Shown: positions 1-64,000 of the stretch, piece by piece
Numbering within the stretch: the stretch's first letter is position 1
Layout: the number at the start of each line of letters is the position of its first letter
Source: a virus
Direction: 5' to 3' (one strand)
Length of the DNA: 64,000 nucleotides
Virus record (IMG/VR): IMGVR_UViG_3300045988_035499
The notes under the pieces: model-generated
Told to the model about the DNA's origin: nothing
The model's input: the letters and a program-made list of their open reading frames with translations, nothing else
Databases searched by the model: none
Translations under genes and position numbers: made by a program

Positions 1-380
1 CCAGCGTTAATTTGATTTAAAGCAGCTTGAACAGAATTAAGATCACAGTTCAAAGTGCTAGACAAAGTACTGATAGCCTCCTTGTTTCCATTAATAGCCT
101 GCATAAGCAGATTAGTATTAGCATCAGTGTTCAGTTCAGAAGCCAAGCGACTAGCTTCATTGTTACCACGACCGAAGCCGTTGCCACCGAAACCACCCCA
201 GCAGAAGAAGATCAAAATGATCCAAATCCACCACCAGCCACCATTACCGCCCATGCCATTGTTGTTCATCATAGCCATAAGAGCTGCGGGGTCCATACTA
301 CCTTTATTAGCGTTCTGCATTAAAGCAGCAAGACCAGCATCGAAACCACGGTCTTGTACTATAATTCTATCTTCTAACAT
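1..380 (-). CDS. Gly-rich membrane protein, N-terminal part (gene runs off the window start)
   Basis: ATG at 380-378. Frame stays open to position 1. MLEDRIIVQDRGF...GGNGGWWWIWIILIFFCWGGFGGNGFG has a hydrophobic segment. Plus-strand ORFs 27..396 are its shadows. Confidence 0.5.
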   Translation of the reverse strand, partial: MLEDRIIVQDRGFDAGLAALMQNANKGSMDPAALMAMMNNNGMGGNGGWWWIWIILIFFCWGGFGGNGFGRGNNEASRLASELNTDANTNLLMQAINGNKEAISTLSSTLNCDLNSVQAALNQINA

Positions 381-409
381 AATTGATTTAATTTAAAATT
401 GATTTTTGA

Positions 410-1042
410 TTAATATCTAACATAGCGAGTAGCTCTACTACGTCCATATTCTGTATAAGGATCATACTCTCTTTCTCTTTCTTTTTCAAAGAGTTTGTCG
501 TATTCTTCACGTTCAACATCGTATCTGTTTCCATAAACTCTACGACCATACATACCTCCACGTCTACCACCTCTACGGTACAGACCAGCATGTTCATATT
601 CGTCTTCATCGTCTTCTTCGTATTTACCACGTTTGGATACTTCTTCTTCGTAGCATTCCATTTCAGCATCTCTGATCTTATCACACATAACGTAAATATA
701 GTAATACCACATTTTGCCTTCTTCAATGTCTTTATCATTTAACCAGGCTTTAGCGAATTCTACAAAATTCTTAGTGCTATTAGAATTAGTGATGCTTAAC
801 ATTACTTTATAGTAATCAGAATATACCATGTTGAGTGCAACAAACCAGTCATAACGATTAAACTTATGATTTAAGTTTATGCCATATTGATTTGCTAATG
901 CAGTAGTTTCCTCGAGAGACCAATGAGCGCCACGTGTGCCATCCTCATTTTCCATTTTACTTACAGCTTTACGAGCTTTTTCCTCATTGAAATGAGGTCC
1001 GTGTTCCATCTCGTAAGCCTTTTCACGAAATATTCTATGCAT
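410..1042 (-). CDS. hypothetical protein with an acidic and Arg/Gly/Tyr-rich C-terminus
   Basis: Intact 210-aa ORF ending in TAA, with no in-frame TAG. Confidence 0.55.
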   Translation of the reverse strand: MHRIFREKAYEMEHGPHFNEEKARKAVSKMENEDGTRGAHWSLEETTALANQYGINLNHKFNRYDWFVALNMVYSDYYKVMLSITNSNSTKNFVEFAKAWLNDKDIEEGKMWYYYIYVMCDKIRDAEMECYEEEVSKRGKYEEDDEDEYEHAGLYRRGGRRGGMYGRRVYGNRYDVEREEYDKLFEKEREREYDPYTEYGRSRATRYVRY

Positions 1043-1074
1043 ATTATTATTGATTAATATTTATTTGAATATAA

Positions 1075-1713
1075 TTATTTTGGTACTTCTATTATTCGAG
1101 TACCTGTTACCTTTATCAAAGGATTTGAATTTACTATCTGATATTGTTTGGTATGTATTTTCTTCCAATCAAAGTGCCAGAACCTAACCCAGCCATTTTT
1201 GTACTTAGTACGGTATTCCTTTTTTTCTTCTATGAAAATAGTTTGCTAGTTCTTTATGTCTAACTTGGCTGTTAGGATTGAGTCCTTTCTACTAACTATG
1301 ATAGTTGTTAATGGATTAAGTTTTAATTCCTCCTTAAAGTCTACTGTTTTATGCTTTATTACAGTTTTAATAGAATCTTTAACCTCTGTATTGATTACAC
1401 TTACATTTGTTAGGTTCTTGTCTTTGATCTTTAATTCTTTCTAAGTATTTTTTATCTACTGTATAAGACTATCTTTACTAGCATTTAATTCTTCTATAGT
1501 AAGCTATAATACTCTATTTTGTTTTTCCTTATTAGTAGCAATATCCTCATACGCTCTAACGTTGTTAGTTATTCTGTCTAATTCTTTGTCCTTTTTTTTG
1601 AGCTAATGGTTCTAATAAAAAACAGTCGCAATAAGTAAACTAACTAAACCTACTGCGACTGCTTTGTAATTTCCTGTGAACCAATTAACTATCTTTGCTA
1701 TTATTGGAATCAT
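1075..1713 (-). CDS. membrane-anchored coiled-coil protein, spanin-like (lysis cassette)
   Basis: ATG 1713-1711, TAA 1077-1075. Six in-frame TAG (low coords 1612, 1603, 1504, 1456, 1441, 1246) and no TAA/TGA. N-terminal TM segment (AVAVGLVSLLIATVF) then a Lys/Glu-rich helix. Overlaps the end of the holin-like gene. Confidence 0.55.
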
Positions 1714-2194
1714 CTGGTAAATCTTTATCTAATGATATATCTAAATATTTTTCTCCCTTTGCTTTGATCACTTTCTTGAGTATCTTCCAAATCTTCCATT
1801 TGGGATACAACTCGCAGAATGATTCTAATAACGACCAAAATTCTACTAATGCTATCATACCTGCTACAATCTCTACAGCATGTATATTAACAGATGTTAT
1901 TATCAACTGGTCAATAATAGAAGCACTTGTTATAGCTACGCCAGCATCTCTAACCTTCCATAAAGTTTTCCATGCCTTATGAGACTCTATTTTAGGATGA
2001 CCGCATTTTTTAGATACTTTATAACCATATAAAGCATCCAACAGTATCAATGCTCCTACGGCAGTGATAGGTATCCATATAGGTACAAATATTAAAATGA
2101 GACCTGTAATTATTGAGGCCACACATTTATCTGCACTACTGAACATGTTTTTGAAAATTGACATAGTATGTTCTCCTAATTGTTGATAAGTCAT
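1685..2194 (-). CDS. holin-like multi-pass membrane protein
   Basis: 169-aa ORF with several hydrophobic helices and a charged C-terminal tail. Sits directly upstream of the spanin-like gene. No TAG. Confidence 0.5.
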   Translation of the reverse strand: MTYQQLGEHTMSIFKNMFSSADKCVASIITGLILIFVPIWIPITAVGALILLDALYGYKVSKKCGHPKIESHKAWKTLWKVRDAGVAITSASIIDQLIITSVNIHAVEIVAGMIALVEFWSLLESFCELYPKWKIWKILKKVIKAKGEKYLDISLDKDLPDDSNNSKDS

Positions 2195-2364
2195 AGATAG
2201 TAGAATGATAGTAAGTTGTAATCAAAAAGCCCTAGAGATTAAAGGGGAGTAAAATCTGCTAGGGCCTGTTATTTTGTTGAGATTATATTTTATATAACGG
2301 TGTAGTTATAAGTATGTTGCTACGCATTCTTATTTCTGAATAAGAACTAATAGCTCTTTATACT

Positions 2365-4455
2365 TTAAGATGCTGCATTTACAGGATATGGATTAAATGT
2401 CAAACGTGTACCTATATCATTGTTTTTGTTACCAAATAAAGTATAACCAGTGTAGGAGAATAATCCAGCACCTGAAGAATTATTACTAGCACCACCAAAT
2501 GTTATCATCTTCGTATCTGTGGTAGCGTTAACAGAGCATTCGTCACAATAGTATGTATTACTTGTAGCAGATGTTTCTTTCGCAAATATATCTGCAGAGT
2601 TATTACCAATTATCTGTGAAATATAGCCATCTGTAGTTGATATACTAAACGCAGGTTTAGTCATATCCATAGTCCACTTATCAGTATCTGTACTAATATA
2701 TATGTTATTATCAGTTCCTGCAAGTGCAATATCTATCACAGCTTTTTTAATATGACCAAATGGATTCTCTATACCTCTATATCTAGGAACATATACAGTA
2801 TAGTTACCACCATTGTTCTAGTAGCTATAAGGCTTAGCACCAGTACCATTGCCATATTCATGAGTGGTACCAGTAGGTACAAATGCATAAGCTCCATTTT
2901 TTTGAGATTTGGTTACGCCTGCACCCAATCCTCCTTGATTGAACTCATTTTCCATGAAATCTACTTCTTTCGTTGTATAAAGGTCATCTTGAGTGTTTCT
3001 ATTCGCAAATTCTACAACGAATAACCAAACTAAAGTTTTATGAGCCTAATAAGTATAAACATTCCAATGATTTGATCTATTTCTGCCTCTGGCATATGCC
3101 TGCATTAAGTTTAAAGTAAGGTTAGTAGTTGGAATATTCGTACTTGATTGATTACTTGACACAGAGCGTAATAAAGTAGGAGTACTGGCAACTTCCGTTG
3201 CTTCGTATGCTGCAATATATTGTTTAGGTACTTTTTCAAATCCAGGCAGATTGTATTCACTTAATCTGATTTCTACCTCATTGTTTGGAGTAGATACTAG
3301 TAATCTGTAGTGCTCTGGTATTTCTACAAAATACTCTGGTGCATATCCTGCAGAGTCTACAGCAATTGCTGTTCCATCTTCCCACCTAGACCAATTTTCT
3401 GGATCAAGATACTTAATAACATCATCTGCGTTATTAATAGTACAGCCTCTCATCTTACTTTGAATAGGTAGTGTACTATGCATTCTTCTATTACCTGTAC
3501 GTCGTCCTTTTGGGCTAGAGTCAGTAAACCTAACTCCGTACCACAGACAACTATCAATCTAATTATATGATTCTGACAGAGCTATAAAGTCTGTAGATCC
3601 CATTAATCCTACACTATCATAGTAGGCTCTTTCAATATAAATATTTGACTAATTGTTCTGTTCATATTGTTTTGTGATATCATTATACTGATAATAGTCA
3701 TAGTCAATATAGACTCCATTATCTTCATAACGAACATCCATAGAATTATTCAAAATAGTAGTTGGAATAGAAGCTACTCTGTCAGTAACAGCTTTACCTT
3801 TATCTCCAGGATAGGCTGTAGAAGAATTTTCACCTAAAGCGATAGACGGACTAATCTCTATATAATCAGAACCAGACCAACGATATGTTAAATTGGTATT
3901 CTATGCTACATATATCTTACCAGATTCCCCAGTAATAGGGAATGATGATAGATTAGCATACTCAAGTACATCATCTACATAGGAAGGAAGTTGACTTTCA
4001 GGTATCTTACCATTAGAATTCAAAGAAGCTATACCACCTGCTACACCTTTAGTAGCCTCAAATGCCATGTGTCTATCTTCTAAGTCATCTAAATTATCCT
4101 GTAAAGTTTTATCTGCAGCTTTTCTGTCTGCTACTTCCTAACTTAACTTACCTGGTAATTCAACTAAGTAATTAGGTATCTGACTATTAGGAACTTTACC
4201 GTCTGAGTCAAGTGATGCAAGACCATTAGGTTGAGCTTTAGTAGACTTAAAGTTCTGTAAATCTTCATTTACGGCTTTAATCTTCTCATATTGATCTACA
4301 TTTGTGTCTTTATTCAAAGGTATCCATTCGTCCCCTTTAAAAGACTTAACTACGTTACCACTAGGGTCGCTAGCTAAATCAATCCAGTAAGAAACTTCCT
4401 TAGGGTTAGGAGCATATTGTGATGCTACAAAATTAGGGTTTTCTTTTCTTATCAT
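2365..4455 (-). CDS. tail fibre / receptor-binding protein
   Basis: ORF fragments 4138..4455, 3046..3483 and 2365..2739 share one frame. Six in-frame TAG (4138, 3901, 3649, 3559, 3046, 2818). The first true stop is TAA at 2365. Contains the fibre motif GKIYV..NTNLTYRWSG. Confidence 0.7.
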
Positions 4456-4466
4456 AAGTATAAAAA

Positions 4467-6866
4467 TTAAAATTGTTCAAAAGTCGAATTATCATCGAAG
4501 TTGTTTATTCCTTCATCATTATATATAGTTCTATCGTCATCTACTAAACTCATAGTAGAAATACTATTAACTGCGGGAGCAATAAACTCTGTACCGAAAG
4601 GAGTATAAACAACCCAAGTACCATCTGCCATTGTAGTTAATGTAACGATAGTACCTCCATGTGCTACATTCTTAGCAAGTTCTGCAAGCATTTGACTTGA
4701 CTGTTCATTAATCTTAGCAGGATCTGCATTAAATGACTCTATATTAAGATTCCATAAACTAGGTACTATAGTTGTATTAGGAAATATTTCTATTCCAGTA
4801 GTATTAGTTATTACTTTGTCTACGAATGCACGAGATCTTATTTCTACTCTACCAAGATTGCCAAACTTAATACCTTGTCCTATACCATATTTAATTCTAG
4901 TGCCCCATACTAATTGACCGTAACTATTACCTTGATTAGCGGATTCTACTATCACTCCCTTGTTATAATACGCTCTAAAAGTATTACAGTTAAAATGCGG
5001 ATAGAAATAACAGTATTGACATGGACCTAAGATATTGTACCCCATCCAGTCTTGCCACATACTGTTATACCAATATTCTCCATCTGGAGCACCAATATAA
5101 GAGCTAGCTCCTTCTAGCTTAATATTTGCATCAGAACCAAATAGCAAACATTCATTACATTCTGTAAATTGCATTCCTTTATAGTAGCCAAACATTACAC
5201 AGCCTTTAATAGTATCAGCATCTATCTTACTAAGAGTACCGTTAATATAGCTGTTTTCTAATCTTCCAATATTATTCCATGACCAATTTCTACCTATGAT
5301 CAAACAACCAGACATACCGTGTTTTTGTCCAAATCTGCACTTGCCAAATTGTGCACTTTGCAGAGACGGATCATAACCTCTTAGTAATACTGTATTAGCA
5401 CATTTACCATAAGTATATATTTCATTATCGAATACAGTAGTAGATGCACTATTAATTACAGAATCTGAAAATGCCATCACAAAATTAGCTACAGTGAACC
5501 TATCATTTAGACCTTTATAGCCATAATAATCATTACTTTTTATTCTAGTATTATATATCAAATAATCTGTAGTACTATTATATTTCATTCTTTCAGATGC
5601 ATCTGTACCATTATAGTCAAATGTATATCTGTCCATATAATCTTCTGAATCTACAGTTACATTGCACTGCCCCATCTTATTAGCATAACCAGTATTAGTA
5701 GCCACAGAAATACCATTTTTAGCGTACATATCGGTCTACCAAGCTAAGTACTTGTCATTCTGATTCTTAGTAGTATTCTGATACGGCTTCAAATTATCTC
5801 TAATGTAATCCTCATGAAAAGCGGTCTTGGAAGCCATGTCAGGTATTAAAGAATTGCCTCTGTATGTACCATTGAATATAGCAGGTATGAGGTTTACTTC
5901 ATTCTCTTCTCCAGAACCTATTATCTGTCGTCCATCTGACATATTGTAAGAGGTAGTCCTTGATGTCATTACTCTGTATGGACCAAACTTACCACCAGTG
6001 CCATCATTAGGAGTCATATTTGCAGTAATATCTTTAATTGCCCATCTTCTGAACTTAACATGTTTAAAGTCATAGCAAGCAGAGTTCTTGTTCATATCCT
6101 CCATATAATATACGCAACCAGTAGGATGATATGTAGTCATACCTTTAGTAAATAGTAATTCTTCAGGGTCAATAGTGTAAAGACATTTACGTATTGGCAC
6201 ATACCCTGGCTTTCTAATGTAGAATACCTCTTCATCAAACTTATCTTCAGATATAGCTCTAAGTATTATACACTCTACATCCTTTGCAGGTTGATTCATT
6301 TCAAATCCTTCATCTGTACCCATTGAAGGATGATTATAAGCACATGTATAATCTGTTATACCATAATAGCCACCTACTACTAACTTCTTTTCTTTACATA
6401 AACTAAAAATAGCATCATACTGTCCCTTCATAACATGCTATGCTTCTATCATGCTATATAGATAATCGTATGCTGTATCTACACGTCCGTCATTATAACT
6501 TTTATAACTATTAAGTTCGGACTGTAACCCGTTAACTAGACTACTTGTGCTAGATTCTAAAGTAGATACTGTAGTTTGAAGTGTAGATATATCAGTAGTA
6601 TTTTGGTCTACTATGGGATCATAATAATCACGTATATTTGGTTCTATCGTGTTCATAGTAGAAACAACATACTATATATCTTTAGATCTTTCATCTGCTT
6701 CAGTATTTATATCGCTTTTGAGTTCATTATATATCTCATCTACAGCAAATGATTTAATTTTAGAAGCACTAACAGCTTTATTATCCCCTTCTGATACTAT
6801 AGGAATTATTTCTTCACCAGTAAGCGTATCCTATACTGGTAATTGTGATATTTTTAAATCAGTCAT
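4467..6866 (-). CDS. tail fibre / spike protein
   Basis: ORFs 6438..6656, 5736..6431 and 4467..5729 share one frame. ATG 6866-6864. Four TAG (6831, 6672, 6438, 5736). TAA at 4467. N-terminus MTDLKISQLP..LTGEEIIPIV is typical of phage fibres. Confidence 0.7.
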
Positions 6867-7234
6867 TCTAATATAATTTTATTTCCGGTTTCCAACAATA
6901 GGTAGTGAGTATCTTCGGTTTCCAACAATAGGTAGTATCCAGTAGGAGGTGTTACTCCACCCTTAGGCAATCTCCATCTACCTAATACGGTAGATCCTAG
7001 ATCTGTATACTAACTTATCTCTATAGACTTACCAGATAAGGAAGATAAATCAATTTCACGAGTATTCTTGAATATTACTTTGTTACTCTAGTTATCTAAA
7101 TCTTTAACAATAAGCATACCTGAGAATATAGCAGTCTCAACAAAATCATCCTTAGGTATTATATTATATAACTATGGAAATACATAGTATGCCTAAGGAT
7201 TAATAAATATTGGATTATACAATGATGTCTTCAT
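6863..7234 (-). CDS. small virion-associated protein with a C-terminal YLLLET tandem repeat
   Basis: ATG 7234-7232, TGA 6865-6863 in an ATGA overlap with the next gene. Four TAG (7193, 7172, 7088, 7010). The 21-nt direct repeat at 6886-6936 encodes the duplicated YLLLET. Confidence 0.55.
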
Positions 7235-7236
7235 AC

Positions 7237-8202
7237 TTACTCTTTCCAGAACCCAGCTGGAGCACTTACTTTATTAAATACTACATTATCAGAAGTTGCT
7301 AAACCTAATTGAGCTCTAGTCACTACATGAGGATTATCTCTTCTATTAATATGATTATTCAACGCAGACTGTAGACTAGTTATAGATGTAGATAAACTTC
7401 CTACTGTGCTCTCTAAACTACTTACTCTATTCTTTACAGCAGTCATATCTGTCTGTAATGTATTTATATCTCCTTCTATGGTAGTTATATCTCCACCTTG
7501 ATTATTTATCTATTCTTGGATGTTAGTAATGCTAGAATCAATGCTGTTAAGTTCATTATTGATATTAGTTATACTACCATCGATATTGTCTATTCTATTG
7601 TCAATATTAGTAATATCAGTATTAATGTTACTGATACTATCGTCAATATTATCAATTCTAGTGTCTAAGTTATTAACAGTATTAGTAAGATTAGTTATTT
7701 TAGAATTAACACTACTAATCTGTTGGTCAATATATGTTCTTACTCCACTAATACTATTATCTATATATGTAACTAACTATCCAATTTGACTGTTTACTTC
7801 TTGCTTAAAAGTATTAAAATCACTTCTAATAGCTGTTATACTATCGTCTACATAAGTCTCAAGATTACTAATCTAATTCCTTACATACATTTCTAGTTGA
7901 TCTATCTTAGCTTGTACTTCAATCTATAAGTCATCTATTCTACTATTGACATTATTGATATTAAGCCATAGATCATTTTCTAACCTGCTTATTTCAGATT
8001 CTACCCACTTCTTAAGCTCTGCTATTATTTGTTTAAGTAGCTCTGGATTAGGTTCTATTACTTCCCAAGTAAGAGTATCATTTCTATAATACTTAATGAT
8101 GCCTCCATATCTGTTAGCAGTAATGTCTATCCAGTAATCTACTTCTAAGGGATTAGGCTGATTCTCTGCAGCTCTAAATCTTACTACTTCTCTCTGTAAC
8201 AT
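7237..8202 (-). CDS. coiled-coil tail fibre protein
   Basis: ORFs 7924..8202 and 7237..7446 share one frame. Four TAG (7924, 7873, 7777, 7510). TAA at 7237. The N-terminal NPLEVDYWID motif is shared with gene 2365..4455. The centre has Ile/Asn-rich heptad-like repeats. Confidence 0.65.
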
Positions 8203-8258
8203 AATTTTTGTTATGTATATTTTATTTTATATTTCTTTAGGTAAGTGTAGTACCTATT

Positions 8259-8702
8259 TTATGCTGCAAACTCTATTACCTTATTTTTAAACCCAGGGTC
8301 GTAACAATCTATATGAACCCACGAAACGGCCTTTTCTAATCTAATCTTATAAGGCAATTTATCCTGATTATCTTTAATCAACTGTCTAATTTCCTCAGCA
8401 GACTTAGCATTACAAGTAAAGTCTACTCCATTTCCAGTAACATGAGCTGACATATAAGGTCCAGTCTTAGCTTTAACTAATGGACACATATTACATCTTA
8501 ATCCTCTCTGTTTGAGCTTACTAGTATTTACTATCATTGGTAGATTAATTATTTCTGTACGTAGTACTAATAAGGTATGCAATAAAGGAGTACTTAGAAA
8601 CATCCAAGCCTGTTCTTTGAACTTATCATATACATGATTACATACTAATTCTCCAATGCGAAAATACTGCTTTAATTCTTTAATTATTTGTTCTCGTTCC
8701 AT
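8259..8702 (-). CDS. peptidase M15-type cell-wall hydrolase (endolysin)
   Basis: SAHVTGNGVDF and WVHIDC fit the zinc-ligand pattern (H..D..H) of M15 D-Ala-D-Ala carboxypeptidase-like lysins. No TAG. Confidence 0.7.
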   Translation of the reverse strand: MEREQIIKELKQYFRIGELVCNHVYDKFKEQAWMFLSTPLLHTLLVLRTEIINLPMIVNTSKLKQRGLRCNMCPLVKAKTGPYMSAHVTGNGVDFTCNAKSAEEIRQLIKDNQDKLPYKIRLEKAVSWVHIDCYDPGFKNKVIEFAA

Positions 8703-8892
8703 TTCTATTTACGCCTTTATTTAATTCTACTCTATCTTGTAGCATATTACCCATTAAATCTGCAGCAAGGTTAAGACTGAACTCTTTATTATCATCGTCC
8801 ATTCTGTCTACCTTACTATAGAGCTTAAGGAGTAGAACGTAAATCTACTCCAAAAGTTCTCTATCTGTCATATGTACTAAGTATTGGTTCAT
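8680..8892 (-). CDS. hypothetical protein
   Basis: ATG 8892-8890 in a TAATG overlap with the upstream gene. One in-frame TAG. TAA 8682-8680. Confidence 0.4.
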
Positions 8893-11366
8893 TATGTTGC
8901 CGCATGTTGTGTTACTGTAAAACTAAATGTTTGTGGAGAGTTTTCATAAACTTCACATCCGGTTATTTCAACTGATGGTATGTATTGATCTATAGCTACT
9001 GTAGCACTTCTAGACGTTCCTGTATTTTCTGAGAAAATGAAATATAGTCTACCATATGGATCTTCAGATTCAAATCTTGAAACAAACCAGGTAGATGACT
9101 ACCTTAACCTATATGGACATGAATATCTACCTATATATCTATCAGCACTAACATTACCAGTTCTATCTACTAATGTATAACCTTGCTCTATCATTTTATC
9201 TGAATCTATATTAATCTCTACATACAATAAGAATAATTGTGATCCTTTAGTTTTATCACTAGACCCTTCTTTATAAACTATCAAATCTGTACCATTCCAC
9301 AAAGTATCAGAACTTGAAGTCTTTTGTAACTTATATGTACCAACTCTATAATCAGTATCTCCAACTTGCATGAAGTCTATTTTGAACACCTTATTACTAT
9401 CTACCTAAGTTGCAGTAAATGTACCGTACGTTGTAGTTAAACTAGTAGGAAGTTGCAGTACAATCATCCATTTTGTTTTATCAGCGCTGATACTACCTAT
9501 AGTACAATTGTGTTCAGAAGGATATTCTACTACATATTCTACGTTAACTCCTACCTAAGTCTCATCCACAATTACACCATTTAATGATCGTTGTTTATAA
9601 CTATACATAGTATAAGTAGTATCTAAACCGAAATCACTACGTCCAGTAGTTACTTTTGTAGGTTTATTTTTAGATGACTCTACTGGCTCGAACGTATACG
9701 TCCATTCATTAGATACCTGTTGATTTACTGTTATGGTAGCAGTCTTACTAGACCCTGCTTGTGTCAATGTAATAATACCAGTTCTATTTGTGCTAGTATA
9801 ATTAGAACTTGCAGTAAGTTTAACATTAGAATTCTCCTTAATAGCAGTAAGCCAATCTGCAGATATGTTTGTAATGCTCCAGTCCTAAGTTGTACTATTC
9901 TTAGTGGATACTACACTTACTGTTACATTACCTCCAGATGCAGATATAGTCTTAGTAGTACTAGTAGATCCATCTACAGTGAATACATAAGCATCCGCTG
10001 CTTTACCAGACTATGTAACGTTAATAGTCAACGTATTATTACTTCCACTCTGAGTAATCACTATACTACCACTTCTACTAGAAGTAGATGTATTTTCTGA
10101 GAATCCAGTAACCAATACCATATCACTATCTATCTCTATAGAAGTAATCCAGCTAGGTTTAGTATAAGTATAACTTACTGCTTCTTGACCACTTGAAGTA
10201 ATCTTATAGGATTCAACACCACCAGATATAAGGTTTACATTAGAAGAATATTTAGCAGGTATAGTACCACTCTTAGTAGTTGTTGTACCATCTGTGAACT
10301 ATAATACATATTGATCTGCAGGTTTACCGCTCTGCGTAATATTGATTCTAATAGTGCTTTCAGAATCATACTGTCTATACTCAATAAAGTCTGTTCTAGA
10401 TGCAGAACTAGTATTGGCACTAACCGTAACAGTAATATTCTGACTACCACTACCAGTCTATGTAGGAGTCATGAAACCACTAGATGTAGTCAATCTAAAT
10501 CCGTGGTCTACTCCATTTCTAGTAGAAGAAACATAATAAGTTAAAGTACCACCATCACTACCTATTGTATCATTAACGACAGTCTCTCCGGCAATATTAA
10601 ATCTCCAATCAATGTACTCTTTTGCACCCTATATTACAGATATACTTACCATTTTGTTTGAGTTAGTCTGAGTAAAGGTAGCAGTAGTAGTTCTTTCAGC
10701 TCCAACATTGGCTGTAGCAGTAAATTGTCTGTTAACAGAATCCCACGTAAGCCAAGATGGAAGAGTGCTAGTTAGAGTGTATGCTATATTGGTTGTAGTA
10801 CCATTAGTAGTTACAGTTGATACAAAAGCGAATGATGTACTACTGCCTCCATCACTAGTAAATACAGCACTAGATGAAGTTCCTCCATCTACTGTAAAAG
10901 TATAAGTTTGACTAACTGCAGCTTGTGTTACTGACGCTGTAACGGTTTTACCAGACTCTGCCTATGTAAATGTAGCAGTAAATATTCTCTATGAACCAAG
11001 ATTATTAGCCACATTAAATGTTCTAGTGCTACTATTCCATGTAAGCCACGAAGGCAATGTACTAGTTAATGAATACGACACATTGCTCTAAACCCCATTT
11101 ACTATCTTATAAGAAGTAAAATCAACAGCAGAAGTATTACCTCCTGCAGCACCTATACTCTTACTGTTATTTGCAACAGTAAAAGTATAAGCAGATGCAG
11201 ATATATCTTCTAACTTAACAGCCTCATTATCACCATAAGAACTTTCGTTAGCTATACTTATATAGCTACTTATGGTTTTAATAATCTTCTTAGGAGGGCA
11301 TTCTGTTCCAGTAGAACCATAAGACGTCTTCGTCTTTATCATTGTATATGTTGCTATTTCTGCCAT
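8892..11366 (-). CDS. repeat-rich virion protein with Ig-like beta-sandwich repeats (fibre or decoration)
   Basis: ORFs 11088..11366, 9555..9767 and 9099..9389 share frame 0. The whole span was scanned: 11 TAG (11088, 10989, 10962, 10629, 10458, 10299, 10011, 9885, 9555, 9405, 9099) and no TAA/TGA until 8892. Thr/Ser-rich TFTV-type repeats. Confidence 0.6.
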
Positions 11367-11367
11367 A

Positions 11368-14300
11368 TCATTTATTCTTTAAAGTTTCAATTTCGGCTTT
11401 AAGCTTATCTATTTCATCCTTGAGTAGTTTAACACCTTCAATAGCAATTACACTAAGCATTTCGTATTCTACCTTCTTTACCTTAACATATTCAACGCCC
11501 TCCTTAGTATATACTTCAAAGCCCTCTTTGTCTTTTACTTCAGATGCTGGAGTTTCTATATCCTCAACTATTTCAGTAAACCCAAGTTCCTCTATATCTT
11601 GAGCTATAGTACCTATTTGTTCTTTATCATTCATAATGAACGATGCAGTAGGTATAGCACAGATTTGTTCTATAGTATGTTCAAGAGGTTTGACATTCGT
11701 TTTAAGTCTGATATCAGATTCTTTCCAGAAACCATTCGGAGCAAACACCTTATTAGCATATATATTTATATATGCATCAAGATTGTTATCCATAAACTTA
11801 AAGCCATTCGTATTAGCTATCAAGCACATGCCAAATCTATTAGCCCAGTGGAAACCAATACGAGGAGCATATATATCTGCTGTTTGAGTATTATCTACTA
11901 ATCCTTGCTCTCTAACTTCCAAACCTCCTGTTCTATAGTAATCTGTGCTAGCATTAGCACCATATACAACTGCATGCCCTTTAACGTCGGCTGTACCATT
12001 AAAACTTTGACCAAATATAGTTCTTGCAGTCTGTAGCTTTGTGGCAGAGGCAACGTTATCCTCTAACGTAGCAAGGATTCTCCACGCATTCCAACTATTT
12101 GCGCTTGGATTACTAGTTCTCCATCGTGGGTTATAATTTGAGCTACTTTTTCCTACATATCCACATAATTGATATGTAGAATATCCTTCAGCTGCTGATC
12201 CTGCTCTAACTGTTATACCTGACCACCAATCAGCAGTTGGTGTACCTGTGTTATTATACCATGCGTACACTTCATAGTTTGGGAAAAAATCTGGAAGTCT
12301 TTCCGAATTACTTATACCATGATTCTGTATTCCTTTAGAAGTAATATTCCAAGTGCCGGATGCACCAGTACCAGTTTTGGTAGGAACGTAATTGGTATAG
12401 TTGTATGAATCTAATACATCATAGTCGGTTCCTGCTCTACGGTGTAATATATTGCTATCTCCACTACGAATGAAGGTTACACCAGACTACATACCCAGTA
12501 TGGAATTAACGCCTTCATAAAGCACTAAACCATTACCGTTTATTCCTAGAATACCACTACCAGTAGCTCTATCATTTAGAGTTAAATAACCTGTCATTGT
12601 ATCTCCTGCTTTCTTTACGAAAGCAGTTGGATTTATTCCACCAACAGTAGTGGCATTATCTGCATTAGCAGCACTATTTACTTTTTCGTTAGTGTACCAA
12701 GGTCTGTAAGCTTGCACTACATGTTGGGCAGTACCAGTTAACGATGTTTCATAGGTTATAGTAAATTTAGTATTCCATGTAGGAGCAACATAAGAATATC
12801 CATTATTAACATTCATAACAGATAAGCCTGTATAGTGCCCTGCTGGGACAGCTACCCATAAGTAACCATCTGTATCATAACCAAATCTTACTTCTATACT
12901 CTTCTATACAGACGTAGTAGCTATTACTTTAGCTGTTGGATTATGCCAATGATTACTACTATAGTTATATCCGCCAACCATTATATCAGTAGCGTGATAA
13001 TCCTAGTATACTCTAATAGTAAATTGTAGCATCCAGGTTTCTTTTGAAAGTATTTTTACCTTATACCATGTACTATTACTATTAGCAGCAGTAGTTCTAT
13101 AATGAGCAAATTGTGAAAATGCATCATACGTAAACCCGCTTAACTTAAGAGAGTTATCAGCAGTACCTGCAGTTGCAGGTTTACCAATACTTACAGTCTG
13201 TGCACTACCTCCAGATGGAGTTACAGTAAAGTTACCAGATGAGCCATTAGCAAAAGTATAAGTAGTATTAGTATTTGTATCTGTCCAAGGTACATTTACA
13301 TACATTTGTTCATTTGATAACTATACTGGATAGTTCTTCCCATTAGCTGTATAACCTATTTTAACGCCACCTCTAGTACTAGCGGATGCTAATGGCAATG
13401 TATAAGTAGTGTCCTACGCAGGTATACCCAATGCCGTAATATCAGCTTTGGTGACTGCAATTGGATTACGTACATGACTTAAAGAGTCAGTTGCAAACTT
13501 ATAGAATCCAAGAGCTTTACTAGGAGCATCTCCTATAGGATGTACATAGTTATTATAAGTAGCGCCTTTAGTTAGTGTCAAAGTATCACCTACAATACTA
13601 CCTGTAGTAACCGCATTACCTGATCCAGATACAGTAATCTTACTTACTTTACCAGAATTAATACCAGTAATATCATCCTATATTTCAGTAATAGTATTAT
13701 TGATATCTGTAATCTAATTAGGTATAGTAGTATCAAGTTTTACCTTATCTGCAGCAGCCATGACACCAGCAGCACTTGAAGATGCAGCGGGTATCGTTAC
13801 TGTTTTAGCTGTAGGAGTAGAATAGTTAATACCACTCTTAGAGGCTCCTGTGTAGTTAAATACTACATTAGATGCATTCGCTGTTGGACTAGTTACTGTA
13901 CTAACCAAATTAGCTGGTAGACTAGTTAAAGCGTCTCTATTTGCTTTACCCTTGTTTCCAGCATATGCGGTACTAGAAGTCTCTCCTAAAGCTAAACTCT
14001 TACTTATTTCAGTATAACCTGTACCAGACCATCTGTAAGTAAGATTAGTATCTAAAGTAACATATATCTTACCTGTTTCACCTGTAGTAGGGAAAGCACT
14101 TAAAGTAGGATATTCTAATACATCGTCTACATAAGATGGTAACTGAGAAGATGGAACTAAACCGTTTGAGTCTAATGATGCTAACCCACCGGGTTGACCT
14201 TTAGTATTAATAAAAGCATTTAGATTATTAGTGATACTAGTATCACCAGCTTTTCTATCGGCTATTTCTTGCTGTAAAGCTTCTTCTAAGTCATCTGTAG

Positions 14301-15459
14301 CACCATCGAACTTATTCTCAATCCTAGTAATCTCTGATATACGTTCTTCGATTTCTTTATTGAGTTTAGCAGTTATACTAATGTCTGCATTAGTTCTATC
14401 ATGAATTTCTAAATCTATACGATCATGTAATATATTATCTTCTCGTATACGACTTTCTTCTTCCTTATTTATATTATTCTATAGAGTATCATCAGCTTTT
14501 TCTCTATCGGCTATTTCTTTATCTATCTACTGTTGAAGTAAAGTATCTGCGTCAGTTCTATCCTAGATTTCTTTGTCGATTCTCTCATCAACCCTAGTAA
14601 TCTCGTTAGTTCTGTCTACTATCTCCTTATCAATCTTAGTATCTACTCTTTCAATTTCGCTGATACGATCCGATATCTCTTTATCGACCCTACTATCTAC
14701 TCTTGTTATTTCGTCTTTACGGTCTTGAATTTCCTTATTTAGAGCTTCTCTAAGACTTTCTAATTCATTAGGAATAGTAACATCTAACTTATACTTATCT
14801 TCTTTACTCATGATACCATCTTGATCTACAGTAGCTTTGGCTAAGAACAGATCTATATAGATGTTATCTCCACTTTTTGTAGTAGTCCATTTGATACAGG
14901 GAGTATTTGTATTAGTAAGATTAATAGCCTCTGTTACTAAATCATATACAGATGTATTAGTGTTGTCCTTAATCTTAATGTTGGTTAAAGCTAAATCACC
15001 AATATATATATACTTACCATTGTCAGTAAGTACATAATCTCCATCACCAGTAGTTTTAAGTGCTAAAGTATTGTATAAGGTTCTGTTATAGTCTAATTCT
15101 TTACTTACTGTAATACTTTCAAATTCAACAGTAGTAATATTATTAGAGCCTTCTTCCTTAACATAGTTAGGAAATTCTAACTACAATTCACCATTTACTA
15201 TAGAATGCTCTGTAGATACTAACAAACCTTTTCTGCTAGCATTAGGAGTATATATAAGTAGATTGTCTCTTATAGCGTTATATAGTCTACCGTATTCTTC
15301 TGCACTTACTTTTCCATCTGTTACTACAGGATCAAATACATATACAGACATGCCTTTGAACGATGTAATCTTTATCTTACCGTTATGTTCACCTTCCTAA
15401 AAAGGTATCATCTCATTACCAGTAAGATTTACACGTTCTTCAGCTTGACTAATTTTCAA
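11368..15459 (-). CDS. long tail fibre with a C-terminal S74-type intramolecular chaperone domain
   Basis: Five ORF fragments share frame 1, with 12 in-frame TAG. An upstream TGA at 15658 bounds the frame. No ATG lies near the conserved N-terminus, so a TTG start at 15459 is inferred ((M)KISQAEERVNLTGNEMIPF). GFWKE|SDIRLK is at about 11716. Confidence 0.65.
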
Positions 15460-15463
15460 GCCT

Positions 15464-15880
15464 TTAATTCTTGTTGGTATTATTTGGGTTTTCTACTAAA
15501 TCTTCATATCTCTAAGTTTCTAATAATAATACTCCACCATCTTCCCATAACCAAGGATCTTCATTCTCTTCTAATAAAGCAAGTATAAATGGATCGTCTA
15601 TAATACAAGTAGGCTTACCACAACCATAATCACATGATTGACAGTAAGGTAACAACTTCATAGGTCTATTACTGTACAACTAAGGATGTACTCTAGTAAT
15701 TAACCTAGCTAACATATCTGTATCAGTAGACTTAGTAGCCTACGATGTGCGACTATATTCTAACAAATCTGTCAGCTCATTGTACACAATCGTAGCTACT
15801 ATATCTCTGTTATTTCTGATAATACTATTCTTTATAATAGAATTAGTCTTATCGTTTATGTAATATTTTGGATCGTTCAT
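15464..15880 (-). CDS. small Cys-rich protein with a GGVLLLET motif
   Basis: ATG 15880-15878, TAA 15466-15464. Three TAG (15740, 15680, 15512). Contains CQSCDYGCGKPTC. Confidence 0.5.
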
Positions 15881-15881
15881 A

Positions 15882-18800
15882 TTATCCTATAGTACCATAG
15901 TTCATTAATTGATTTAAAACCCATGTATTGTGTGAAGAACCAGTATTTTTTACTCCATAACATATATATGCAGATGAATTTGTCAAATTTACAACTCCAC
16001 TAGTCCCTTCAATTGTTGTTTTTATAGAAGCGTCTCCTCTATATGTCTCTGGCATTTCTCTATGAGTTAGTCTGTCACCTGAAGTAGCCATAGTTATCCT
16101 ATGACCCATATATGATCTTGTATATACTGGAGTAACAAATAGTATAGTTTTACCATATCCTTCTGGAATATCTGGCAAATTCAGATATCCATACATTCCT
16201 TGAGAGTCTAATTGTGATACATTTTGCTCAAAAGAACTTTCGAGCGTAAGATTACCGTCACTATCCCACGTTATTCCACCATTAGCTAATGAACCACTGC
16301 CATCCTTTTTTACTTGTATGGGAGTACTAACTGAAACTTGAGTACCAGTCTCCATTATATCTAAAGACATACCTGCCTCACTAATTCCAAATCTAGTATT
16401 ACCAAGATAGGTAAGAATTCCAGCTCTAGTTAACTTAACAGAATTATTACCATTTTTTACTTCAATAGATGTATCTGCACCATTAGCTGCTAAATGTACA
16501 CCGCCAGCTCCAAAGTAAGCTTCGCCATTGGCGAAGTCTAATAAAAAGTTAGGTCTGAACTCATTAGATGTATTCATAGGATCATCTGTATTTATAAGCT
16601 GATACTAACTACTATTCTCATTACTAGCATTCTTACCTCTCTGTGAGAACATCAGATTGTTGTTGAATACAGCTCCACCAACTAAAGCATTTGGAGTAAT
16701 TAATACATTAGCAAATACAGCCTCATAATTTTCTAACTTAGCCCATGCACCAGATGTATCAGTTGCAGGAGATACATTATTCTGTTGTGTACCAATCCAT
16801 GTCATTACAGACTTAAGATAATAGAAATCACCATCACTAGTATCATATACATACGGAGCTTTTTCACCATCGTTAATATATGGAGTAGTAGTACTATAAA
16901 TACCTTGAGGATAGATAATTGGCTGTGAACCTACTGGATCTGGTACTATAATACCTCCCATAGGATTAGGTTTAGACCAAGCAGTCTCCATAGTATCATT
17001 GATGATTCTACATTGAATAAACCATATATAGTTGTATTCATCTCCATTAACTAATTCTGGTACATCTAATGACCAACCTGTAGGATTTCTCTTCCATTTC
17101 ATTGAGTCACTCCATTGTTCTCCAGTATAAGTAGTTTCAGTACCTTTGCAGTATTTTACTTCATAACCTACACCAGGAATACCAGAAGCACCAGTAGAGC
17201 CAGTCATATAATATGGATCAGCCCAATCAGTAAGTAAAGTATTATCCACACCACTAATAGTAGCAAATGTAGCCCATAAAACTGGTCCATCACTTAATAC
17301 AGGAGCAGTAGAACTCCAACCAGTTGGATACCTATCTGATTTATTTAAGCTAGGAGGAGTAGACCAACTATTGTTTCTAGCGAATCTATACTCAGTATAA
17401 TTACCATCTGCACCTTGAACAGTACCAACGTTTACCCAAGTCTCTCCATTCCATACCCACAAATAACCATCAATTACATAAGCATCTCCTATTTCATTAC
17501 CAGTCATTGGTAAATCATCGGTAGATTCTAGAGTACCTTTAATAACAATTCCTTGTCCAGTTACTTTGATAACAGCTCCCCATTCGATAACAGTTGCTGT
17601 TTCACCTTGTACTAATGCGGTAGATTTCCACCATGTTCCAGTACTCATATCAGGTACATTTACCCAACCATTACCTGGAGCATAAGGGTCACTACTAGTA
17701 GGTTTATCAGGTTTGGTAGTAGCTTGTTTAAAAGCGTCTACTTGGTAGTTAAAGTTATTACCATCTAAACCAGGTACACCTGTAATCAAATAAGGACCTT
17801 GCCATCCTCTTTCTTCCTCAGGAAGATTCTCATCTATATACAACTTATTATCGTAAGTAACTAAAGCTTGAATGCCCCATATAGCTTGTTTACCAGTAGC
17901 AGTAGGCATACCTACACCCCATATGCTACCTGGATTAATATTCAGTCTATCTGGATCTCTAGGTTTAACATCACTACCAGATGTACGAGTATACATTACT
18001 CTAATACTCATACCGTCTTGACCGTTATCTCCATATTTGGCCCATAATGCTGGAGAACTAAAATTACCCCATTTGTGAGTATTACCATCGTACTTTCTTT
18101 GACTAACCCACTCATATTGATAAGTTTGACTTACACCACTAGGATCATCTGTCCAAGGTTCTTCTCCTGGATAAGATGACGGTATATACTCATCTACATC
18201 TGGATTATTATCGGTGATATTATGAGGAGGAGCAGGTAGTTTAGTACGTTGGAATATATATTCTCTACCATCCCCGTCTTTACCATTTACTCCCCATTTA
18301 GACCAAATAGTAGGGCCTTGCCAGTCACTCCACAAACCACTATCTTCTATAGTACGGCTACATACCCATTCGCATTGATATGATTCACTTATACCTGAAG
18401 GTTGATCTGTCCATCCTTCTGGTACATAATCAGTCTGATTAGGATTGTTATCAGGCTTTTCAGGTTTAGTAAGGCTAGTTACAGTAAGTTTATAGATGAA
18501 TTCTATACTAGTACCATCCGCACCATCCTTACCATCTTCTCCAGTAAGTCTAACCGGAGTAGTCCAAGCCTATACTTGAGTCCCATTACTTGAAAAGGCT
18601 GCAGTAGACATCCATACATAACCGTTAGGATTAACATCTGTTCCAACCCAACCAGCTGGATATATTACTATATTGTTAACTGCATCCCAGCTACCTCCTA
18701 CAGGGGTATCAGGTCTAGTTGTAGTAGAAGTAGATTTATAGGCAATTACATTTCTGATAGTATCTCCATCTATTCCAGGAACTCCATCTATACCATCCTT

Positions 18801-19106
18801 ACCATCTTTACCGTCTTTACCGTCTTTACCGCTATATCCTGGGTCACCTTTAGAGCCAGCAGGAATACCAAATGTAAAAGTAAACTCATTGTCTTCTAAT
18901 GCTACACTAGCGGTAGGTACACTTGCAGTATACGCTCTATCTACTTTAGCTTTAAACTTAGAGCTATTTATAATAACATCTCCTATCTATTCTAACGGTA
19001 TCTTATAGTTTGCATCTTTCTCAGCAATAACTGCATATTCAGCACCAGTGAACGAGTTTTTGCCTTCTAGATCTAATATCTTTACGCCATCACATTTCTG
19101 TGTCAT
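15882..19106 (-). CDS. tail protein with a collagen-like GKD repeat and repeated P.GW.D.P modules
   Basis: ATG 19106-19104. Frame 0 was scanned: three TAG (18987, 18570, 16605). TAA at 15882. GYSGKDGKDGKDGKDGIDGVPGIDG is encoded at about 18790-18850. Confidence 0.7.
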
Positions 19107-19118
19107 AATTCTTTAATT

Positions 19119-19793
19119 TTAAATTCTACAACAACCATTAATACAACCACTAGAGTACAGAGTAGACGTAGTAGTAATCTTATCTTTTTCTAACTTCAAA
19201 CACTTATTTCCCTCAGTACGTAAGCATTTAGAATCTTGAGTTAGAATACAATTATTACAGCAATTCCTACTACTATTACAATTATTGCTATTACCCTAGA
19301 GTGATATCTCTAACAATCTGCATACATCGATATAAAGCAACATTGCATCTTTGAAATGACCAGATTGTATAGCATACTCCAACAACTGACGCTTAAACAC
19401 TATAAGCATTAAATTCTACATAGTCTCATCATCAAGACATGTAGAACACTTTGTATGCAGCTTTCTAATCTCTGCTGTATATATAATCTCAGGATTGTAG
19501 TATACCCCATAGAAACGAATCTCTTCGTTCTCATTATAGCATTTGAATGTAATATACTTTATATTCCAGTCTAATTCTAGTATCTCTTCATTTGTTACTA
19601 CTACTTCATTATCTTCAATAGTAATCTCCTCAGTAAAGATATAATTATGTTCTGGAATATCATCTAGTATATTCTTCAAATTGCATGCTTCATCGACATA
19701 GACCTCAACATCGTAGCCAGATAAATCTATATCTGTATCTACCTTGAAACTAAGTCTATTGCCATTTATTTGTACATTTATTAATTTGTCCAT
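19119..19793 (-). CDS. hypothetical protein with a Cys-rich C-terminus
   Basis: ATG 19793-19791 (MDKLINVQING). Two TAG (19416, 19296). TAA 19121-19119. Confidence 0.5.
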
Positions 19794-19804
19794 ATATAAA
19801 CAAT

Positions 19805-19840
19805 AAAAAAAGTGAAGAGTGGAATATTCCACACTCCACT
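19805..19840 (-). terminator. intrinsic terminator-like hairpin
   Basis: 15-bp stem (agtgaagagtggaat / attccacactccact, one mismatch) followed on the minus strand by a T6 run. Lies directly after gene 19898..20872. Confidence 0.55.
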
Positions 19841-19897
19841 TTTATAATTTGTAAAAGGAATACTGTATTTTACTAAGTGTTAATCCCTCTATGTATA

Positions 19898-20872
19898 TTA
19901 AGCTATTTCTTTGCCAGCAATAAATGACTGAATACCTTTATCTACAATAGAACCAACTAAACTAGGACAATAAACTTCTGCAGTTAACGGAGTAGTCTTG
20001 ATATACTGATTATCATTGCTCAGATACAAGTTATCGTTTTCAATGATAGCGTAATCATATTCTGCATCTTCAACTACTTTACGATCCTGTTCTACGATAG
20101 GATAAGCGCCTGTAAATACATGACCTTTATAACCCATATAAGTTACTTCTGCATCACGTACTTGCTTCCAGTAACCCTTACCAGGAGTACCGTTAGTCTT
20201 AGTGATAACAGCACCTGCAACAGCTGTAGGCTGATTAGCTAACAGAGCACCTGGAATAGTTTCATACAAAGAAGCTTCCATAGAAACTACTGAGTACTGA
20301 TTCAAAGAATATACTCCTTCGTTATCATCCTTAACCATAGCAGTCAAAGTAATTACACCAGCAGCGTTGGTAGCCTGTACTCTGCGATTCTTGTGAGCAT
20401 TAATTTTCTTAACAATTGCTTCTGTCAAGTCATTTGCTACATTGGTATTAGCATATACTTCATAACTGTGAGTGAATTGACCCGGAGCTTCATACATATC
20501 TTTGTAGACGATACGCAGAACGTAACGGTTACCTGCAACAATAGTAGCAGCACTTAAGTCAATAGTAATTTTTTCCTGAACAGGAGCAACATATTCGCCA
20601 ATTACTGCAGACGGTTTAGAAGCTTTCTGAATCTCTGTAGAGAAGTCAACATTAGCTTTCTGAGCTACTGTACCATCGGGCATAGTAACATTGATTTTCG
20701 GACCTGCAACACCTACATACAAAGAAGTAGCTTCTGCAGCATCAGCAGCTGTTTTAATAATGCTCTTATTTTCGTCAAACAAAGCTACGTCACCGTTAGC
20801 CAAAGCATCTACCGTAGTATAAGAAGCAGGACATTGTTTACCGATTAATACGGTATGTACTGAAGTTATCAT
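19898..20872 (-). CDS. virion structural protein (capsid auxiliary/decoration candidate)
   Basis: Intact 324-aa ORF that is TAG-free and looks GC-richer by eye. It has its own downstream terminator hairpin and sits inside the head gene block. The specific role is inferred from context only. Confidence 0.45.
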   Translation of the reverse strand: MITSVHTVLIGKQCPASYTTVDALANGDVALFDENKSIIKTAADAAEATSLYVGVAGPKINVTMPDGTVAQKANVDFSTEIQKASKPSAVIGEYVAPVQEKITIDLSAATIVAGNRYVLRIVYKDMYEAPGQFTHSYEVYANTNVANDLTEAIVKKINAHKNRRVQATNAAGVITLTAMVKDDNEGVYSLNQYSVVSMEASLYETIPGALLANQPTAVAGAVITKTNGTPGKGYWKQVRDAEVTYMGYKGHVFTGAYPIVEQDRKVVEDAEYDYAIIENDNLYLSNDNQYIKTTPLTAEVYCPSLVGSIVDKGIQSFIAGKEIA

Positions 20873-20982
20873 ATAATTTTATTAATTTTTAGTTATTAGA
20901 CAATTTGCGCACGTCTAACTATTCGTTCTTCTACTTTCACCTATAGTGATTTCCACGTCAAACGAACGCTTTATTATTCTTT

Positions 20983-21639
20983 CTAAGTTTCCTTAGATTT
21001 ACTACCAGCTATATTAGTTACTAACAACTGTACTGCTAGATCTACTATATCCTGGTGAGTATTTTCTGGCAAATCTGTATACTCTTTAGTAAGATCTTCA
21101 AATTTGCCTAAATCTTTTGCTTTTCTCAAGTAAGTCAACTCGTAACTATTGATACCATATTTACCATCTGTGTACAATATGATAGTATTATCTTGATACA
21201 GTCTTAATGGTCTTGCTTGATTATAGCGCAATCTATGATCTGATAAGCTATTATTTAACTGAGAACTAATATTCTCTATAGTAGCTTCTAATACATCAGA
21301 TTCATGTACAATTAAATTATTGCACTTATTATCTTTTATAGATATGTAAACATTTTCTCCTAATGCGAATACATAGTCATCAGGGTAATCTGTTTCCCAT
21401 TTCTTACCTGATACTCTAAAGTTACCAGCATTATAAGTCTAAGTCTTTACTAGAGTTCTAATGTTATCACTTAGTTCTTGATTAGCTTGAAATATACGAA
21501 ATAACTATTTAGTATATTCATCTTTAGCTTTATTCAGATAATGAAATAAAGTATCTGAAGGATACTTAATAGTTTTATCATAGCTAGGTATGATACTATC
21601 AAGCTATCTTTCCATATTAATTTGAAATTGTCTCTCAGT
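20983..21639 (-). CDS. head-tail joining module protein (hypothetical)
   Basis: ATG 21639-21637. Three TAG (21604, 21505, 21439). TAA at 20983. Confidence 0.45.
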
Positions 21640-21644
21640 CATAA

Positions 21645-22358
21645 TTATTCAGATACTTGGTTTAATTGTAACTTAGTAGTTGTTCTTTGAGATTCTATAT
21701 TCTCTAAAGCTATTACTACAGCTCTATTGATAATCTCATTCATAACATCTTCTGGGAAGTCTAATTCTTCTTCTGGCTCTGTATAGTTGAACTTCTTAGG
21801 TTTCTTTATATACGTAATATCTACTCTGTAATACTTACCATCTTCGTCAGTTCTAGGACCATACATAGGATCTAATGACATAATAGGATCAACATATACT
21901 AAGAAGTTATTATCTTCAAGTACAGCAATTGGGTTTTCTACCCAAGGTATATTATTATAAGTCTACTTGTATAGCCCAGCTACTGCATGAGTAGTTATGC
22001 TACAATTAGCTTCTAAGTCACCATATTTAAGTACTGCACTAAGTATAGTCATTCTGTGATTATCTTCTCCGTGTATCTCATCTATGACATATTCGTTGTT
22101 ATTAGTGTTCCACGCTTGGAGATTTTCATCAGTAGCTATAAGCCTATTAATCTCAGATATATTGGATATGCTGCCCTCTAGATCTACTCTAAGAGCATTA
22201 TTACCCGTAGTCTTATTACTTAATATCTCCAGTTGAGCTTGATTAAGGAATAAGTCTATTTCTTCAGGTAAAAATGCAGGGCATCCACCAAAGGCGATAC
22301 CCTCCGCATTCTTATCTAAAATTACTTTAAAGTATATATGAGAATCCTTATTATTCAT
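21645..22358 (-). CDS. head-tail connector/adaptor candidate
   Basis: ORFs 21963..22358 and 21645..21881 are in frame, joined through a TAG at 21963. Position lies between the capsid and tail genes. Confidence 0.45.
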
Positions 22359-23110
22359 TACTTAGACTTAATTTCATTAAGTATTGCTAACTTAATATCT
22401 TGATTCTTTTTATCTTTTAAATATGTAATTACATCCTCTAAACCATTACCAATTAAGTCAGTTCCAAAATAGTACTGAGCTCTATTCTTTCTAATAATGT
22501 TTTTAGCAACAGCTTCTTCAATTACATAGTTAATTTCTTTGTTTGGATTTTCAACCCATTTCATCATAAAGGTCTTAGGAGAGCTTTCGATCTGTTCAGT
22601 TAATTTGGCTTCTACAAGTTCATTAGACATAGTATCAGATTTAATACCATACAGTCTAAGACACTTACGCATTTCTTCGATAGACATCTTATCCATCTCT
22701 CTATATGCTTCACGCTTAATCTTATTGATCTTATTAGCTTCTTCTGCTTCACTATCTTTGTTAATTATAACATAATCAGTAGCTGCTGTAATCTTATTTA
22801 AACCATTTGCTACTCTTTTATGATTCTTGAGGAATATGTATTTGAGTTCATCTTCTGGTCTATCTGTATCTAAAATAACATCCTTCTTACCAATCTTAAT
22901 GGCAAAAGTGTCCCAAAATGAACTACTAGGGGATAACTACCCTGGTTGATAACCAATTTCTTTTTCTAATCTTTCTGCATCTGCAGCAGTCAAGCCAGTA
23001 TACAGATTACCAGATCTCGTCCAGTATGAGCTTACATAATCATAACATGTAGGCCATTTTGTAATCCCAGTCCAGGGATTAGATTTAATTATTCTAACGA
23101 TTACTTCCAT
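22358..23110 (-). CDS. hypothetical virion-module protein
   Basis: ATG 23110-23108. One TAG (22937). Stop at 22358 overlaps the next ATG. Confidence 0.5.
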
Positions 23111-23150
23111 AATATTTAATTAGATTGTTCAGTTAGTTATTGTTTTCTAA

Positions 23151-23184
23151 TCATAGTAGTATGCTTTTTAACATACTACTATGA
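23151..23184 (-). terminator. 13-bp perfect hairpin downstream of the capsid gene
   Basis: tcatagtagtatg-ctttttaa-catactactatga. No clean U tract, so its function is uncertain. Confidence 0.35.
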
Positions 23185-23222
23185 CAGAATATTTTAGTTA
23201 AGGTTCCTCAATCGCGGCGAAA

Positions 23223-24692
23223 TTATTCTGCTTCCATGATCAATTCTCCGCAGGCTCTGGGGTCGCGGAGCATAATACCCATCTCACCCAAGAAGAATAC
23301 AGTGTAGCCGTCCTTACCGTTAGATCTCAGAGTATTCTTAGAGTTAGCATAACCAGACGGAGCAACGGCACCACCAGTATACCAAGTAACGAATTCACGA
23401 TCTTTACGAACTACCTTAACGATGTTAGCTTCACCATCACGTCTACCCAGATCCAGGAATGTCATACGATATGATTCCAACGGTTTCAGAGTAACAGGGT
23501 GCAACTGACGATTGTATACGATATCGTCATACAACGGGAAATACTTCAGAGTAAGTTCAATACCATTTGTCATTGAGTAAGTCTTGAACTGACCACCGAA
23601 CTTCAAGTTATCACCAGAACCAGTTACAAATACAGTATCCGTCAAGTTCATGTTAACAACTTTTTCCTTCAACAGTCTGTCGAATTCTCTCATACCCATT
23701 TCACCAGTCAAAGCAACAAACTTACGTTCATTAGTACCAAGTACATTGTAAGACAGGTCAAACAAGAAGTCTTCCAACAGTTCTGCAGTAAGACGAGTAT
23801 AGTAACGTCTGTTAGACGGAGCAATTTGTTCAAGCAAACCAGCACCGATAAATACCGGACGACCGTTAGTACCCTTCAAATTACAAGATCCATCTTTGTT
23901 TACATTGTTTTTCATGTAAACTAACATACGTTCACATCTCTTATACCATTCACGTAATGCAACCCATTCCTGATAATCAGCCCACAGATAGGAAGTCTTT
24001 CCAGTCTTAGGATCTTTCAGGGCAATTGCCATTACTGTAGAATAAGCTGAACCAGTGATATCATAGTTGATACGAATTGTCGTAAGATAATTACGCATCT
24101 TAAAATGAGTATTATAGTTCAGGATATCACCTTCTTCACTGTATTCTTCAACAGCAGAAGCAAGACGTGATACTTGACAACCCGGTTTCAGATATTCAGA
24201 AGGAATATAAGAACTCGGCTGGCCATCGGCTACGAAGCAAGTATATACCCAAAGATTACCATCTTGGTACGGAGCACCTGAAACACGTACTTGGAAGTCT
24301 TTATTATCGAATTCAAGTACTGCAGTAGGACCGAACCAGTTATCTTCCAACCACAACAGGATAGGAGTATTGTTCAAACCAGCAGTAGAAGTTTCAGTAA
24401 TAGCTGCGCCATTCCATTTTGCATCTCTGATTGTAACAGCTCTATCTGCATCAATCATTACTTTCCACTCCCAACTCGGCTGATCAATGGTCATTACATT
24501 ACCAAGACCACCAGTCAACATATCCAAAGAAGTGTTGTAACCATTATCCTTAGTTCCAAATACATAAGATAACACGGTAGCAACCTGATATGGATTCTAT
24601 TGTGAAGCCTCCGAAATTTTGGCAGTATCAATCAAATCACTAAACCATTTTCCTTTGTACAGTACTAAGTTATTTAGAATATTATTATCCAT
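23223..24692 (-). CDS. major capsid protein (HK97-fold type, crAss-like)
   Basis: 489 codons. ATG 24692-24690 (MDNNILNNLVLYKGKW). One TAG at 24597. The size, the position after a scaffold-like gene and the sequence character fit crAss-like major capsid proteins. Confidence 0.7.
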
Positions 24693-24728
24693 AAAATACT
24701 AGTAATTTTAAATTTAATTTGTTAAATA

Positions 24729-25883
24729 TTAATTTGCACGCAATTGACGTACAATAGAATTCCACATAGACTCGTTGCTAGTGTTATCCTGTTTTCTAGT
24801 TTTTCTACTTACTCCAGTTCTATTGAGACTATCTTTAAATTTGCTTATAGCCTTATTGGAGCCTTCAGTCTTTGCAGCTTTAAGCAAAGTATCTCCCTTC
24901 ATAGTAAAGTATGCAGATTCTAGTAAATTTTTCACGCTCTTAGACCAATCTTTTTGATATTGGGTCATTCCATCAGCAGTAGGTTTGAATATGTATTCCA
25001 ATAGCGTCTTCTTATCCTTCTCAGGAATCTTTACACCACGAATGTTATCCAACCCTTTTATTTCGTTGACAACGGAGTTAAAATAGTCCTGTTGTTTCTT
25101 TCTATTCAGCTCAGCAGTCTTTTTCTGCTCTTCCAATAGCTGTTGTTTCTTTTCTTCTCTAATCTCCTTCAATGATTCGAGAGCGTCTACAGCCTCATCT
25201 TCAAGCAATCCGGCTTCTTCATATTTAGTAAGTTTCTTCTCAATGGACTTACTACTAAAGCCTTTTTCTTTCAGAAATTCTTTAAGTACTAATTTCTGAT
25301 TTACTTCATCATCTTCGATGTTAATATCGTCAATATTTAGTTCTCCGTCAATCTGGAAATAATCTTTAAGATTACCGCCATTCTTTACAAATTCATCCAA
25401 CTGTGCTACTTCTTCGCTAGCATACTGTGGAACTGAATTCTCTTCTATTACATTTTGGAAGTAGTCGATTAGATCTTCTACAGTTTTAGGTTTTTCTTCA
25501 TCTTCTATATCTTCCCAACCTAATTTTTCAGATAATGAATCAAAGAATCCAGAAACGACAGTTGTCTCATTTTCATTTATTTCTTCAGTATCTTCATCTT
25601 CGTTCTCTGTCTCTTCTTCAGTATCTTCTATCTCTTCCTTCTTAGACTTCTTATTAGTCTTAGCAGGCTTTACATCTTCCTCTTCTTCATCTTCCTCAGA
25701 ATCCTCTGTATTGCTCCTCTTACCTTGTTTACGAATTTCTTCTAACTCTTCATCAGTAAGTTCTTCTACAATAGCATCATCTTCTGTTTCTGTTTCAGGC
25801 TTTTCTATAATTGTCGTTTTTGTCATTGCACCTGGCGCGAAGTCTTCAAATACTTCAAAGCCGTTTAATGTAGTCTTATCCAT
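24729..25883 (-). CDS. scaffolding-like protein (highly acidic, coiled-coil)
   Basis: 384 aa with a long Glu/Asp tract and Lys/Glu helices. Lies immediately upstream of the capsid gene. TAG-free. Confidence 0.5.
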   Translation of the reverse strand: MDKTTLNGFEVFEDFAPGAMTKTTIIEKPETETEDDAIVEELTDEELEEIRKQGKRSNTEDSEEDEEEEDVKPAKTNKKSKKEEIEDTEEETENEDEDTEEINENETTVVSGFFDSLSEKLGWEDIEDEEKPKTVEDLIDYFQNVIEENSVPQYASEEVAQLDEFVKNGGNLKDYFQIDGELNIDDINIEDDEVNQKLVLKEFLKEKGFSSKSIEKKLTKYEEAGLLEDEAVDALESLKEIREEKKQQLLEEQKKTAELNRKKQQDYFNSVVNEIKGLDNIRGVKIPEKDKKTLLEYIFKPTADGMTQYQKDWSKSVKNLLESAYFTMKGDTLLKAAKTEGSNKAISKFKDSLNRTGVSRKTRKQDNTSNESMWNSIVRQLRAN

Positions 25884-25900
25884 AATTAGTATTAATTAGA

Positions 25901-26137
25901 TTATTTGTTTTTCTTTCTTCCACCCTTTTTCCATTTTTTAGCATTTTGAGCAAATATAGCCCTCTTTCTAGTCAAAGGATTTTTACTGTGTGTAAGTTCT
26001 TCAGTTGTTTTACCTGTTCTTTTCTTTAAGGCGTTGAACTTGCCTCTATTCTTTTTCTTTATATGTATACCACCATCCTTGTAAGATGGTACAGGGTATT
26101 CTGGTATAATGCCAGCATAGTCTATTAGATCACTCAT
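25901..26137 (-). CDS. small highly basic protein
   Basis: ATG 26137-26135 overlaps the TGA of the upstream gene. Lys/Arg-rich C-terminus. Confidence 0.45.
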   Translation of the reverse strand: MSDLIDYAGIIPEYPVPSYKDGGIHIKKKNRGKFNALKKRTGKTTEELTHSKNPLTRKRAIFAQNAKKWKKGGRKKNK

Positions 26138-27386
26138 TGTTATTAAAGTATTGATTAACACCCATAGCTCCTACGCCAAGTAAAGGCACAGTATTGAACC
26201 ATTTTGTATACTGTTTAAGATTCTTAAACTACTTACTAGCCTTAGATACTCCTCGTAAAGATGAAATATCAGATACTTTCTATAATACTTCTTTTAGTTC
26301 CTATTCACTGACTTTCTATCCTCTATTGTTAATTAACCCATTCTGAAACATATATTCTCTTAATTGATTCATATGAGATTTCTGTTCACTAGGTTTAAGA
26401 TAATATCCTTTTGAATCTATAGGTTTGCTAGAAAAGTCTTTGCTCATCTAATAGAACATATTGCTATCACCTTCAGCACTTGGTCTATTTTTATTACGAA
26501 GAAAATCTACATAATGACCATATTCATGTTCTGTTAAAAATTCGTCCAAATTGGTCATATTTGGATCTATTCTATAACTGTAAGTACCATTAGCATTTCT
26601 CATTGAACCAGATGTTCCATTACCTAAATCCATTAACTACACTTTAGGTAATTTTGTAGGGTCTACATTATAACTATCAATAATATCAGCGTATGGAGTA
26701 ATATAATCATCACCAAATGCTTTCTTTACTTCCTTAGCTCTAATCATATAATTAGGATCATCCATCAATCTTTCTGCTATATTATAACTTTGATTAACAG
26801 CCTTTGTACGTTTTGCAAGCTACACGTTATCATAATTAATAGCTTCATCTATTCTGTTTTGTACATAGTTAGGTCTTACTGTCATATCAAAGTTATAATT
26901 ACTAACTTTAGTTTTTGGAGTTACACCTTTGTACTTTTTTCTAAAGTTCTTAACTGTAGTAGGTACAAAGGGTATCATAGTAAGTGCAGCTAATCCTGCA
27001 CCAAGCCAGTCATCATTCTTTATTGCCTAATAAGTATCATTTATAGCAATAACATCACCAATAGGAGTAAAATTCGCAACATCTTCTAAATTTGTTATAG
27101 GTTTAAGTCCTCTGACCATAGGTCTATTATCGAACTTACTTATTTCATCCGTAGAGTTATTAATATAGTCATAATACTACTCTTCAGTATATTTCTGACC
27201 ATATTTATCAGTATACAATTTGCCTTTATAAGGAATACGTTCAATAGGTTCAGGTCTGTTAGTAGGTGGCACTTCGCCACCATCAGCAAATGCTGATACT
27301 TTCCAATCTAAATAGGTCTTACCAGGATTTGACTCCCGGTAAGCCTTTAGATTCTGCATTCTTTGTTTAAATGCTTTCTTATCCAT
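26130..27386 (-). CDS. virion-module protein with an HExxH motif (HEYGH)
   Basis: ORFs 27177..27386 and 26448..26633 share frame 0. Nine TAG (27177, 27027, 26820, 26637, 26448, 26316, 26301, 26280, 26229). TGA at 26130. Confidence 0.55.
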
Positions 27387-27465
27387 AACTTTTCAATTAT
27401 TTCTTTCCACCTTTGCCCTTCTTAGAGCCAGATTTCTTTCCTCCGCATGCCATAATTATTTCTCC

Positions 27466-27930
27466 TTATAATGTTTTAATATATTCTAAAAAACCTTTCT
27501 TACCATACTTTTTGTATGTTTTCTTTCTATTTTTGATTTTATATTTGTTAAGATTTTCAGGCTTACGAGTTTTTAGATAGTCTAAATTCTCAGCATTAGC
27601 ATAAGCCTCCATTTCATAACAAATAGTATAATAAGCTCCTGAAGCTGGATGTATTATTGGATTTCCTTTTAACCATTGTATTAAGTAAGACCAATAGTAC
27701 TTCAACCAAGAACCTTTATCTTTAGCCTAGTATAAGTGAATAGTCTCATGATTCCAAGTAGTAGGAGTTATAAGACTTTCATCTTTTCTAGATAATAGAT
27801 ACCCACACCAACTCATTGCAGAATACCCACTAGCTGGGTAATGTTCCATATGTTTATACTAAACTTTATCTGCCTTTACTTTAGTGAATAACTATTTAAT
27901 AATCCACCATGTTTCTTTAAACCAATTCAT
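27466..27930 (-). CDS. small protein with an HExxH motif (HETIH)
   Basis: ATG 27930-27928. Three TAG (27892, 27859, 27727). TAA at 27466. Confidence 0.5.
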
Positions 27931-27931
27931 A

Positions 27932-30436
27932 TTACTTCTCTCCTACCGTTTTATTCTTCAGTGCCGTGCGTGCTTTCAACCTTTCACGTTCCAAAGCTGC
28001 GTTATCTTTTTGTTTTTGTAGCTACTTCTAAGCTTCTAACTTTTGCTTTTCTAATTCAATTTTCTTATCTTCGATCTCTTTCTTCATCTTTTGTTCACGA
28101 ATTTTAGTATTGAATTCAAACTGTTTAGAGGCTTCATCAGATGCTTGTTTTCTTTCAGCTAAGGCTTGATTTGCTATCTCTATAGGATCGGGTATTCCAT
28201 TATTATCCTAGTCCATATCCTCTACACCCCTATAAGCATTGAGTTGAGCTACAGTGATCTTAGTAGCATTATCAGAATCTATCTTATACTTCTCAAGATC
28301 CATCTCAGCTTCCTTAATCATAAGTTCTTCTTCCTTAACTTCATTCTGCATTTGGATCATTTGCTGTTCACGTTGAGCTTGAGCTTCTTCTATAGCTTGT
28401 TGCTGTTCCATACGTTTCTACTCTATTTCTTCAAGTTTACCCTTGATCATAGTAACATTATCCATAGTAATAATCTCAGCAATATCAAGTAAGCTAGCTC
28501 CATTTTGCATAGCAGGCTGCATAAGATTTCTAAGGGCTTCTATCTGTTGTTGATTTTTAGTAGTGTCTTCTACAAATATATCATAGTCCTCATAGAAGAA
28601 ATTTTCAGATAAAGTAATGAAAGCTCTAGTAGCATCATCTAGTATGTAATGTAATTCTGTCTTATTATCTTTCCATACATACTTAGCTGTGTTGAGCAAC
28701 ATTGTGATAGCTTCCTTCTTCACTTGGTTATGCACCCAAAACCAAGGTTCAGTGATATGAGCAGACTGTACTACAGATCTTTCTACATTACCTACTAATT
28801 CATTAGATGCTATAGCTCCCTCACGCTGTTTACTTACTCCAGATATTTCAGACAGCATACTTTCAATCTTATCCATCAAATTGATGTATTGATCAATAGT
28901 ATTAGCCATAGAAAGGTCTAATGCAGTAATCTAGTTGAACTATGATGGTTTACCACCTTCTCTACCAGGTATGTCCCAACCCTCTTCATATGGGTTGATA
29001 AAGTTAACGCCAAGAGCAGATAAATAGTGCATCCATTTAGATACATCTATGTTCATAGACTTAGGTATCTGAGTAATATCCATATTTACTACTTTACCTT
29101 TATCTCTAGACATAGCTAACTCCAATCTATACCAAAGTACTATGTACATATACTGTAAAGGTTTCATCATACTAACTAGACTTCTAGGTCTACTATTAGT
29201 ATTATTATATATTACTCCAGTATATGGTAATCTTTGAGCATTAGGATTATCTGCAGATACATACTGATAGTCTACAGGCTATATTCCTACATAACCGTCT
29301 TCACCGTATCTATACCCTTCCCATACTTCAATTATCCATTTCCACTCTACATTCAACTCCATACCAGTTTCTTTATAAGTTTCATCAACTTCATATTCTT
29401 CTGGCATACCAGTTTCAGGATCAATTACAGTTACAAATCCAATCTTCTTAAATGACTTCCAACAACAATGCCACAATCTAATATTGTCTGAACCGTCAAA
29501 TGGATTAGAAGTGAATCCGTTTATGTTATGTAATTTGATATGAGCATAGTCTAATGATGTCTTTCTAAGTTCTGGATTTATACCTCCTTTGGCACCATCT
29601 TCCATTAGCTCCAGGAGCTCATTTAACTACTTCTCAGACATTTTATCATACAACCTGTCATATATCTCAGTTGCAGACATAATCATCTCATAACAGCACC
29701 ATTGTGCCTCGTGAATAAACTCTATATCTGATGTTTCAGTGTCATAATCAAAGTATAAAGGATTGATGCGTTGCATACATGGTTGTCCATTTAATACTCC
29801 TACATAGTATATCTCTTCTCCACCTATCAAAGCGTCTTTCCACCCTTTAAAGAATTCATGAGTAATATTAAGTTTATTCTTTAAATAATTAAGACTATGA
29901 TATGCTGTTATCTCTGCTATATCCTTATAGTCTTTACTCATGTATTTCTATATCTATTCTGGAGTCATAATCTCTCCAGACTCTAAAGCTTGCTGATATC
30001 TTTGCTATTCTTCAGGCCCTAGCTTACTCATAATAGTAGCCTGAATATAGTCTATTAACATCTATTTAGCTTTATCTTGCATCTCACTAGTAGCAATATC
30101 ACTAGTACGTGTAACTCGGAAGTTAAATGGCCTTTTAGTTTCCTCTCCTAATAGTAAGTCTATCTTTGGCTTGATTATATTATAATCCTAAGCCATAGCT
30201 GGGAATCCATCCTACTATTTAAAAGGATTTGTAACATACTTTAGATCTTTCTCATTATATATACTATTGTAAAGATCATAGTAAGTCTACATTTCTTCCT
30301 TACGTGTCCTAGTATTGCCATTTCTAGATCCTCCCTAACTGTGTCCTATAATATAGTCTACACAGGCTTCCTACCAAGCTTTTGTCTTCTTAGACATAGG
30401 AAGTTTCTATATCGGAAACTGATTGATATTATTCAT
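27932..30436 (-). CDS. portal protein
   Basis: Five ORF fragments (29627.., 29279.., 28940.., 28418.., 28208..) share frame 2. ATG 30436-30434, TAA 27934-27932. 19 in-frame TAG. About 834 aa, immediately downstream of TerL. Confidence 0.75.
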
Positions 30437-30438
30437 AA

Positions 30439-32490
30439 TTAAAACATATATGCTTCTATATTATTATCGATTTCATCGTCATGAAACCAATCTTGAGTAA
30501 AAATAGGACCGTCAAACAATACTCGATTCCTATTTTCGTTCTTTTTCTCTTTTACTTTAACATTATATAGCTGTTCTCTATATATCATTACCTGCATCAA
30601 CGCCATGACTCTATCGAAGTTTGCTGTATCATTATAACTGATAAGCTCTTCTAATAGCGGCTCTGATAGTATGTTGTGTAGGTTCTTCTTACCTGGTGAT
30701 TGTTCTTCGTTAAGCCAGTCTTTAATTAAGCCTTCTCCCCATTGCTTAATCTATTTGTTCATGTGACAACCTTTCTTTCTTTGAACTTTGGAGTTTCCAA
30801 CAACATCGGAAATAATATCGGGTTGATCAGCCAACAAATAGTCACAATGCTTAGCAGTAAAGTAAGGAAAAAGACCTTTTCGTTCGTTTTCATACATGAT
30901 ACGCCCGTTATAGTACACAGCTAATTTGCGAAGATTTTCATAGTACTCTTCAGCTGTCTAAGGCCTTCCTGTATATTCTGCAACAATAATATCGTAGTAG
31001 TTTTCAAAATTCTAAAATCTCTTATAAACAAATGTAGAACCTAACGAATTAGTACCCGATTGATCGTGGTCATAAGGGTCTACTCCTAATATATATAATC
31101 CTATAGGAGCATCCTTCATAGGGTGTTCCCATATCACTATAGCACCAGTTGGATCATCATCCTTCTTTAAAGGATAATGTGTTACATCTCCATGTTTCTT
31201 AATAACCCACTTAAGTGTACCATCTGGCTCCCACACTAGATCTCCAACCTATTTTACATTACTAAGACTCTTATTAGTACGTATTTTAGCTAACTGTTCT
31301 TGTAGTTCTTTCTTAGGGAATATATTACCGCCAAACTCCAAACATGCTTCCTATGGGGTTATACAGTGTTCTGCTACATATCTATCTACTGCTACAGAGT
31401 TAGTAGCATTTTCTACTACTTTTCTACGTTCAGATAATATGTACTCTACAGACTTCTTATACAGAGTATTACCATCTTTATCCATGTAGATTCTGTTGCC
31501 ATTCTCATCACGGAAGTCCATATTAGTATACTGTGGTATAAAGAATCCACATTGCTTATCTGATGGAGTTTCGTCCCATATATTATCAAATCCTAGACAG
31601 TTATAACCATCTGGATTATAGAACATATCTTTAAGAGTCTCAAAGTGGCTATCTTCATCTCCGCCAGTACCAAAAGCAATCATTGTACCAAATGCTACAC
31701 CGTCTTGTTCTACAGAAGGTCTAGCAATCTGCCATGCAGCACCTAGTTCAGAAAATGAACCAGCCTCTTCAAATATAATAAGTTTACCGGCTTTACCACG
31801 TACTACGTCAGGATTATCTTTTAGAGTAACACCAATAATCTCTGATTTGAAACCTAATTCCACCTCATTACCATATTCATCTTTAGTAAAGAAACCTGCA
31901 CGTTTACGCATCGAAGTATTAACAGATCTTTTCTTACCCCACGCAGTATTCTTATCTATAAAGTCCATATAATCCCAAGCTTTAGTAAGAATACCATCCT
32001 CTGTCAGGTATTGCTTATTGCTTGCGTATATATATGTCTTGCTACCAGGAAATAAGTAATAGTTACGGCATGCCATTGCTGCATTCTTGTATGAATAACC
32101 TTTACGTCTACTCTTTAATGCGCATAAATGTTTACCTAAACCTTCTGCATCTTCTACTGCTAGAAAGAAGTAATAGTCATAATCGTAAAAGTCAGGGAAC
32201 TGCAATTCACGAGTTTTCTTTACTTTAGTAGTTCCATCTAGGTTAGTTATAGTCGTATATATAATTCGTTGTATAGGACAGAAATTTAAATAAAAATAGT
32301 TATACCCACTAATGAAATCACCATCATCAGCAGTATAACCATACTTACATCTATCTCTCTACTCATCCCAGTATTTGAAGTACTCCGATGTACCTTGAGG
32401 ATACTAACAATAAGAACCAGACGCTAAATACTATAGTGCTGGTCCCCTAAATTTATCGGACTATTTAATTTTTTTAGTAAAGTCGACCAT
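30439..32490 (-). CDS. terminase large subunit
   Basis: Frame 1 runs continuously from ATG 32490 to TAA 30439 with nine TAG. Has an ATPase Walker B-like LIIFEEAGSF, a nuclease-domain GVDPYDHD, and C-terminal NFDRVMALMQVMIY. Confidence 0.8.
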
Positions 32491-32707
32491 GTTTTTCTAT
32501 ATTTATATTCCAATTATATTTCTTACTATCTATAGTACATTCATTCGGCGGTAATAAAAGACTATCTAAAGGAAAATTAATCTCGCTATTTTCTGCATGA
32601 ATTACTTCAAGGCTACTTTCCAAAATAAGCATGATAGTAGTATCCTTTAAATTAGGATATAATTCTTTTAGATATTTATAAAATTCTATTTTCTTTTGGT
32701 CTTCCAT
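32474..32707 (-). CDS. hypothetical 77-aa protein
   Basis: Intact ORF that starts right after the structured RNA and overlaps the TerL start by 17 nt. No recognisable motif. Confidence 0.35.
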   Translation of the reverse strand: MEDQKKIEFYKYLKELYPNLKDTTIMLILESSLEVIHAENSEINFPLDSLLLPPNECTIDSKKYNWNINIEKHGRLY

Positions 32708-32709
32708 AA

Positions 32710-33142
32710 TACTATTTAAAAGGGGCGCGTTTCACAACGAACCCCCTCTCTTAACCTTAAAACTCTTTTTTTAATGAAATCAATGTTTTTTACAAAACCC
32801 TGAAGTTTGTCTTACGACAGGGACAACAGGGGATTATAGGCTTAGAGTTTATACAGGAACTCTCTCAAACCTGCCCACTTACGATTGGGTCCATCATGAG
32901 CTGTGTTAACTATAAGCTTCCTTATATAGCTAGTGACTTAGGAATTTACGTTGTGCCGGCCTGCAACTTCACTATCGTAGAAAGGTTTGTGAGATAAAAT
33001 GCCAACGCCTCAGCTATCTCACACATTACCCAAATCGTGAATTGACCTTTCTAATAAATAAGTTAAAGGTAAGTAGAGGGTCATTCTTATCATATTTCAG
33101 AAGTTCGGATACTACCCACAGCTACTGCAAACTTACCTTTAT
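32710..33142 (-). ncRNA. group-I-intron-like structured RNA directly 3' of the suppressor tRNA
   Basis: No ORF. Nested long-range helices on the minus sense: AAAGGTAAGT/ACTTACCTTT, AGAAAGGT/ACCTTTCT, GTGTGAGATA/TATCTCACA, GTTG/CAAC. Also a CCTAAGTC element and a GAAG-capped hairpin. Ends in a GC stem plus a T run. Confidence 0.5.
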
Positions 33143-33182
33143 TGGTAGCCCCACTACGACTCGAACGCAGACTAAGAGGGTT

Positions 33183-34180
33183 CATTTACTCGACTATTGC
33201 ATCCAATCCTAAGATCAGTCTTCTCGTTTAGTCTGTCACGCTGCTTTCGCTTGCGCCTCGTCAACATTTCTGTCTTCCGAGTCAATTAGAGAAGATTCTA
33301 ATAGTGGATTATTTATTATCCCACTACCATCCAATATAGTCCAATAACTATTTAACCAAAAATTATCTTTATTGTAACTTATAGTTCTAGTGCAAGTTTT
33401 TATTCTTTTAGTCTTAACTTCACCTTTATCTATAAGGGCTTTGGCCGCTTCTACTAAACTTCCATATCGAGCTATTTCTTTATGGTTGTTATCGTATCGT
33501 ATTACATATCTTTGGTTTGAATGTTTTTGACCGGTCTCATTTACTATAGCAGTTACAACTTTGCGTCTAATACCTAGAATACTAGATACTTGTTTAACAT
33601 TTCTAACTCTGTCATAAGTATCAGATACTAACTTTCTTAATTCGTCAGTTATCTCATATTTAGATTCGTTTCTTTGTTGATTTCTACTACCATAAGTAGT
33701 GGTCTGACTATGACAATTAGGACAAAGAAATCTTAAATTTTCAAGTCTATTATCATTATTTATACCATTTATATGATCTACTTCTAAGCTTAATGTTTTA
33801 TCATTCCACTTATTTATCCCACATATGGCACATTTATAAGGTAATAGATTATTCTTTATTATACTTCTTCTAAGTACGGATCTTGTATGTTTACAATTTT
33901 CTCTAAATAGTACATCTGGAGATATCTCTTTGTCTTTATTAGATTTTAAGTAAGCATTCTTTCCTTTGAAATTAGAACTATCTAAGTTCAAGTCTGCCAT
34001 CCTTCGTTTGATTTGAGAATAGCCCCAAGAATTTCCGTTTGTTGTATATCCTAATTTAAATAATACTTCTGCAATATTTGTACTGTTGCATATTAATTCT
34101 ACAAACTGTTCGTCTGTACATTCGTATATTTTGTTTATCATAGCTTTATTTTTAACATTCAATTAATCATCGAACTTCTA
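33183..34180 (-). mobile_element. 998-nt intervening sequence in the tRNA anticodon loop (intron candidate with a homing-endonuclease ORF)
   Basis: U precedes the 5' break and G is the last nucleotide before exon 2, matching the group I splice-site rule. Almost all of it is the HNH ORF. A GAAA-capped hairpin (GCGCAAGCGAAAGCAGCGT) lies near the 3' end. Confidence 0.55.
33236..34141 (-). CDS. HNH homing endonuclease
   Basis: EVDHINGINNDNRLENLRFLCPNCHSQ is an HNH motif, flanked by CxxC pairs and a C-terminal helix-turn-helix-like region. ATG at 34141; the track's TTG start is at 34162. TGA at 33236. Confidence 0.8.
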   Translation of the reverse strand: MINKIYECTDEQFVELICNSTNIAEVLFKLGYTTNGNSWGYSQIKRRMADLNLDSSNFKGKNAYLKSNKDKEISPDVLFRENCKHTRSVLRRSIIKNNLLPYKCAICGINKWNDKTLSLEVDHINGINNDNRLENLRFLCPNCHSQTTTYGSRNQQRNESKYEITDELRKLVSDTYDRVRNVKQVSSILGIRRKVVTAIVNETGQKHSNQRYVIRYDNNHKEIARYGSLVEAAKALIDKGEVKTKRIKTCTRTISYNKDNFWLNSYWTILDGSGIINNPLLESSLIDSEDRNVDEAQAKAA

Positions 34181-34223
34181 AGAGCCTCCTGTGCTAACCA
34201 TTACACCATAGGGCAATATTAAG

Positions 34224-34327
34224 AGGGAGAGGAAGGACTCGAACCTTCAAACCCAAGAGCTTTATTAACGACGACTTTAGGGCGCTTCCGTCAATCTACT
34301 GCCGTATACCTATTCCGCCACTCTCCC
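34224..34327 (-). ncRNA. 104-nt tRNA-like element without a canonical anticodon arm
   Basis: GGGAGAG/CTCTCCC acceptor, a tRNA-Leu-like D region (TGGCGGAATAGGTATACGG) and a GAAGG-TTCGAGT-CCTTC T arm. The centre folds only as GACGG-13 nt-TCGTC; that loop contains CCCUAAA. Confidence 0.4.
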
Positions 34328-34378
34328 ATATACGTGGTTTCTTTTAAGACCCACCACGTAAGGTCCTACTGATGGTAT

Positions 34379-34507
34379 TTAGAACCATGAAATGATTCTC
34401 TTCAACCAAGATTTCTTAGGTCTTAATTTCTCGTCTATCTTATTAATCTGTTTCCAAATCTCATCTTGATTCTTTGTCAAATCTACCGTAAAACTCATCT
34501 TCTTCAT
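34379..34507 (-). CDS. 42-aa basic peptide (hypothetical)
   Basis: ATG 34507, TAA 34379. Followed by a 7-bp hairpin at 34332-34359. Confidence 0.3.
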   Translation of the reverse strand: MKKMSFTVDLTKNQDEIWKQINKIDEKLRPKKSWLKRIISWF

Positions 34508-34564
34508 TTTAAGTTATTTTAATATTATTAACGTATTGTTTTATTTAGGTTGTATTTTACTGTA

Positions 34565-35098
34565 TTATCCTGCCAACTCATATGGATTTACCTTAGCGTC
34601 TCCTTTGACTCTACCCATCATAGTTTCTTCAGATTTAACCATGCTTTCTAGAGTATCTATAACCTTAACCACTTTATCTACTTGAGCCATACCATTAAGT
34701 AAGTCCTTAATCTTCTTTTCATCAAGTACTTCATCCAAAGAATCTTTATAATACTGACTAATGCTATCCAATTTTAGACGCATGTTATTGAATAACTGTA
34801 AAGTCTTAGTATTAATGAACTCTTTATAGCCTTCTTCACATATAGTCTCTTCAGCATTAAGTTTATAGTTAGAATCACCAAAGAATTGTTTCTTTAGTTT
34901 GGCCTCCCTAGTATCTTTATCCATACTGGTTACATATGGACTATTATACTTATTATTAAGCACAATATAACTTATTACTTTAGTAGCCCATACTTTATCA
35001 GGATCAGCATCGGCCTCCCATACTGTTCTAAAGCATGGGATACCTAATGCATCTGGGTGTATTTTTACTTTACCACCAATAAGATCAAATAGTTTCAT
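34565..35098 (-). CDS. hypothetical protein
   Basis: Intact 177-aa ORF. Its position upstream of the terminase region allows a small-terminase role, but no motif supports it. Confidence 0.45.
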   Translation of the reverse strand: MKLFDLIGGKVKIHPDALGIPCFRTVWEADADPDKVWATKVISYIVLNNKYNSPYVTSMDKDTREAKLKKQFFGDSNYKLNAEETICEEGYKEFINTKTLQLFNNMRLKLDSISQYYKDSLDEVLDEKKIKDLLNGMAQVDKVVKVIDTLESMVKSEETMMGRVKGDAKVNPYELAG

Positions 35099-35399
35099 TT
35101 GTAAGAACTTGTTTGTTATCTTTTTTACTCCACCTTATAAGATCGTCTTTAGCAAAAGCGTCAGAACAGACTATTGGTTTTAATGTCCACTTACTACTTA
35201 TAGTATCATATTTACTTAATATAAGTACAATATCCCCTAACTTATAATCTATTACTTCTTCTTCTGTTATTACTTGACCGTCCTACTATGCAACGTATAC
35301 GGTTCTACATTCAAAGTTATCAGATACATTTTTAATGCTATTAGTATCTGCTTTATATAAAATAGCATTACCGTACAGATCTATCAATAATTTATCCAT
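35085..35399 (-). CDS. hypothetical protein
   Basis: ATG 35399-35397. Two adjacent in-frame TAG (35286, 35283). TGA 35087-35085. Confidence 0.45.
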
Positions 35400-35400
35400 A

Positions 35401-35763
35401 TTAGCAATCACACTTAATATACTCACAATCACAACAAGAATTACAACCATTTGCTTTAGCTTCTTTTTGTTTTTGCTGTTGCTCTAGTAATCTGTTATAG
35501 TGATCTTTTACTTCATCACTTTCAACAAAGACATACTTTCTGTCATCATCTTTATCTATAGGATACAATTTTATTACCATAGTACCTTTAGTAACATTCC
35601 TTCTACATTTAGAACCATCTTTCTTTGTATAGATCCACTCTCCATCTTCGGGAATATACCACATACAGTCTGCGTAAAAACGATCTAGCAAGCTAATATT
35701 TTCTACTCCACTCTTGTAACCAATAACGATATCTCTATCTACTGAACAAATATACTTAATCAT
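35401..35763 (-). CDS. hypothetical protein with a Cys-rich C-terminus
   Basis: Intact 120-aa ORF ending ...NGCNSCCDCEYIKCDC. Confidence 0.5.
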   Translation of the reverse strand: MIKYICSVDRDIVIGYKSGVENISLLDRFYADCMWYIPEDGEWIYTKKDGSKCRRNVTKGTMVIKLYPIDKDDDRKYVFVESDEVKDHYNRLLEQQQKQKEAKANGCNSCCDCEYIKCDC

Positions 35764-35864
35764 AATATTAATCTATTCTATAACCTAAATAATATTCTTT
35801 ATTTAATCTCTCTAATATGCTTTCCGCAAGCTTCTACGGCACCTGCGGATTCACATACTCTGGG

Positions 35865-36197
35865 TTAGTCTTGTACTTCTGTACTATCTACTGAAATTCC
35901 TAAATCTCCTTCTATAGGCTCTGTTTCAACACATTTTTCATATTTACTTAACAGTTCATTACAAATACTATTTACCTGTTCAGTTCTGTTTTGTTCTACA
36001 CCTTCTTTACCGTTCTTTACTATAATAGTAGTAATAGCATCCATCATATCTTGAGCAAATGTTTCATACAGTAGTTCGCCTGCCTGTATCTTTTCATCTA
36101 CTACTTTATATAAATCTTTCATAGCCTTAGTAAGGTGCTCCTGATTAATGTTACCTTTTTCAAGACTCCACATTATTTTACTTTCTTCTATTGTCAT
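35865..36197 (-). CDS. hypothetical protein
   Basis: Intact 110-aa ORF. Confidence 0.45.
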   Translation of the reverse strand: MTIEESKIMWSLEKGNINQEHLTKAMKDLYKVVDEKIQAGELLYETFAQDMMDAITTIIVKNGKEGVEQNRTEQVNSICNELLSKYEKCVETEPIEGDLGISVDSTEVQD

Positions 36198-36204
36198 ATT
36201 GTTT

Positions 36205-36348
36205 TTATTTAAGTAAATCAGTTAATAAACTGAATATAGGTTTTCTAATGTTGTGTATGATCTTGTCTACAACTATATAGTCATCTGAGTCCCAAAACCC
36301 CTACTCCATCTCATATGCTTTCATGATATTATATCTATTAGCTATCAT
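36205..36348 (-). CDS. hypothetical small protein
   Basis: ATG 36348, one in-frame TAG, TAA 36205. Confidence 0.3.
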
Positions 36349-36370
36349 ATCATTAGCTCGATTGATAAGC

Positions 36371-36817
36371 TCATTGCTCTATATCATCATATAAGTCTTT
36401 TTTAAAATTGCTTATACTCTTACTTATACAACCAGCTGCCCACCCTACTAAGTAAGCATATGCTTCATTTCCTTCTGTGAAATCTTGAGAGAATATACCC
36501 AATTGACTATATATGTAATCTGCAACATGTACTGATTCATGTGGAATCATATCTGGAGTTATATCTTTCAGATCTATAGCTACTACTAAAACTCCATATA
36601 AACTATCAGATATACGCATTACAGGAATAGTAATCATACCACTATCGATATATCTAGAATCGTTAAGTATACTATCATAAGATGTTGGACTCTCTGTATA
36701 AGGATCTGCAATTTTCATAAATGAGAACACCTTATCTAGACCTTCTATCTTGTCTGCTACCCATAATTTCCTAGGATATACAACAGGGTCATGAGTTTCA
36801 ATCATTGGTTTCTTCAT
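36371..36817 (-). CDS. hypothetical protein with an HExxH motif (HESVH)
   Basis: Intact 148-aa ORF ending in TGA. Confidence 0.45.
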   Translation of the reverse strand: MKKPMIETHDPVVYPRKLWVADKIEGLDKVFSFMKIADPYTESPTSYDSILNDSRYIDSGMITIPVMRISDSLYGVLVVAIDLKDITPDMIPHESVHVADYIYSQLGIFSQDFTEGNEAYAYLVGWAAGCISKSISNFKKDLYDDIEQ

Positions 36818-36963
36818 ATCTTTTCTTGAGTTTAATCTTCCCTAGATAAGTAAATCTAATGGGTTTATTATTCATATTAGTTATAGCTTCATTAGTAAAC
36901 CTAAACGGGCTATTGCATATAACTTCTATTATTTGTCTTGGTAAGTTGTATTTATTACTTAAC

Positions 36964-37362
36964 TTAGTATATATACTCGTCTAATTTCTCATAAAGTTCT
37001 ACCTTTTTGTAATACCTACATGTATTTAAAGTAGTAGGTCCTGCAAATGTATTAGGTCTAACTAGGTTTATTATATTGGCAGTATCTACCCAATCTTCAT
37101 TATTATAACCACTGTCTTTGCACAGTATATTAAGTTTATTGCTCTCTACTTTACTATACTTACGTATAGGTTCGTATATCGCTGCATTAAAGTTAATTCC
37201 TGTATCATTTATCAATATCAGTTCAGTCCTACCTGGTATTATAGTAAACCTATTATAGGGTAGCTCTTTACGTCTAAGCCAAGCCCATACTTCCTTAAGT
37301 AGGCTATACTTTTTCCATGCTATTACTGAACCTGCTTCAATCATCATTGCTACCGCTTTCAT
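36964..37362 (-). CDS. hypothetical protein
   Basis: Intact 132-aa ORF. Confidence 0.45.
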   Translation of the reverse strand: MKAVAMMIEAGSVIAWKKYSLLKEVWAWLRRKELPYNRFTIIPGRTELILINDTGINFNAAIYEPIRKYSKVESNKLNILCKDSGYNNEDWVDTANIINLVRPNTFAGPTTLNTCRYYKKVELYEKLDEYIY

Positions 37363-37729
37363 CTTTACTTATTCTTAATACTATTGTTACTTGTACTCTA
37401 TCACCGATTATCTCTGGTACTAAAGCTTTACTCACCATCACTTCATCTTCTACTCTACCTTTTACAAGTATACCTTGATTCTTAAACTTAGTAATATATC
37501 TGCTGAGGTTATCAGGAGTAATACCTAGAATCTTTCTAATGTATTTCCTATTCTCTGTACTTATTACATTCTTACTGATATTAGGGAGCTTTGGTGTATT
37601 AATATCTATATCTATAAACGTTGCCAATAATTCTAACTCCCTATCAGTAAGATCAAGTATACCATTAAGTGACTTGAGGAATTCTTTATACAAATCGGTT
37701 TTAGACACAGTCTTAACCAATTTATTCAT
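37337..37729 (-). CDS. putative helix-turn-helix DNA-binding protein
   Basis: The segment RKILGITPDNLSRYITKFKNQGILV resembles a winged-HTH regulator. Confidence 0.45.
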   Translation of the reverse strand: MNKLVKTVSKTDLYKEFLKSLNGILDLTDRELELLATFIDIDINTPKLPNISKNVISTENRKYIRKILGITPDNLSRYITKFKNQGILVKGRVEDEVMVSKALVPEIIGDRVQVTIVLRISKDESGSNDD

Positions 37730-38117
37730 TATCCTTATTCATTAATCGTTTCTTAACTTCATTCAATACTTTTGTAAGGTTAAAGTAAACAGTCCTAGCT
37801 TCTACAAACATTGCTGGAGGAATCTCACCTTTATCTGCCTTCTCTTCAGCTGTTCTATAATCTTCTTCATACTGTTTATTTAACTTATCAATGAATGCTA
37901 AAGTATTATCAATTACTTGTGCATCAGATAACTCATCAATAGCAAGTAGATACTCATCTTCACAGTAACAGTCTGCAATATCATCGCTAATACTCATATA
38001 ACGATAAGTATTATCTTCTTCTACTTCTAGAGTAAACACTTCAGGATCTTCTACGCTATTAGTAAGAATATCACCTTTCTTTGCACAACCAAACTCTTTA
38101 ATTACTTTATATTTCAT
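37722..38117 (-). CDS. hypothetical acidic protein
   Basis: Intact 131-aa ORF. Confidence 0.45.
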   Translation of the reverse strand: MKYKVIKEFGCAKKGDILTNSVEDPEVFTLEVEEDNTYRYMSISDDIADCYCEDEYLLAIDELSDAQVIDNTLAFIDKLNKQYEEDYRTAEEKADKGEIPPAMFVEARTVYFNLTKVLNEVKKRLMNKDNE

Positions 38118-38129
38118 AATTTTATTTAT

Positions 38130-38275
38130 TAAATTTGTCTAATTTACAGGCAGCAAACCACATTAGGAATATACCACCTACAAATACACATATATCTGTT
38201 AACATACCCTTTAAACGCCTATATTATACTATTGTTAATAGCTTTTAACTTTTGTTAACAATTAGTTAACATATA
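38130..38275. promoter_or_regulatory. intergenic control region with GTTAAC-type repeats
   Basis: tctgttaacat, ttgttaatag, ttgttaacaattagttaacat. Lies between a terminator and gene 37722..38117. Confidence 0.35.
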
Positions 38276-38282
38276 AAAAGAA

Positions 38283-38312
38283 AGCCCAGCCTAAGCTGAG
38301 CCTTCTTTCTCT
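38283..38312 (-). terminator. intrinsic terminator
   Basis: On the minus sense, GCTCAGC-TTAG-GCTGGGC followed by TTTCTTTTTAT. Begins 14 nt after the stop of gene 38326..38679. Confidence 0.6.
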
Positions 38313-38325
38313 TACTTTATTAACA

Positions 38326-38679
38326 TTATTTGCAAATAGCAATGATGTCATATGTCTTAACTAATTGACTGTCCTTAAACAAATCAAAGTCTTTTGCAAA
38401 TCTCTTATTGTATACAACTATATCACCTACTTTAAACTCTTGGTCAGTCATAGATGCAGGCAACTGTAATACTACTCCTTTTGTAAAGTCAGATTCTACT
38501 TCCTTAGTTTCTGTTTTAGTTTCATATTCATTATAACCATCTTCATCTACAACACCAGTAGGAATCTGTTCTGTAAACTCTTTAGTAACCATAATAGGGT
38601 CTAAAGGTTTAATCCAAACATCTTTCAACATATTGTATTCCAGTCCATTAATGACTGTTTCTAGTACTTTATCTTCCAT
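38326..38679 (-). CDS. GroES-like co-chaperonin candidate
   Basis: IKPLDPIMV near the N-terminus and KVGDIVVYNK...YDIIAI near the C-terminus resemble the GroES/gp31 pattern. Similarity was judged by eye only. Confidence 0.35.
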   Translation of the reverse strand: MEDKVLETVINGLEYNMLKDVWIKPLDPIMVTKEFTEQIPTGVVDEDGYNEYETKTETKEVESDFTKGVVLQLPASMTDQEFKVGDIVVYNKRFAKDFDLFKDSQLVKTYDIIAICK

Positions 38680-38690
38680 ATTCTTTTAAC

Positions 38691-39020
38691 TTAGTTTCCT
38701 TCTATAACGTCTAAATCTAATTTATGTTGCTCTAATTTCACATAATCTTGATATGATACTTTAGCTCTTAAACTGAGAGGGCCATTATATGGATTTCTTC
38801 CTTCTACAAGATATACCGCATCGTCAGATAATACTACATTTACTATACCTTTAATAGTAGTTTGAGTAGTTATAAGTATATTCTCCTTTAAATAAAGTTC
38901 TGCTAACTCGTCCGTAGTAGCCCTTAATGCCTTGCTCAGTCTATTAAGCCTACTATTAAGCTTAGTCTGTTTCTCTCTTATACTATCGAACTCCTATCTT
39001 AATTCTTCTCTTTTTATCAT
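38691..39020 (-). CDS. hypothetical coiled-coil protein
   Basis: ATG 39020-39018, one in-frame TAG, TAA 38693-38691. Confidence 0.45.
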
Positions 39021-39220
39021 TTATCTACTAACTTTAGTATATTACCACCATTAGAGTTGCAGTATCTCCTAGCCATAGTAGGGCACTTAGGTATTCTTTC
39101 AAATGCGCAACCATCACAACTGCCACTACGTTGTGACCACACTGTATACTACTTATTTTCAATCTCTACTGGTATCCCCTTCTTTACTATCTCTGCTATT
39201 TCTGGATCGTATAATGTCAT
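39017..39220 (-). CDS. small Cys-rich protein (paralog of 39217..39411)
   Basis: ATG 39220-39218 in an ATGA overlap. One TAG. TGA 39019-39017. CDGC...C...YC pattern. Confidence 0.45.
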
Positions 39221-39411
39221 GCGTTCACCTTCTTAAGTATATAACCTTGTCTACAATAGTCTGTAATAGTCTTAGTACATAGGCCTTTCCCAAGTAAATC
39301 ACAACCCTGACAACCACCTGGAGATACTTCTGGTGCTAAGAAATAGTCTTTACCTTTAACATCTATATACTTACCTGAGTAAGCTATTGGTCTAATTACA
39401 TTTTTATTCAT
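39217..39411 (-). CDS. small Cys-rich protein
   Basis: Intact 64-aa ORF with a CQGC...C...YC pattern. Confidence 0.5.
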   Translation of the reverse strand: MNKNVIRPIAYSGKYIDVKGKDYFLAPEVSPGGCQGCDLLGKGLCTKTITDYCRQGYILKKVNA

Positions 39412-39412
39412 A

Positions 39413-39727
39413 TCAATCTAAATTATTTGTTTTACCTTTTCCATGTTTATCTAAGTAAAGCATAGCTATTGCGTTCCACGCTACAGCTGCTAAGTGATTT
39501 ACTTTAGTTTCGTCATCGATTTTATTACCTTTCTCATATTCAAGTAAGTGTCTTAACATAGCAGCTTTATAACGTTGGTAACCATTCTCTAGGTTCTGCC
39601 AATTATTGTCACCATACTTAATAGAACCAGCAGTATATAGCTTAACAATATCTTCAATTTCTTCTAGTGGTAGTAAATCCCACCTTAGTTTACTATCTTG
39701 GAAGTCATTCTTCTTTCCTTCTTTCAT
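39413..39727 (-). CDS. dATP/dGTP diphosphohydrolase-like (DUF5664-type) protein
   Basis: K.RWDLLP...GS.KYG.NNW...RH......HLAAVAWNA matches my recollection of that family's N-terminal domain. Confidence 0.45.
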   Translation of the reverse strand: MKEGKKNDFQDSKLRWDLLPLEEIEDIVKLYTAGSIKYGDNNWQNLENGYQRYKAAMLRHLLEYEKGNKIDDETKVNHLAAVAWNAIAMLYLDKHGKGKTNNLD

Positions 39728-39924
39728 AGTCCTAGTTTTTCTGCTTCCTCTGAACTTACGAGGCGTTTAAATACAAAATCATAATAGTAGTCACTCCATA
39801 CTATCTCTACAAAGCGTTTTAGCTCTTTATCGTAAACGATACCTTTGTAAGGGGAATCTAATTGGTGCATATCTTTACCAGAATATTTTCTATTCAGTAG
39901 TTGTTCTTGTGTATATTCTTTCAT
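39724..39924 (-). CDS. hypothetical protein
   Basis: Intact 66-aa ORF, the first gene of the minus-strand block. Confidence 0.45.
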   Translation of the reverse strand: MKEYTQEQLLNRKYSGKDMHQLDSPYKGIVYDKELKRFVEIVWSDYYYDFVFKRLVSSEEAEKLGL

Positions 39925-40322
39925 ATGTATTATCTAGAGTAAGTCTATACAGTGTTAACTTAATGGCTTAGTTTACTTATGATACTTAGTTCTACTGTAT
40001 TACTGTTCTACTGTCTAATAACAGTTAACGTATTAGACTACTTAATAGTTACTATGTTGTTAACGATATTAACAATTATTAAGAATGTTTATGGCTATTT
40101 AACATCAATATTTTAACATAGTTTAACAAAAAATTATATAAAAATTTTTTAAGAGGATTTGTGAATATATAGAATGAAAAAAAATTGGGTACCCTAGTGA
40201 GCGTGTGGACCAGCAAAGATTCACTCCCCTCTATTAAGTATTGGCAGGGAACACCCCGTACTGGCTTCGGTATTGGCGTTCCCTTTTATCGTGTATTGTG
40301 TAATTCTTAAAATTGTGTAGTT
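39925..40322. promoter_or_regulatory. divergent control region between the two transcription modules
   Basis: 398 nt without an ORF. At least seven (T)GTTAAC / TTAACA motifs at 39950-40135, an A/T tract, then a GC-rich structured segment. Confidence 0.5.
40196..40287 (+). ncRNA. GC-rich structured leader or small RNA ending in a terminator-like hairpin
   Basis: AGTGA...TCACT stem, then GGGAACACC-(19 nt with a CTTCGG)-GGCGTTCCC followed by TTTTAT. About 35 nt before the first plus-strand ATG. Confidence 0.35.
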
Positions 40323-40907
40323 ATGAAGTGCAATGTAACAAACTTTATTAAAGTGGAGAGAGAGAACGAAATGCCGTACTTTATTATTAAAGCAACGGGA
40401 GTCGAAGGTGATGAAAGTGCAAACGTAGTGGACGATGACGGATGTATTAATCCGTTTGCTATGATGTCGAGGCGTTTTAATTTCACAAAAACACTTTTTC
40501 CGTCAACGGACAAACAAGTAGAGCAATTAGAAAAGCTTTATGAGGTGGATGAGGACGGGAAAGTAGTTAAGGGTGCACCGATACGGCTAATGTCGGTCTC
40601 TTGGGCAACAGGAACAGAATTTTATATTAAAAAAGAAGGTTCTGTTACGGGAGTTTATGAGACAGAAGAAGAAGTAACGGAAAAGATAGTGCGTAACGGT
40701 AAGACTATCGAAGTTACTAAGACTAAGTATGCGCCGAAAGTGTTTAAAAGTGTCAATTTAACACTCTTTGAAAATGCGGACGGTACATGCGCCGAAAACG
40801 GTGGGAATGCGGATGCCTTATGCAAAAGAACGTTTGAGCGTGGACTTGAATCAGGTGCTTATATTCCGTGCGAAACTGCACCCGATATCACTGAGGTAAT
40901 CGCTTAA
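40323..40907 (+). CDS. hypothetical early protein
   Basis: 194-aa ORF with an ATG start (alternative ATG at 40371). Looks noticeably GC-richer than its neighbours. Followed by a terminator. Confidence 0.55.
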   Translation: MKCNVTNFIKVERENEMPYFIIKATGVEGDESANVVDDDGCINPFAMMSRRFNFTKTLFPSTDKQVEQLEKLYEVDEDGKVVKGAPIRLMSVSWATGTEFYIKKEGSVTGVYETEEEVTEKIVRNGKTIEVTKTKYAPKVFKSVNLTLFENADGTCAENGGNADALCKRTFERGLESGAYIPCETAPDITEVIA

Positions 40908-40935
40908 TATATAGCGGTTCTATCCAACAAACACT

Positions 40936-40965
40936 GCCTACAACTATGTAGGCTTTGTTTGCTTT
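40936..40965 (+). terminator. intrinsic terminator
   Basis: GCCTACA-acta-TGTAGGC followed by TTTGTTTGCTTT. Confidence 0.65.
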
Positions 40966-41003
40966 GCAAACCAACATTTATTATCAACATAACAACTTTG
41001 CCT

Positions 41004-41150
41004 ATGTATTCATTAATACACGGACTAATAAACATTATATCTGCCCTATTTTGTTATTACATTATAGGAGGGATTAATGGTGTAATCTTTTATCTCACCT
41101 TTAATGTGTTTCACATTCTATATCTTACCTTAAGATTAGATGATGAGTAA
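41004..41150 (+). CDS. small hydrophobic protein (hypothetical)
   Basis: ATG at 41004 inside track ORF 40959..41150. Two predicted TM helices. Confidence 0.3.
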   Translation: MYSLIHGLINIISALFCYYIIGGINGVIFYLTFNVFHILYLTLRLDDE

Positions 41151-41159
41151 GAGAACAAG

Positions 41160-41620
41160 TAAGTCTTAAGACTCGCAATAGTGCATGAGCGTTAGATGGC
41201 ACTTACGTTTAGATGTGGTAGTGTATAAAAACCACTCTAGTTCGAGCATACTATAAAAAGCTCATCTTGAAAAAACTCAATAACTTCGGAGTAGCGTAAG
41301 CTACGGAGTTGTGTAACAATCCCAAGACATTGAGGGCACCAGTTCTTTCATTCTTTCGTGGGAATACTACATGATTACAGTAGTATATTAGCGAAAAGGT
41401 AATCGTAATTGAATGAAAGTTTAATTGTAGAATTAGCTACTCTACAATTTAGTGAACGTTAGTGACGTTGTAATATAATTAGTCTTTAGAAGGACTATAT
41501 TACATTACTAAATAACTCCTCATCTTATTCTAGATATGTAAGATGAGGGCTATCGTATCTGTAGATACCTGATGAGTCTTTGAAAATTAAGACGAAATAG
41601 CAATTATTAACCAAATAAAC
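41160..41620 (+). ncRNA. ORF-free hairpin-dense island 1
   Basis: GTAA-capped stem GTAGC/GCTAC, 10-bp stem cctcatctta/taagatgagg (41518-41548), GTATC-TGTA-GATAC. Stops in all frames. Confidence 0.4.
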
Positions 41621-41626
41621 AACAAT

Positions 41627-41728
41627 ATGAAAGCAAACAATCAAGACATCGAATTCAAGATATGCACAGCATTAGCTATAGCTATGATAATAGCAAGTAT
41701 TGTTTGCTATCATATCTTTAATATTTAG
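41627..41728 (+). CDS. 33-aa hydrophobic peptide (hypothetical)
   Basis: ATG 41627, ends in TAG 41726-41728. Confidence 0.25.
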   Translation: MKANNQDIEFKICTALAIAMIIASIVCYHIFNI

Positions 41729-41732
41729 CGTT

Positions 41733-41969
41733 ATGGAAATAACTAAAACATTGTACAATTTATTAGGTAAAGAAGTAATAGTAGAATACTCTAATAAAAA
41801 AGTTCTTACTACAATAAGTATAATAGAGAACAATGAAGGAGTAATAACCTTCGTACTATCAAATGGTGATAAAATAGCATTAGATACAATAAGTTCAATT
41901 GTACATAATAATAGTACTACAACTATTACTTACAATGATGAAGGACTGATTGTATTTAAAATAGTCTAA
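41733..41969 (+). CDS. hypothetical protein
   Basis: ATG at 41733 within track ORF 41700..41969. Confidence 0.45.
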   Translation: MEITKTLYNLLGKEVIVEYSNKKVLTTISIIENNEGVITFVLSNGDKIALDTISSIVHNNSTTTITYNDEGLIVFKIV

Positions 41970-41974
41970 GAAAA

Positions 41975-42665
41975 CTTCAAAAACAGATTTATTCGCAAAG
42001 TAATTATTCTATGAAATGCAAATTAACTTCTAGTGTTGTGAAACACACAATCCACGTTTTAATTATAATAGTATAAGTTAGGTATGCCCTTATAAAGACT
42101 TAGGTAACGCTAAGGACTATACTATTATAATTCTCTTCTTAATGCAGCTAATATAGCAGTGACAAGCCTGTCTAATCGTCATAGAGACGTGAATGCAGAG
42201 TCAAGAAAACATAATCTTATTTACTATGCACAAGTAAATACAGATTATGAATCCACGTGGAAGGAAGATAGGTACAGTTGTAGGTTCCAGCTGAGTGCAT
42301 ACCTGATTAAGCAACCAAGCGAAAGTAAGTATAGCAAAATTAAGTCGTAGCGTTACGGCTTTACTTTAACAAATGAGTCCTGAACACTCATATAACGTAC
42401 TTACTGGTCTGACACTAACCAAAAATAAGTGTCACTCTTATATCTGAAACAGTTCTATAGATATAGGTAAGATTAGAAGAACATAGGTAGAAATCCTTTT
42501 AAAGGCACTTAGGCTAAGTGTAATATAGCCTGATAATAGAGTAAGAGAAAATGAGACGAGAATATCACCGTAGCTCTTAGCATAGCTTATAGTCATATAA
42601 CGTAACAGTTGACTATATTAATGCGCTTACTCTATTATTTTTATTGCATTAACTAACAAATAAAT
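41975..42665 (+). ncRNA. ORF-free hairpin-dense island 2
   Basis: Perfect 15-bp closing stem 42061-42075 / 42118-42132. Perfect 13-bp closing stem 42533-42545 / 42626-42638 followed by a T5 run. Confidence 0.45.
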
Positions 42666-42672
42666 CAATTAT

Positions 42673-42882
42673 ATGGAAACAAAAGTAGTACTAATAATCA
42701 CTGTTCATCTAATGCTGGGTATACTTGGATCTATACTTTTTCTTAAAGATATATATAGAACATACGGAGAGTTAACATTAGGCGATATATTAACGTTCTT
42801 AATAATTGCTCTTACAGGACCAATTACTCTACTAGCTTTATTAACAAAATATCTTGATAGATTTAAAATACTAAAAAAGTAA
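42673..42882 (+). CDS. small two-TM membrane protein
   Basis: Intact 69-aa ORF with an ATG start. Confidence 0.5.
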   Translation: METKVVLIITVHLMLGILGSILFLKDIYRTYGELTLGDILTFLIIALTGPITLLALLTKYLDRFKILKK

Positions 42883-43250
42883 CTAATAAATCATGTAAAT
42901 TAGAATCTTATTAATAAGTTAATGCAGTAAATATTACTGCATCTATACTGTGAGAATCAGTATCAACTTTGTGGGGCTTATATTTAGACAATGTGTGATA
43001 ATAGTTGCAAATATTATTATATAATCTAATATTAGTGCAGATGAAATCAAAGATAGTTCGTATTTGCGGTATTGCGGGATACGAACAAGTCAAGTCATTA
43101 TAAGACTGGGTAGCGTGATACAAAAAATCCTAGCTGACCTGTAGCTAGGTATCTTTAAGGTGAGAATCCTTGACAATCCTGTGGGGCTCATATCTTTAGC
43201 TGTCCATTCAACTTGCGCTGTAGTTGAAATCGGCAACCAGCAAAGTATTA

Positions 43251-43268
43251 GTGCAGACGTTAAAATCA
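43251..43268 (+). repeat. 18-nt motif GTGCAGACGTTAAAATCA, copy 1
   Basis: Identical to 45284-45301. A degenerate copy is at 43036-43049. Confidence 0.8.
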
Positions 43269-43432
43269 GGAACAACTACATCATTCCTAACAATATTATT
43301 AGTCATAAGCTTAACAACAATACGATGTAGCCAAGTATGCCCGTCTTTAGTATCTAACAAAACTACGTTTTGCCTGTTTTTGCTGTATTATTTTTAGCAA
43401 TTCATTCCAAATGACTAGTGTGTCATTACTAA

Positions 43433-43458
43433 TATACTTATCTGTGAAGATAGGTATA
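43433..43458 (+). repeat. 26-nt hairpin TATACTTATCT-GTGA-AGATAGGTATA, copy 1
   Basis: 11-bp stem with a GNRA loop. The copy at 45158-45183 differs by one A-to-G change that keeps pairing (A-U to G-U). Confidence 0.8.
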
Positions 43459-43588
43459 TTAGTTGCACTCATAAGGTAGCCTTCACGTGGCGAGTGTGTA
43501 AGTAGTAGGTTTAAAAAAGAAATCCAGTTTGTTTGCCTATGAAACTAATACCTTTATTTAATAGTATTAATCAATAATATATAATAGT

Positions 43589-43861
43589 ATGAAAAAGAAA
43601 GAATTATCTAAAAGACATCAAATAATTGTATATATGAATATACATTTACTTGAATTCCTTCTAAAAAGGCACTTACTAACTAATTTTATAGATGAAGCAG
43701 TTAGACAATCAAAGTGGCATATACCAGTATATAGAGAAGAACAAAAGTATTGTTATTTTTGTGAATTCTTTTCATGGACTAAATCAAAAAGAGGTTGCAA
43801 ATATTGGGCAACAATAGATTCAGATTTTGACATTTATTTATATAATCTAAAAACAGCATGA
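43589..43861 (+). CDS. hypothetical protein, tandem paralog A
   Basis: KRHQIIVYMN..LLEFLLKRHLL and W.KSKRGCKYW parallel the next ORF. Confidence 0.5.
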   Translation: MKKKELSKRHQIIVYMNIHLLEFLLKRHLLTNFIDEAVRQSKWHIPVYREEQKYCYFCEFFSWTKSKRGCKYWATIDSDFDIYLYNLKTA

Positions 43862-44103
43862 AAAAAATCAAAAGACATCGGTTCGTGATTAATCTACCTT
43901 CAACTTTACTACTTTTTCTTATTAAAGAAAGAGTATTAAGTAAATTTATATCTAATACTGTAGACTTTTTTTCTGGAAAAGGAAAAGGATTTATTTTAAT
44001 ACCTGATTTAGCCGAAAGTTACTTTGAATGGGAGAGCACTAAAGAGGGTCATAAATACTGGGAAGACTTAATTAATAAATATTATGAACAATATGATGAA
44101 TAA
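43858..44103 (+). CDS. hypothetical protein, tandem paralog B
   Basis: KRHRFVINLP..LLLFLIKERVL and WESTKEGHKYW. ATGA overlap with paralog A. Confidence 0.5.
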   Translation: MKKIKRHRFVINLPSTLLLFLIKERVLSKFISNTVDFFSGKGKGFILIPDLAESYFEWESTKEGHKYWEDLINKYYEQYDE

Positions 44104-44368
44104 AATTAGTAAGTATATTCTAGTAATTATACTTATTATTGTAATAGCTTACACTATTATAAAATGCATTCCTGAACATCCTATATACAATTTTGTAGAT
44201 TTACAAATGAAGTATAAGAGGTATCTATTAGTAGATAAATATGTAGAAAACTTTAGTGATTCTTACGTATTTATACTGAAAAATCCAGTTACTAATCAAA
44301 ACAATAGAGTATATGTAAAAGATTACTTATACACTAATGTATATTTCGTTGGAGATACTATTAAATAA
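44084..44368 (+). CDS. membrane-anchored hypothetical protein
   Basis: N-terminal TM segment (YILVIILIIVIAYTII). Confidence 0.45.
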   Translation: MNNMMNKISKYILVIILIIVIAYTIIKCIPEHPIYNFVDLQMKYKRYLLVDKYVENFSDSYVFILKNPVTNQNNRVYVKDYLYTNVYFVGDTIK

Positions 44369-44483
44369 CAATTATGAAAAGAGAAGATATCAAGCAGAAT
44401 ATCTAAAAACTAACTTTGCTGACCTATTACTTAACTGGTTTGAAAAGTAATTATATTATTAACTATTAAACGTTTATCAAAAA

Positions 44484-44669
44484 ATGAAGAAAAGTTTTAT
44501 TTTACATTCCGCAGTAGACGGTACTGAACTTTTAGTGCCAAGAGACTCCTTAGACTACGCTTACGTAGATGACGATAATAACACTATTGCTGTTATTTTG
44601 TCTAACGAATTTGCGGTTACTGAATCTATGGCTGAAATAGCCGATAACTTAGAAGAAATGGAGGACTAA
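44484..44669 (+). CDS. small acidic hypothetical protein
   Basis: Intact 61-aa ORF. Confidence 0.4.
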   Translation: MKKSFILHSAVDGTELLVPRDSLDYAYVDDDNNTIAVILSNEFAVTESMAEIADNLEEMED

Positions 44670-44671
44670 AA

Positions 44672-45124
44672 ATGGAAAATGAACTAATGAAAATGCCTAA
44701 GTCATCTAATAAAGTATGGATATGGGCACTGCTGTTTATTGCTATTTTAGCAGTCGCAGCGACTGTAATCTATCTCGATCGTGAGAAGATTTCAAGACTT
44801 TTTAACTCTGAGAAGAGTACTGAGCTACAAAAAACTGATATTGCAGAGGATTATGTTCCTACAATACAGGAAACTCTACAAATGAGGGAACAAATGAAAT
44901 GGAATCAGCATGTTGACAGTGTATTTCTTACAATGCCAGAGGTAGTTCTAACTGATATTTTGATTAATCATGGTACAAGTATGTCTATAGAAGACATAGT
45001 TACTATATATGAATCAAACAAGAACTGCTACAATAGTGTTCTAAGTGGTGCACGATCGCAACAATATATTGATTCTATAAATGAAAAACGAGAAGAAAGA
45101 GATACAATTAGTATTTCTCATTAG
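44672..45124 (+). CDS. membrane-anchored hypothetical protein
   Basis: N-terminal TM segment (VWIWALLFIAILAVAATVIYL). Confidence 0.5.
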   Translation: MENELMKMPKSSNKVWIWALLFIAILAVAATVIYLDREKISRLFNSEKSTELQKTDIAEDYVPTIQETLQMREQMKWNQHVDSVFLTMPEVVLTDILINHGTSMSIEDIVTIYESNKNCYNSVLSGARSQQYIDSINEKREERDTISISH

Positions 45125-45157
45125 CGTAACCTCCTAATAAGTTAATATTAGGTTAAC

Positions 45158-45183
45158 TATACTTGTCTGTGAAGATAGGTATA
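45158..45183 (+). repeat. 26-nt GTGA-capped hairpin, copy 2
   Basis: See 43433-43458. Confidence 0.8.
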
Positions 45184-45283
45184 GTCTTCAGAAAATGACA
45201 AACATGTGGGGCGTAAGAAATTCTATATCTATAATCCATTCTGTTTAAGTTATAGATGAAAGTAACAGAAAAGAATTTTGATC

Positions 45284-45301
45284 GTGCAGACGTTAAAATC
45301 A
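45284..45301 (+). repeat. 18-nt motif GTGCAGACGTTAAAATCA, copy 2
   Basis: See 43251-43268. Confidence 0.8.
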
Positions 45302-45542
45302 TGTACTCCAATAAGGATGGTTTGACAGCTATTCCTGCTTATGAGTTAAAACTATAGTGAGAGTCAGAATATATTAGGTAAGAGAAAACAAGTGAATACT
45401 ATTTATCTTATTAACATGTTTTACAACAAAAGTGGCTAAAAGAGTTTAGCAAAAGTCTGATACTTAGACTTAAAACACAAATCCAAAAGTATCTTGGTCG
45501 TCGTCAATAATTATTAACTAACAATTTAAGATTATGTAAAAA

Positions 45543-45788
45543 ATGAAAGGAAAACGGTATTTGACTGAAATCACATTTAAAACAGATCACTTTTTAGCTA
45601 ATTTATTAGCAGTAAGAAGTTTCTGTGGTATTACTCCACTATCTAAAGCTAAAGAATTAGTTAATCAAGGTAGAAATGGGGTGACTGTAAACAATCTTCA
45701 TTTAGAATTAAATACTAAATTATCTACAGATGACTTAGTAGCTAAGCTAGATGAATATGAAATATACATTAAAATAACTAATCAATAG
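45543..45788 (+). CDS. hypothetical protein
   Basis: Intact 81-aa ORF terminated by TAG (45786-45788). Confidence 0.5.
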   Translation: MKGKRYLTEITFKTDHFLANLLAVRSFCGITPLSKAKELVNQGRNGVTVNNLHLELNTKLSTDDLVAKLDEYEIYIKITNQ

Positions 45789-45796
45789 TAAAAAAA

Positions 45797-46303
45797 ATGA
45801 AAGCAATTATTATCGTATTTGATGGAGAGTATTTACCTGAATATGGTGGACAGGATGCACTCTGCGCTAAATTAGTTAAGACATTTAGCGCACGCTCTAA
45901 TGGCGTAGAAGTACCTAATAGAAAAGTAAAAGTTGTTACTATGACTGACTCTGATATAGAGAAGTTATTAGTATTAAATACTTTAACTAAAACAGAAGGT
46001 ATAAGTTGTGCTACAATTAATCAATCTGTAAAAATAGCAGATATAATTGATGATTTCTGTAAAAAGGTATTAGCTATTGTAGGTAGTAGAGTATTACTTG
46101 GGGAAAGTACCTTTAAACAGGCTTTTGTTATTAATCTGATTAATAAAGATGAACTACGTAAGCATCCTGCAGTACCGTATATTGCAGAGATAACAGATGA
46201 AAAGATATATCTTGATAGACGTAATCAGCTAAATAGCTATAAATACGGCTGTCTACCAGAGTATATTAACATAGTTCACAATAGTATATGTAAACTCTAC
46301 TAA
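45797..46303 (+). CDS. hypothetical protein
   Basis: Intact 168-aa ORF. Confidence 0.5.
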   Translation: MKAIIIVFDGEYLPEYGGQDALCAKLVKTFSARSNGVEVPNRKVKVVTMTDSDIEKLLVLNTLTKTEGISCATINQSVKIADIIDDFCKKVLAIVGSRVLLGESTFKQAFVINLINKDELRKHPAVPYIAEITDEKIYLDRRNQLNSYKYGCLPEYINIVHNSICKLY

Positions 46304-46304
46304 T

Positions 46305-46403
46305 ATGGCAAAGACAGATAAGGAAGAAAAACCGAAAGACTTCAAGAAGAGGCCTAAACATAAAAAAATGGAGCCTTATAGCCGCACTAAAGCATGGAAA
46401 TAA
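46305..46403 (+). CDS. 32-aa basic peptide (hypothetical)
   Basis: ATG 46305, TAA 46401-46403. Confidence 0.25.
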   Translation: MAKTDKEEKPKDFKKRPKHKKMEPYSRTKAWK

Positions 46404-46543
46404 TTGAACAACAATGTCCTACACGTGATAATAAAATTGCCTGTAGTGAATGCCCTCATGAGTGTAAACTCAGAATGGAACCAAAGAACAGTACGTCAAC
46501 AGAGATTCCGCCAGAGTCTCTGCCAACTGTTATATATTACTAA
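46394..46543 (+). CDS. 49-aa Cys-rich peptide (hypothetical)
   Basis: ATG 46394. MEIIEQQCPTRDNKIACSECPHECK. A better candidate than the overlapping TTG-initiated track ORF 46404..46619. Confidence 0.3.
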   Translation: MEIIEQQCPTRDNKIACSECPHECKLRMEPKNSTSTEIPPESLPTVIYY

Positions 46544-46768
46544 TTTTAATTTGTTAGTAACATGGTGGATTCAGTCAACCAAAGGATTACTTAAAGCCAG
46601 AACCCTAATGGAAGCTTAGTACTACTAAGCTACTAAGCAAGAGTACAAAGGACTATACAACGGTCAACCTAGCAATAGGTCAGGAGAAGGACGTGGGCTG
46701 TCTGCGAATAAGAAGTACAAATAAGCAGAGTAATTCTTTTAAATTTAAATCATTAAATATCAAGTTAT

Positions 46769-47056
46769 ATGACAAAAACAAAAAGAATAAAACAATTAAA
46801 AGCAGCTATATCTACAGGACTATTAAGTATAATAGATACAAAGTACTGTGAAAAAGAAATTGCTAAATTAGAAAAGCAATTAAAAGCTGAAGAACAACGA
46901 ATTCATATTTTTCTTATGAAATGTTCTGAAAATTCATTAAAGCGTAAAGAAGCTTATGAAAACAGAAAATTGATAAAAGCAGGAGAAAGAGAAAGTTATC
47001 GTCAACGTAAAATAAGACTTAATAAAGAAAGAAGAGATTCTTTAAATAAGTATTAA
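46769..47056 (+). CDS. basic coiled-coil hypothetical protein
   Basis: Intact 95-aa ORF. Confidence 0.5.
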   Translation: MTKTKRIKQLKAAISTGLLSIIDTKYCEKEIAKLEKQLKAEEQRIHIFLMKCSENSLKRKEAYENRKLIKAGERESYRQRKIRLNKERRDSLNKY

Positions 47057-47057
47057 A

Positions 47058-47285
47058 ATGGCATATTACTATACTCAAATAAATATAGCTCCTACTGAAG
47101 ATATAGATAGAAGAGCTGAAGCATTAGCATATTTTCACAATATGAATATTGCAGATGCACTATTAATGTGTAGTAAAAATAAATGGAAAAGTATTAAAGT
47201 CAAAGTTAAATACATAGCTAAAGCTGTAGTATATGCTAGATATAGATACTTTTCTGATTGTGACTTTATAGAAATAATTCCATAG
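47058..47285 (+). CDS. hypothetical protein
   Basis: Intact 75-aa ORF terminated by TAG. Confidence 0.45.
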   Translation: MAYYYTQINIAPTEDIDRRAEALAYFHNMNIADALLMCSKNKWKSIKVKVKYIAKAVVYARYRYFSDCDFIEIIP

Positions 47286-47328
47286 AGTTAATTAATATAT
47301 TTTTTAATCATTAAAACTGTAATCAAAA

Positions 47329-47799
47329 ATGGCAGAAAAAGAAAAAATGAACATCCTCACAACTGAGGATATCAATGGAGAAAATATCCAAGAGGTTATC
47401 TCCAATTCAAGTAAGGTAACGGAAGATATTGCAACGAAAGCAGCAGAAAAGATTGCTGAGCGTCGTAAAGAGAAACTTACGAACGACCTTATTGAAGTTG
47501 TACAGAAGTGCGAATATACAGTATCGGCTGCGGTACTGCAAGTTCGTCGCTCTAATCGTACAAACCAACGTATCAAAAGCTATCTGAAGTCTTTGTCAGA
47601 ACTAGCTGAAGATGTCAAGAGCGGAAAGAAACCTGTAACAGCATGGGACAAAGAAGCTCGTGAGATGAAGAAGCAGTTTGACAAAGACTTGATTGAAATT
47701 GGAAAGAGTATCGATGAATCTCTTCGTGAGCTGAACGAAATCTTCCCGAATTCATGGCAATGGCGATACGGAGAATTAGTTCCTGGAAACAAAAATTAA
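47329..47799 (+). CDS. hypothetical protein
   Basis: Intact 156-aa ORF that looks GC-richer by eye. Three antisense track ORFs are shadows. Confidence 0.55.
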   Translation: MAEKEKMNILTTEDINGENIQEVISNSSKVTEDIATKAAEKIAERRKEKLTNDLIEVVQKCEYTVSAAVLQVRRSNRTNQRIKSYLKSLSELAEDVKSGKKPVTAWDKEAREMKKQFDKDLIEIGKSIDESLRELNEIFPNSWQWRYGELVPGNKN

Positions 47800-47828
47800 T
47801 TCTCAAATTAAAAGAGACACCAGAGTTA

Positions 47829-47841
47829 GAATCTTTGAATC
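47829..47841 (+). repeat. 13-mer GAATCTTTGAATC, copy 1
   Basis: Exact copies at 47920-47932, 48055-48067 and 53840-53852. Confidence 0.85.
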
Positions 47842-47919
47842 AATACTCTTAGTGAGGGGCGGTTGGGCTTTTGCCGGGGATACCAGCGCACACGGACCTG
47901 AATTAACAGGTCACATATG

Positions 47920-47932
47920 GAATCTTTGAATC
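47920..47932 (+). repeat. 13-mer GAATCTTTGAATC, copy 2
   Basis: Exact repeat. Confidence 0.85.
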
Positions 47933-48054
47933 AATTATGTGGTGTTACAATGAACTACTGATCATAAGTCTGAGATCGCGACAATAAGATTGTCCCGCAT
48001 TAGTAATAATGCTGAAACGCTTTAGTCGTGATATCAAGTCAGACAGATATTTGT

Positions 48055-48067
48055 GAATCTTTGAATC
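48055..48067 (+). repeat. 13-mer GAATCTTTGAATC, copy 3
   Basis: Exact repeat. Confidence 0.85.
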
Positions 48068-48194
48068 TTATAGAACTAAGTAACGAGTTTGAGAATGTTC
48101 TATATCAGATATCGTTAGTATTATCAAGATCAGTAATAGAGATTAACCATCTCAAGACCATAGGGTATATGACTTTGGTCGGTCATATACCCAC

Positions 48195-48254
48195 ATTGAC
48201 TGCTAGGTCTATGAATCAGTCGTATGGACGAGGGTTTGATCCCCTCCAGCTCCA
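48195..48254 (+). ncRNA. tmRNA-like acceptor piece (3' half of a tRNA-like domain)
   Basis: GGACGAGGGTTTGATCCCCTCCAGCTCCA: T arm GAGGG-TTTGATC-CCCTC (48230-48246), acceptor 3' strand CAGCTCC (48247-48253), discriminator A. Closely resembles bacterial ssrA 3' ends as I recall them. Confidence 0.5.
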
Positions 48255-48382
48255 CAACAAGTGCTAAAGGATGTGGGTGAGACTCCCTTAAGTGCTCGCG
48301 AGATAGTAATTGCTTGAGCTGCCTGATAACGGCTAGGATAATTTAGAAGCTTCGTTCTAGCTGGCACTTTATTACATTACAA

Positions 48383-48520
48383 GGGGCTGAATGAATTTGA
48401 CAGCGACAATGTGAAGTAGAATAGGTCAATAAGCAGATAACTGGCAACACAAGTTATGTAACAGATTACACTCGCTTAGTAGCGTAAGTAATCTAACGGC
48501 TAAGCTAATGTCGTAAAAAG
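48383..48520 (+). ncRNA. tmRNA-like coding piece (5' acceptor strand plus candidate tag frame)
   Basis: GGGGCTGAATGAATTTGACAGCG starts at 48383. GGGGCTG pairs with the upstream CAGCTCC. GCGAC/GTCGT and GTCAAT/ATTGAC give P2-like pairing. A frame from GGC 48443 encodes GNTSYVTDYTRLVA and stops at TAA 48485. Confidence 0.45.
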
Positions 48521-48524
48521 CTGG

Positions 48525-48599
48525 AGTAAGTAAGCTTTGCATGGTAGTGAAGCCTTGGGTTTTACCAAGAGATAAGGAGTTCGAGTCTCCTACTTACTA
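48525..48599 (+). ncRNA. tRNA-like element with a 6-nt anticodon loop
   Basis: AGTAAGT/ACTTACT acceptor, GCTT/AAGC D stem, AGGAG-TTCGAGT-CTCCT T arm. The anticodon arm is CTTGG-GTTTTA-CCAAG (six-nt loop, no position 26). Confidence 0.4.
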
Positions 48600-48635
48600 C
48601 AACTAAATTAAATTTAATCAATAAATTAATTTGAA

Positions 48636-48914
48636 ATGGGATTAATGAATTTTATCAGAGAAAACTTACCTGAATCATGGGATAAGGCTTCAACAGAAAT
48701 GAGAATGAAAACCGAATTAATACATCGGTTGCATAGTGTAGTACCATATACTTATAAAAATAGGTATCACTACAAAGAAGGTATAGCGTACATCAGAAGA
48801 CTGTTTAATACTAGAGCGGATATAATCCACTTAATAGATGCAACAGACATTGATGTTGATAAGTGGAAAGAATTAGGTAACAAAATTAAAGAAATCGAAT
48901 ATCAATGCGTGTAA
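48636..48914 (+). CDS. hypothetical protein
   Basis: Intact 92-aa ORF. Confidence 0.5.
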   Translation: MGLMNFIRENLPESWDKASTEMRMKTELIHRLHSVVPYTYKNRYHYKEGIAYIRRLFNTRADIIHLIDATDIDVDKWKELGNKIKEIEYQCV

Positions 48915-49096
48915 GATACTTTGCGTGGTTCGACTCAAAAGCCGAACAGACTGAATTCATTAAATTACTTAATGATTCTCGTACTGAAAATGAAGCTATT
49001 AATAAAGTAGCTCAGAAGTATCCAGATCTAAGAATGTCGGAAATAGCTGGAATAGTAGATAACTTTAAAAAACAAATTAATAATCATGAGACTTAA
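48905..49096 (+). CDS. hypothetical protein
   Basis: Intact 63-aa ORF overlapping both neighbours, operon-like. Confidence 0.45.
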   Translation: MRVRYFAWFDSKAEQTEFIKLLNDSRTENEAINKVAQKYPDLRMSEIAGIVDNFKKQINNHET

Positions 49097-49544
49097 TCAT
49101 CCTGGTATATACCGGATTATTGGCGAGAGTTTTGAACTACTTGCTAATTGTGTTGGAGAAGCTCCTTGTATTAGGATTACTTCAGCTTTATATATGAATG
49201 ACCTCGTTCAAAGAGGTAAGTTTACAATCCTCGAAGAGGAATCTATTGAAATTCAGAGTATCTATGCAGATCCAGATGCATTTGTATTCTTAGAATATGA
49301 ATATTCTGAAATATGTAATCTACCACCTTATCGTAAAACGATACGTGGTACGAAGATGCCTAATATCTCTAAAGATGAGATAAAGGAATTCACAGAAAGA
49401 TATCTAGAAGATATTAAGATTAATGGTCGTGGAGTAATGGCTACTAAAAGTTATATCATGAGTAAAACTGAGTGGTCATTATCACAGATTAACGTCGTAA
49501 TACTTCAGATACAAAAAATACTAAAGCGTAATGGACGTTTATAG
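49086..49544 (+). CDS. hypothetical protein
   Basis: Intact 152-aa ORF. Confidence 0.5.
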   Translation: MRLNHPGIYRIIGESFELLANCVGEAPCIRITSALYMNDLVQRGKFTILEEESIEIQSIYADPDAFVFLEYEYSEICNLPPYRKTIRGTKMPNISKDEIKEFTERYLEDIKINGRGVMATKSYIMSKTEWSLSQINVVILQIQKILKRNGRL

Positions 49545-49890
49545 TTTAACCAATAGAGTATATACTCATTGGGGCAAGAGATATAACAGTTTTAATTGGA
49601 ATGACGAATGGAAAACCCATACAAGACTGTATTCTAAGACTAGATTCAGAGGCACTCCTATCATAGCATGGCTCGATATGAATATACTCCAAAGAATAGG
49701 TAAAGATTCTGATTTTACTATCAAAGTAAGAATTAGAATATTATGTGGTATGATTAACAAAATACCACATAATGTTTATTCTAGAGAAATGAAAATTAGT
49801 TTTATGGAATGTGTATGGGATATCTATAAGCAGTTCAAGAAAAGCTGGGAAAATTGGCATTGTAGATATGTACTAGGATTGCCATTCTAA
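49531..49890 (+). CDS. hypothetical protein
   Basis: Intact 119-aa ORF. Confidence 0.5.
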   Translation: MDVYSLTNRVYTHWGKRYNSFNWNDEWKTHTRLYSKTRFRGTPIIAWLDMNILQRIGKDSDFTIKVRIRILCGMINKIPHNVYSREMKISFMECVWDIYKQFKKSWENWHCRYVLGLPF

Positions 49891-49920
49891 GGATATAGGG
49901 CTTTGATCGGCCCTATATCC
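49891..49920 (+). promoter_or_regulatory. 11-bp perfect hairpin between 49531..49890 and the sigma-factor gene
   Basis: GGATATAGGGC-tttgatcg-GCCCTATATCC, starting at the nucleotide after the TAA. No U tract. Confidence 0.45.
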
Positions 49921-49938
49921 ACTATAAAGCCCGTAGAT

Positions 49939-50499
49939 ATGACAGATGAAGAAAAACAACAGTTATTCGATCTGATCAAACAGGCGAAAGAAGGCAAGCA
50001 AATTGCCTTTACAAAGCTTTATGAAAAGTATAAGCAAACTATCTACATTACTATATATCATATAGTAAATAACAGAGACGTTGCTGATGATTTAACATCA
50101 GTTACTTTCATAAAAGCTTTTTCTAAGATTAGTAGTTATGTTAATAACATTTCATTTGAGATGTGGTTAAAAACAATAGCTATTAATAGTAGTATTGACT
50201 ATATTCGTCGTACTAAAAAAGAGAAGTCAAATTATTGGATTGACGATAGTGATAATAGTTTCCAGTTGAGTGATTCTGCAGATCATTCACCTGAAGAGAA
50301 TTATATCTTTGAAGAAACAAATTTGAAACTACAAGATGCTTTATCAAGACTTCGCTTTAAGTATAGGAATATATTAAAGTTGCGTACTGAGAATAATCTC
50401 TCTTACAAAGAGATTTCAGAGCAACTTGGTCTTAGTGAGAGTCAAGTAAAATCGACACTCAATAAGGCTAGAGAGAAACTTAAACAATTGTTAAACTAA
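49939..50499 (+). CDS. sigma-70 family (ECF-like) RNA polymerase sigma factor
   Basis: Region 2-like DVADDLTSVTFIKAF...WLKTIAINSSIDYIRR and region 4 HTH LSYKEISEQLGLSESQVKSTLNKAREKL. ATG at 49939; the track starts at a TTG at 49903. Confidence 0.75.
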   Translation: MTDEEKQQLFDLIKQAKEGKQIAFTKLYEKYKQTIYITIYHIVNNRDVADDLTSVTFIKAFSKISSYVNNISFEMWLKTIAINSSIDYIRRTKKEKSNYWIDDSDNSFQLSDSADHSPEENYIFEETNLKLQDALSRLRFKYRNILKLRTENNLSYKEISEQLGLSESQVKSTLNKAREKLKQLLN

Positions 50500-50516
50500 A
50501 AAAAGATTTACTAATT

Positions 50517-50879
50517 ATGACAGCAGCTTGGATTATTGTGTTACTATTAGTAGCATTTGTACTTTCGCGAGTATTTCGCAGTACTAAGATCTGGTGGAGT
50601 TTTATCTCTGCTATTATGGCTGGTCTATTAGTAGGTTTGTTGAGTAAAGAAGTTGTAAAGTCTACTAAGGTAGATAATACAGCTACTTTTACTCAACTAG
50701 TTAACACCATGAATGAGGAGAGTGTAGCGTGCATGCAAAACTCAATTGAGTTGATCGTAGAAGATCCTACTATAACAGTAGTTGCAGGTTACATTGCAAA
50801 GCTTTATTCATTTGACGCATTAACTAGTACAACAGCCACTAATGGGAGAGATTCACCAGCAATAGAGGATGATAGTTGA
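50517..50879 (+). CDS. two-TM membrane protein (anti-sigma candidate by position only)
   Basis: Two N-terminal hydrophobic helices. Starts 18 nt after the sigma gene. Confidence 0.4.
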   Translation: MTAAWIIVLLLVAFVLSRVFRSTKIWWSFISAIMAGLLVGLLSKEVVKSTKVDNTATFTQLVNTMNEESVACMQNSIELIVEDPTITVVAGYIAKLYSFDALTSTTATNGRDSPAIEDDS

Positions 50880-50954
50880 ACCTCTTAAAACATTCTATTT
50901 TTATTACAAACAAATATTAATTAACTTTTTGGAACAAACAATTTATCAAGAATT

Positions 50955-52505
50955 ATGGAAAAAGAAATGACTAAAGCAGAAAGAAAAGCTGCTTTGAAAG
51001 CTGCAAAGAAAGCAGCTAAGGAAGAGAAGAAGGCTGCAATCGCTAATGGCGGTAACGATAAGCCTGAAGTTAAAACTGAGACTAAGAAAGCTGAGGATAC
51101 TCAGCAAGTAGCTGCACAGACAGTAACTAATGAAACTTCTGCAAAGAAGGGAGAGACTAAGAAGGAAGAAAAGCCTCAAGCCACCCAGAAAGAGCAGAAG
51201 AAAGAGGAAAAAGCTCCTTCTAAGAAAAAGGAACCAAAGATTCCCACAATTATTCCTGAAGATGCATCTAAGGATGTAAAGAAGGATCCTGCAGAAGTTG
51301 CAATTAAACGTGCTACTTCCTTAGTAAATGCAGTTGACAATGTAGGAATTCCTATAGGGTCTACATCCTCATCTCTTGATGGTAAAGCGATGTTATCTTT
51401 CGTAATGCAACAGCGTTATGCAAATAACAAAGAATTAGCTGAACGCTATCCAGAAATGTATGCTGACATTAATCGTAACATTGATGTTGTGACATTGTTA
51501 GCACTTGTAGATGTCCGTCAGGATTTGTTTAATCGTGGAGAGAAAGGTGAACTCGAACTTCAGATTGATGCAAATCAAATCATGCCGCTACAAAGTATGG
51601 CAGAAATGCTAGGAATTAAACTAGCTCCTGCTAAAGCTCTGCCTGGAAACGATAAACAGTTGTCTATCGATTTTACAAAATCTGAAGTACCTAATGAGCT
51701 TTCTAAAGATGCAGGTACGTCTTCTATTAAAGAAGAAAAGGTTGAGCTTGATCCGAACAAGATCACTTCTGATGATATGGTAAATTCTGCCTTAGAACAT
51801 ATCATCAAAAACGGAAAGAATATGGCAGAAAACATCGTTAACATCGTAGAATGGTATCGTACTTATTGCATTACTAAAGAAGAAAATGCAGATAAGAAAC
51901 TGGCTCTTGATGACAGAACTACAGCTGAATGGCTGGAAGAGATCTTCACAAGAATTAAACCAGTTAGCTTATTACAAGGTCTTGGTCGTGCAGTATATCT
52001 GTATACTTCTCAAACAGGCTCTCCGTGTAGTGCTCATGCAATCTTGCATACACACATGTCTAAAGCTGGTTGGTCTGAAGAACAGATTGCAAGTACGCTA
52101 AAAGCTCTTATTGGAGAGAACTTCCGCTATAAGCTAAAGGATGACAATACATTGAAACCGACGGAAGACAAGGCATTAAATGCTATTGTTGGTAATCTTG
52201 GTACTGAATATATCGACAAGATATTTGCCGACTATAATCTCAGTAATGAGACTATTAACAGTGCAGAAGAGAGTAAGAAATCTGAACTTGAGAACAATCG
52301 TTCAACAGCTCGAAAAGTCTTAGGTATTCTTCGTACTAATTACTTCCCGAAGGAACATAAACCTACTGATGCAGAATTGCGAATGGTAGTAGGTCAGATT
52401 ATTAATCTGTATCGTAATCCAGCAGATCGTCTCGCAGAATACTGCGGAGAGTCAATCAGCAGTCCTAAGGAAAGCGAATTTCCAACAAGTGAAAAAAAAA
52501 ATTAA
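50955..52505 (+). CDS. hypothetical 516-aa protein with a Lys/Ala/Glu-rich N-terminal tract
   Basis: Intact ORF that looks GC-richer by eye. Antisense track ORFs are shadows. Confidence 0.55.
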   Translation: MEKEMTKAERKAALKAAKKAAKEEKKAAIANGGNDKPEVKTETKKAEDTQQVAAQTVTNETSAKKGETKKEEKPQATQKEQKKEEKAPSKKKEPKIPTIIPEDASKDVKKDPAEVAIKRATSLVNAVDNVGIPIGSTSSSLDGKAMLSFVMQQRYANNKELAERYPEMYADINRNIDVVTLLALVDVRQDLFNRGEKGELELQIDANQIMPLQSMAEMLGIKLAPAKALPGNDKQLSIDFTKSEVPNELSKDAGTSSIKEEKVELDPNKITSDDMVNSALEHIIKNGKNMAENIVNIVEWYRTYCITKEENADKKLALDDRTTAEWLEEIFTRIKPVSLLQGLGRAVYLYTSQTGSPCSAHAILHTHMSKAGWSEEQIASTLKALIGENFRYKLKDDNTLKPTEDKALNAIVGNLGTEYIDKIFADYNLSNETINSAEESKKSELENNRSTARKVLGILRTNYFPKEHKPTDAELRMVVGQIINLYRNPADRLAEYCGESISSPKESEFPTSEKKN

Positions 52506-52572
52506 ACCCAGCTAAAATATGGCTAAGTTTAAGCTTTTGGAAGAAACTATTCTCTAAAAAATCATAATCAAT

Positions 52573-52977
52573 ATGAATTCTAGAGTATTATCGATTGTTA
52601 GCATGTTTATGGCTAGTGTTCTCATTGGCTATAACTTGCTACCAACGAACACATTACAGGCACAACCACCTGTATTTCCTTCTGTAATAGAACTACCTAG
52701 TATAGCTAGAACTATTCCACAAGAAGTGAAGAAGTCTGTGCAAGAGATAGATGTTGAAATAGATCTATCTACTAACGAAGTATCTGTAAAAGGAACAACA
52801 GACGCAATTGTGAATGTTAAGACTACTAATGAGCCAAAACCTATAGTAAAATATAAAACTATAGTAAAAGAGGTAGAGGTCAAATCTACTGGATATCCAT
52901 ATGTAAAAAGTGTGGGTAAAGTTCCAGAAGGTACTACACCTATTTCTCCATTAAAAACTATTAGTAGTAATGAGTAA
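52573..52977 (+). CDS. secreted or membrane-anchored hypothetical protein
   Basis: N-terminal signal/TM-like segment LSIVSMFMASVLIGY. Confidence 0.45.
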   Translation: MNSRVLSIVSMFMASVLIGYNLLPTNTLQAQPPVFPSVIELPSIARTIPQEVKKSVQEIDVEIDLSTNEVSVKGTTDAIVNVKTTNEPKPIVKYKTIVKEVEVKSTGYPYVKSVGKVPEGTTPISPLKTISSNE

Positions 52978-53398
52978 TAAGAATCGCATTATTCTTAAGC
53001 AAATGGTTAGATTATCTACCATTTTAGCTGACCTTATATCTGCAAAACGTAGTATCAATAAGGTTCAAGAACAAGCAGCTTATTTCATTGTACAAGGTGA
53101 AAGTTCTAATTTCTTAGAGGTTAGATTAAAGGCTGCAGAAGCAGATTGCTTATGCTTAGCTCAGTACTTACGTTTGTCTGTAAGTAATTGTTGTAGTAAA
53201 TTGGATGGTTTTGATCCTAGTAGAATGGATCCGCTCGAGTATATCAGTAGTAATGAAATACGAAATAGATGCGCAACTATTTGTCGAGGTACTAAAGAAA
53301 TAGCTATTATTAATTTAGTAACAGGAGAAGTTCAACAGATAGAACCAGATTTACAAAAAAATACGGCTGAAGAGAAAAGTCCTGCGGAAAAAAGTTAA
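52970..53398 (+). CDS. hypothetical protein
   Basis: Intact 142-aa ORF. Confidence 0.5.
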   Translation: MSNKNRIILKQMVRLSTILADLISAKRSINKVQEQAAYFIVQGESSNFLEVRLKAAEADCLCLAQYLRLSVSNCCSKLDGFDPSRMDPLEYISSNEIRNRCATICRGTKEIAIINLVTGEVQQIEPDLQKNTAEEKSPAEKS

Positions 53399-53399
53399 C

Positions 53400-55490
53400 A
53401 GTAATAGCCGCAATATAAATACTATAATTATACTGTAGTTCGAGAGGAGTAAAACTGTAGCGTAAATCACTCCGGTAGTTATAATTGGGAAGTCATACCG
53501 CTACGTCAGGAAGTTTGTGTTCATTAACGCATAGTCCGAAATAGACAGAATCCGAGAATATGTTAGCAGCTACAACTGTGAGATACCCAAAAGGTAGGAT
53601 ACTAGCTTACATACTTGAAAACTATGTAAGAGGAGGTTAGAGTGTACAACCTTCATTAGGCATTGAGAACCGTTTTGGTGAATGCTAAAGACTCGTAGGA
53701 GGAACAATTTAATCCAAATACAAACAGTACAAGGGGAACGAAATCCTCTATAATTACTCGTGTTAGACTATCACAGTCAGAATCAAGTAGGAGTATAAAC
53801 AACGATGACGCAATAGGGACAATCGGGTTCCTAGCCTTAGAATCTTTGAATCAGCTCCTTTGGAAAGAGCAGGCGAAACATTCTAAAAAACTAGGTAATT
53901 GCTACCAACCTGCGGGGTCCAAACTCGCAGTAGAACAAAATCGTGTAGCCGCGCGAGCTGATTGCGAAGACGGACAAAAGGGCTAATCTACAGTGTTCAG
54001 TACACATCAGCTGTGATGCAATATAATAAACATTGGAACTTGTACTTATGAAGGTAGATAAAACAACTGATACTAATGTAAGGGTAACCGTGTTATGGTA
54101 CATACTTATACAAAGTAAGGATATGAAAGCTGGAAACGCAATGATCCGAATGAGTGAAGCGAGAGCGGAACCATGACATTCGACTGATTATCGTGGAGCA
54201 GGAGCCAATCCTGTGCATTATCGTAAATAGTGTGCTGCAAAAGAACTTACGTATAAGGAATGAGGTATATGAGATTGATACCGCCTTTCAAGTCTGAAGT
54301 GACTCACGTGCTTAGTCGTTCGTGTGAGTATAATTGAATGAGGAATGACTGGACAAAGAATGTCCATGCGGTTTGAGGGCGCTATAACCCTGATTCTAAG
54401 AGGATAGAGACCTTTAGCAAGTCTTAATTAATTATCCAGAAATGTATTGAGGTGAAGCTTAGAGAACACCTTCTAAAAAACAGCAGAGCTTATACGTTTT
54501 AAGATATGTAAACGTCTTTGTTTAAGATATAAACTCAACCAGAGTTGAAGATTAAACATCGTAGTAACTAAAAAACTAACAAAGTAATAAGACCTATACA
54601 GGATGCTATGAGGATAGCATCTCATAACCAGCTGATATGTTTAAAGTATGTGAGGATATACTTTATTAACTGATGTACTTATGCCTAATAGAATGGGCTA
54701 TTGGAAAAATGTATTCTAAATTGTTTAACATTTAATAATTGGGAAGTTCAATGATAGGTCAGACGCATAGCAGCTTACGTTGTATGTAAGCAATGAAGAG
54801 TCCAAGTCACCCCGACTGCCAACCGTTACGCTGACATAGACACTCGTAAAGTATATAGCAGCAACTATATATGTACTGAGAACGCTGAATCCGAAAAGTA
54901 AGCCTACACACTAATAAGGTCGTTATTAGTCGAGCAATGCTAATATGCAGAGCGCTAGTAGAAAGGGAGCTAAGTAAGATGATAGGTGGAAATCCTAGTA
55001 TTCGTGCAGTATAAACAACAAATCCTATGCATGGTATGAGTGGGTCATGCTATAAGCAATGAGCTCATGAGTTTGGTAACGCTTAGAATAAAGCGACCGT
55101 TATTCAATAGAATATCGACAATATACGGAAATGCCTTGTAGGTCTATCGTAGACTGATGATAAGCGCTGTTTATAATGCAACTAATCGCGTTATGAACTT
55201 ACGTTGAGAGGTGCATTAAGCATCGTAAAAGTTGAATCTTAATCGTCGACACGGGACGTTAAAACCATAAATATCAGAAATTATCAGAAGTAAAATTCAC
55301 AGAATTTTTCTCATAAATTTAACCGTTTATTTTCAGCATGCCGAGTAGATTATGTGATTGAGTTCACTACTGACATTATTTCAGTAACATAAATAATCGA
55401 AAAGGCGGAGAGCATTAACACAGTATTAATTAAAGAATAAACCAAATGGTTCGTATTGGTATATCAAGTACGGACTCAGAAAGGAAACAT
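53400..55490 (+). ncRNA. about 2.1-kb ORF-free, GC-enriched structured region (large ncRNA candidate or candidates)
   Basis: The only track ORF is one 70-aa antisense ORF. Many local hairpins. Two internal units open with ATAATTGGGAAGT (53481, 54735) and close with AGTATAAACAAC (53792, 55008). Contains the fourth GAATCTTTGAATC copy. Confidence 0.5.
53840..53852 (+). repeat. 13-mer GAATCTTTGAATC, copy 4
   Basis: Exact repeat, 5.8 kb from copies 1-3. Confidence 0.85.
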
Positions 55491-55494
55491 TTGT

Positions 55495-56133
55495 ATGGAA
55501 AATAATAATTCTATTGGAGTAACTGTAGGTATCGGTACTCCATCAATTGAGAGTCAAGTCATGGCTCGGTATCGTCAGACTGCAAAGCAGTACGGTCGTT
55601 ATTTTGGAGAGCAGATTTTTACAGTGATCTCTACAAATCCTGATCTTAAATGGAAACAGGATGTACTTGATAATAAAAATACATTACGGCAAGAAGTACG
55701 TGTATTCATTATCAAGCCTATTGATATAACAGGTGTAGAATTATTAGCTAAAGATCTTGATGGTCAGCCAAAGATTGTCTTGAATCCGAAAGCTAACGAT
55801 CCTAACCTTGTATTCCCGTTAGTAGCTCCTGAGTTTACGAAAGCAAACCGGGCAACTGTAACGGAATGTATTGAACGTATTGGTAAGGCTGGTAGTAAGC
55901 CAATGTTCTTCTCTGCAGAGGAATTGCCTACTCTTAATGAGTTGCTAAAATTGCATAATTTTGGTGTTGTCAATTTCTACGAAGAACAGTCTCGTAAGTA
56001 TATGAAACTTTCAGAAACTGTACGGGATATGATTGAACAAGGTGAACGCGCTCAGATCGAATATGCACGGCAGTGTGGAGTAGATCAGAACGAAACTGAA
56101 GTTCACGTTCAAGTGAAACTTGAAGAAGCGTAA
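55495..56133 (+). CDS. hypothetical protein
   Basis: ATG at 55495 (MENNNSIGV) within track ORF 55456..56133. Confidence 0.55.
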   Translation: MENNNSIGVTVGIGTPSIESQVMARYRQTAKQYGRYFGEQIFTVISTNPDLKWKQDVLDNKNTLRQEVRVFIIKPIDITGVELLAKDLDGQPKIVLNPKANDPNLVFPLVAPEFTKANRATVTECIERIGKAGSKPMFFSAEELPTLNELLKLHNFGVVNFYEEQSRKYMKLSETVRDMIEQGERAQIEYARQCGVDQNETEVHVQVKLEEA

Positions 56134-56138
56134 GCATC

Positions 56139-56693
56139 ATGAATAGCAGAATTTCATCTTTACGGATCGAGCTTCTGCGAATACTAATTTGCTCTGAACC
56201 AACCATATTGTCTAAAGTTCAGATTTGGAACGGAGGACATTCAGAGCCCGCAAAAAAAGTATCAATTAGAGAAGATGGATCGGTCTTCTTCTATTATGGT
56301 AGTGGGCCGTTGTGGTGGCAAAGACTTTTTAATACTTATGAATCGGTAAGTATTATTGATGCTGCAATTCGTATAGCAGATGCTATAACAGGTTCTAATG
56401 GAACTCGTAATGAAATAGCTTTTGATAGTATTACTAAAAGTATTCTTGATGAGGCAATAAAGAAACGTGATTTCGATTGCGTAGTAGATATTCTATTTGA
56501 TAGTATGCGGAATTGTTCGGACGGAGAATTACATTCTAGATATATCAATCAGGAAAATATTAGAAAATACGCAAAAGAAAATGGACTCACTGGTAAAATC
56601 ATGATGGATGGAAATCTATATGGTTATGCTGGTATTAAAACACCCGATGGACGAGTAATTCCTATTAAACTCGGTCGGATTACAGAACAATAG
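56139..56693 (+). CDS. hypothetical protein
   Basis: Intact 184-aa ORF terminated by TAG (56691-56693). Confidence 0.55.
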   Translation: MNSRISSLRIELLRILICSEPTILSKVQIWNGGHSEPAKKVSIREDGSVFFYYGSGPLWWQRLFNTYESVSIIDAAIRIADAITGSNGTRNEIAFDSITKSILDEAIKKRDFDCVVDILFDSMRNCSDGELHSRYINQENIRKYAKENGLTGKIMMDGNLYGYAGIKTPDGRVIPIKLGRITEQ

Positions 56694-56776
56694 TATGAAC
56701 TGGTACTAGTAAATTTCTATTACAGTGCTGAATTGGGCACTTATATAGAGATTACTGAACAGGGTAATCTCTAAAC

Positions 56777-56850
56777 AGTTCCATAGCTTAATTGAATAGA
56801 GCAACAGACTTCTAATCTGTAGGTTATGGGTTTGAATCCCATTGGAACTA
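56777..56850 (+). tRNA. tRNA-Arg (anticodon UCU)
   Basis: AGTTCCA T A GCTT AATTGAATA GAGC A ACAGA CTTCTAA TCTGT AGGTT ATGGG TTTGAAT CCCAT TGGAACT A. Canonical cloverleaf. Unusual elbow: the T loop is TTTGAAT and the D loop has only one G. Confidence 0.8.
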
Positions 56851-56905
56851 CTAACTAGTAGACGTATTTGGTAGAGTATTAACAATTTAAACATTATCAA
56901 TTAAT

Positions 56906-57409
56906 ATGAAATCAATTACATCTAAATATATTATTACAAAGCGTAAAGAACTCAGTAATGAGATTACTAAATACTGGAATATCATTAAAAATGAAAATGT
57001 TATCCCAAAAGGGGCAACCCGTAACTTTGACTTGAAAAAGTTACTTGAAAAAATCCAGGAAATGGCAGATGAACGAATACTACTTAAACTCTATTTACAA
57101 TGTATAAATATGGGTTATAAGAAGTTTTCTGAATTACCTGCAACAAATAATTATCTAGCTATATTTACTTTATGTGAAAAACAGGAACAATTGTTTCATC
57201 TAAGCAAGATAAAAACTATTGACCCAAAGCTTAAGCGAGCTAAAGGAAAAAAAGGATTAAATAATTCTGAAGAACTAACTTCAGCATATATTAGTACCTT
57301 AAAAAATAAGTTACAGTTAGAAATTAATAAGTTAAATAAAGATATTGAAGATTTCAATGAGAGTGCAATACTTAATATTGAATCAGCACCAATGTCTCTT
57401 GCAGCATAG
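56906..57409 (+). CDS. hypothetical protein
   Basis: Intact 167-aa ORF terminated by TAG (57407-57409). Confidence 0.5.
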   Translation: MKSITSKYIITKRKELSNEITKYWNIIKNENVIPKGATRNFDLKKLLEKIQEMADERILLKLYLQCINMGYKKFSELPATNNYLAIFTLCEKQEQLFHLSKIKTIDPKLKRAKGKKGLNNSEELTSAYISTLKNKLQLEINKLNKDIEDFNESAILNIESAPMSLAA

Positions 57410-57435
57410 TTGTAATTACATTATTCGTAAGACTT

Positions 57436-57451
57436 GGGGACGATAGTCCCC
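57436..57451 (+). terminator. GC hairpin (terminator-like)
   Basis: GGGGAC-GATA-GTCCCC followed by tctcttacattttt. Confidence 0.4.
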
Positions 57452-57490
57452 TCTCTTACATTTTTATTAACATTTAAAATTATCAAGATT

Positions 57491-58105
57491 ATGGAAAAAG
57501 TTATTTATATAGATAAAAGACAAAAAGAGTTTACAACTAAAGTAGCTAAAGAAGCTATGGAAGAAAATAAAAGAATTAAACAGTCTAAGAAGGATCGTAT
57601 TAAGGAAATCCTGAAGGAAGCAGGATTTGATCCTAAAAAGCGTTATACGGCAAGTGAAAAGAGAAAGTTCACTCGTATAGTAAAGAACAAATTGTTCACT
57701 AAATCTGTACCTGTTACGTTAACAGATGAACAGTGTAAAGAACGCTGTAAACAGCGTGTAATAGCTAAGAAAGCTCGTTTAGATGCTTTACCTTATGCTA
57801 GATTAGAGATTAAACCTGGTAAACAACGAGGTGCTATTGCAGCAGAATTATCTGTAAAAGAAGAGCCGAAGGAAAGAAAATTCCGCTATTCTATTCAGAG
57901 AAAGAGAGAAGGAGATAGTATGAGAACCTACGATTTCTTAACAGACAATTTCATTGCAAAAACTAATGAAGAAGCTAAGAAGAAAGCTGCTAAATTAGCT
58001 AAGAAGTATGTTAAGGACACTTCATTTGCTGGAATTACAGTTCAAGACATTGAAGGAGATAATAATATTACTTATTATACTAGAAATAAACTTCTAGCCG
58101 CATAA
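57491..58105 (+). CDS. Lys-rich hypothetical protein
   Basis: ATG at 57491 (MEKVIYIDKRQ) within track ORF 57434..58105. Confidence 0.5.
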   Translation: MEKVIYIDKRQKEFTTKVAKEAMEENKRIKQSKKDRIKEILKEAGFDPKKRYTASEKRKFTRIVKNKLFTKSVPVTLTDEQCKERCKQRVIAKKARLDALPYARLEIKPGKQRGAIAAELSVKEEPKERKFRYSIQRKREGDSMRTYDFLTDNFIAKTNEEAKKKAAKLAKKYVKDTSFAGITVQDIEGDNNITYYTRNKLLAA

Positions 58106-58141
58106 AATTAATACAATAAATATCGTAATCGTGATTTGGTT

Positions 58142-58212
58142 TCCTATATAGCTCAGTTGGTAGAGCCGCTAGTAATAGTGTGATTGCGCTGGTTCGAGTC
58201 CAGCTATAGGAT
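58142..58212 (+). ncRNA. tRNA-like element whose anticodon loop is replaced by a GUAA tetraloop
   Basis: TCCTATA TA GCTC AGTTGGTA GAGC, then CGCTA-GTAA-TAGTG, then TGATTGC GCTGG TTCGAGT CCAGC TATAGGA T. Perfect acceptor, D and T arms, but only 21 nt where 22-23 are needed. Confidence 0.45.
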
Positions 58213-58232
58213 CTAATTTTAACTTTATTAAT

Positions 58233-60221
58233 ATGATTATACGAAACAAAATTGTTTATGTATATGATATTGAGGTATTTCCGAATGTATTTCATTGTAC
58301 TGTAAAGAATTCTGAAACAGGACAATTATATATGTTTGAAATATCGCAGAGAAAGAATCAATTAGATGAGTTAGTTCAATTTTTTCATACAGTAAATGAA
58401 CAGCATAATTGGAATGATTTGTATACTATAGATATTCAACTAAACACTGATAAGATGTTTTGTGGATATAATAATCTACATTATGATAATGCTATTATAA
58501 ATTATATCATAGATTATTATAATATAATGAAATACAAAGGATATAGAACTATTTGTAGATCTATATTTAACCTTAGTAAAGTAATAACTACTTCTAGTGA
58601 AGATAATATCGACGCTTGGAAGAAGTGGAAGTATGCAACTTATTTTGAATCTTTTGACCTGCTAACAATGCTCTATTCTAATAAATTAAGAGTAGGTTTG
58701 AAAGAGATGCAAGTTACTATGCAATACAAGAATGTACAAGAATTTGTATGTGATTGGAGAGCAGATTTACCTGAAAAAGAAATTGACTCAATGATTGAGT
58801 ATAATATTAATGACGTTAATTCTACTGAGGAACTCCTCAATCGATGTAAAAAAGATGTTGATTTAAGAATAGCTATTGAAGACGAATACAAAGTAAGAGT
58901 ACTTAGTAAAGATGGTGTAAACATTGGCATGAAAATCCTAACTCAAAAGTATTTAGAGAAAACGGGACAAACATGGTGGGATATTAAAGATTTGAGATCT
59001 CCTATGTCAGTTATACCATTAAAAGATGTTATATTACCATTTATTAAGTATGATAGTCCAATACTACAAAAGGTATTATCTGATATGAAACAACAGATAG
59101 TATCTCCAGGTAGGAAAGGATATGAAAACAAGTTCTTATTTGAAGGACTAAGATACTCTGTAGGAGTTGGAGGGATACATTCTGTGAATGATCCTGAAAT
59201 AATTATTCCTAAAGAAGACGAAATGCTCATAGATATAGATGTTGCTTCACTATATCCAAGTATGCTAATAGAATATGAGTTCTACCCTAAACATTTAGGT
59301 AAAGAATTTCTAGAAGTGTATAGACAAATAAAGAATGAGCGTATAGAAGCTAAACACAAAGGTGATAAAGTTAAAAATGAGACTTTAAAGCTCGCTCTTA
59401 ATGGATTATCAGGTAACTTACAGAATGAACATAACTTCTGTTATAGTCCTTTTGCAGTAATGCAGATTAGAATAAATGGACAGTTACTATTACTAATGCT
59501 AGCTGAAAAACTAACTCAAATTGGATGTAGAATCGTCCAAGCAAATACTGATGGCCTCTTTGTCCTTCTAAAGAGAGATGTATATTCTAAAGCAAACAAT
59601 ATTTGTAGAGAATGGGAACAACTTACTAAGCTTACCTTAGAAGAAGATCGTTTTAAAGCTATGTATCAATATGCTATTAATGATTATTTCGCTATTACTG
59701 AAGAAGGTAAAGTAAAAGAGAAAGGTATGTTTATTACTACTGTGAAATTAGGGAAGGGTTTAACTCCAAAGATCATACCGAAAGCAGTAATAAACTTTTT
59801 TAAAGATGGAGTACCAGTAGAAGATACTATAAAAGGTTGCAAAGATATAAGAGATTTCTTAATGTCAGAAAAAACTGGTAAACAATGGCATGTTGAGTAT
59901 ATGAATAAAGAACAACAGAGAACTAACCGTTTCTATGCATCTACAGATGGTGGATACTTATGGAAATGGAAAGGAGGAGATATTGAAGAAGATAACTACG
60001 TATGGGACAATAATATACAGTCTTATAAGGAGCAAGGAAAAAGAATAGTAAATACTCCTAAACAGTATCAAAATATGCTTACTGCATCTGGTGTTACTTT
60101 ATTAAATTACTTAGATGATAAACCAATTGAAGAGAGAAAGATTAATTATAGGTATTATATAATGGAAGCCTATAAGATAATTAGAGAGTTAAAACCATTA
60201 CAATTGAGCCTATGGGACTAA
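58233..60221 (+). CDS. family B DNA polymerase
   Basis: Exo motifs YDIEVFPN, YNNLHYDNAII and YNINDVNST. Polymerase motifs DVASLYPSM, KLALNGLSGN and ANTDGLFV. Confidence 0.85.
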   Translation: MIIRNKIVYVYDIEVFPNVFHCTVKNSETGQLYMFEISQRKNQLDELVQFFHTVNEQHNWNDLYTIDIQLNTDKMFCGYNNLHYDNAIINYIIDYYNIMKYKGYRTICRSIFNLSKVITTSSEDNIDAWKKWKYATYFESFDLLTMLYSNKLRVGLKEMQVTMQYKNVQEFVCDWRADLPEKEIDSMIEYNINDVNSTEELLNRCKKDVDLRIAIEDEYKVRVLSKDGVNIGMKILTQKYLEKTGQTWWDIKDLRSPMSVIPLKDVILPFIKYDSPILQKVLSDMKQQIVSPGRKGYENKFLFEGLRYSVGVGGIHSVNDPEIIIPKEDEMLIDIDVASLYPSMLIEYEFYPKHLGKEFLEVYRQIKNERIEAKHKGDKVKNETLKLALNGLSGNLQNEHNFCYSPFAVMQIRINGQLLLLMLAEKLTQIGCRIVQANTDGLFVLLKRDVYSKANNICREWEQLTKLTLEEDRFKAMYQYAINDYFAITEEGKVKEKGMFITTVKLGKGLTPKIIPKAVINFFKDGVPVEDTIKGCKDIRDFLMSEKTGKQWHVEYMNKEQQRTNRFYASTDGGYLWKWKGGDIEEDNYVWDNNIQSYKEQGKRIVNTPKQYQNMLTASGVTLLNYLDDKPIEERKINYRYYIMEAYKIIRELKPLQLSLWD

Positions 60222-60275
60222 CAGAGGCTTATCAGATATATTTCAGAACCGTAAGCTCGTATAATATATGAGAAT

Positions 60276-60842
60276 ATGATTTTAGAAATAGACACTTCTA
60301 TCTTAGATAGAATACCAAATTTATCTATTAATCAATTAGTATTCCTAACACTTGTATTGAGTGATATCAAAAACATCAATCAAGACATTCAAAAACTTCT
60401 CAGCCTAGTTAATGAAGAAGAAATACAAGAGTTAGAATCTCGCAATCTGATTACTACCAGTAATGTAGATAATACTAATGTCATAAGTAAAACATCATAT
60501 TTAGATGAACTTCTTAAAGAAGATAAATCTATGTTTGATGAATTTTATGACCAATTTCCAGTTTATGTTATAAGACCTGATGGAACTAAAGGTTTTTTAA
60601 GAGCTAATGTAAACAAATGTAGGAAAGAATATAACCGCATTGTAGGTAAATCTAAAGCAATGCATGAACATATCATGAATTGTCTAAGATTTGAAATTGA
60701 CAATAAGATGCTAACAGGCAAAATAGGTTATATGAAGACTATGTGGAAATGGCTCACTCAACATGAGTGGGAGACTTGTGAGGAACAAATGAAAGTAGAC
60801 CAACCTATAATAAGTAATGATTATGGAGCAAACATCTACTAA
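60276..60842 (+). CDS. hypothetical replication-module protein
   Basis: Intact 188-aa ORF. Confidence 0.5.
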   Translation: MILEIDTSILDRIPNLSINQLVFLTLVLSDIKNINQDIQKLLSLVNEEEIQELESRNLITTSNVDNTNVISKTSYLDELLKEDKSMFDEFYDQFPVYVIRPDGTKGFLRANVNKCRKEYNRIVGKSKAMHEHIMNCLRFEIDNKMLTGKIGYMKTMWKWLTQHEWETCEEQMKVDQPIISNDYGANIY

Positions 60843-61803
60843 AACACTATCATTCCGTCATATATCCTCTGCAACTAACGAAGCAGTAGAATATATTAGA
60901 AAAAGAAAGAATCATGAGATTATTTCTTTAAGAACTAGATGGAATAAGTTCAATCGAAACTGTATGGGTGGAATTGAACCAAATACAATATATACTATAG
61001 TAGGTATATCAGGTAGTGGTAAATCATCATTTGTTAATACGTTAGAAACTGATTTAATAGATTTAAATTCTAATCAGGATGTTATAGTACTTAATTTTTC
61101 ATTTGAAATGTTAAGTTCTAGGCAGGTAGGTAGAAAATTAAGTAGTAAGTTAAGGCAAACTACTACTGAGCTATATAGCGCTAATATAGAGTTAGAAGAT
61201 GATATATTAGCCAAAGTTGAACAGGCTTCTCAACAGATAAAATCATATCCGATATATTACGTAGATACACCGGGTTCTGTTGAAGATATAGCTTCTACTA
61301 TAGATTACTTTTACGAAAATAAAGCTAAAGACAAAAAATTTGTGATCATATTAGATCATACTTTACTTGTTGAAGGTCAAGGACGTGAAAGTGCACTGCA
61401 AGTGATTTCAGATTTACAGAAACTATTTATTAAGGTAAAGAAGTACCCTAATACTACTATAATTCAGTTATCACAGATGAATCGAAACATTGAGGCTCCT
61501 GATAGAATTAATAATCCATCTATGCATTATCCAATGCGTAGCGATATTTCTTCCGCTGATACGATATTTCATGCGTCAGATTATGTTATCTGTATTCACA
61601 GACCGGAATTACTCAATATCCAACAATATGGACCAAATCGTTTACTAGTTAAGAACAAAGTCTTTCTGCATATGTTAAAAAATAGAGATGCAGGAGAATG
61701 TGCAATATTAGAGTTTGAAAACGATCTGAAATACAATAATTTAATTGAAACTATACGAGATGAAGAACCAGCAAAGAAATTTTCGTTTAGTAATAACAAT
61801 TAA
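60817..61803 (+). CDS. DnaB-like / RecA-superfamily replicative helicase
   Basis: Walker A GISGSGKSSF, Walker B-like FVIILDHTLL, then LSQMNRN, as in DnaB C-terminal domains. Confidence 0.65.
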   Translation: MIMEQTSTKTLSFRHISSATNEAVEYIRKRKNHEIISLRTRWNKFNRNCMGGIEPNTIYTIVGISGSGKSSFVNTLETDLIDLNSNQDVIVLNFSFEMLSSRQVGRKLSSKLRQTTTELYSANIELEDDILAKVEQASQQIKSYPIYYVDTPGSVEDIASTIDYFYENKAKDKKFVIILDHTLLVEGQGRESALQVISDLQKLFIKVKKYPNTTIIQLSQMNRNIEAPDRINNPSMHYPMRSDISSADTIFHASDYVICIHRPELLNIQQYGPNRLLVKNKVFLHMLKNRDAGECAILEFENDLKYNNLIETIRDEEPAKKFSFSNNN

Positions 61804-61818
61804 AAAAGGCTGAAATTT

Positions 61819-62325
61819 ATGAAAACATATACATTTACATTACCGAAAACTATTGACACTGCTAAGACTTATAAAGAGAAGTTAATGGATCGTATGATTA
61901 CTGCATACCCGTGGTTAACAGTAGAAAGCAAGAGTGATTATCCTAAGCACAATTATGGTATTGAATATGCTGGTGCTGGCGATTTGATTACTTTAGGTAT
62001 TAGTAATACACACAATGTAGGTTGGTTACCTGCAGGTAGCTATGCATTTGCTACTGATAATACTAATTTTGATTTGGAAACTGAATTCTTTAGCGCAATT
62101 AATGCAATTGACTTGTATGCTAAAAAGAATTATCCGTTTATCAAAGATTATGACTTTGAAGACGAATTTGGTACTCCGATTAAGATTTTTGATAACTTCG
62201 TACAGATCGGTTACGAAATCATACCGATTGCAACAGGTTCTTTGAATCACCTGAAACCTAAAACAAAGAAAATTATACTTGATATTACTATTAAGATTAA
62301 GAACAATAAAACTTATTGGTTCTAA
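61819..62325 (+). CDS. hypothetical protein
   Basis: Intact 168-aa ORF. Confidence 0.5.
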   Translation: MKTYTFTLPKTIDTAKTYKEKLMDRMITAYPWLTVESKSDYPKHNYGIEYAGAGDLITLGISNTHNVGWLPAGSYAFATDNTNFDLETEFFSAINAIDLYAKKNYPFIKDYDFEDEFGTPIKIFDNFVQIGYEIIPIATGSLNHLKPKTKKIILDITIKIKNNKTYWF

Positions 62326-62396
62326 TATTAGAATTATTCCGTACTATCAGAAAAATATCAGAGAATATCAGAATAGGAATACAAAAATAGCTTTTT

Positions 62397-63137
62397 ATGA
62401 TTGTATTACCAAAAGAAAAAATTAAAGCTAAAGTAGAAAACCCTAGATTTCTAATAATCTTTGGAAAACCTAAAGCTGGTAAAACTACTTTAGCATCTAA
62501 ATTAGATAATAATCTTATTGTCGATTTAGAAGGAGGTTCTGAATTCCTTGAGGCATTAGCAGTACAAGCTAGATCTGTAAAAGATTTAGGTGAAATTGCA
62601 AATGCTATTAGAACAGAAATTAAAGAAACGGGTAAGAAACCGTATAAATATATTACTCTTGATAATGCTTCAAGACTTGAAGAGATATGTCTAAGCTATG
62701 CGGTTCAGCTGTATAAAGCTACTCCTATGGGTAAGACGTATAATGGAACAGATGTTAGGACATTGCCTAATGGTTCTGGTTATATGTATTTACAGCAAGC
62801 TGTGAGAAAAGTAATAGACATGTTTAGAGACTTATGTGATAACTTTATTCTTATTGGTCATCTTAAAGATAAGATGATTAACAAAGATGGAGAAGAAATG
62901 TCAGAGATGTCTCTTGATTTAGTAGGTAAGCTTGCTAATATTATATGTGGAGAATCAGATGCCGTAGGCTATGTATATAGAAAGAAGAATGAGACTAGAA
63001 TCTCATTTGAAGGTGGAGATAATTCAGTAAGAGAAGCAAGAGCACCACACTTAAGAGGACAGAATATAGTATTAGCAGAGAGTGATGATAATAATAACAT
63101 TATTACTCATTGGGATAGAATATATTTACCTGAATAA
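62397..63137 (+). CDS. Sak4-like / phage nucleotide-binding RecA-family ATPase
   Basis: Walker A FGKPKAGKTTLA, Walker B YITLDNASRLE. Typical length and position in phage recombination modules. Confidence 0.6.
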   Translation: MIVLPKEKIKAKVENPRFLIIFGKPKAGKTTLASKLDNNLIVDLEGGSEFLEALAVQARSVKDLGEIANAIRTEIKETGKKPYKYITLDNASRLEEICLSYAVQLYKATPMGKTYNGTDVRTLPNGSGYMYLQQAVRKVIDMFRDLCDNFILIGHLKDKMINKDGEEMSEMSLDLVGKLANIICGESDAVGYVYRKKNETRISFEGGDNSVREARAPHLRGQNIVLAESDDNNNIITHWDRIYLPE

Positions 63138-63210
63138 TTAACCTATAAAGTAAGCATAGCTTCTTTTAGGTTAGAATCTGTGCTTACTTCCTTAACAAAA
63201 GAAATAAGTC

Positions 63211-63792
63211 ATGATTTATAGTACAGAATTAGCAAACCAGATTGAAATTACAGATAGCAAGAGTAAGTATTTAGAAGCAGGTATTCACGATGACGTGAAA
63301 CTTGTATCTGCTAGAGTAGATAAATCTATTAATGGAAATACTTTTCTTGAAATAAAGTTTGAAAAAGATGGACAGGAGCTCGTTCATACAGAATGGGAAT
63401 CTGGTAAAATGCCAGGTATGTCTGAAGAAGAATATCAAGCTAGAGGAAGTAGACAAGTAAGGCGTATACTTCAGATATTAGGGTGTTTTTATCCTAAAGA
63501 AGCTCTAGTATTTACTGGTACATCTTACAAAGAATTTGCAGACTGGGTAGTTAATTTGCTGAATGCAGCAAACAAAAATATATTACTTAAAGTAAAGATA
63601 GTATATAATAAAAAAGGCTATACTACATTGCCTAGCTATTGTAAATTCAAATTCATCGAACCAATGGTATTACCTGAAGGAGAGAAGAGTATGATTACAA
63701 AGCTTAACATAGACCAGTTTACTCGTCCTGTGTTAGCAGACAATGAGAAGAAGGAAGATAATCCGTTAGAAAATAGCGATCTTCCTTTCTAA
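63211..63792 (+). CDS. hypothetical protein (possible ssDNA-binding partner, by position only)
   Basis: Intact 193-aa ORF downstream of the Sak4-like ATPase. Confidence 0.45.
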   Translation: MIYSTELANQIEITDSKSKYLEAGIHDDVKLVSARVDKSINGNTFLEIKFEKDGQELVHTEWESGKMPGMSEEEYQARGSRQVRRILQILGCFYPKEALVFTGTSYKEFADWVVNLLNAANKNILLKVKIVYNKKGYTTLPSYCKFKFIEPMVLPEGEKSMITKLNIDQFTRPVLADNEKKEDNPLENSDLPF

Positions 63793-63838
63793 TAGTCTTT
63801 AAAAAATAGCAGCCTACGCTAGGCATTATATAGCGATA

Positions 63839-63982
63839 CGTGAGTAGCATACCACTGTATGATATAGAGACTTAGGTTTAAGTCCTAATTGGTCTTACAG
63901 GTAATGCTGAGGTCGATAGTAGAAGACGAAAATCTACACTATAGAAATTTACAGAATTTGAATAGTATGCACTCACGTTTTA
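63839..63982 (+). ncRNA. about 140-nt stem-closed structured RNA candidate
   Basis: CGTGAGTAGCATAC (63839-63852) pairs with GTATGCACTCACG (63965-63977), followed by TTTTAT. Internal hairpins GACTTA/TAAGTC and GTAGA/TCTAC. Confidence 0.4.
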
Positions 63983-64000
63983 TATGGCGCCGTTCTGCTA

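Follow-up and report, generated by a model that had tools for sequence, protein, structure and literature searches.

Organization of the window

The window, i.e. the whole stretch of 64,000 nucleotides analysed here (IMG/VR record IMGVR_UViG_3300045988_035499), comes from a gut crAss-like phage of the Suoliviridae (delta group). Nucleotide identity is about 81% to Buchavirus and 77–83% to Suoliviridae/Loutivirinae genomes, and the Crassvirales hallmark genes (TerL, portal and MCP) are present, with PHROG matches at E values from 1e-134 to 1e-156. The genes are arranged in two modules on opposite strands, and the sign of the GC skew flips at about 40 kb.

410–39924, minus strand: structural/late module, 42 genes, of which 25 hold a total of 117 in-frame TAG
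39979–63792, plus strand: early/replication module in the standard code, 34 genes
49939–50499, plus strand: sigma-like factor
58233–60221, plus strand: DNA polymerase
60817–61803, plus strand: DnaB-like helicase
62397–63137, plus strand: Sak4-like protein

PHROG and Pfam scans of the tested plus-strand proteins of the window revealed no release factor or synthetase gene. The late genes discussed below are the following.

30439–32490, minus strand: terminase large subunit, 683 aa, 9 TAG (phrog_6681, E 2.9e-151, single stretch over residues 14–657)
27932–30436, minus strand: portal protein, 834 aa, 19 TAG (phrog_6547, E 2.5e-156, single stretch over residues 6–815)
23223–24692, minus strand: major head protein, 489 aa, 1 TAG (phrog_11589, E 4.6e-134, residues 5–486)
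2365–4455, minus strand: tail protein, 696 aa, 6 TAG (phrog_5302, E 1.8e-67, residues 197–689)
8892–11366, minus strand: putative tail/fibre-like gene, 11 TAG, i.e. 0.33 of its Gln codons
11368–15627, minus strand: putative tail/fibre-like gene, 17 TAG, i.e. 0.40 of its Gln codons
1075–1713, minus strand: protein with an N-terminal TM and a coiled coil, 6 TAG versus 5 CAA/CAG

The last of these was called spanin-like in an earlier note made on this DNA. Its sole profile match is phrog_14010 (unknown function), and PHROG and Pfam scans, which also covered small or heavily recoded genes, gave no spanin assignment.

Late-module frames are interrupted only by TAG

In our own gene models the 117 in-frame TAG of the minus strand are spread over 12,314 codons, and the 42 genes end on TAA (31) or TGA (11), never on TAG. 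The 34 plus-strand genes (5,595 codons) have no internal TAG, against about 53 expected at the minus-strand rate, and six of them stop on TAG (45122–45124, 45786–45788, 47283–47285, 49542–49544, 56691–56693 and 57407–57409). TAG represents about 32% of the minus-strand stop trinucleotides, yet all 117 interruptions are TAG, which excludes chance.

ORF coverage was measured on stop-to-stop ORFs of at least 150 aa. Reading TAG as sense raises it on the minus strand from 17.4 kb to 34.3 kb, while TGA as sense gives only 19.7 kb. With TAA as sense the minus strand reaches 27.1 kb, but the plus strand likewise swells from 13.2 to 28.7 kb; this gain is thus not specific. Reassignment of TGA or TAA was rejected on these grounds, as neither accounts for the fragmentation.

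The counts bear out the central claim of the earlier note, that the late frames are broken by TAG alone. The note put the number of in-frame TAG at about 107; our gene models give 117, the small genes at 34.5–39.9 kb contributing 8. Its values for TerL, portal, major capsid and the gene at 1075–1713 (9, 19, 1 and 6) were reproduced, and its range of 3–12 for the fibre genes fits those with 3, 4, 6 and 11 TAG, but one gene has 17. The minus-strand stops that it gave (2365 TAA, 6863 TGA, 26130 TGA and 30439 TAA) are correct, as are the plus-strand TAG stops at 45786, 47283, 56691 and 57407 and the lack of internal TAG on that strand. The note described the recoding as strand-specific: it is confined to the minus-strand late genes, but is specific to the module, with which the strand only coincides. 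It extends to the small genes upstream of the tRNA, whose TAGs fall within conserved alignments.

Taking the TAGs as real stops, in pseudogenes or in a faulty assembly, would leave the exclusive use of TAG at 117 positions unaccounted for, and finds nothing in its favour beyond the raw presence of stop codons. Profile searches across the TAG junctions, a check suggested in the earlier note, gave uninterrupted matches for portal, TerL, capsid and tail protein, i.e. homology runs on past the TAGs, and the same proteins turn up again in numerous separate assemblies, each about 100 kb long. Profile continuity, the stop counts and the Gln found at the TAG sites of relatives (see below) refute this reading, to which we attach a negligible probability.

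TAG positions often correspond to Gln in relatives

Ten genes of the standard-code relative cr10_1 are free of in-frame TAG. This relative carries Gln at 16 of 42 TAG columns (38%) compared with 2.4% elsewhere (p ~1e-15), the value at true Gln columns being 52%. The remaining 26 columns hold A, K, E and D (4 each), N (3), I (2) and H, S, F, L and G (1 each). For the portal, sites were compared one by one with 11 relatives. Of its 19 TAG sites, 6 are TAG and 8 are Gln in cr52_1; in cr56_1 the numbers are 5 and 10. Gln codons and TAG together make up 3.6% of minus-strand codons, Gln 3.2% of those on the plus strand. The 120 closest database portal homologues have Q at every TAG column; they were set aside as not independent, since they were probably called with code 15, and tblastn on DNA from standard-code relatives took their place.

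The reading as Gln follows from the homology across TAG, from the Gln at the sites of standard-code relatives and from the interchange of TAG with CAA/CAG among recoded relatives. Sequence comparison thus supports a TAG-to-Gln recoding limited to the minus-strand structural/late module. The earlier note rightly stated that such recoding is established in some crAss-like phages; this holds within the Suoliviridae itself (PMC7886860, PMC10136315), and the latter paper reports metaproteomic confirmation that TAG is Gln in another Suoliviridae phage.

Could UAG be decoded in the late genes as another residue, e.g. Glu, Lys, Tyr or pyrrolysine? The 26 of 42 cr10_1 columns with another residue would allow it, as would the "Pyl" label from ARAGORN, which the program gives to any CUA tRNA. 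However, Gln far outnumbers every other residue at TAG columns (38% over a background of 2.4%), the others are mostly frequent substitutes of Gln, TAG swaps with CAA/CAG among close relatives, and the CUA tRNAs of relatives are annotated as tRNA-Gln. Together with the Gln found by metaproteomics in Suoliviridae (PMC10136315), this makes a residue other than Gln very improbable.

The suppressor tRNA gene is split within its anticodon

Upstream of the terminase gene lie two tRNA halves, an insertion and a second, tRNA-like RNA.

34215–33143, minus strand: interrupted tRNA(CUA) gene, broken in the anticodon between U35 and A36
34181–34215, minus strand: tRNA(CUA) exon 1, 35 nt, ending in ...GGAGGCUCU (C34 U35)
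33143–33182, minus strand: tRNA(CUA) exon 2, 40 nt (A36 A37 C38, 3' anticodon stem, T arm, acceptor strand, discriminator A and encoded CCA)
33183–34180, minus strand: group I-like intron, 998 nt, preceded by U and ending in G
33236–34141, minus strand: HNH homing endonuclease ORF, 301 aa (phrog_10822, E 2e-45; Pfam HNH, 26 bits for a cutoff of 21.4)
34224–34327, minus strand: tRNA-like RNA, tRNA-Tyr-derived, adjoining the suppressor (Rfam tRNA, 34 bits)

The ORF-free stretch of 400 nt at 32745–33142 is no more stably folded than shuffled sequence (z = -1.0).

No intact CUA tRNA was found in the window by ARAGORN, run by default or with introns allowed, or by the Rfam tRNA model. Once the halves are joined in silico, ARAGORN calls a tRNA(cta); the predicted spliced tRNA has 75 nt with an encoded CCA, and its junction joins GGAGGCUCU to AACCCUCU. 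Thus a suppressor gene split by an intron of about 1 kb is missed by routine tRNA finders. The earlier note had the decoding tRNA on board, and both halves are there, but as a gene split by the 998-nt intron and not as a plain one. Since the suppressor exists only as two halves, the "complete example" that the note saw in this window is contingent on splicing, which we infer.

Among the IMG/VR contigs with the same exon 1, 54 of 58 run straight into AACCCTCTTAGT, i.e. they carry the predicted junction; counted as alleles with identical exon 1, 54 are intact versus 3 split. The uninterrupted CUA tRNAs found beside TerL in relatives share the CU-CUA-AC loop and are annotated as tRNA-Gln. Splicing in silico yields a tRNA(cta) in 7 of 8 intron lineages. 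The acceptor and anticodon stems are complementary between halves about 1 kb apart in at least 10 diverged backbones, and this conservation argues for selection on the joined molecule. Intron-bearing genomes are still rich in TAG: the portal gene has 19 here, and that of Bohxovirus PV686213 is annotated as 4 ORFs. In the GenBank entry of the latter (PV686213.1) the split suppressor is unannotated; with introns allowed, ARAGORN takes it for Lys(CUU).

The insertion has a group I-like core and encodes an endonuclease

The following elements are proposed for the intron.

33332–33330, minus strand: proposed IGS GGA
33326–33302, minus strand: proposed P2
33295–33289 with 33225–33219, minus strand: proposed P3
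33281–33238, minus strand: proposed P4–P6
33235–33229 with 33196–33191, minus strand: proposed P7
33216–33205, minus strand: proposed P8
33183, minus strand: intron terminal G (sequence end ...AAAUG)

The P3–P8 core comprises 39 pairs, with a P3/P7 pseudoknot and, in P7, a bulged A and a G-C pair. Pairing is kept in 98.9% of cells with compensatory changes at 8 pairs, compared with 32–46% in slid controls, the structure being drawn from the same sequences. The 5' exon ends in U in 8 of 8 intron lineages. The leader of 39 nt that links the 5' splice site to the ORF was rejected as location of the IGS, as it shows no complementarity to the exon; the candidate guide sequence was therefore placed downstream of the ORF. 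In the candidate P1 the exon UCU pairs with the GGA of the invariant TTGGATGG, just 5' of P2; this pairing is only 3 bp long, is invariant and overlaps coding sequence. The UU next to the candidate guide GGA could pair with the AA of the 3' exon (P10).

Rfam Intron_gpI (RF00028) gave no match at its gathering score, nor at E values up to 10, whether 1.7 kb or the 161-nt core stretch was searched. Like the short P1, this counts against the group I assignment; the ORF of about 900 nt in the proposed P1 loop may have blocked the alignment, an explanation to which we give no weight. Group I introns need a terminal G (omega-G). The intron lineage "TTTAAYA" (L023, L025, L026, L105 and others) ends in A, without the terminal G, which also counts against it.

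The endonuclease ORF lies within the intron, spans P2–P6 and has its stop in J6/7. None of its 9 Gln codons is TAG, and at least 23 contigs, drawn from many samples, encode the identical protein. The endonuclease is not homologous to the free-standing ones encoded after the intact tRNA of cr56_1 and cr6_1. The intron core was detected only in CUA tRNA genes (24 of 24 core matches), and the intron occupies the identical site in the CUA tRNAs of at least 10 different backbones. An encoded endonuclease and a presence/absence polymorphism at one precise site, as found here, are the marks of a mobile intron; the insertion would be a mobile intron of group I type and would splice itself.

Proposed decoding of UAG in the late module

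The reading that we favour, with a probability of about 0.8, is a two-code Suoliviridae phage in which TAG is read as Gln through a suppressor tRNA split by, and spliced from, a mobile group I-type intron. The plus-strand replication genes, written in the standard code, would be translated by the host machinery. Splicing of the primary transcript would release the 75-nt tRNA(CUA); the host GlnRS would presumably charge it, and in competition with RF1 this phage amber suppressor would insert Gln at UAG in the 42 structural, packaging and lysis-region genes. As UAG would be read by the phage tRNA(CUA), full-length virion proteins would, in this proposal, be made only after the tRNA becomes available. 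The TAG-free endonuclease would spread the intron into the intron-less suppressor alleles of co-infecting relatives.

It is also conceivable that the split suppressor is dead and the insertion does not splice, UAG being decoded by the tRNA-like RNA at 34224–34327, by a host suppressor or by a co-infecting helper phage. The lack of an Rfam group I match and of the terminal G in some intron copies would agree with this, as would the loop of the tRNA-like RNA, where CUA is found here and CUG in relatives. That loop reads CCCUAAA in the window and in 8 of 10 near-identical contigs; however, it has CUG in two intron-bearing contigs and in all IMG/VR copies. Moreover, the "anticodon" arm of this RNA measures 32 nt in place of 17, and its 8-nt loop has C at the U33 position, a misfit with ribosomal decoding geometry, and the arm and loop lengths led us to reject it as a canonical decoder tRNA. 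Also against this alternative, the standard code is the one in use in the hosts of crAss-like phages (PMC10136315). Finally, a dead gene would not be expected to keep complementary stems between its halves in at least 10 diverged backbones, nor compensatory changes in the intron core. We consider this alternative unlikely and retain the spliced suppressor.

Comparison with known systems

Group I introns are found in the anticodon loop of cyanobacterial and plastid tRNA-Leu(UAA), of Azoarcus tRNA-Ile and of Synechocystis tRNA-fMet, the last with I-Ssp6803I. The insertion in the window resembles these bacterial introns by its site in the anticodon loop and its compact core, and the tRNA-fMet intron also has an endonuclease. 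Disparities nevertheless appear: here the intron is hosted by a phage amber suppressor that a recoded module would need, the HNH-type ORF overlaps P2–P6, Rfam gives no match and splicing is predicted.

Phage protein genes also contain group I introns with endonucleases, e.g. td, nrdB and sunY of T4, and SPO1 with I-HmuI (HNH). In delta-group crAss phages, introns occur in the MCP, PolB and primase genes (PMC7886860). Like the intron described here, these are mobile, endonuclease-bearing, inserted in an essential gene and polymorphic among close relatives; they sit in ORFs, whereas this one sits in a tRNA gene, its family having been found only in CUA tRNAs (24/24).

The Lak megaphages, TAG-recoded and associated with Bacteroidota, have tRNA genes with "enigmatic introns" (Devoto et al., bioRxiv 10.1101/356790), which escape bacterial tRNA finders as the insertion here does. 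By analogy, the Lak tRNA-Tyr with an insert may parallel the tRNA-like RNA at 34224–34327. In the text of that preprint no endonuclease is described for the Lak inserts, their type is unassigned and none is reported in a suppressor.

Delta-group phages such as cr52_1, cr56_1, cr6_1 and Eld241-t0_s_1 (Yutin et al. 2021, PMC7886860; Borges et al., preprint 10.1101/2021.08.26.457843; metaproteomics in PMC10136315) belong to the same family, recode TAG to Gln in late genes only, keep their replication genes in the standard code and have a CUA tRNA just upstream of the terminase, where the two halves lie in the window. Their suppressor is an unbroken gene of 74–80 nt, in contrast to that of the window, which is split by 998 nt and missed by ARAGORN and Rfam. 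The literature searched, whose coverage is incomplete, yielded no mention of a suppressor tRNA split by an intron.

Implications

The recoding itself is not new: it has been published for Suoliviridae and confirmed there by proteomics. Most TAG-recoded phage genomes, about 60%, have no detectable suppressor, and PMC7886860, PMC10136315 and the preprint 10.1101/2021.08.26.457843 leave the mechanism open. The window offers a concrete and checkable case where the suppressor is present but split, and so missed or miscalled by finders run in bacterial mode. Expression of portal, terminase, capsid and tail proteins would rest on one ribozyme reaction, and the intron would be a selfish element aimed at the very gene that gives the phage its private genetic code. 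Pipelines that annotate recoded phages should look for tRNA halves on either side of this intron core.

A wider proposition, which we put forward as possible though doubtful, is that of a mobile group I-type intron family specialised on the amber-suppressor tRNAs of TAG-recoded crAss-like phages, every recoded late gene of carriers such as this one depending on splicing for its translation. Split suppressors of this sort would then explain part of the "missing suppressor" problem. Splicing, or competition of endonuclease translation with the folding of the ribozyme core that its ORF overlaps, could also time-gate the switch of genetic code.

Reading of TAG on the two strands

The window has a G+C content of 33.7% and a GC-skew that changes sign at about 40 kb. 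The minus strand carries the genes between position 1 and about 39.9 kb, among them those for the terminase, the portal, and the major head and tail proteins; the plus strand carries those between about 40 and 64 kb, whose products include a sigma-like factor, a DNA polymerase, a DnaB-like helicase and a Sak4-like protein. By megablast, 23-33 kb matches only uncultured human-gut crAss-like phages (77-83% identity), the best match being cr52_1 (Crassvirales; Suoliviridae; Loutivirinae; Buchavirus).

The coverage of each strand by stop-to-stop ORFs of at least 150 aa was measured with each stop codon taken in turn as sense. With TAG as sense, minus-strand coverage rises from 17.4 kb (standard code) to 34.3 kb and plus-strand coverage is nearly unchanged (13.2 to 14.6 kb). 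Minus-strand coverage is 19.7 kb if TGA is sense. It reaches 27.1 kb if TAA is, a gain that is not specific because the plus strand rises in equal proportion (13.2 to 28.7 kb).

TAG-as-sense gene models tile the minus strand with almost no gaps. Its 42 genes contain 117 in-frame TAGs, spread over 25 genes, and terminate with TAA (31) or TGA (11), never with TAG. TAG accounts for only about a third of the minus-strand stop trinucleotides and yet for 117/117 interruptions; chance is therefore excluded. The earlier note, made from the sequence alone, had counted 9 TAGs in the terminase large subunit (TerL), 19 in the portal, 1 in the capsid and 6 in the gene at 1075-1713, and had cited TAA and TGA stops on this strand; all were re-obtained. 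Its range of 3-12 TAGs per fibre gene is too narrow for one large tail gene, which has 17. As it also stated, plus-strand early genes use TAG as a terminator and have none internally; six of the 34 genes terminate in this way.

In the minus-strand module TAG represents 26% of the Gln codons, and this share peaks in a few small genes:

6863-7234, minus strand: small gene, TAG at 4/4 Gln codons
15464-15898, minus strand: small gene, TAG at 4/5 Gln codons
27466-27930, minus strand: small gene, TAG at 3/4 Gln codons
1075-1713, minus strand: small gene, TAG at 6/11 Gln codons

This echoes the published bias to lysis-cassette genes, a lysis role being putative here.

Homology across TAG codons and the residue inserted

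The earlier note had proposed retranslation and a profile search over the TAG junctions. When TAG was masked as X and PHROG phage protein profiles were searched, homology was continuous in four proteins, each matching in one stretch that spans nearly all internal TAGs.

PHROG matches of minus-strand proteins
Portal: residues 6-815, E 2.5e-156
TerL: residues 14-657, E 2.9e-151
Major head protein: residues 5-486, E 4.6e-134
Tail protein: residues 197-689, E 1.8e-67

The TAGs of the small genes between the suppressor tRNA and the strand switch (35085-39444) also fall inside alignments to relatives, one of them being TAG in cr52_1 and cr56_1 and Lys in cr10_1. Recoding therefore concerns the whole minus-strand module, beyond the genes downstream of the tRNA.

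Glutamine, present at the portal TAG columns in all of the 120 closest database homologues, was set aside as evidence, as these are probably translations with TAG already read as Gln (code 15). Residues were compared instead by tblastn on the DNA of 11 relatives. The portal genes of cr10_1, a standard-code relative, and cr1_1 have no in-frame TAG; at the TAG sites of the window they carry Gln (CAA or CAG) in 13/19 and 11/18 cases respectively. The recoded relatives show a mixture, with TAG at 6 and Gln at 8 sites in cr52_1, and 5 and 10 in cr56_1. Over ten genes, cr10_1 has Gln at 16/42 TAG columns vs 2.4% elsewhere (binomial p ~1e-15), and at 52% of the true Gln columns of the window. Most of the other residues at these TAG columns are common Gln replacements: A, K, E and D (4 each), N (3) and I (2), with H, S, F, L and G once each. 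With TAG counted as Gln, the Gln content of the minus strand is 3.6%, near the 3.2% of the plus strand.

The TAG-to-Gln recoding of late genes, which the earlier note took as established for some crAss-like phages, has indeed been described both in the delta group (PMC7886860) and in crAss-like phages at large (preprint 10.1101/2021.08.26.457843), with metaproteomic confirmation for one phage of the Suoliviridae (PMC10136315). For the late genes of the window it is correct, and already known.

A suppressor tRNA gene split by 998 nt

No CUA tRNA was detected in the window by ARAGORN, with the intron option on or off, or by Rfam. The recoded relatives cr52_1, cr56_1 and cr6_1 have one of 74-80 nt, annotated tRNA-Gln, just upstream of the terminase gene and with the anticodon loop CU-CUA-AC. 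The window holds this gene as two halves 998 nt apart:

34215-34181, minus strand: first 35 nt of tRNA(CUA) (exon 1), ending GGAGGCUCU
33236-34141, minus strand: HNH endonuclease ORF, 301 aa, inside the insert
33182-33143, minus strand: remaining 40 nt of tRNA(CUA) (exon 2)

Exon 2 consists of AAC, the complementary stem CCUCU, the T arm, the acceptor strand, discriminator A and CCA. Once joined, the halves are called by ARAGORN as a 75-nt tRNA(cta), the predicted spliced junction being GGAGGCUCU followed by AACCCUCU. The decoding tRNA announced by the earlier note is thus on board in both its halves, but not as an intact CUA gene.

In a scan of IMG/VR, exon 1 had exact matches on 58 contigs. 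It runs straight into AACCCTCTTAGT, the predicted junction, on 54 of these as well as on a truncated one, and three have an insert there; the intron-less allele of the site reads GGAGGCTCTAACCCTCT. These intact alleles uniquely define the limits of the inserted block, which has a U just before it and a G at its end.

The endonuclease ORF matches phrog_10822 (E 2e-45) and Pfam HNH (26 bits vs a cutoff of 21.4), and has nine Gln codons and no TAG. At least 23 contigs, derived from many independent gut samples, encode the identical protein; samples with this phage include SRR21520487, SRR12234495, ERZ27311610 and JGI 3300076389. Eight IMG/VR loci with endonucleases 69-85% identical carry the same insert at the same position of CUA tRNAs that differ in sequence, as does GenBank PV686213.1 (Bohxovirus, subfamily Oafivirinae). 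With a 29-nt core motif as query, 24 loci were found, all (24/24) continuing into the 3' half of a CUA tRNA, and splicing in silico yields a tRNA(cta) recognised by ARAGORN in 7/8 lineages. In at least 10 backbones the two strands of the acceptor stem, and those of the anticodon stem, remain complementary at a distance of about 1 kb, which argues for selection on the joined molecule.

PV686213.1 (65.2-66.3 kb) is annotated in the standard code: its portal appears as four "hypothetical proteins", its HNH gene as "hypothetical", and its split suppressor tRNA is not annotated. In the window, a 400-nt ORF-free stretch (32745-33142, minus strand) runs from the tRNA 3' exon to a small ORF upstream of TerL; it is found in some relatives (L086) and missing from others (L027, L029). 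Its folding is not more stable than that of shuffled sequence (z = -1.0), and its 3' end has only a weak terminator-like Rfam match.

A proposed group I core

A compact group I core can be modelled within the final 150 nt of the insert.

Elements of the proposed core (minus strand)
33326-33302: P2
33295-33289 with 33225-33219: P3
33281-33238: P4-P6
33235-33229 with 33196-33191: P7, with a bulged A
33216-33205: P8
33183: terminal G

Among seven distinct sequences, 98.9% of the pair cells in this model are standard pairs, and 8/39 pairs show changes on both sides; sliding the pairs by 1-3 columns gives 32-46%. The sequence ACAGACUAAA around P7 resembles the J6/7-P7-J7/3 region of Tetrahymena, which is no more than a lead. 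Immediately 5' of P2, the GGA within the invariant TTGGATGG is a plausible guide sequence: base pairing with UCU of the exon would put a G-U at the splice site, and AA of the 3' exon could pair with the UU that flanks the guide. The putative guide pairing has 3 bp, does not vary and falls in coding sequence. Such a guide would place the ORF in the P1 loop, running through P2-P6.

The Rfam group I model did not match the insert at any threshold tried. In one lineage (L023, L025, L026, L105, which is PV686213.1, L106, L111, L113, L114, L116, L117, L123 and L126) the insert ends in A, as ...TTTAAYA; the 9 nt next to the 3' junction contain no G, and the proposed P7 guanosine-binding pair is the same. 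This end does not fit a canonical group I intron, and the portal is still TAG-fragmented in at least one genome of this lineage (PV686213.1). For these two reasons we write "group I-type"; that the insert splices has, in our estimate, a probability of about 0.8.

The split gene could instead be dead and UAG decoded by something else, which we consider unlikely. Suppressor tRNAs are not found in many recoded genomes (PMC7886860, 10.1101/2021.08.26.457843, PMC10136315), for which host suppressors or divergent tRNAs have been invoked. The candidate decoder would be a 104-nt tRNA-like RNA adjoining the split suppressor upstream (34224-34327, minus strand), whose loop is CCCUAAA in the window and in 8/10 near-identical contigs. 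Elsewhere, however, this loop is CUCUGAA or CCCUGAA, with CUG in relatives, and the geometry is unfit for decoding, the "anticodon" arm having 32 nt. The acceptor and T arms of this RNA are those of a type II tRNA-Tyr known from other phages, the D and variable arms are of tRNA-Tyr type too, and it may be related to the tRNA-Tyr "enigmatic introns" of Lak phages.

For the split suppressor, a literature search of incomplete coverage gave no account of a suppressor tRNA interrupted by a group I-type intron that carries an endonuclease; "enigmatic introns" have been reported in some tRNAs of Lak phages (bioRxiv 10.1101/356790).

Other RNAs and proteins

Several further features were observed:

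42941-43052, plus strand: Hatchet ribozyme (Rfam)
43151-43271, plus strand: Hatchet ribozyme (Rfam)
45184-45304, plus strand: Hatchet ribozyme (Rfam)
46571-46740, plus strand: RAGATH-9 RNA, full-length match, 134 bits vs 75
48162-48600, plus strand: permuted tmRNA call by ARAGORN, tag peptide GNTSYVTDYTRLVA
53400-55450: region of about 2 kb nearly free of ORFs
56777-56851: normal tRNA-Arg(UCU)
58142-58213, plus strand: tRNA match, Rfam 45 bits

The Hatchet matches (85-96 bits vs a gathering score of 51) are sited between small early genes, and the RAGATH-9 RNA lies in this early region as well; nothing tying hatchet ribozymes to crAss-like phages came up in a quick search of the literature. 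The tmRNA call, which overlaps an ARAGORN tRNA-like call with a 2-base "anticodon", is not matched by the Rfam tmRNA models and may be an ARAGORN false positive. RefSeq has a tmRNA annotated at the corresponding position of cr52_1. The match at 58142-58213 has normal acceptor, D and T arms and an anticodon loop that is shortened, to 6 nt according to ARAGORN or to 4 nt on a 5-bp stem, and ends 20 nt upstream of the DNA polymerase start codon.

No ORF of at least 50 aa lies wholly inside 53400-55450 in any frame, except a 70-aa minus-strand ORF (53891-54103) with no sign of being a gene. No single stop reassignment opens a frame there and no Rfam match was found at E up to 1. The region is syntenic and unannotated in cr52_1, cr53_1 and cr56_1 (about 70% identical pairwise), and compensatory changes affect 22/101 RNAalifold pairs of a 420-nt block (54100-54520), in only 5 sequences. 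We consider the region a candidate for a large structured noncoding RNA in Loutivirinae phages.

A portal homologue on an ENA contig (P0001; 1185 aa, 83% identical) carries, after about residue 50, some 350 extra residues that may be an intein. The TerL of cr56_1 is enlarged too (1024 aa).

Proposed course of late gene expression

We infer the following as the most likely sequence of events. Host ribosomes would translate the standard-code replication genes, after which the minus-strand module would be transcribed, pre-tRNA included. The intron would be excised, the tRNA matured and then charged by host GlnRS, amber suppressors being known to be glutaminylated (discussed in the Borges preprint, 10.1101/2021.08.26.457843). 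UAG would then be read as Gln in competition with RF1, giving full-length portal, terminase, capsid, tail and lysis-region proteins. As for the six TAG-terminated plus-strand genes (45122-57409), a TAA stands 0, 1, 1 and 6 codons past the TAG in four; late read-through of UAG would extend the other two by 13 and 26 codons.

Follow-up and report, generated by a model that had tools for sequence, protein, structure and literature searches.

How are late genes full of in-frame TAG codons translated when the gene for the tRNA that should read those codons is itself interrupted within the anticodon? The locus lies in the window, a 64-kb stretch of a roughly 100-kb viral genome (IMG/VR record IMGVR_UViG_3300045988_035499) whose source is a TAG-to-Gln recoded crAss-like phage (Crassvirales, Suoliviridae, Loutivirinae-like). 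The late block contains 105 in-frame TAG codons, which make up 28% of its Gln codons; the preliminary description of this DNA had given 107. When the portal gene was aligned codon by codon with its homologues, CAA or CAG occupied 109 of the 258 aligned sense codons opposite TAG (42%, against a background of 6.3%), indicating that TAG encodes Gln in the late block. This is better ground for a glutamine identity than the D-arm likeness from which it had first been suggested, and it bears that suggestion out. For crAss-like phages generally, published metaproteomics supports code 15 (PMC9523058). The tRNA-Gln(CUA) gene sits just upstream of the terminase gene and heads the recoded block, and the ORFs immediately upstream of it contain no TAG.

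When minus-strand nucleotides 34215-34181 are joined to 33182-33143, the resulting 75-mer is called by ARAGORN as tRNA(cta) and has a canonical cloverleaf and the anticodon CUA. The joined molecule is identical at 75/75 positions to the annotated intron-less tRNA-Gln of cr53_1 and at 74/75 to that of cr60_1, and the identical cr53_1 allele scores 51.6 bits (E=1.7e-10) with the Rfam tRNA model. Taken alone, exon 1 matches the first 35 nt of the intron-less alleles without a difference. The exact joined tRNA is present in five phage contigs, whose portal proteins are 97% identical and whose flanks are 92-98% identical to the window as far as the tRNA borders; the loci of these five contain nothing that aligns with the 998-nt intron. 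Because the joined tRNA is 75/75 identical to uninterrupted alleles with matching flanks, the 998 nt are a clean insertion between anticodon positions 35 and 36 (U35/A36). The junction CUCU^AAC is the sole register that gives back the intron-less allele, and in no other does U precede the 5' break while the intron ends in G. The intron-less allele can be written as GGAGGCTCT^AACCCTCT. The preliminary description, which had assembled the two halves into a tRNA(CUA) split in its anticodon loop by a 998-nt element, was exact in its coordinates and sequences. The 1073-nt exon-intron-exon unit recurs with 0-1 mismatch in 8/8 independently assembled contigs examined, and an identical HNH protein is encoded on at least 23 contigs; the split tRNA is neither an assembly artefact nor a chance arrangement. 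Neither ARAGORN at default settings nor the Rfam tRNA model found the split gene. In its intron mode, ARAGORN forced the intron to 38/39 and reported a tRNA-Lys(CUU), a call contradicted by the intron-less alleles.

We then asked what kind of element the insert is; its features are collected in the table.

Table. Features of the split suppressor tRNA locus and of the late block (window coordinates)
Feature	Coordinates	Strand	Remarks
Late-gene block (terminase, portal, capsid, tail genes)	1075..32502	(-)	105 in-frame TAG, requiring tRNA-Gln(CUA)
tRNA-Gln(CUA) exon 1	34181..34215	(-)	Acceptor 5' strand, D arm, anticodon stem 5' strand, loop C32 U33 C34 U35
Group I intron, 998 nt	33183..34180	(-)	Between anticodon nucleotides 35/36; clean insertion, core covariation, classical P1 in ORF-less relatives
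Small hairpin UUCGAU/AUUGAA	34158..34174	(-)	Intron leader, 5' splice site to ORF; in most homologues
HNH homing-endonuclease ORF, 301 aa	33236..34141	(-)	ATG 34141, TGA 33238-33236; in P1 loop
Candidate internal guide sequence UUGGA	33330..33334	(-)	Adjoins P2, immediately 5'
P2 hairpin, conserved loop AUAAUAAAUAA	33301..33327	(-)	8 pairs, 6 with compensatory changes
P3 5' strand UCUUCUC	33289..33295	(-)	7 pairs, 6 compensatory, 100% paired
P4-P5-P4' (CUCG ... CGAG around P5 hairpin)	33257..33281	(-)	Covariation alignment
P6/P6a hairpin (GCGC..GC GAAA GC..GCGU)	33238..33256	(-)	Covariation alignment
P7 5' strand CAGACUA	33229..33235	(-)	Bulged A33234; G33233 of putative G-binding pair; covariation alignment
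P3 3' strand GAGAAGA	33219..33225	(-)	Makes P3/P7 pseudoknot; covariation alignment
P8 hairpin CUGAUC UUAG GAUUGG	33203..33218	(-)	3/6 pairs compensatory
J8/7 AUGCAA + P7 3' strand UAGUCG	33191..33202	(-)	Covariation alignment
Terminal guanosine (omega G)	33183..33183	(-)	Last intron base
tRNA-Gln(CUA) exon 2	33143..33182	(-)	A36 A37 C38, anticodon stem 3' strand, variable loop, T arm, acceptor 3' strand, A73, encoded CCA

Exon 1 ends in ...CUCU, with U at -1, in the window and in every homologue from which exon 1 was recovered, and 19 of the 28 homologues aligned, like 50 of the 60 metagenome copies, have the terminal G. Across 28 distinct homologues, a core running from P2 to P8 and including the P3/P7 pseudoknot comprises 40 pairs in seven helices, with 99.1% of cells paired and compensatory changes on both sides in 22 of the 40 pairs. 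No shuffle among 500 did as well, and slid controls reached 35-46%. All 40 pairs are intact in the window intron. By its U at -1, terminal G and covariation-supported core, the insert is identified from sequence comparison as a group I intron, which upholds and extends the earlier argument from the two splice-site nucleotides. The predicted ribozyme core takes up about 150 nt at the intron 3' end and is overlapped by the 3' end of the ORF, so the insert had been described inaccurately as almost entirely ORF. Within P7, C33235 and the bulged A33234 precede G33233, which pairs with C33192, and this G-C pair is invariant in 28/28 homologues. Lying beside the bulged A, the G33233-C33192 pair is presumably the G-binding site, by analogy with P7 of Tetrahymena. 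No second copy of the core was found within the window. A sister clade of the intron, to which PV686213 belongs, has persisted although its last nucleotide is A instead of G, a point against the splicing mechanism proposed below.

The Rfam group I model (Intron_gpI, RF00028) gave no match on the window at the gathering score, none at E<=10 on 1.6 kb of it, none on the 171-nt core, and none at the gathering score on 17 related loci. Among relatives it matched just once, in L122, with 23.8 bits where the gathering score is 50, and what it hit there was a second intron of the locus, not the copy of the window intron's family. We therefore discount the result as a negative test, since the model is insensitive to this family; the 850-nt ORF in L1 also breaks it. 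At the level of motifs there is a resemblance: the P7 motif AGACUAAA matches the Rfam consensus, the J8/7-P7 region GAUGCAAUAGUC resembles the consensus GAAGAUAUAGUC, and the consensus blocks AGACUAAA...GAUAUAGUC have counterparts in the window intron. The core consensus of the phage family reads UAAUUGACU..GGCGCAAGC..CAGCGUGA.AGACUAAA..GAUGCNAUAGUC. The missing Rfam match could be taken to mean that the insert is a free-standing HNH gene or some other mobile element, with tRNA halves that act in trans or are joined by proteins, and free-standing homing endonuclease genes do adjoin tRNA(CUA) in cr56_1. We consider this extremely unlikely: roughly 150 nt downstream of the guide sequence fold into P2-P8, including the P3/P7 pseudoknot, and covary strongly, U at -1 and the terminal G are conserved, and the family has ORF-less members that show P1 through P9.

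The P1 of a group I intron pairs an internal guide sequence with the end of the 5' exon, and in these ORF-less members it is classical when read by eye: the guide changes in step with the exon, and P2 or J2/3 follows it directly. Examples are ACCCCU^ with GGGGGU in L102, GUGCCU^ with GGGCAC in L074 and L093, GUCCCU^ with GGGGAC in L007, AUCCCU^ with GGGGAU in L120, and 8 bp in L116. The position of the UUGGA of the window intron matches that of their guide sequence. Its GGA (33332-33330) could pair with U33 C34 U35 to form a P1 of 3 bp with a G.U at the splice site, and its UU could pair with A36 A37 of exon 2 to form a P10 of 2 bp. This 3-bp P1 is the pairing that we propose. The guide-sequence G is invariant, being part of a TTG Leu codon in 33/33 ORFs, compared with 14% TTG elsewhere in the same ORFs. 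Because every host has one and the same anticodon loop and the exons do not vary, what supports the window P1 is indirect, namely where UUGGA lies relative to P2 and the constancy of this G in spite of synonymous codon choice. Other candidates were rejected. No homologue has a G-rich complement in the 40-nt leader that separates the ORF from the 5' splice site. GGGGCU (34027-34022), which offers 6 bp with the exon, is at about chance level in 1 kb and lies within coding sequence. UUAGA (33301-33297) is complementary to the UCUAA of the ligated loop; we assigned it to J2/3 instead, because (U/G)AGAA is kept in relatives inserted in unrelated exons.

The ORF within the intron was previously proposed to encode an HNH endonuclease, and matches to Pfam PF01844 (residues 104-147, 26.0 bits, cutoff 21.4) and PHROG 10822 (phrog_10822, E=2e-45) confirm this. 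The motif DH..N..N..CPNCH is visible in its translation; no PDB relative was found by sequence. The ORF has no in-frame TAG, and the standard code suffices to read it. Its final ~30 codons run through the guide sequence and P2-P6, while in the relatives L004, L021 and L079 it stops before P2.

Next, we looked at where the intron occurs. It is found at one and the same site, always CUCU^AA, in about 100 viral and metagenome contigs (about 35 from IMG/VR, 60 from metagenomes and 3 from MAGs), in varied tRNA(CUA) scaffolds. The HNH-bearing element is present or absent at this one site in otherwise collinear genomes. Between phages with unalignable flanks, the introns are 70-87% identical and the tRNA exons only 59-100% identical, and we regard the intron as mobile since it is more conserved than its surroundings. 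A bacterial origin was rejected, as 185,579 species genomes yielded 3 matches only, all in MAG contigs; the two that reach past the intron show the same tRNA context, and the third ends inside the intron.

The preliminary description had gone further and proposed splicing as a timing or commitment switch for the late programme. Were that so, the intron would be an evolved regulatory gate: code 15 would come into force late, or only under certain conditions, through splicing of the suppressor precursor, which would thereby time the late genes and might in addition compete with translation of the HNH ORF through the guide and P2-P6. Terminase, portal, capsid, tail and lysis proteins would then appear only once the intron folds and splices, and tuning could come from GTP or Mg levels or from ribosomes on the HNH ORF crossing the core. 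The layout is suggestive, as the tRNA heads the recoded block while the adjacent upstream ORFs lack TAG, and the overlap of ORF and core should set ribosomes and folding in competition. There is also a precedent in recoded gut phages, whose suppressor tRNAs can be coupled to theta ribozymes (PMC10879173). However, the intron is absent from the identical tRNA of the sister phages, whose flanks are near-identical and whose late genes have the same TAG recoding, so it is dispensable for the late programme. The patchy distribution of the intron, and its conservation beyond that of its hosts, are the signature of a mobile selfish element, and the ORF/core overlap is not a conserved feature, since the ORF of some relatives ends before P2. 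We therefore see only a small chance that suppressor pre-tRNA splicing is a physiological gate on the genetic-code switch, and think it unlikely, marginally more so, that the intron evolved as one. We read it as a selfish element, one tolerated because it splices, and not as an evolved regulator.

Dependence of the late genes on splicing is a separate matter from regulation by it, and here the earlier claim held as far as it could be checked. No other CUA tRNA was found in the window, and the complete relatives cr56_1 and PV686213 have one CUA tRNA each, at the homologous locus, and no other. This supports, as far as checkable from sequence, the view that the ~105 late-gene UAG codons would be readable only after splicing. 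Alternatively, the split gene could be a dead relic that is no longer spliced, with UAG read by another phage or host tRNA encoded outside the window or in unusual form. Some 36 kb of the genome lies beyond the window, one sister clade of introns does without the terminal G, and the tRNA is adjoined by an odd tRNA-like gene (34327-34224) whose apical loop, CCCUAAA, contains CUA. We judge such a relic very unlikely. The 40 core pairs, terminal G and HNH ORF are all intact, homologues show compensatory change, and 8 independent isolates differ by 0-1 mismatch. The two complete relatives offer no other decoder, and such phages infect hosts with the standard code (PMC10136315). As for the odd tRNA-like gene, its anticodon arm is about 15 nt too long for decoding; Rfam did not show it near the cr53_1 tRNA(CUA), and ARAGORN did not detect it as a tRNA in cr56_1.

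Taken together, we hold with good confidence that a group I intron splits the suppressor tRNA gene, self-splices and homes as a selfish element, self-splicing activity, the 3-bp P1 and homing being the parts we infer. In the proposed mechanism, the pre-tRNA would fold so that the anticodon stem keeps both exons together. The UUGGA 5' of P2 would form P1 with U33 C34 U35, its G.U pair falling at the splice site, and P10 with A36 A37. The P3-P8 core would then bind guanosine and perform two transesterifications, finishing at the terminal G33183. The product would be a 75-nt tRNA with an encoded CCA that decodes the late-gene UAG codons as glutamine. The presumed targets of the HNH protein are the intron-less tRNA(CUA) alleles of phages in the same cell, where a nick or cut would lead to the intron being copied in.

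Group I introns in tRNA anticodon loops are classic for bacteria and plastids, as are intron-borne homing endonucleases in phage protein-coding genes. The former include the anticodon-loop introns, all after U, of cyanobacterial tRNA-Leu(UAA) and tRNA-fMet (I-Ssp6803I), Azoarcus tRNA-Ile(CAU) and Agrobacterium tRNA-Arg(CCU). The phage intron resembles these in its short P1 and in an anticodon stem that holds the exons, both predicted in our case. According to one review (PMC3984707), the Anabaena intron depends on its exons being paired as the anticodon stem (reference B103 there), and the tRNA-fMet intron encodes a homing endonuclease whose target is the anticodon region (reference B105 there). 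The present intron differs from them in residing in a phage genome, in a stop-codon suppressor that serves a recoded block, in its insertion between positions 35 and 36, and in a core belonging to a phage family barely detected by RF00028; its enzyme is an HNH protein in the P1 loop rather than a PD-(D/E)XK enzyme. Phage introns with HNH or other homing endonucleases (T4 td/nrdB/sunY, SPO1 I-HmuI, Bastille I-BasI, Pf-WMP3 I-PfoP3I), and those in the MCP, PolB and primase genes of Delta-group crAss-like phages, are likewise mobile group I ribozymes with a homing endonuclease, present or absent among close relatives, but they sit in protein-coding genes whereas the host gene here is a tRNA. The Suoliviridae (Delta group) are intron-rich (PMC7886860). 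A 2014 review of bacterial group I introns stated that all phage introns observed by then were in protein-coding genes despite the many phage tRNA genes (PMC3984707), and the literature we searched contained no report of an intron in a phage tRNA gene.

There is also a parallel with the theta (HDV-like) ribozymes of Kienbeck et al., 2024 (PMC10879173), in which a ribozyme is likewise coupled to suppressor tRNA maturation, in TAG-recoded phages of Bacteroidota hosts, and has been proposed to be part of the code switch. Those are small self-cleavers that trim the tRNA 3' end, whereas the present one is a large splicing ribozyme that interrupts the anticodon and carries a mobility gene, and the present tRNA, unlike theta-coupled ones, encodes its own CCA. 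Just 3' of the tRNA we found no theta/HDV-like element, the fold there being no better than shuffles (z=0.1). The code-15 crAss-like phages cr53_1, cr60_1 and cr56_1 have identical or near-identical tRNA-Gln(CUA) genes upstream of terL and the same late recoding, but no intron.

Since the interrupted gene encodes the single tRNA that implements the alternative code, the whole late programme would hang on one RNA-catalysed splicing event, and the selfish element sits in a target that the phage cannot afford to lose. A suppressor is detectable in only about 35-40% of recoded crAss-like genomes (PMC10136315, PMC7886860). Intron-split suppressors could be a hidden class that forms part of the ~60% reported without one, because default tRNA finders miss such a gene. 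The family is also a natural set of ribozymes with one fixed 7-nt loop as their target, including a sub-clade apparently without the otherwise universal terminal G.

We read the minus strand directly and found two tRNA segments separated by 998 nt, with halves and spacing exactly as the preliminary description had them. When joined, the exons gave a canonical 75-nt cloverleaf with anticodon CUA in ARAGORN; as split in the window, the gene escaped both ARAGORN at default settings and the Rfam tRNA model. Blastn against phages in GenBank assigned the window to a crAss-like phage (Crassvirales, Suoliviridae) and also found uninterrupted alleles: the joined exons are identical to the annotated tRNA-Gln of the crAss-like phage cr53_1 at 75/75 positions and to that of cr60_1 at 74/75, and the cr53_1 allele scored 51.6 bits (E=1.7e-10) against the Rfam tRNA model. 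Only one junction register, CUCU|AAC, reproduces these alleles, and it alone, as had been proposed, places a U before the 5' break and a G as the final intron base. The decisive comparison was with phages sharing 97% portal-protein identity with the window. In five contigs of this kind the flanking DNA matches the window at 92-98% identity as far as the tRNA borders; each carries the exact joined tRNA, and the intron does not align, even in part, anywhere in their loci. The 1073-nt exon-intron-exon unit recurred with 0-1 mismatch in 8/8 independently assembled contigs examined, and an identical HNH protein was found on at least 23 contigs. The split tRNA is thus a real, reproducible and clean insertion.

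Features of the split tRNA locus and its surroundings in the window
Feature	Position	Strand	Sequence or evidence
tRNA exon 1	34215-34181	minus	TGCCCTATGGTGTAATGGTTAGCACAGGAGGCTCT
tRNA exon 2	33182-33143	minus	AACCCTCTTAGTCTGCGTTCGAGTCGTAGTGGGGCTACCA
HNH endonuclease ORF, 301 aa	34141-33236	minus	Pfam PF01844 (above cutoff); PHROG 10822 (E=2e-45)
Proposed guide UUGGA	33334-33330	minus	Place equivalent to the guide of ORF-less members
tRNA-like gene, 104 nt	34224-34327	minus	Rfam tRNA, 34 bits; immediately upstream of split tRNA
Late block (terminase, portal, capsid, tail genes)	1075-32502	minus	Long frames once TAG is sense
Three Hatchet self-cleaving ribozymes	42941-43052, 43151-43271, 45184-45304	plus	85-96 bits
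RAGATH-9 RNA	46571-46740	plus	134 bits
Two tRNA-like genes	48529-48600, 58142-58213	plus	6-nt loops, irregular anticodon arms; ARAGORN '???'

The insert had been described as almost entirely an HNH endonuclease ORF. Pfam and PHROG matches bear out the endonuclease, but the last ~150 nt hold more than the ORF, namely R and S-like group I blocks, ACAGACUAAA and GAUGCAAUAGUC, the counterparts of AGACUAAA...GAUAUAGUC in the Rfam Intron_gpI consensus. The Rfam group I model itself found no match on the window; because it is nearly blind to the intron's relatives too, we attribute the missing hit to the model and not to misassignment. We therefore scored a hand-drawn structure (P2, P3, P4, P5, P6/6a, P7 in a pseudoknot with P3, and P8) on an alignment of 28 distinct intron copies that runs from the proposed guide as far as exon 2. 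Standard pairs filled 99.1% of 1120 cells and both sides changed at 22/40 core pairs, values equalled by none of 500 shuffles, and sliding the partners by 1-3 columns lowered pairing to 35-46%. The P7 G-C pair adjoining the bulged A, which by analogy with Tetrahymena we take to be the guanosine-binding position, is invariant. We infer that the insert self-splices in a guanosine-dependent manner and that the HNH-bearing intron homes.

In mechanism the intron would resemble bacterial tRNA group I introns (Leu-UAA, fMet with I-Ssp6803I, Ile-CAU and Arg-CCU). It shares the HNH-intron lifestyle with phage introns but differs from the known ones in having a tRNA as host gene; a 2014 review places all phage introns to date in protein-coding genes, despite the many phage tRNA genes (PMC3984707). 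In the literature searched we found no phage suppressor tRNA described as interrupted by an intron, though there may be reports elsewhere; the closest concept is that of theta ribozymes flanking suppressor tRNAs (PMC10879173).

In no homologue does the leader separating the 5' splice site from the ORF contain a guide sequence; in some it is as short as 13-15 nt. In the wider intron family, ORF-less members have a classical local P1, in which an exon end ...CCCU or ...GCCU is followed by a 9-nt loop and a complementary GGGG.. or GGGCAC guide. This guide covaries with the exon and lies directly 5' of P2 or J2/3. The P2 loops of these members (AUAAUACAUAAU) and of the window (AUAAUAAAUAAU) are homologous. 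The GGA of the guide proposed for the window would pair with U33 C34 U35, leaving a G.U wobble at the splice site, in what is probably a weak P1, and its UU would pair with A36 A37 as P10. Since the guide would sit next to P2, as in the ORF-less members, the HNH ORF would occupy the P1 loop. The pairing is short, and covariation is not possible because one anticodon loop is common to all hosts. The putative wobble G falls at the third position of a Leu codon, TTG in 33/33 ORFs (one ORF has AAG), and TTG makes up only 14% of Leu codons elsewhere in those ORFs. For tRNA group I introns, short P1/P10 helices are offset by anticodon-stem exon pairing (Zaug et al., 1993, as cited in PMC3984707).

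Within the late block there are 105 in-frame TAGs (28% of all its Gln codons), and 18/18 frames terminate in TAA or TGA. In a codon-level alignment of the window's portal gene with six Suoliviridae portals, columns with TAG in any member had CAA or CAG in 109/258 cases (42%) among the other members versus a Gln background of 6.3%, from which we conclude that TAG encodes Gln. TAG is absent from the small ORFs immediately upstream of the tRNA and from the HNH ORF (9 Gln codons), and occurs twice in 3,400 codons of plus-strand early genes. The preliminary description had made late translation dependent on splicing, provided that the genome holds no intact copy elsewhere. We found no second CUA-anticodon tRNA within this 64-kb part of the ~100-kb genome. 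Of the complete genomes in GenBank, that of cr56_1 is the closest; its one and only tRNA gene is an uninterrupted tRNA(CUA) at the same locus. In PV686213, a complete TAG-recoded relative, the only tRNA(CUA) is intron-split. On these grounds, dependence of late translation on the predicted splicing is as well supported as sequence comparison over these 64 kb allows. According to a 2023 Crassvirales review, which asks what the others use, a suppressor is detected in 35-40% of recoded genomes (PMC10136315).

Pattern scans recovered homologous introns on ~35 IMG/VR, ~60 metagenome and 3 MAG contigs, inserted at CUCU|AA(C/A/G) of tRNA(CUA) wherever both exons were recoverable. Between the window's intron and those of other phages, identity is 70-87%; it is 56-70% for their 300-nt flanks, which we took to be what unrelated sequence would give, and 59-100% for the tRNA exons, some of which lie in scaffolds with non-canonical T loops. 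None of 31 IMG/VR contigs with the window's upstream tRNA-like gene has an intron at this position: 14 carry a complete intron-less tRNA(CUA), two more keep the junction unbroken on a stretch that is cut or interrupted by Ns, and in 15 exon 1 was not found beside that gene. L180, the closest IMG/VR relative with an intron, matches the window's tRNA exactly but its intron at only 87% identity. We read this pattern as that of a homing element spreading among suppressor genes of co-infecting phages rather than a lineage-specific regulatory device. It had also been proposed that splicing is a timing switch for the late programme. The window's ORF reads on across the guide sequence and P2-P6, which should set translation against folding; however, in the L004/L021/L079 group of related introns the ORF ends before P2, and intron-less sister phages have identical late-gene recoding, which makes the intron dispensable. 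A timing switch was therefore not borne out and seems quite improbable, and the distribution fits a homing element better. One metagenome contig, L217 (ERZ1034687 NODE-1529), begins inside the intron near P4 (positions 1-40) with a core identical to the window's, as one would expect of a sample where genomes with and without the intron occur together and break the assembly graph at that point.

Some relatives are atypical. An intron sub-clade (L003, which is PV686213.1 65192-66242; L019, L088, L157, L158, L160, L161, L170, L175 and 6 metagenome contigs) ends ...GUCGGUUUAACA|AAC, with A as final base, no G within 7 nt of exon 2 and the P7 G-binding pair unchanged. As PV686213 has no other tRNA(CUA), either splicing proceeds without a terminal G or UAG is decoded another way. 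Odd intron-bearing tRNA(CUA) scaffolds, unrecognised by ARAGORN even in intron mode, occur in L038, L172 and, with exon 2 such as AACCCCGGAGGAGTGGGGGCAGCACCTACATGGGTAAC, in L025, L055, L159, L162, L166, L167, L171 and L179; some have no canonical GTTCGAAT T loop (e.g. GGCAGCA) or have long odd 3' halves. In the related phage contigs L035 (110-695) and L056 (4442-5027), ARAGORN intron mode predicted that another tRNA is split too, by an insert of 512 nt; it was called Ile-UAU and lies ~250 nt upstream of the interrupted tRNA(CUA).

The tRNA-like gene upstream of the split tRNA has acceptor and T stems that covary (12 variants) and a D arm that resembles that of bacterial tRNA-Leu. Its anticodon region has ~30 extra nt forming a GACGG/UCGUC hairpin, invariant in the 31 IMG/VR contigs, with a 13-nt loop, AAGCGCCCUAAAG. 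Such a gene is present, unannotated, in cr60_1; it was not seen near the cr53_1 tRNA(CUA) nor detected as a tRNA in cr56_1. It may be a decoy, an odd intron or a non-decoding tRNA mimic. The Hatchet ribozymes and RAGATH-9 cluster inside a 4-kb stretch of the plus-strand (early) region, and a RAGATH-14 RNA adjoins tRNAs in the related contig L079 (8391-8597). One of the plus-strand tRNA-like genes (58142-58213) scored 45 bits against Rfam tRNA and has the anticodon region C-UAG-UAA-UAG-U; the other overlaps an ARAGORN tmRNA call (48162-48578) that is probably spurious. Other selfish elements are also concentrated around the tRNA(CUA) in sister phages, with a free-standing homing endonuclease between tRNA(CUA) and terL in cr56_1 (NC_055890.1 91305-92105), a LAGLIDADG-bearing intein in TerL of L196 (665-3739), and a GIY-YIG gene adjoining the capsid gene in L193 (14614-15219) and L194 (14865-15470).

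What the first reader, a model, noticed from the sequence alone, without database searches (positions are those of the whole stretch)
42940..45310. A roughly 130-nt RNA module is present in three copies, with a compensatory change in its hairpin
The same elements recur in the same order: (GTGAGAATC)…TGTGGGGC…ATAT.TTAG…GTGCAGA(C/T)G(TT)AAAATCA. Copies lie at about 42950-43050, 43165-43268 and 45190-45301. The last two share a perfect 18-mer. The hairpin TATACTTATCT-GTGA-AGATAGGTATA (43433) recurs at 45158 with a single A-to-G change that converts an A-U pair to G-U. That points to selection on RNA structure rather than on coding. The copies are separated by six small protein genes.
Basis: seen in the sequence. 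Interest (0 to 1): 0.65.

Follow-up and report, generated by a model that had tools for sequence, protein, structure and literature searches.

The report
Three hatchet ribozymes in crAss-like phage
The three repeated RNA modules are copies of the already known hatchet self-cleaving ribozyme in a crAss-like gut phage, and the repeated hairpin sits just before the cutting site of one hatchet and of an HDV-like ribozyme that the RNA family library does not list.

Summary
The three modules (42941-43052, 43151-43271, 45184-45304, + strand) are full-length matches to the Rfam hatchet ribozyme family RF02678, at 85-96 bits against a curated threshold of 51.

They lie in an island of ribozymes and RAGATH RNAs in a crAss-like phage of the family Suoliviridae. 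About 100 related phage contigs keep the same order. Stems P1, P2 and P3 show fully compensated changes among 114 distinct homologues. These are old paralogues (54-63% identical), not a recent duplication.

At 45158 it is P0, the known accessory hairpin of hatchet 3. At 43433 it lies 1 nt before a 90-nt HDV-like ribozyme (43465-43554) that Rfam does not detect. That element has the nested double-pseudoknot layout, with covariation in P2 and P4. Its L3 loop and the following GU are identical to the CPEB3 ribozyme. It also has a G1·U wobble pair and an invariant C at the start of J4/2.

The A-to-G change in the hairpin is one-sided, not compensatory.

I infer that four ribozymes, each cutting at its own 5' end, divide one long phage transcript. 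Each upstream piece would end in a stable hairpin. The hatchets are already known. The HDV-like element and the shared GUGA hairpin are modestly new.

The parts
42922..42942 (+). P0 hairpin of hatchet 1 (ATGCAGTAA-ATA-TTACTGCAT). It ends 2 nt before P1.
   Evidence: Folds at -9.5 kcal/mol, z -3.9. P0 is described for about 90% of hatchets (PMC4604424).
42941..43052 (+). Hatchet ribozyme 1. P1 has 6 bp. The 3' strand of loop L2 is shortened (GCAG-AUG-AAAUCA, 3 nt fewer than the consensus). The predicted cut is at the 5' base of P1, between 42944 and 42945 (give or take 1 nt).
   Evidence: Rfam RF02678 at 85.1 bits (threshold 51), E 3e-16, model 1-133. The short-L2 form is kept in 46 orthologues. 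It is 98% identical to the cr53_1 orthologue.
43129..43149 (+). P0 hairpin of hatchet 2 (CCTAGCT-GACCTGT-AGCTAGG).
   Evidence: Folds at -10.6 kcal/mol, z -3.4. The terminator scan flags it only because of the hairpin.
43151..43271 (+). Hatchet ribozyme 2. P1 has 6 bp and all conserved core nucleotides are present. The predicted cut is between 43154 and 43155 (give or take 1 nt).
   Evidence: Rfam RF02678 at 92.4 bits, E 4e-18.
43428..43463 (+). 16-bp hairpin with a GUGA loop, 1 nt upstream of G1 of the HDV-like ribozyme.
   Evidence: Folds at -19.0 kcal/mol, z -7.4. Six of 16 pairs change on both sides in homologues, and the GUGA loop is invariant.
43465..43554 (+). HDV-like self-cleaving ribozyme (candidate). 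P1 is 43465-70 with 43492-97 (G1·U). P2 is 43473-78 with 43549-54. P3 is 43479-81 with 43489-91. L3 is UUCACGU (43482-88). The P1.1 partners are G43498 and U43499. P4 is 43505-10 with 43535-40. J4/2 is CUAA, with the putative catalytic C at 43545. The predicted cut is between 43464 and 43465.
   Evidence: Covariation on 48 distinct homologues: 99.1% of cells paired against 24-52% when partners are slid. Four of 6 P2 pairs and 2 of 6 P4 pairs change on both sides. L3 and the following GU are identical to CPEB3. My own descriptor gives one hit in the window against 0.1 expected per 128 kb. Rfam gives only a partial HDV-F-prausnitzii match at E 9.9.
45156..45185 (+). P0 hairpin of hatchet 3 (core 45158-45183, GUGA loop).
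   Evidence: Folds at -15.9 kcal/mol, z -5.4. A GUGA-loop P0 is found in all 57 type-3 orthologues captured.
45184..45304 (+). Hatchet ribozyme 3. P1 has 3 bp (UCA/UGA, loop GAAAA). The predicted cut is between 45187 and 45188 (give or take 1 nt).
   Evidence: Rfam RF02678 at 95.7 bits, E 5.4e-19. A 3-bp P1 is one of the two natural lengths.
43589..45124 (+). Five to six small ORFs (90, 81, 94, 37, 61 and 150 aa). They would lie on the RNA piece bounded by the HDV-like cut and the hatchet-3 cut.
   Evidence: ORF list. No informative family match. The orthologue of the 150-aa ORF is annotated 'shock protein B' in cr53_1.
41287..42434 (+). Upstream part of the same ribozyme and RAGATH island: RAGATH-14-like (41287-41521), type III hammerhead (41547-41603), RAGATH-6-like (41986-42135), twister-P1-like (42136-42206) and RAGATH-7-like (42210-42434).
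   Evidence: All are below the Rfam thresholds, with E-values from 1e-24 to 0.014. The hammerhead core CUGAUGA...GAAA is intact in the sequence.
46571..46740 (+). RAGATH-9 RNA, downstream in the same island.
   Evidence: Rfam RF03146 at 133.6 bits (threshold 75.2).

Best explanation
The three modules are hatchet self-cleaving ribozymes. Each has the family's optional upstream P0 hairpin. They lie on the + strand of a crAss-like (Suoliviridae) phage, in a non-coding region that also holds a hammerhead, RAGATH RNAs and an HDV-like ribozyme absent from Rfam.

Hatchet and HDV-like ribozymes both cut at their own 5' end by internal transesterification. The products carry a 2',3'-cyclic phosphate and a 5'-OH.

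Inferred mechanism: the region is transcribed as one long RNA. The four ribozymes cut it at about 42944/45, 43154/55, 43464/65 and 45187/88. Each upstream piece then ends in a stable hairpin with only 1-5 unpaired nucleotides and a cyclic phosphate. Each downstream piece starts with a 5'-OH on a compact ribozyme fold.

This would give separate pieces: a 210-nt RNA, a 310-nt RNA, a 1.7-kb mRNA for the small proteins, and so on. Each would have protected ends without transcription having to stop.

Shown: family identity, structure conservation, synteny, and hairpin placement. Inferred: co-transcription, cleavage in vivo, and the end-protecting role of the hairpins.
For: Three full-length Rfam hatchet matches well above threshold.

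The conserved CAA, UGGG, GCAG and AAA segments named in the crystal-structure paper are present in all three copies.

P1 is 6, 6 and 3 bp, the two natural lengths. A P0 hairpin lies a few nt upstream of each copy, as described.

Among 114 distinct homologues from about 105 viral contigs, P2 takes six different fully paired forms. P1 switches between ATACTG/CAGTAT and ACACTG/CAGTGT. P3 position 34-60 switches between T-A and G-C.

The order hatchet 1, hatchet 2, HDV-like, hatchet 3 is conserved, including in cr53_1 and cr115_1.

Paralogues are only 54-63% identical.

The HDV-like fold is supported by covariation, a CPEB3-identical L3 and GU, and a descriptor scan.

The + strand of the window has only two long GUGA hairpins. 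Both lie directly 5' of a ribozyme that cuts at its 5' end.

The only terminator-like site on the + strand between 41000 and 48500 is the P0 of hatchet 2.

Precedent: theta ribozymes of gut phages cut at the 3' end of an upstream tRNA.
Against: No cleavage or transcript data exist for this sequence.

Hatchet 1 lacks 3 nt of the 3' strand of L2, including the position of U71, which pairs with A65 in the crystal structure. Its activity is therefore uncertain.

In these copies the conserved C is at position -2 and a U is at -1, whereas the tested constructs have C(-1). The exact cut is uncertain by 1 nt.

P0 was dispensable for hatchet catalysis in vitro. Any role for it rests on placement only.

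P1 and P3 of the HDV-like element never vary, partly because the search pattern fixed P3, L3 and one P1 strand. They are supported by complementarity only. P1 has 6 bp, whereas CPEB3 has 7.
Confidence: 0.85

Rival explanations
1. A recent segmental duplication of a non-functional sequence. The similarity would reflect copying, not selection on RNA structure.
For: Copies 1 and 2 are adjacent. The two GUGA hairpins in this window are 25 of 26 identical, which does look like a recent copying event for the hairpin alone.
Against: The copies are 54-63% identical, with identity confined to the catalytic core. Each paralogue has its own orthologues in about 100 genomes. P2 differs between paralogues yet is always fully paired.
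Confidence: 0.02
2. The hatchets are true family members, but one or more are inactive relics, hatchet 1 above all. The region would then not be processed as proposed.
For: Hatchet 1 has GCAGAUG-AAAUCA instead of GCAGACGUUAAAAUCA. No activity data exist.
Against: The shortened form is kept in 46 orthologous copies, with the linker reduced to 2-3 nt, and P1 and P2 remain compensated. Replacing A67-U70 with UUUU still gave a monomeric variant that was used in cleavage assays. The conserved CAA, UGGG, GCAG and AAA segments are intact.
Confidence: 0.2
3. The GUGA hairpins work independently of the ribozymes, for example as RNase III or protein binding sites, or as pause or terminator signals. Their position next to the cut sites would be incidental.
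For: The GUGA loop is invariant in both hairpin families. P0 is dispensable for hatchet catalysis in vitro.
Against: Neither hairpin is followed by a run of T. The spacing to the cut site is fixed, at 1 nt for the HDV-like element and 2-4 nt for hatchet 3, in all homologues. No other long GUGA hairpin exists on this strand.
Confidence: 0.15
4. The 43465-43554 element is a conserved structured RNA that has an HDV-like layout but does not self-cleave.
For: Rfam gives no significant HDV-family match. P1 has 6 bp. P1 and P3 show no covariation.
Against: L3 (UUCACGU) and the following GU are identical to CPEB3. The G1·U wobble and the C at the first J4/2 position are invariant in 48 variants. Paired length changes occur on both strands of the outer part of P4.
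Confidence: 0.2

Closest known systems
Hatchet self-cleaving ribozyme (Rfam RF02678; Weinberg et al. 2015; Li et al. 2015, PMC4604424; Zheng et al. 2019, PMC6561176)
   Same: Full-length covariance-model matches. Stems P1-P4 are present. The conserved CAA, UGGG, GCAG and AAA segments are present. P1 is 6 or 3 bp. A P0 hairpin lies upstream. The setting is the human gut and Crassvirales.
   Different: Nothing essential differs. Hatchet 1 and its orthologues form a subtype with a 3' strand of L2 that is 3-4 nt shorter. Position -1 is U, with the conserved C at -2.
HDV-like ribozymes, especially the CPEB3 ribozyme
   Same: This comparison is for the 43465-43554 element. It shares the nested double-pseudoknot order P1-P2-P3-L3-P3'-P1'-P1.1-P4-J4/2-P2'. 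It has the same 7-nt L3 (UUCACGU) and the GU after P1, a G1·U wobble at the cut site, and C-N-A-A in J4/2.
   Different: P1 has 6 bp rather than 7. P4 is long (about 45 nt) with an invariant UCCAGUUU loop. It is a phage element preceded by a 16-bp GUGA hairpin. No Rfam model detects it.
Theta ribozymes (minimal HDV-like ribozymes of gut Caudoviricetes; Kienbeck et al. 2024, PMC10879173)
   Same: HDV-like ribozymes in gut phages of Bacteroidota. The cut site abuts the 3' end of an upstream structured RNA, so the ribozyme defines that RNA's 3' end.
   Different: Theta ribozymes lack P4 and follow a tRNA. This element has P4 and follows a GUGA hairpin. In relatives a tRNA-Leu lies downstream of it, not upstream.
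RAGATH RNA neighbourhoods (RNAs associated with genes associated with twister and hammerhead ribozymes; from my own knowledge of Weinberg et al. 2015 and 2017)
   Same: Hatchet, hammerhead, twister-like and RAGATH-6, -7, -9 and -14 matches cluster within about 5.5 kb (41287-46740), as is typical for these motifs.
   Different: Most RAGATH matches here fall just below the curated thresholds. Only RAGATH-9 passes.

Membership tests
Hatchet ribozyme (RF02678) | Match to the family covariance model at or above the curated threshold (51 bits) | tested here: met
   85.1, 92.4 and 95.7 bits, each covering model positions 1-133.
Hatchet ribozyme (RF02678) | Highly conserved segments C20-A22, U28-G31, G63-G66 and A73-A75 | tested here: met
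   CAA, UGGG, GCAG and AAA are present in all three copies. The segments are as named.
Hatchet ribozyme (RF02678) | Stems P1-P4 supported by compensatory changes, with P1 of 3 or 6 bp | tested here: met
   P2 takes six fully paired forms, and P1 and P3 covary, among 114 homologues. P1 is 6, 6 and 3 bp. P4 was aligned by the model only and was not counted separately.
Hatchet ribozyme (RF02678) | P0 hairpin a few nt upstream of the cut site (about 90% of members; accessory) | tested here: met
   Stable hairpins end 2-5 nt before P1 in all three copies.
Hatchet ribozyme (RF02678) | Mg2+-dependent self-cleavage at the 5' base of P1 | not testable with these tools
   Needs an in vitro cleavage assay. 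Hatchet 1 is the doubtful copy because of its short L2.
HDV-like ribozymes | Nested double pseudoknot (P1, P2, P3, P1.1, P4 in canonical order) | tested here: met
   99.1% of cells are paired. P2 and P4 covary. P1, P3 and P1.1 are complementary but invariant.
HDV-like ribozymes | Catalytic cytosine at the first position of J4/2, followed by N-A-A | tested here: met
   C43545-U-A-A. The C is invariant in 48 variants. The feature is as defined.
HDV-like ribozymes | G1·U wobble as the first P1 pair at the cut site | tested here: met
   G43465·U43497, found in 48 of 48 variants. The feature is described.
HDV-like ribozymes | Significant match to an Rfam HDV-family model | tested here: not met
   Only a partial HDV-F-prausnitzii match at E 9.9. 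These models cannot represent pseudoknots, and the family is conserved mainly in its structure, so this is weak evidence against membership.
HDV-like ribozymes | Self-cleavage 5' of G1 that is abolished by changing the catalytic C to U | not testable with these tools
   Needs an experiment.
Theta ribozymes | Minimal form without P4, with the cut site within 5 nt of a tRNA 3' end | tested here: not met
   P4 is present (43500-43544). The upstream element is a hairpin, not a tRNA.

The most novel reading that the evidence does not exclude
The element at 43465-43554 would be an active, previously uncatalogued subfamily of HDV-like ribozymes in Suoliviridae crAss-like phages. The long GUGA hairpin would be a functional 3'-end module that these phages pair with two unrelated classes of 5'-cutting ribozyme, hatchet and HDV-like. 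Together they would punctuate a long transcript into pieces with hairpin-capped 2',3'-cyclic phosphate 3' ends and 5'-OH ends. Such ends would resist exonucleases and could in principle be joined by an RtcB-type ligase.
Probability: 0.45. Interest if true: 0.5.

Novelty: already known. Interest (0 to 1): 0.3.

Why it matters
For the finding as given, the value is a correct label. These are hatchet ribozymes, a class described in 2015 and already linked to Crassvirales.

The side result is more useful. crAss-like phages are among the most abundant human gut viruses, and the biological role of hatchet ribozymes and of their P0 hairpin is unknown. Here the same kind of hairpin sits at a fixed short distance before the cut sites of two unrelated ribozyme classes, in about 100 genomes.

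That gives a testable idea: the ribozymes exist to create hairpin-terminated RNA ends inside a long transcript. It also adds a P4-containing HDV-like ribozyme that current family libraries miss.

Tried and rejected
I looked for more distant HDV-like homologues with a second anchor, the P4 loop plus J4/2. It gave only two new loci with single-base changes, so no covariation is available for P1 or P3.

A permissive Rfam scan of 43380-43600 returned only chance microRNA-hairpin matches and a partial HDV-F-prausnitzii match at E 9.9.

PHROGs searches of ten neighbouring ORFs gave nothing informative.

The promoter scan found no more sites than shuffled sequence, 56 against 59. It is not suited to Bacteroidota or phage promoters, so the transcription start is unknown.

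I could not read Weinberg et al. 2015 (PMC4509812 is not held). Statements about that paper come from my own knowledge or from later papers.

I considered a tRNA-linked (theta-type) role for the HDV-like element and rejected it. The element has P4, and in relatives the tRNA-Leu lies downstream at variable distance. In the window there is no tRNA at that spot.

I considered ends brought together for RNA circularisation. I saw no complementarity between the piece ends by eye, but I did not test this formally.
Full report
**Observation**

A scan of the whole window against Rfam at curated thresholds places three full-length matches to the hatchet ribozyme family RF02678. They lie at 42941-43052 (85.1 bits), 43151-43271 (92.4 bits) and 45184-45304 (95.7 bits), all on the + strand. 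The threshold is 51 bits and the E-values run from 3e-16 to 5e-19.

Copies 2 and 3 share the 18-mer GTGCAGACGTTAAAATCA. The hairpin TATACTT(A/G)TCT-GTGA-AGATAGGTATA occurs at 43433 and 45158 with one difference.

Two details need correction. The A-to-G change gives G·U from A-U, which is a change on one side and not a compensatory pair of changes. Only copies 2 and 3 are separated by small genes. Copies 1 and 2 are 98 nt apart.

**What the modules are**

The hatchet ribozyme is a self-cleaving RNA class found in 2015. Later papers define it as follows.
- It has four stems, P1 to P4.
- It has highly conserved nucleotides in the P1-P2 linker and in loop L2. These are the segments C20-A22, U28-G31, G63-G66 and A73-A75.
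- It cuts at the very 5' base of P1.
- P1 is almost always 3 bp (40%) or 6 bp (59%) long.
- About 90% of members have an extra hairpin, P0, a few nucleotides upstream of the cut site. P0 is not needed for catalysis in vitro.

All three copies carry CAA, UGGG, GCAG and AAA in the right places. P1 is 6, 6 and 3 bp. Each copy is preceded by a stable hairpin ending 2-5 nt before P1, at 42922-42942, 43129-43149 and 45156-45185. The folding energies are -9.5, -10.6 and -15.9 kcal/mol.

Hatchet 1 departs from the consensus. It has GCAGAUG-AAAUCA where the consensus has GCAGACGUUAAAAUCA.

**Genome context**

The closest annotated phages are the crAss-like phages cr53_1 (Suoliviridae, Blohavirus) and cr115_1 (Suoliviridae, Birpovirus). 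cr53_1 has three hatchets and cr115_1 has two, at syntenic positions.

The window's + strand from about 41300 to 48500 is an island of structured RNAs:

| Coordinates | Rfam family | Relation to the curated threshold |
|---|---|---|
| 41287-41521 | RAGATH-14 | below |
| 41547-41603 | type III hammerhead | below, but the catalytic core is intact |
| 41986-42135 | RAGATH-6 | below |
| 42136-42206 | twister-P1 | below |
| 42210-42434 | RAGATH-7 | just below (110.3 against 111.8 bits) |
| 42941-45304 | three hatchets | above |
| 46571-46740 | RAGATH-9 | above |
| 48195-48487 | permuted tmRNA | just below (45.5 against 47 bits) |

A 2026 preprint already states that hatchets are confined largely to Crassvirales.

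**Homologues**

A pattern scan of viral contigs returned about 105 related loci. A simple hatchet pattern then found 208 copies in them, of which 114 are distinct.

The order is conserved, measured from the HDV-like element described below. Hatchet 1 lies about 600 nt upstream, hatchet 2 about 300 nt upstream, and hatchet 3 lies 1.4-2.3 kb downstream.
- P2 takes six different fully paired forms: UCCUG/CAGGA, GCAUG/CAUGC, CUUUG/CAAAG, GCAUG/CAUGU, ACCUG/CAGGU and ACAUG/CAUGU.
- P1 switches between AUACUG/CAGUAU and ACACUG/CAGUGU.
- The P3 pair 34-60 switches between U-A and G-C.

The short-L2 form of hatchet 1 is kept in 46 orthologous copies. It is a conserved subtype rather than a decaying copy.

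Within the window the three copies are only 54-63% identical. They are 98%, 80% and 65% identical to their cr53_1 orthologues. There are structure-preserving substitutions in homologues, and a recent segmental duplication is excluded.

**The second hairpin**

The hairpin at 43428-43463 is not followed by a hatchet. It is followed by a block of about 90 nt that is conserved in cr53_1, cr115_1 and all the viral loci. The block has the strand order of an HDV-like ribozyme:
- P1: GCACUC with GAGUGU. The first pair is G1·U.
- P2: AAGGUA with UACCUU, forming a pseudoknot.
- P3: GCC with GGC.
- L3: UUCACGU.
- Then GU, then P4.
- Then CUAA immediately before the 3' strand of P2.

I counted the pairs on an alignment of 48 distinct variants:

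| Measure | Result |
|---|---|
| Cells forming a standard pair | 99.1% |
| Same measure with 3' partners slid by 1-3 columns | 24-52% |
| P2 pairs with changes on both sides | 4 of 6 |
| P4 pairs with changes on both sides | 2 of 6 |
| Upstream hairpin pairs with changes on both sides | 6 of 16 |
| Shuffles (of 500) reaching the observed value | none for four of the five measures; 284 for further pair types |

The outer part of P4 also shows matched deletions on both strands.

The 7-nt L3 (U20-U21-C22-A23-C24-G25-U26) and the G37-U38 that follow P1 in the human CPEB3 ribozyme are the same as here. The G1·U wobble and a catalytic C at the start of J4/2 are family hallmarks. The C at 43545 is invariant.

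I wrote a descriptor after seeing the element, built from general HDV-like rules.
- It hits only this site on both strands of the window.
- It gives 0.1 hits per 128 kb of random sequence with the same dinucleotide content.
- It hits only this family in 895 kb of related loci.

Rfam does not detect the element. The best result is a partial HDV-F-prausnitzii match at E 9.9.

Weak points remain. P1 and P3 never vary, partly because my search pattern fixed them, and a second anchor added only two loci. P1 has 6 bp, whereas CPEB3 has 7. The element is not a theta ribozyme, because theta ribozymes lack P4 and sit after a tRNA.

**The hairpins compared**

The + strand of the window has only two long hairpins with a GUGA loop. 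Both lie directly upstream of a ribozyme that cuts at its own 5' end.

The GUGA loop is invariant in both hairpin families across all genomes, and the spacing to the cut site is fixed. The stems differ, however. In 56 related genomes the two hairpins share only 8-10 of their 22 inner stem positions. Only the window's lineage (the window, L017 and L081) has an HDV-side hairpin of this sequence, which in the window is nearly identical to the P0 of hatchet 3. The general rule is 'a long GUGA hairpin before the cut'.

**Mechanism**

Shown: family membership, conserved structure, conserved order, and hairpin placement.

From established knowledge: both ribozyme classes cut by attack of the 2'-OH on the adjacent phosphate. 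This leaves a 2',3'-cyclic phosphate on the upstream piece and a 5'-OH on the downstream piece.

Inferred:
- The island is transcribed as one RNA. All features are on the + strand. The only terminator-like site on that strand between 41000 and 48500 is the P0 of hatchet 2.
- The four ribozymes cut it into a 210-nt piece, a 310-nt piece, a 1.7-kb piece carrying the small ORFs, and a downstream piece.
- Each upstream piece would end in a stable hairpin with a very short tail. In bacteria such ends resist 3'-to-5' exonucleases (my own knowledge).
- Each downstream piece would begin with a 5'-OH on a compact fold.

Theta ribozymes give a precedent in gut phages for a 5'-cutting ribozyme that defines the 3' end of an upstream structured RNA.

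**Verdict**

The side results are modestly new. They are an HDV-like ribozyme with P4 that the family library misses, and the same hairpin design used in front of two unrelated ribozyme classes. I found no paper linking HDV-like ribozymes or self-cleaving ribozymes in detail to crAss-like phages in the held library.

Noticed in passing
window 43465-43554: An HDV-like ribozyme candidate that Rfam does not detect. It follows the 43433 hairpin directly. Its L3 and P1.1 nucleotides are identical to CPEB3, and P2 and P4 covary.
   Followed up: yes
window 43526-43530 and 43542-43546: The P4 loop UCCAGUUU of the HDV-like element is invariant in 48 variants. Its AGUUU is complementary to AAACU, which includes the putative catalytic C43545. 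This is a possible alternative pairing and is unexplained.
   Followed up: no
window 45305-45540: A non-coding block attached to the 3' end of hatchet 3 and conserved in relatives. Near its end is a hairpin that covaries (CCAA/TTGG, CCAG/CTGG, CCTG/CAGG). There is also a hairpin with a GAGA-type loop. No Rfam match.
   Followed up: partly
window 43272-43427: A non-coding block after hatchet 2. Its first 90 nt or so are conserved with cr53_1 (stem CTACATC/GATGTAG). A small hairpin at about 43410-43426 covaries in relatives (AACAGTA/TACTGTT, AATACTA/TAGTATT).
   Followed up: no
window 43053-43128: The spacer between hatchets 1 and 2 holds the hairpin GTTCGTATTTGCGG...GGGATACGAAC. Compared by eye, it is almost identical to the same spacer in cr53_1. 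It may be a small RNA released by the two cuts.
   Followed up: no
window 41547-41603: A type III hammerhead with an intact CUGAUGA...GAAA core. The predicted cut is after C41554. It scores below the Rfam threshold (38 against 48.5 bits), and the same element is present in cr53_1.
   Followed up: partly
window 41287-42434 and 47895-47977: Matches to RAGATH-14, RAGATH-6, twister-P1, RAGATH-7 and RAGATH-20, all below the curated thresholds. Several have very low E-values (RAGATH-6 at 148 bits, RAGATH-7 at 110.3 against 111.8).
   Followed up: no
window 48162-48600, 58142-58213 and 34224-34327 (- strand): A permuted tmRNA-like gene with the tag peptide GNTSYVTDYTRLVA. Two tRNA-like genes have anticodon loops that ARAGORN could not read. 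A 104-nt tRNA match on the - strand may carry an insertion.
   Followed up: no
L001 3254-3337; L002 5448-5531; L020, L029, L030 and others: In relatives a tRNA-Leu lies 5 nt to about 300 nt downstream of the HDV-like ribozyme. The window has no tRNA at that position.
   Followed up: partly
related loci (for example L001 4621-4769): 37 of 208 hatchet copies in relatives have GCGG instead of the 'highly conserved' GCAG (A65 changed to G). One copy has an inserted base (GCGAG).
   Followed up: no

What the first reader, a model, noticed from the sequence alone, without database searches (positions are those of the whole stretch)
48195..48520. Circularly permuted (two-piece) tmRNA-like gene in a phage
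GGACGAGGGTTTGATCCCCTCCAGCTCCA (48226-48254) matches the T arm plus acceptor 3' strand of bacterial ssrA, as I recall E. coli and Bacteroides sequences. The complementary 5' strand occurs only 129 nt downstream, as GGGGCTGAATGAATTTGACAGCG at 48383. It again resembles the Bacteroidota ssrA 5' end (…TTTGACAGCG…). So the 3' piece precedes the 5' piece, the arrangement known for permuted ssrA genes in alpha-proteobacteria and cyanobacteria. P2-like pairings link the pieces: GCGAC/GTCGT, GTAGA/TCTAT and GTCAAT (48425)/ATTGAC (48195). Downstream of CTGGC, which is the same context as the Bacteroides resume codon as I recall it, a frame encodes GNTSYVTDYTRLVA then TAA. Its -LVA end resembles ssrA degradation tags. 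A phage that rewires stop-codon meaning and also carries its own ribosome-rescue or tagging RNA would be notable.
Basis: partly seen in the sequence, partly recalled or inferred. Interest (0 to 1): 0.85.

Follow-up and report, generated by a model that had tools for sequence, protein, structure and literature searches.

The report
Two-piece tmRNA gene in crAss-like phage
This gut crAss-like phage, which reads the TAG stop codon as an amino acid in its late genes, carries a real, conserved, split ("two-piece") version of the bacterial ribosome-rescue RNA tmRNA; relatives already carry automated tmRNA annotations, but this stripped-down Bacteroidota-like phage lineage has not been described in any paper I could find.

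Summary
Rfam's permuted-tmRNA model matches end to end at 45.5 bits, 1.5 bits under its cut-off; three relatives pass it.

More than 160 related viral contigs carry the gene, and all phage-database hits with taxonomy checked are Suoliviridae. In 135 loci the upstream 3' acceptor strand complements the downstream 5' strand, using seven different stem sequences that all keep G3:U70. On 38 non-redundant sequences, 95.6% of cells pair, against 38-56% in slid controls, and 15 pairs change on both sides. The 13-14-codon tag frame is intact in 88 of 88 variants, shows synonymous changes, and never ends in TAG.

The tRNA-like core, the resume context and the Gly-first tag resemble Bacteroidota one-piece tmRNA. 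The alpha, beta and cyano lineage models all score 26.4 bits or less. No pseudoknots were found, and a tRNA-like element follows the coding piece.

This is not a new kind. Two-piece tmRNAs are known in marine phages, and RefSeq already labels five relatives "tmRNA" from ARAGORN coordinates. It is best filed as a new variant. Expression, charging and tagging are untested.

The parts
48163..48192 (+). Leader hairpin directly upstream of the acceptor piece. It has a 12-bp stem and the loop UUGGUC. It is lineage-specific, so whether it belongs to the mature RNA is unknown.
   Evidence: RNAfold gives -18.6 kcal/mol. About a third of related loci (53 of 150) have it, with a covarying stem and the conserved loop TTTGGTCG. 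Other lineages have an A/T-rich flank instead.
48195..48254 (+). Acceptor piece, the 3' half of the tRNA-like domain. Its segments are: P2c strand 48195-48200, P2b strand 48208-48212, P2a strand 48219-48224, T stem 48230-48234 with 48242-48246, T loop TTTGATC 48235-48241, acceptor 3' strand CAGCTCC 48247-48253, and discriminator A 48254. CCA is not encoded; the next bases are CAA.
   Evidence: Supported by the sequence and search calls, the covariation results and the co-fold. The missing CCA matches host genes, of which only 10 of 120 encode it.
48255..48382 (+). Intervening segment of 128 nt, expected to be removed during maturation.
   Evidence: Its length ranges from 15 to 603 nt among 135 relatives and its sequence is not conserved. 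In relatives it can hold a homing-endonuclease gene (cr56_1) or a tRNA-His (cr114_1).
48383..48528 (+). Coding piece. Its segments are: acceptor 5' strand GGGGCTG 48383-48389 (G3 pairs with U70), D-loop analogue 48390-48401, P2a strand 48402-48407, P2b strand 48416-48420, P2c strand 48425-48430, resume codon GGC 48443-48445, tag ORF 48443-48484 encoding GNTSYVTDYTRLVA, and stop TAA 48485-48487. The 3' end at 48528 is inferred from the start of the tRNA-like element.
   Evidence: The tag frame is intact in 88 of 88 unique variants.
48463..48494 (+). Helix-5 analogue: a two-tier hairpin enclosing the last tag codons and the stop codon. The outer stem is AGATTAC/GTAATCT and the inner stem is CGCT/AGCG.
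   Evidence: It appears in the co-fold. Per-sequence folds of 45 variants all give the same hairpin with covarying outer stems: GGACT/AGTCC, GAACT/AGTTC, CAGACT/AGTCTG.
48495..48521 (+). Invariant block AACGGCTAAGCTAATGTCGTAAAAAGC containing the hairpin ACGGC/GTCGT with a 9-nt loop. Its role is unknown.
   Evidence: The block is invariant or nearly so in all 38 non-redundant sequences. RNAalifold predicts the hairpin.
48529..48600 (+). tRNA-like element directly after the coding piece: a cloverleaf with a normal acceptor stem and T arm but a 6-nt anticodon loop. It is inferred to act as a processing signal that sets the 3' end of the coding piece.
   Evidence: ARAGORN calls it 'tRNA-???' and no Rfam tRNA match was listed for it. 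It folds at -26.8 kcal/mol. In relatives the same position holds anything from a genuine tRNA (52.8 bits, tRNA-Ile GAT) to a bare acceptor plus T-arm minihelix, and the acceptor stems covary.
47829..48067 (+). Three copies of GAATCTTTGAATC (47829, 47920, 48055) upstream of the gene. They may be promoter or regulatory motifs; this is unproven.
   Evidence: There are 4 exact copies in the window against 0.18 expected, and no shuffle out of 100 reached 4.

Best explanation
Window 48195-48600 is a functional circularly permuted ssrA gene of a crAss-like phage of the family Suoliviridae.

Inferred mechanism:
1. One transcript carries the acceptor piece (60 nt), a disposable spacer (128 nt), the coding piece (about 146 nt) and a tRNA-like element.
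2. The two pieces pair through a 7-bp acceptor stem and three P2 helix segments. This forms a tRNA-like domain with a T arm and no anticodon arm.
3. Host RNase P cuts 5' of G48383 and 5' of the downstream tRNA-like element at 48529.
4. The 3' trailer after A48254 is trimmed and the host adds CCA.
5. Host AlaRS charges the RNA through G3:U70 and discriminator A, and host SmpB and EF-Tu deliver it to stalled ribosomes.
6. Translation resumes at GGC 48443 and appends (A)GNTSYVTDYTRLVA. The hydrophobic LVA/LAA/IAA ends look like the ALAA ends of host tags and would target the product for proteolysis.
7. Translation stops at TAA 48485, inside a helix-5-like hairpin.

What is shown: the structure, its covariation, the coding constraint on the tag, and the Bacteroidota-like tRNA-like core. 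What is inferred: processing, charging, tagging and the biological role.

The most likely role is to keep ribosomes recycling during infection. Demand for rescue should rise when the phage reassigns TAG and host messages are degraded. The gene most likely arose from a Bacteroidota-type one-piece ssrA by a separate permutation event with loss of the pseudoknots.
For: **Detection**
- ARAGORN calls tmRNA* with this tag. On 100 shuffled windows it made 0 permuted calls.
- RF04321 matches the full model at 45.5 bits, E = 1.5e-7. Relatives score 62.7, 51.3 and 50.9 bits against a cut-off of 47.

**Comparative structure**
- 135 of 161 related loci have an upstream strand exactly complementary to the downstream GGGGNNN. 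Seven stem variants occur and all keep G3:U70.
- On 38 non-redundant sequences, 29 pairs are 95.6% paired against 38-56% when slid. Fifteen pairs change on both sides. The covariation score is 0.334 against 0.107 in shuffles, reached by 0 of 500 shuffles.
- RNAalifold and RNAcofold each recover the same helices.
- The helix-5 hairpin around the stop codon covaries.
- The window lineage has T-loop TTTGATC with D-loop GA, where relatives have TTCGA with GG.

**Coding constraint**
- 88 of 88 unique coding pieces keep a 13-14-codon frame, so lengths differ by exactly one codon.
- Synonymous changes are frequent: AAT/AAC, GAT/GAC, TAT/TAC, ACA/ACT, CGC/CGT.
- Amino-acid changes are conservative: V/I, L/I, A/V.
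- Stops are TGA in 51 and TAA in 37, never TAG. Nine of 87 host tags end in TAG.

**Origin**
- The tRNA-like 3'-half pattern hits mostly Bacteroidota. All 101 tmRNAs found there are one-piece genes of about 395 nt, with Gly-first tags such as GENNYALAA and one GNTSYQLAA.
- The 5' end matches a Bacteroidaceae gene at 29 of 32 positions and the 3' end matches a Bacteroidales gene at 31 of 33.
- Host genes also mostly lack an encoded CCA.

**Context**
- TAG is read as sense in the late genes.
Against: - There are no expression, processing, charging or tagging data of any kind.
- The window's own RF04321 score is 1.5 bits below Rfam's gathering score.
- No pseudoknot was found. Only 12 nt separate P2c from the resume codon, whereas PK1 is the most conserved pseudoknot in bacterial tmRNA (general knowledge). 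The one PK1-like pairing I found is not conserved.
- Some related lineages have lost the canonical T-loop, for example GGGGC-TATCGTAT-GCCCC. This could mean relaxed tRNA-like function.
- No SmpB was found among 10 neighbouring ORFs, so activity would depend entirely on the host protein.
- The link to TAG recoding rests on co-occurrence in one phage family and on the absence of TAG stops in related, non-independent sequences.
- Outside the tRNA-like core, similarity to Bacteroidota tmRNA is no better than in shuffles. The inferred origin therefore rests on about 65 nt, the resume context and the first tag residue.
Confidence: 0.8

Rival explanations
1. Decoy or inhibitor. The RNA keeps a tmRNA-like tRNA domain that soaks up host SmpB, AlaRS or ribosomal A sites. 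It blocks host trans-translation rather than carrying it out, as reported for the CDS-less tmRNA-like RNA of mycobacteriophage DS6A.
For: The RNA has no pseudoknots, including no PK1. Some lineages have degenerate T-loops. The precedent is cited in PMC11915505.
Against: A decoy needs no reading frame. Here 88 of 88 variants keep an in-frame 13-14-codon tag with synonymous changes, a host-like resume context and a covarying helix 5 around the stop codon.
Confidence: 0.08
2. A working two-piece tmRNA whose tag is not a plain degradation signal. The longer, phage-specific tag (conserved core V-T/M-D-Y-T) would redirect or mark stalled products. For example, it could feed a particular protease or adaptor, or spare some products, to the phage's benefit.
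For: The tag is 13-14 residues against 9-10 in the hosts. It has a conserved internal DYT motif that is absent from host tags such as GENNYALAA. Its C-terminus varies more than the host's: LVA, LAA, IAA, LSA, ITA.
Against: The C-terminal residues stay hydrophobic and end in Ala, like known ssrA degrons. Nothing in the sequence identifies an alternative receptor.
Confidence: 0.1
3. Non-functional captured pieces of host ssrA, such as an attP remnant or the debris of recombination with the host gene, that happen to lie in permuted order.
For: tmRNA genes are common integration sites and phages often carry ssrA fragments (PMC9004378). The window's tRNA-like core is 29 of 32 and 31 of 33 identical to Bacteroidales genes.
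Against: Both strands of the acceptor stem, T stem and P2a change together across lineages. The gene sits at a conserved position in three Suoliviridae subfamilies and in more than 160 contigs. The tag frame is under coding constraint.
Confidence: 0.02

Closest known systems
Two-piece (permuted) tmRNA of Alphaproteobacteria, some Betaproteobacteria and Cyanobacteria (Rfam RF01849, RF01850, RF01851; merged model RF04321)
   Same: The gene order is the same: acceptor piece, spacer, coding piece. The two RNAs are held together by the acceptor stem and P2. G3:U70 and discriminator A are present, and so is a tag frame. RF04321 matches end to end.
   Different: The lineage-specific models all score 26.4 bits or less, and beta_tmRNA's cut-off is 84. 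None of them reaches its cut-off in 13 relatives. Sequence signatures are Bacteroidota-like: TTTGACAGC rather than the RF04321 consensus UUCGACgg, plus a Gly resume codon. No pseudoknots were found. A tRNA-like element follows the coding piece.
Phage-encoded two-piece tmRNAs of marine myophages (OM43 phage Melnitz, pelagiphages, cyanophages; PMC9004378)
   Same: These are also permuted ssrA genes carried by a lytic phage. That paper counted 53 ARAGORN two-piece calls among INPHARED genomes.
   Different: The marine genes group with the permuted tmRNAs of alpha, beta or cyano host lineages. Here the presumed host phylum has one-piece genes only, 101 of 101 in my sample, so the permutation looks phage-specific. 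The setting is also different: the human gut and a TAG-recoding phage.
Standard one-piece tmRNA of Bacteroidota (Rfam RF00023)
   Same: The tRNA-like core is nearly identical, at 29 of 32 and 31 of 33 positions. The resume context AACTGGC, the Gly-first tag and the unencoded CCA are shared. One host tag, GNTSYQLAA, has the phage tag's first five residues.
   Different: The host gene is one piece of about 395 nt and, by general knowledge of bacterial tmRNA, carries four pseudoknots. The phage RNA is about 60 + 146 nt with none. The tags differ (GENNYALAA against GNTSYVTDYTRLVA). Outside the tRNA-like core no similarity is detectable.
Reduced tmRNAs: jakobid mitochondrial tmRNA and the CDS-less tmRNA-like RNA of mycobacteriophage DS6A
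   Same: Both are strongly reduced and lack pseudoknots. The mitochondrial gene is usually permuted (PMC11915505).
   Different: Those RNAs have no recognisable tag frame. This one keeps a conserved frame.
Intron-form tmRNA genes (group I intron in the T-loop)
   Same: Some relatives of this gene (L055, L069; L160 by the Rfam call and the interrupted T-loop) have a group I intron inside the T-loop of the acceptor piece.
   Different: The window's own gene has no intron. A gene that is both permuted and intron-bearing is not among the forms tabulated in PMC11915505.

Membership tests
tmRNA (ssrA), any gene form | A 7-bp acceptor stem with the G3:U70 alanine identity pair and discriminator A | tested here: met
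   GGGGCTG (48383-48389) pairs with CAGCTCC (48247-48253), followed by A48254. All 135 relatives with both strands keep G1-C, G2-C, G3:U and G4-C, while positions 5-7 covary in seven variants. Four of the seven pairs show changes on both sides.
tmRNA (ssrA), any gene form | A T arm with a tRNA-like T-loop and a D-loop analogue (GG), and no anticodon arm | tested here: met
   All five T-stem pairs covary. The T-loop is TTTGATC in the window and TTCGAYT in most relatives. In the window lineage the D-loop GG has become GA together with the T-loop change of C to T. That fits the G19-C56-type tertiary pair, but it is a single evolutionary event.
tmRNA (ssrA), any gene form | A long helix P2 joining the tRNA-like domain to the mRNA-like domain | tested here: met
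   P2a has 4 of 6 pairs changed on both sides, P2b has 2 of 5, and P2c is invariant. Overall 95.6% of cells pair. RNAalifold and RNAcofold recover the same helices.
tmRNA (ssrA), any gene form | An internal tag frame with no start codon, a C-terminus of hydrophobic residues plus Ala, and a stop codon in helix 5 | tested here: met
   The tag is GNTSYVTDYTRLVA followed by TAA. The frame is intact in 88 of 88 variants with synonymous changes. The helix-5 hairpin covaries.
tmRNA (ssrA), any gene form | Pseudoknots PK1 to PK4. These are typical of bacterial tmRNA but not universal. | tested here: not met
   Only 12 nt lie between P2c and the resume codon. The candidate pairing CUGCU/AGCAG is not conserved. 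After the ORF there are only helix 5 and one invariant hairpin. The fold tools used here do not predict pseudoknots, so this rests on manual inspection.
tmRNA (ssrA), any gene form | Alanylation, SmpB binding, and tagging of stalled nascent chains | not testable with these tools
   This needs biochemistry or proteomics. No SmpB domain was found in 10 neighbouring ORFs.
Rfam RF04321 tmRNA_permuted | Score at or above the curated gathering score of 47 bits | tested here: not met
   The window scores 45.5 bits over the full model 1-213, E = 1.5e-7. Relatives L100, L054 and L005 score 62.7, 51.3 and 50.9 bits and pass. The shortfall of 1.5 bits is in a model whose seeds, as described in PMC11915505, are 296 alpha-, beta- and cyanobacterial sequences.
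Permuted gene form | The acceptor (3') piece is encoded upstream of the coding (5') piece on one strand, and the spacer is removed | tested here: met
   The order and strand are seen in the window and in 135 relatives, with spacers of 15-603 nt of unconserved sequence. Physical removal of the spacer was not tested.
Alpha, beta or cyano permuted lineages (RF01849, RF01850, RF01851) | A match to the lineage-specific covariance model | tested here: not met
   The best match is beta_tmRNA at 26.4 bits against a cut-off of 84, and it is partial (model positions 81-162). Other families of the same clan scored lower and were dropped. None of these models hit 13 relatives at gathering.

The most novel reading that the evidence does not exclude
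Suoliviridae crAss-like phages carry a separate, virus-born lineage of permuted tmRNA. It would have been made from a Bacteroidota one-piece ssrA, stripped of all pseudoknots (about 210 nt in two pieces), and matured through flanking tRNA-like signals. Its purpose would be tied to the phage's TAG reassignment. Once TAG is read as sense, host and early messages ending in TAG are read through, ribosomes pile up at message ends, and the phage RNA frees them. Its own stop codon is never TAG. It would mark the read-through products with a phage-specific tag.
Probability: 0.25. Interest if true: 0.8.

Novelty: new variant of a known kind. Interest (0 to 1): 0.55.

Why it matters
crAss-like phages are among the most abundant viruses of the human gut, and many reassign a stop codon late in infection. 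A conserved phage ribosome-rescue RNA in such a family gives a concrete, testable link between code reassignment and ribosome rescue.

It would also add a permuted-tmRNA lineage whose presumed host phylum has only one-piece genes. That would make it an independent case of gene permutation, found in a virus.

It is also a natural minimal tmRNA of about 210 nt with no pseudoknots. That bears on which parts of tmRNA are really needed.

On the practical side, Rfam's curated cut-off misses the window's copy by 1.5 bits. RefSeq annotates some relatives but not others: cr53_1, cr56_1, cr4_1 and cr6_1 lack the feature.

Tried and rejected
1. **Homology of the distal P2 region and the tag ORF to Bacteroidota tmRNA.** It looked plausible by eye, but local alignment scores are no better than shuffles. 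Only the tRNA-like core is significant.
2. **A PK1-like pairing, CUGCU (48200-48204) with AGCAG (48432-48436).** It is not maintained in relatives: one side is invariant while the other varies.
3. **GCTGGAG (48520-48526) as a partner of CTCCAGC in the acceptor piece.** The match is exact in the window. Relatives keep GCTGGAG while their acceptor strands differ, so it is coincidence.
4. **A helix CGGCT/AGCTG in the post-ORF block.** The 3' strand is not conserved. RNAalifold prefers ACGGC/GTCGT.
5. **A kissing contact between the invariant loop GCUAAU and the P2 internal loop UGUUAG.** Both sides are invariant, so it cannot be tested by covariation. The window's own C48203 weakens it (note).
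6. **A phage SmpB.** None was found among 10 neighbouring ORFs. A sigma factor lies at 49903-50496. The rest of the window was not scanned.
7. **A sigma-70 promoter and terminator scan.** It found fewer promoter-like sites than shuffles give. The 'terminators' are arms of the tRNA-like element.
8. **A TAG-suppressor tRNA.** I could not identify one in the window. The odd tRNAs at 58142-58213 and at 33143-34327 (-) are unresolved.
9. **Literature on tmRNA in crAss-like or recoded phages.** Four searches found only tool citations. The phylum table of the tmRNA database paper has no virus rows, so I could not confirm whether these genes are among its 79 phage entries.

Full report
**1. The observation**

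ARAGORN reports a permuted tmRNA at 48162-48578 (+) with the tag GNTSYVTDYTRLVA*. At Rfam's gathering thresholds no tmRNA family is reported. With permissive filters, the merged permuted model RF04321 matches 48195-48487 over its whole length at 45.5 bits. Its gathering score is 47, and E = 1.5e-7. The lineage-specific beta model gives only a partial 26.4 bits against a cut-off of 84, and other families of that clan scored lower.

ARAGORN on 100 dinucleotide-preserving shuffles of the window gave 1 tmRNA call and no permuted call. A co-fold of the two pieces returns the proposed acceptor stem, T arm and three P2 segments at -58.8 kcal/mol, z = -2.9.

**2. What the window is**

The window is a crAss-like phage from the human gut. 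Its closest records are cr53_1, cr4_1, cr56_1, cr52_1 and cr60_1. All phage-database hits whose taxonomy I read belong to Crassvirales, family Suoliviridae, in the subfamilies Loutivirinae, Uncouvirinae and Bearivirinae.

The minus-strand block at 2.3-32.5 kb gives long frames only if TAG is read through. One such frame, with 19 TAGs, is a full-length portal protein: PHROG 6547, E = 5e-160, aligned over 7-815 of 827 profile positions. The plus-strand early region, which holds this gene, has almost no in-frame TAG.

**3. Prior knowledge**

Two-piece tmRNA genes in phages are published. PMC9004378 describes one in OM43 phage Melnitz and counts 53 ARAGORN two-piece calls among INPHARED genomes, 50 of them from marine or aquatic phages. 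Those genes group with the alpha, beta or cyano host lineages.

Five RefSeq genomes of relatives (cr60_1, cr52_1, cr114_1, cr115_1, cr125_1) already carry a 'transfer-messenger RNA, SsrA' feature. Its coordinates equal ARAGORN's output. Others lack the feature: cr53_1, cr56_1, cr4_1 and cr6_1.

I found no paper that discusses tmRNA in crAss-like or recoded phages. [quoted passage not shown]

**4. Comparative evidence for structure**

In 135 of them the upstream piece ends in a strand exactly complementary to the downstream GGGGNNN, with G3:U70. Seven stem variants occur:

| 5' strand / 3' strand | Loci |
|---|---|
| GGGGCAT / ATGCTCC | 73 |
| GGGGCTG / CAGCTCC | 26 |
| GGGGCTA / TAGCTCC | 14 |
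| GGGGGTA / TACCTCC | 10 |
| GGGGTAT / ATACTCC | 6 |
| GGGGATG / CATCTCC | 5 |
| GGGGGTG / CACCTCC | 1 |

The spacer between the pieces ranges from 15 to 603 nt. The discriminator A is always followed by C and then something other than CA, so CCA is not encoded. Host genes mostly lack it too: only 10 of 120 encode CCA.

On 38 non-redundant sequences (alignment A1), the 29 proposed pairs are 95.6% paired, against 38-56% when the 3' partners are slid by 1-3 columns. Fifteen pairs show changes on both sides, in 119 cells. The covariation score is 0.334 against 0.107 in shuffles, reached by 0 of 500 shuffles. Most unpaired cells in the acceptor stem come from three sequences that MAFFT shifted by one column.

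RNAalifold, run without my structure, predicts the same helices.

The window lineage has T-loop TTTGATC together with D-loop ...UGAAUUUGAC. Relatives have TTCGAYT with ...UGGUUUUGAC. That is what a compensated G19-C56-type tertiary pair would look like, but it is one evolutionary event.

**5. The mRNA-like part**

All 88 parsed unique coding pieces keep a 13- or 14-codon frame that starts at GGC (or GAC in one clade), 12-13 nt after P2c. All end at the same place, with TGA in 51 and TAA in 37. None ends with TAG.

The tags are variations on G-N-T-S-Y-V-(T/M)-D-Y-T-(R/G)-(L/I)-(V/A)-A, together with GNFYVTDYTRIAA and DKSFVTDYTRIAA. Synonymous changes are common and the two lengths differ by exactly one codon.

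Nine of 87 Gly-first host tags end in TAG. The phage sequences are related to each other, so this contrast is only suggestive.

The last codons and the stop codon sit in a two-tier hairpin whose outer stem covaries. This is a helix-5 equivalent.

After it comes a 27-nt block that is invariant or nearly so in all 38 sequences. It contains a small hairpin and has no assigned role. I found no pseudoknot.

**6. Flanks**

Directly after the coding piece every lineage has a tRNA or a tRNA-like element. It ranges from a genuine tRNA (Rfam 52.8 bits; ARAGORN calls tRNA-Ile GAT), through the window's cloverleaf with a 6-nt anticodon loop, to a bare acceptor plus T-arm minihelix in cr52_1 and cr114_1. 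Its acceptor stems covary.

The retained parts are the ones RNase P and RNase Z recognise (general knowledge). I therefore infer that the element marks the 3' end of the coding piece. This is an inference, not a result.

A hairpin at 48163-48192 precedes the acceptor piece in about a third of loci, with a covarying stem and a conserved loop.

Three of the window's four copies of GAATCTTTGAATC lie just upstream.

**7. Origin**

A degenerate pattern for the tRNA-like 3' half hits mostly Bacteroidota genomes, with some Acidimicrobiia. ARAGORN finds 101 tmRNAs in the 120 loci. All are one-piece genes of about 395 nt. Bacteroidota tags start with Gly, for example GENNYALAA, and one is GNTSYQLAA.

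The 5' motif TTTGACNGC is present in 66 of 87 Gly-first genes and in 3 of 14 others. The window's 5' end matches a Bacteroidaceae gene at 29 of 32 positions. Its 3' end matches a Bacteroidales gene at 31 of 33. The resume context AACTGGC is shared.

Outside the tRNA-like core, similarity is no better than in shuffles.

The most economical reading is therefore descent from a Bacteroidota-type one-piece gene through a separate permutation event. The evidence is limited to about 65 nt plus the resume and tag features. I could not compare against real alpha, beta or cyano sequences.

**8. Rivals**

- **attP or capture remnant.** This is excluded by the changes on both strands of the helices and by the coding constraint on the tag.
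- **Pure decoy.** This is unlikely, because the frame, the resume context and helix 5 are all conserved.
- **Role of the tag.** Whether it is a plain degron or redirects products cannot be told from sequence.

**9. Verdict**

This is a real two-piece tmRNA gene, conserved across Suoliviridae. It is not a new kind of system and automated annotation already flags it in relatives. It is, however, an undescribed, minimal, Bacteroidota-like phage lineage.

Noticed in passing
window 42941-43052, 43151-43271, 45184-45304, 46571-46740, 47895-47977: The early region upstream of the tmRNA gene is packed with known structured RNAs. There are three Hatchet ribozymes (85-96 bits), one RAGATH-9 (133.6 bits) and a weak RAGATH-20-like match (32.6 bits against a cut-off of 101). 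In relatives, RAGATH-9 and then RAGATH-20 or RAGATH-7-assoc lie in the same order just upstream of the tmRNA gene.
   Followed up: partly
L055 857-1784, L069 4081-4906, L160 (IMG/VR relatives); also L072, L091, L108, L122, L139, L172 and L178 by sequence: In these relatives the T-loop of the acceptor piece is interrupted by an Rfam-called group I intron (73-85 bits). In L055 and L069 the intron is followed by several hundred nt that may hold a reverse-strand endonuclease gene (not checked), and then by the matching 3' acceptor strand. In L160 my parser did not find that strand. These genes are both permuted and intron-bearing, a combination not among the forms tabulated in PMC11915505. The exact splice sites were not resolved.
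   Followed up: partly
L004 (cr56_1) 851-1432; L005 (cr114_1) 871-943; L312 (cr4_1) and L313 (cr6_1) upstream ORFs: The spacer between the two pieces can carry cargo. cr56_1 has a minus-strand 'endonuclease' gene there, and cr114_1 has a tRNA-His(GTG) that scores 63 bits with Rfam. cr4_1 and cr6_1 also have a reverse-strand ORF directly upstream of the coding piece, annotated 'endonuclease' in cr6_1 and 'hypothetical protein' in cr4_1.
   Followed up: partly
window 2365-32502 (-): The late structural genes are TAG-recoded. Examples are 11368-15657 (1,429 aa, 17 TAG), 27932-30460 (portal protein, 19 TAG) and 30439-32502 (10 TAG). The plus-strand early genes are almost free of TAG. No tRNA with a CUA anticodon was identified in the window.
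   Followed up: partly
A TAG-free 308-aa frame (33236-34162) lies inside that insertion. Next to it is a long-variable-arm tRNA with a 16-nt insertion, which Rfam scores at 34 bits as tRNA. Neither was resolved, and one of them could be the missing suppressor.
   Followed up: no
window 58142-58213 (+): This tRNA scores 45.3 bits with Rfam, but ARAGORN draws it with a 6-nt anticodon loop and no assignable anticodon. It overlaps the start of the 681-aa frame at 58176-60221.
   Followed up: no
window 47829, 47920, 48055, 53840 (+): There are four exact copies of GAATCTTTGAATC against 0.18 expected by chance. Three are clustered in the non-coding stretch upstream of the tmRNA gene. They may be a phage promoter or operator motif.
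   Followed up: partly
window 49903-50496 (+): The phage encodes an ECF-type sigma factor with Sigma70_r2 and r4 domains, 1.3 kb downstream of the tmRNA gene. Relatives annotate it as 'RNA polymerase sigma-W factor'.
   Followed up: no
PMC11915505 Supplementary Table S2, Bacteroidota row: The tmRNA database counts 18 'alpha', 23 'beta' and 7 'cyano' permuted genes in Bacteroidota assemblies, a phylum that otherwise has only standard forms. Some of these could be crAss-like phage contigs binned with their hosts. I could not check this.
   Followed up: no
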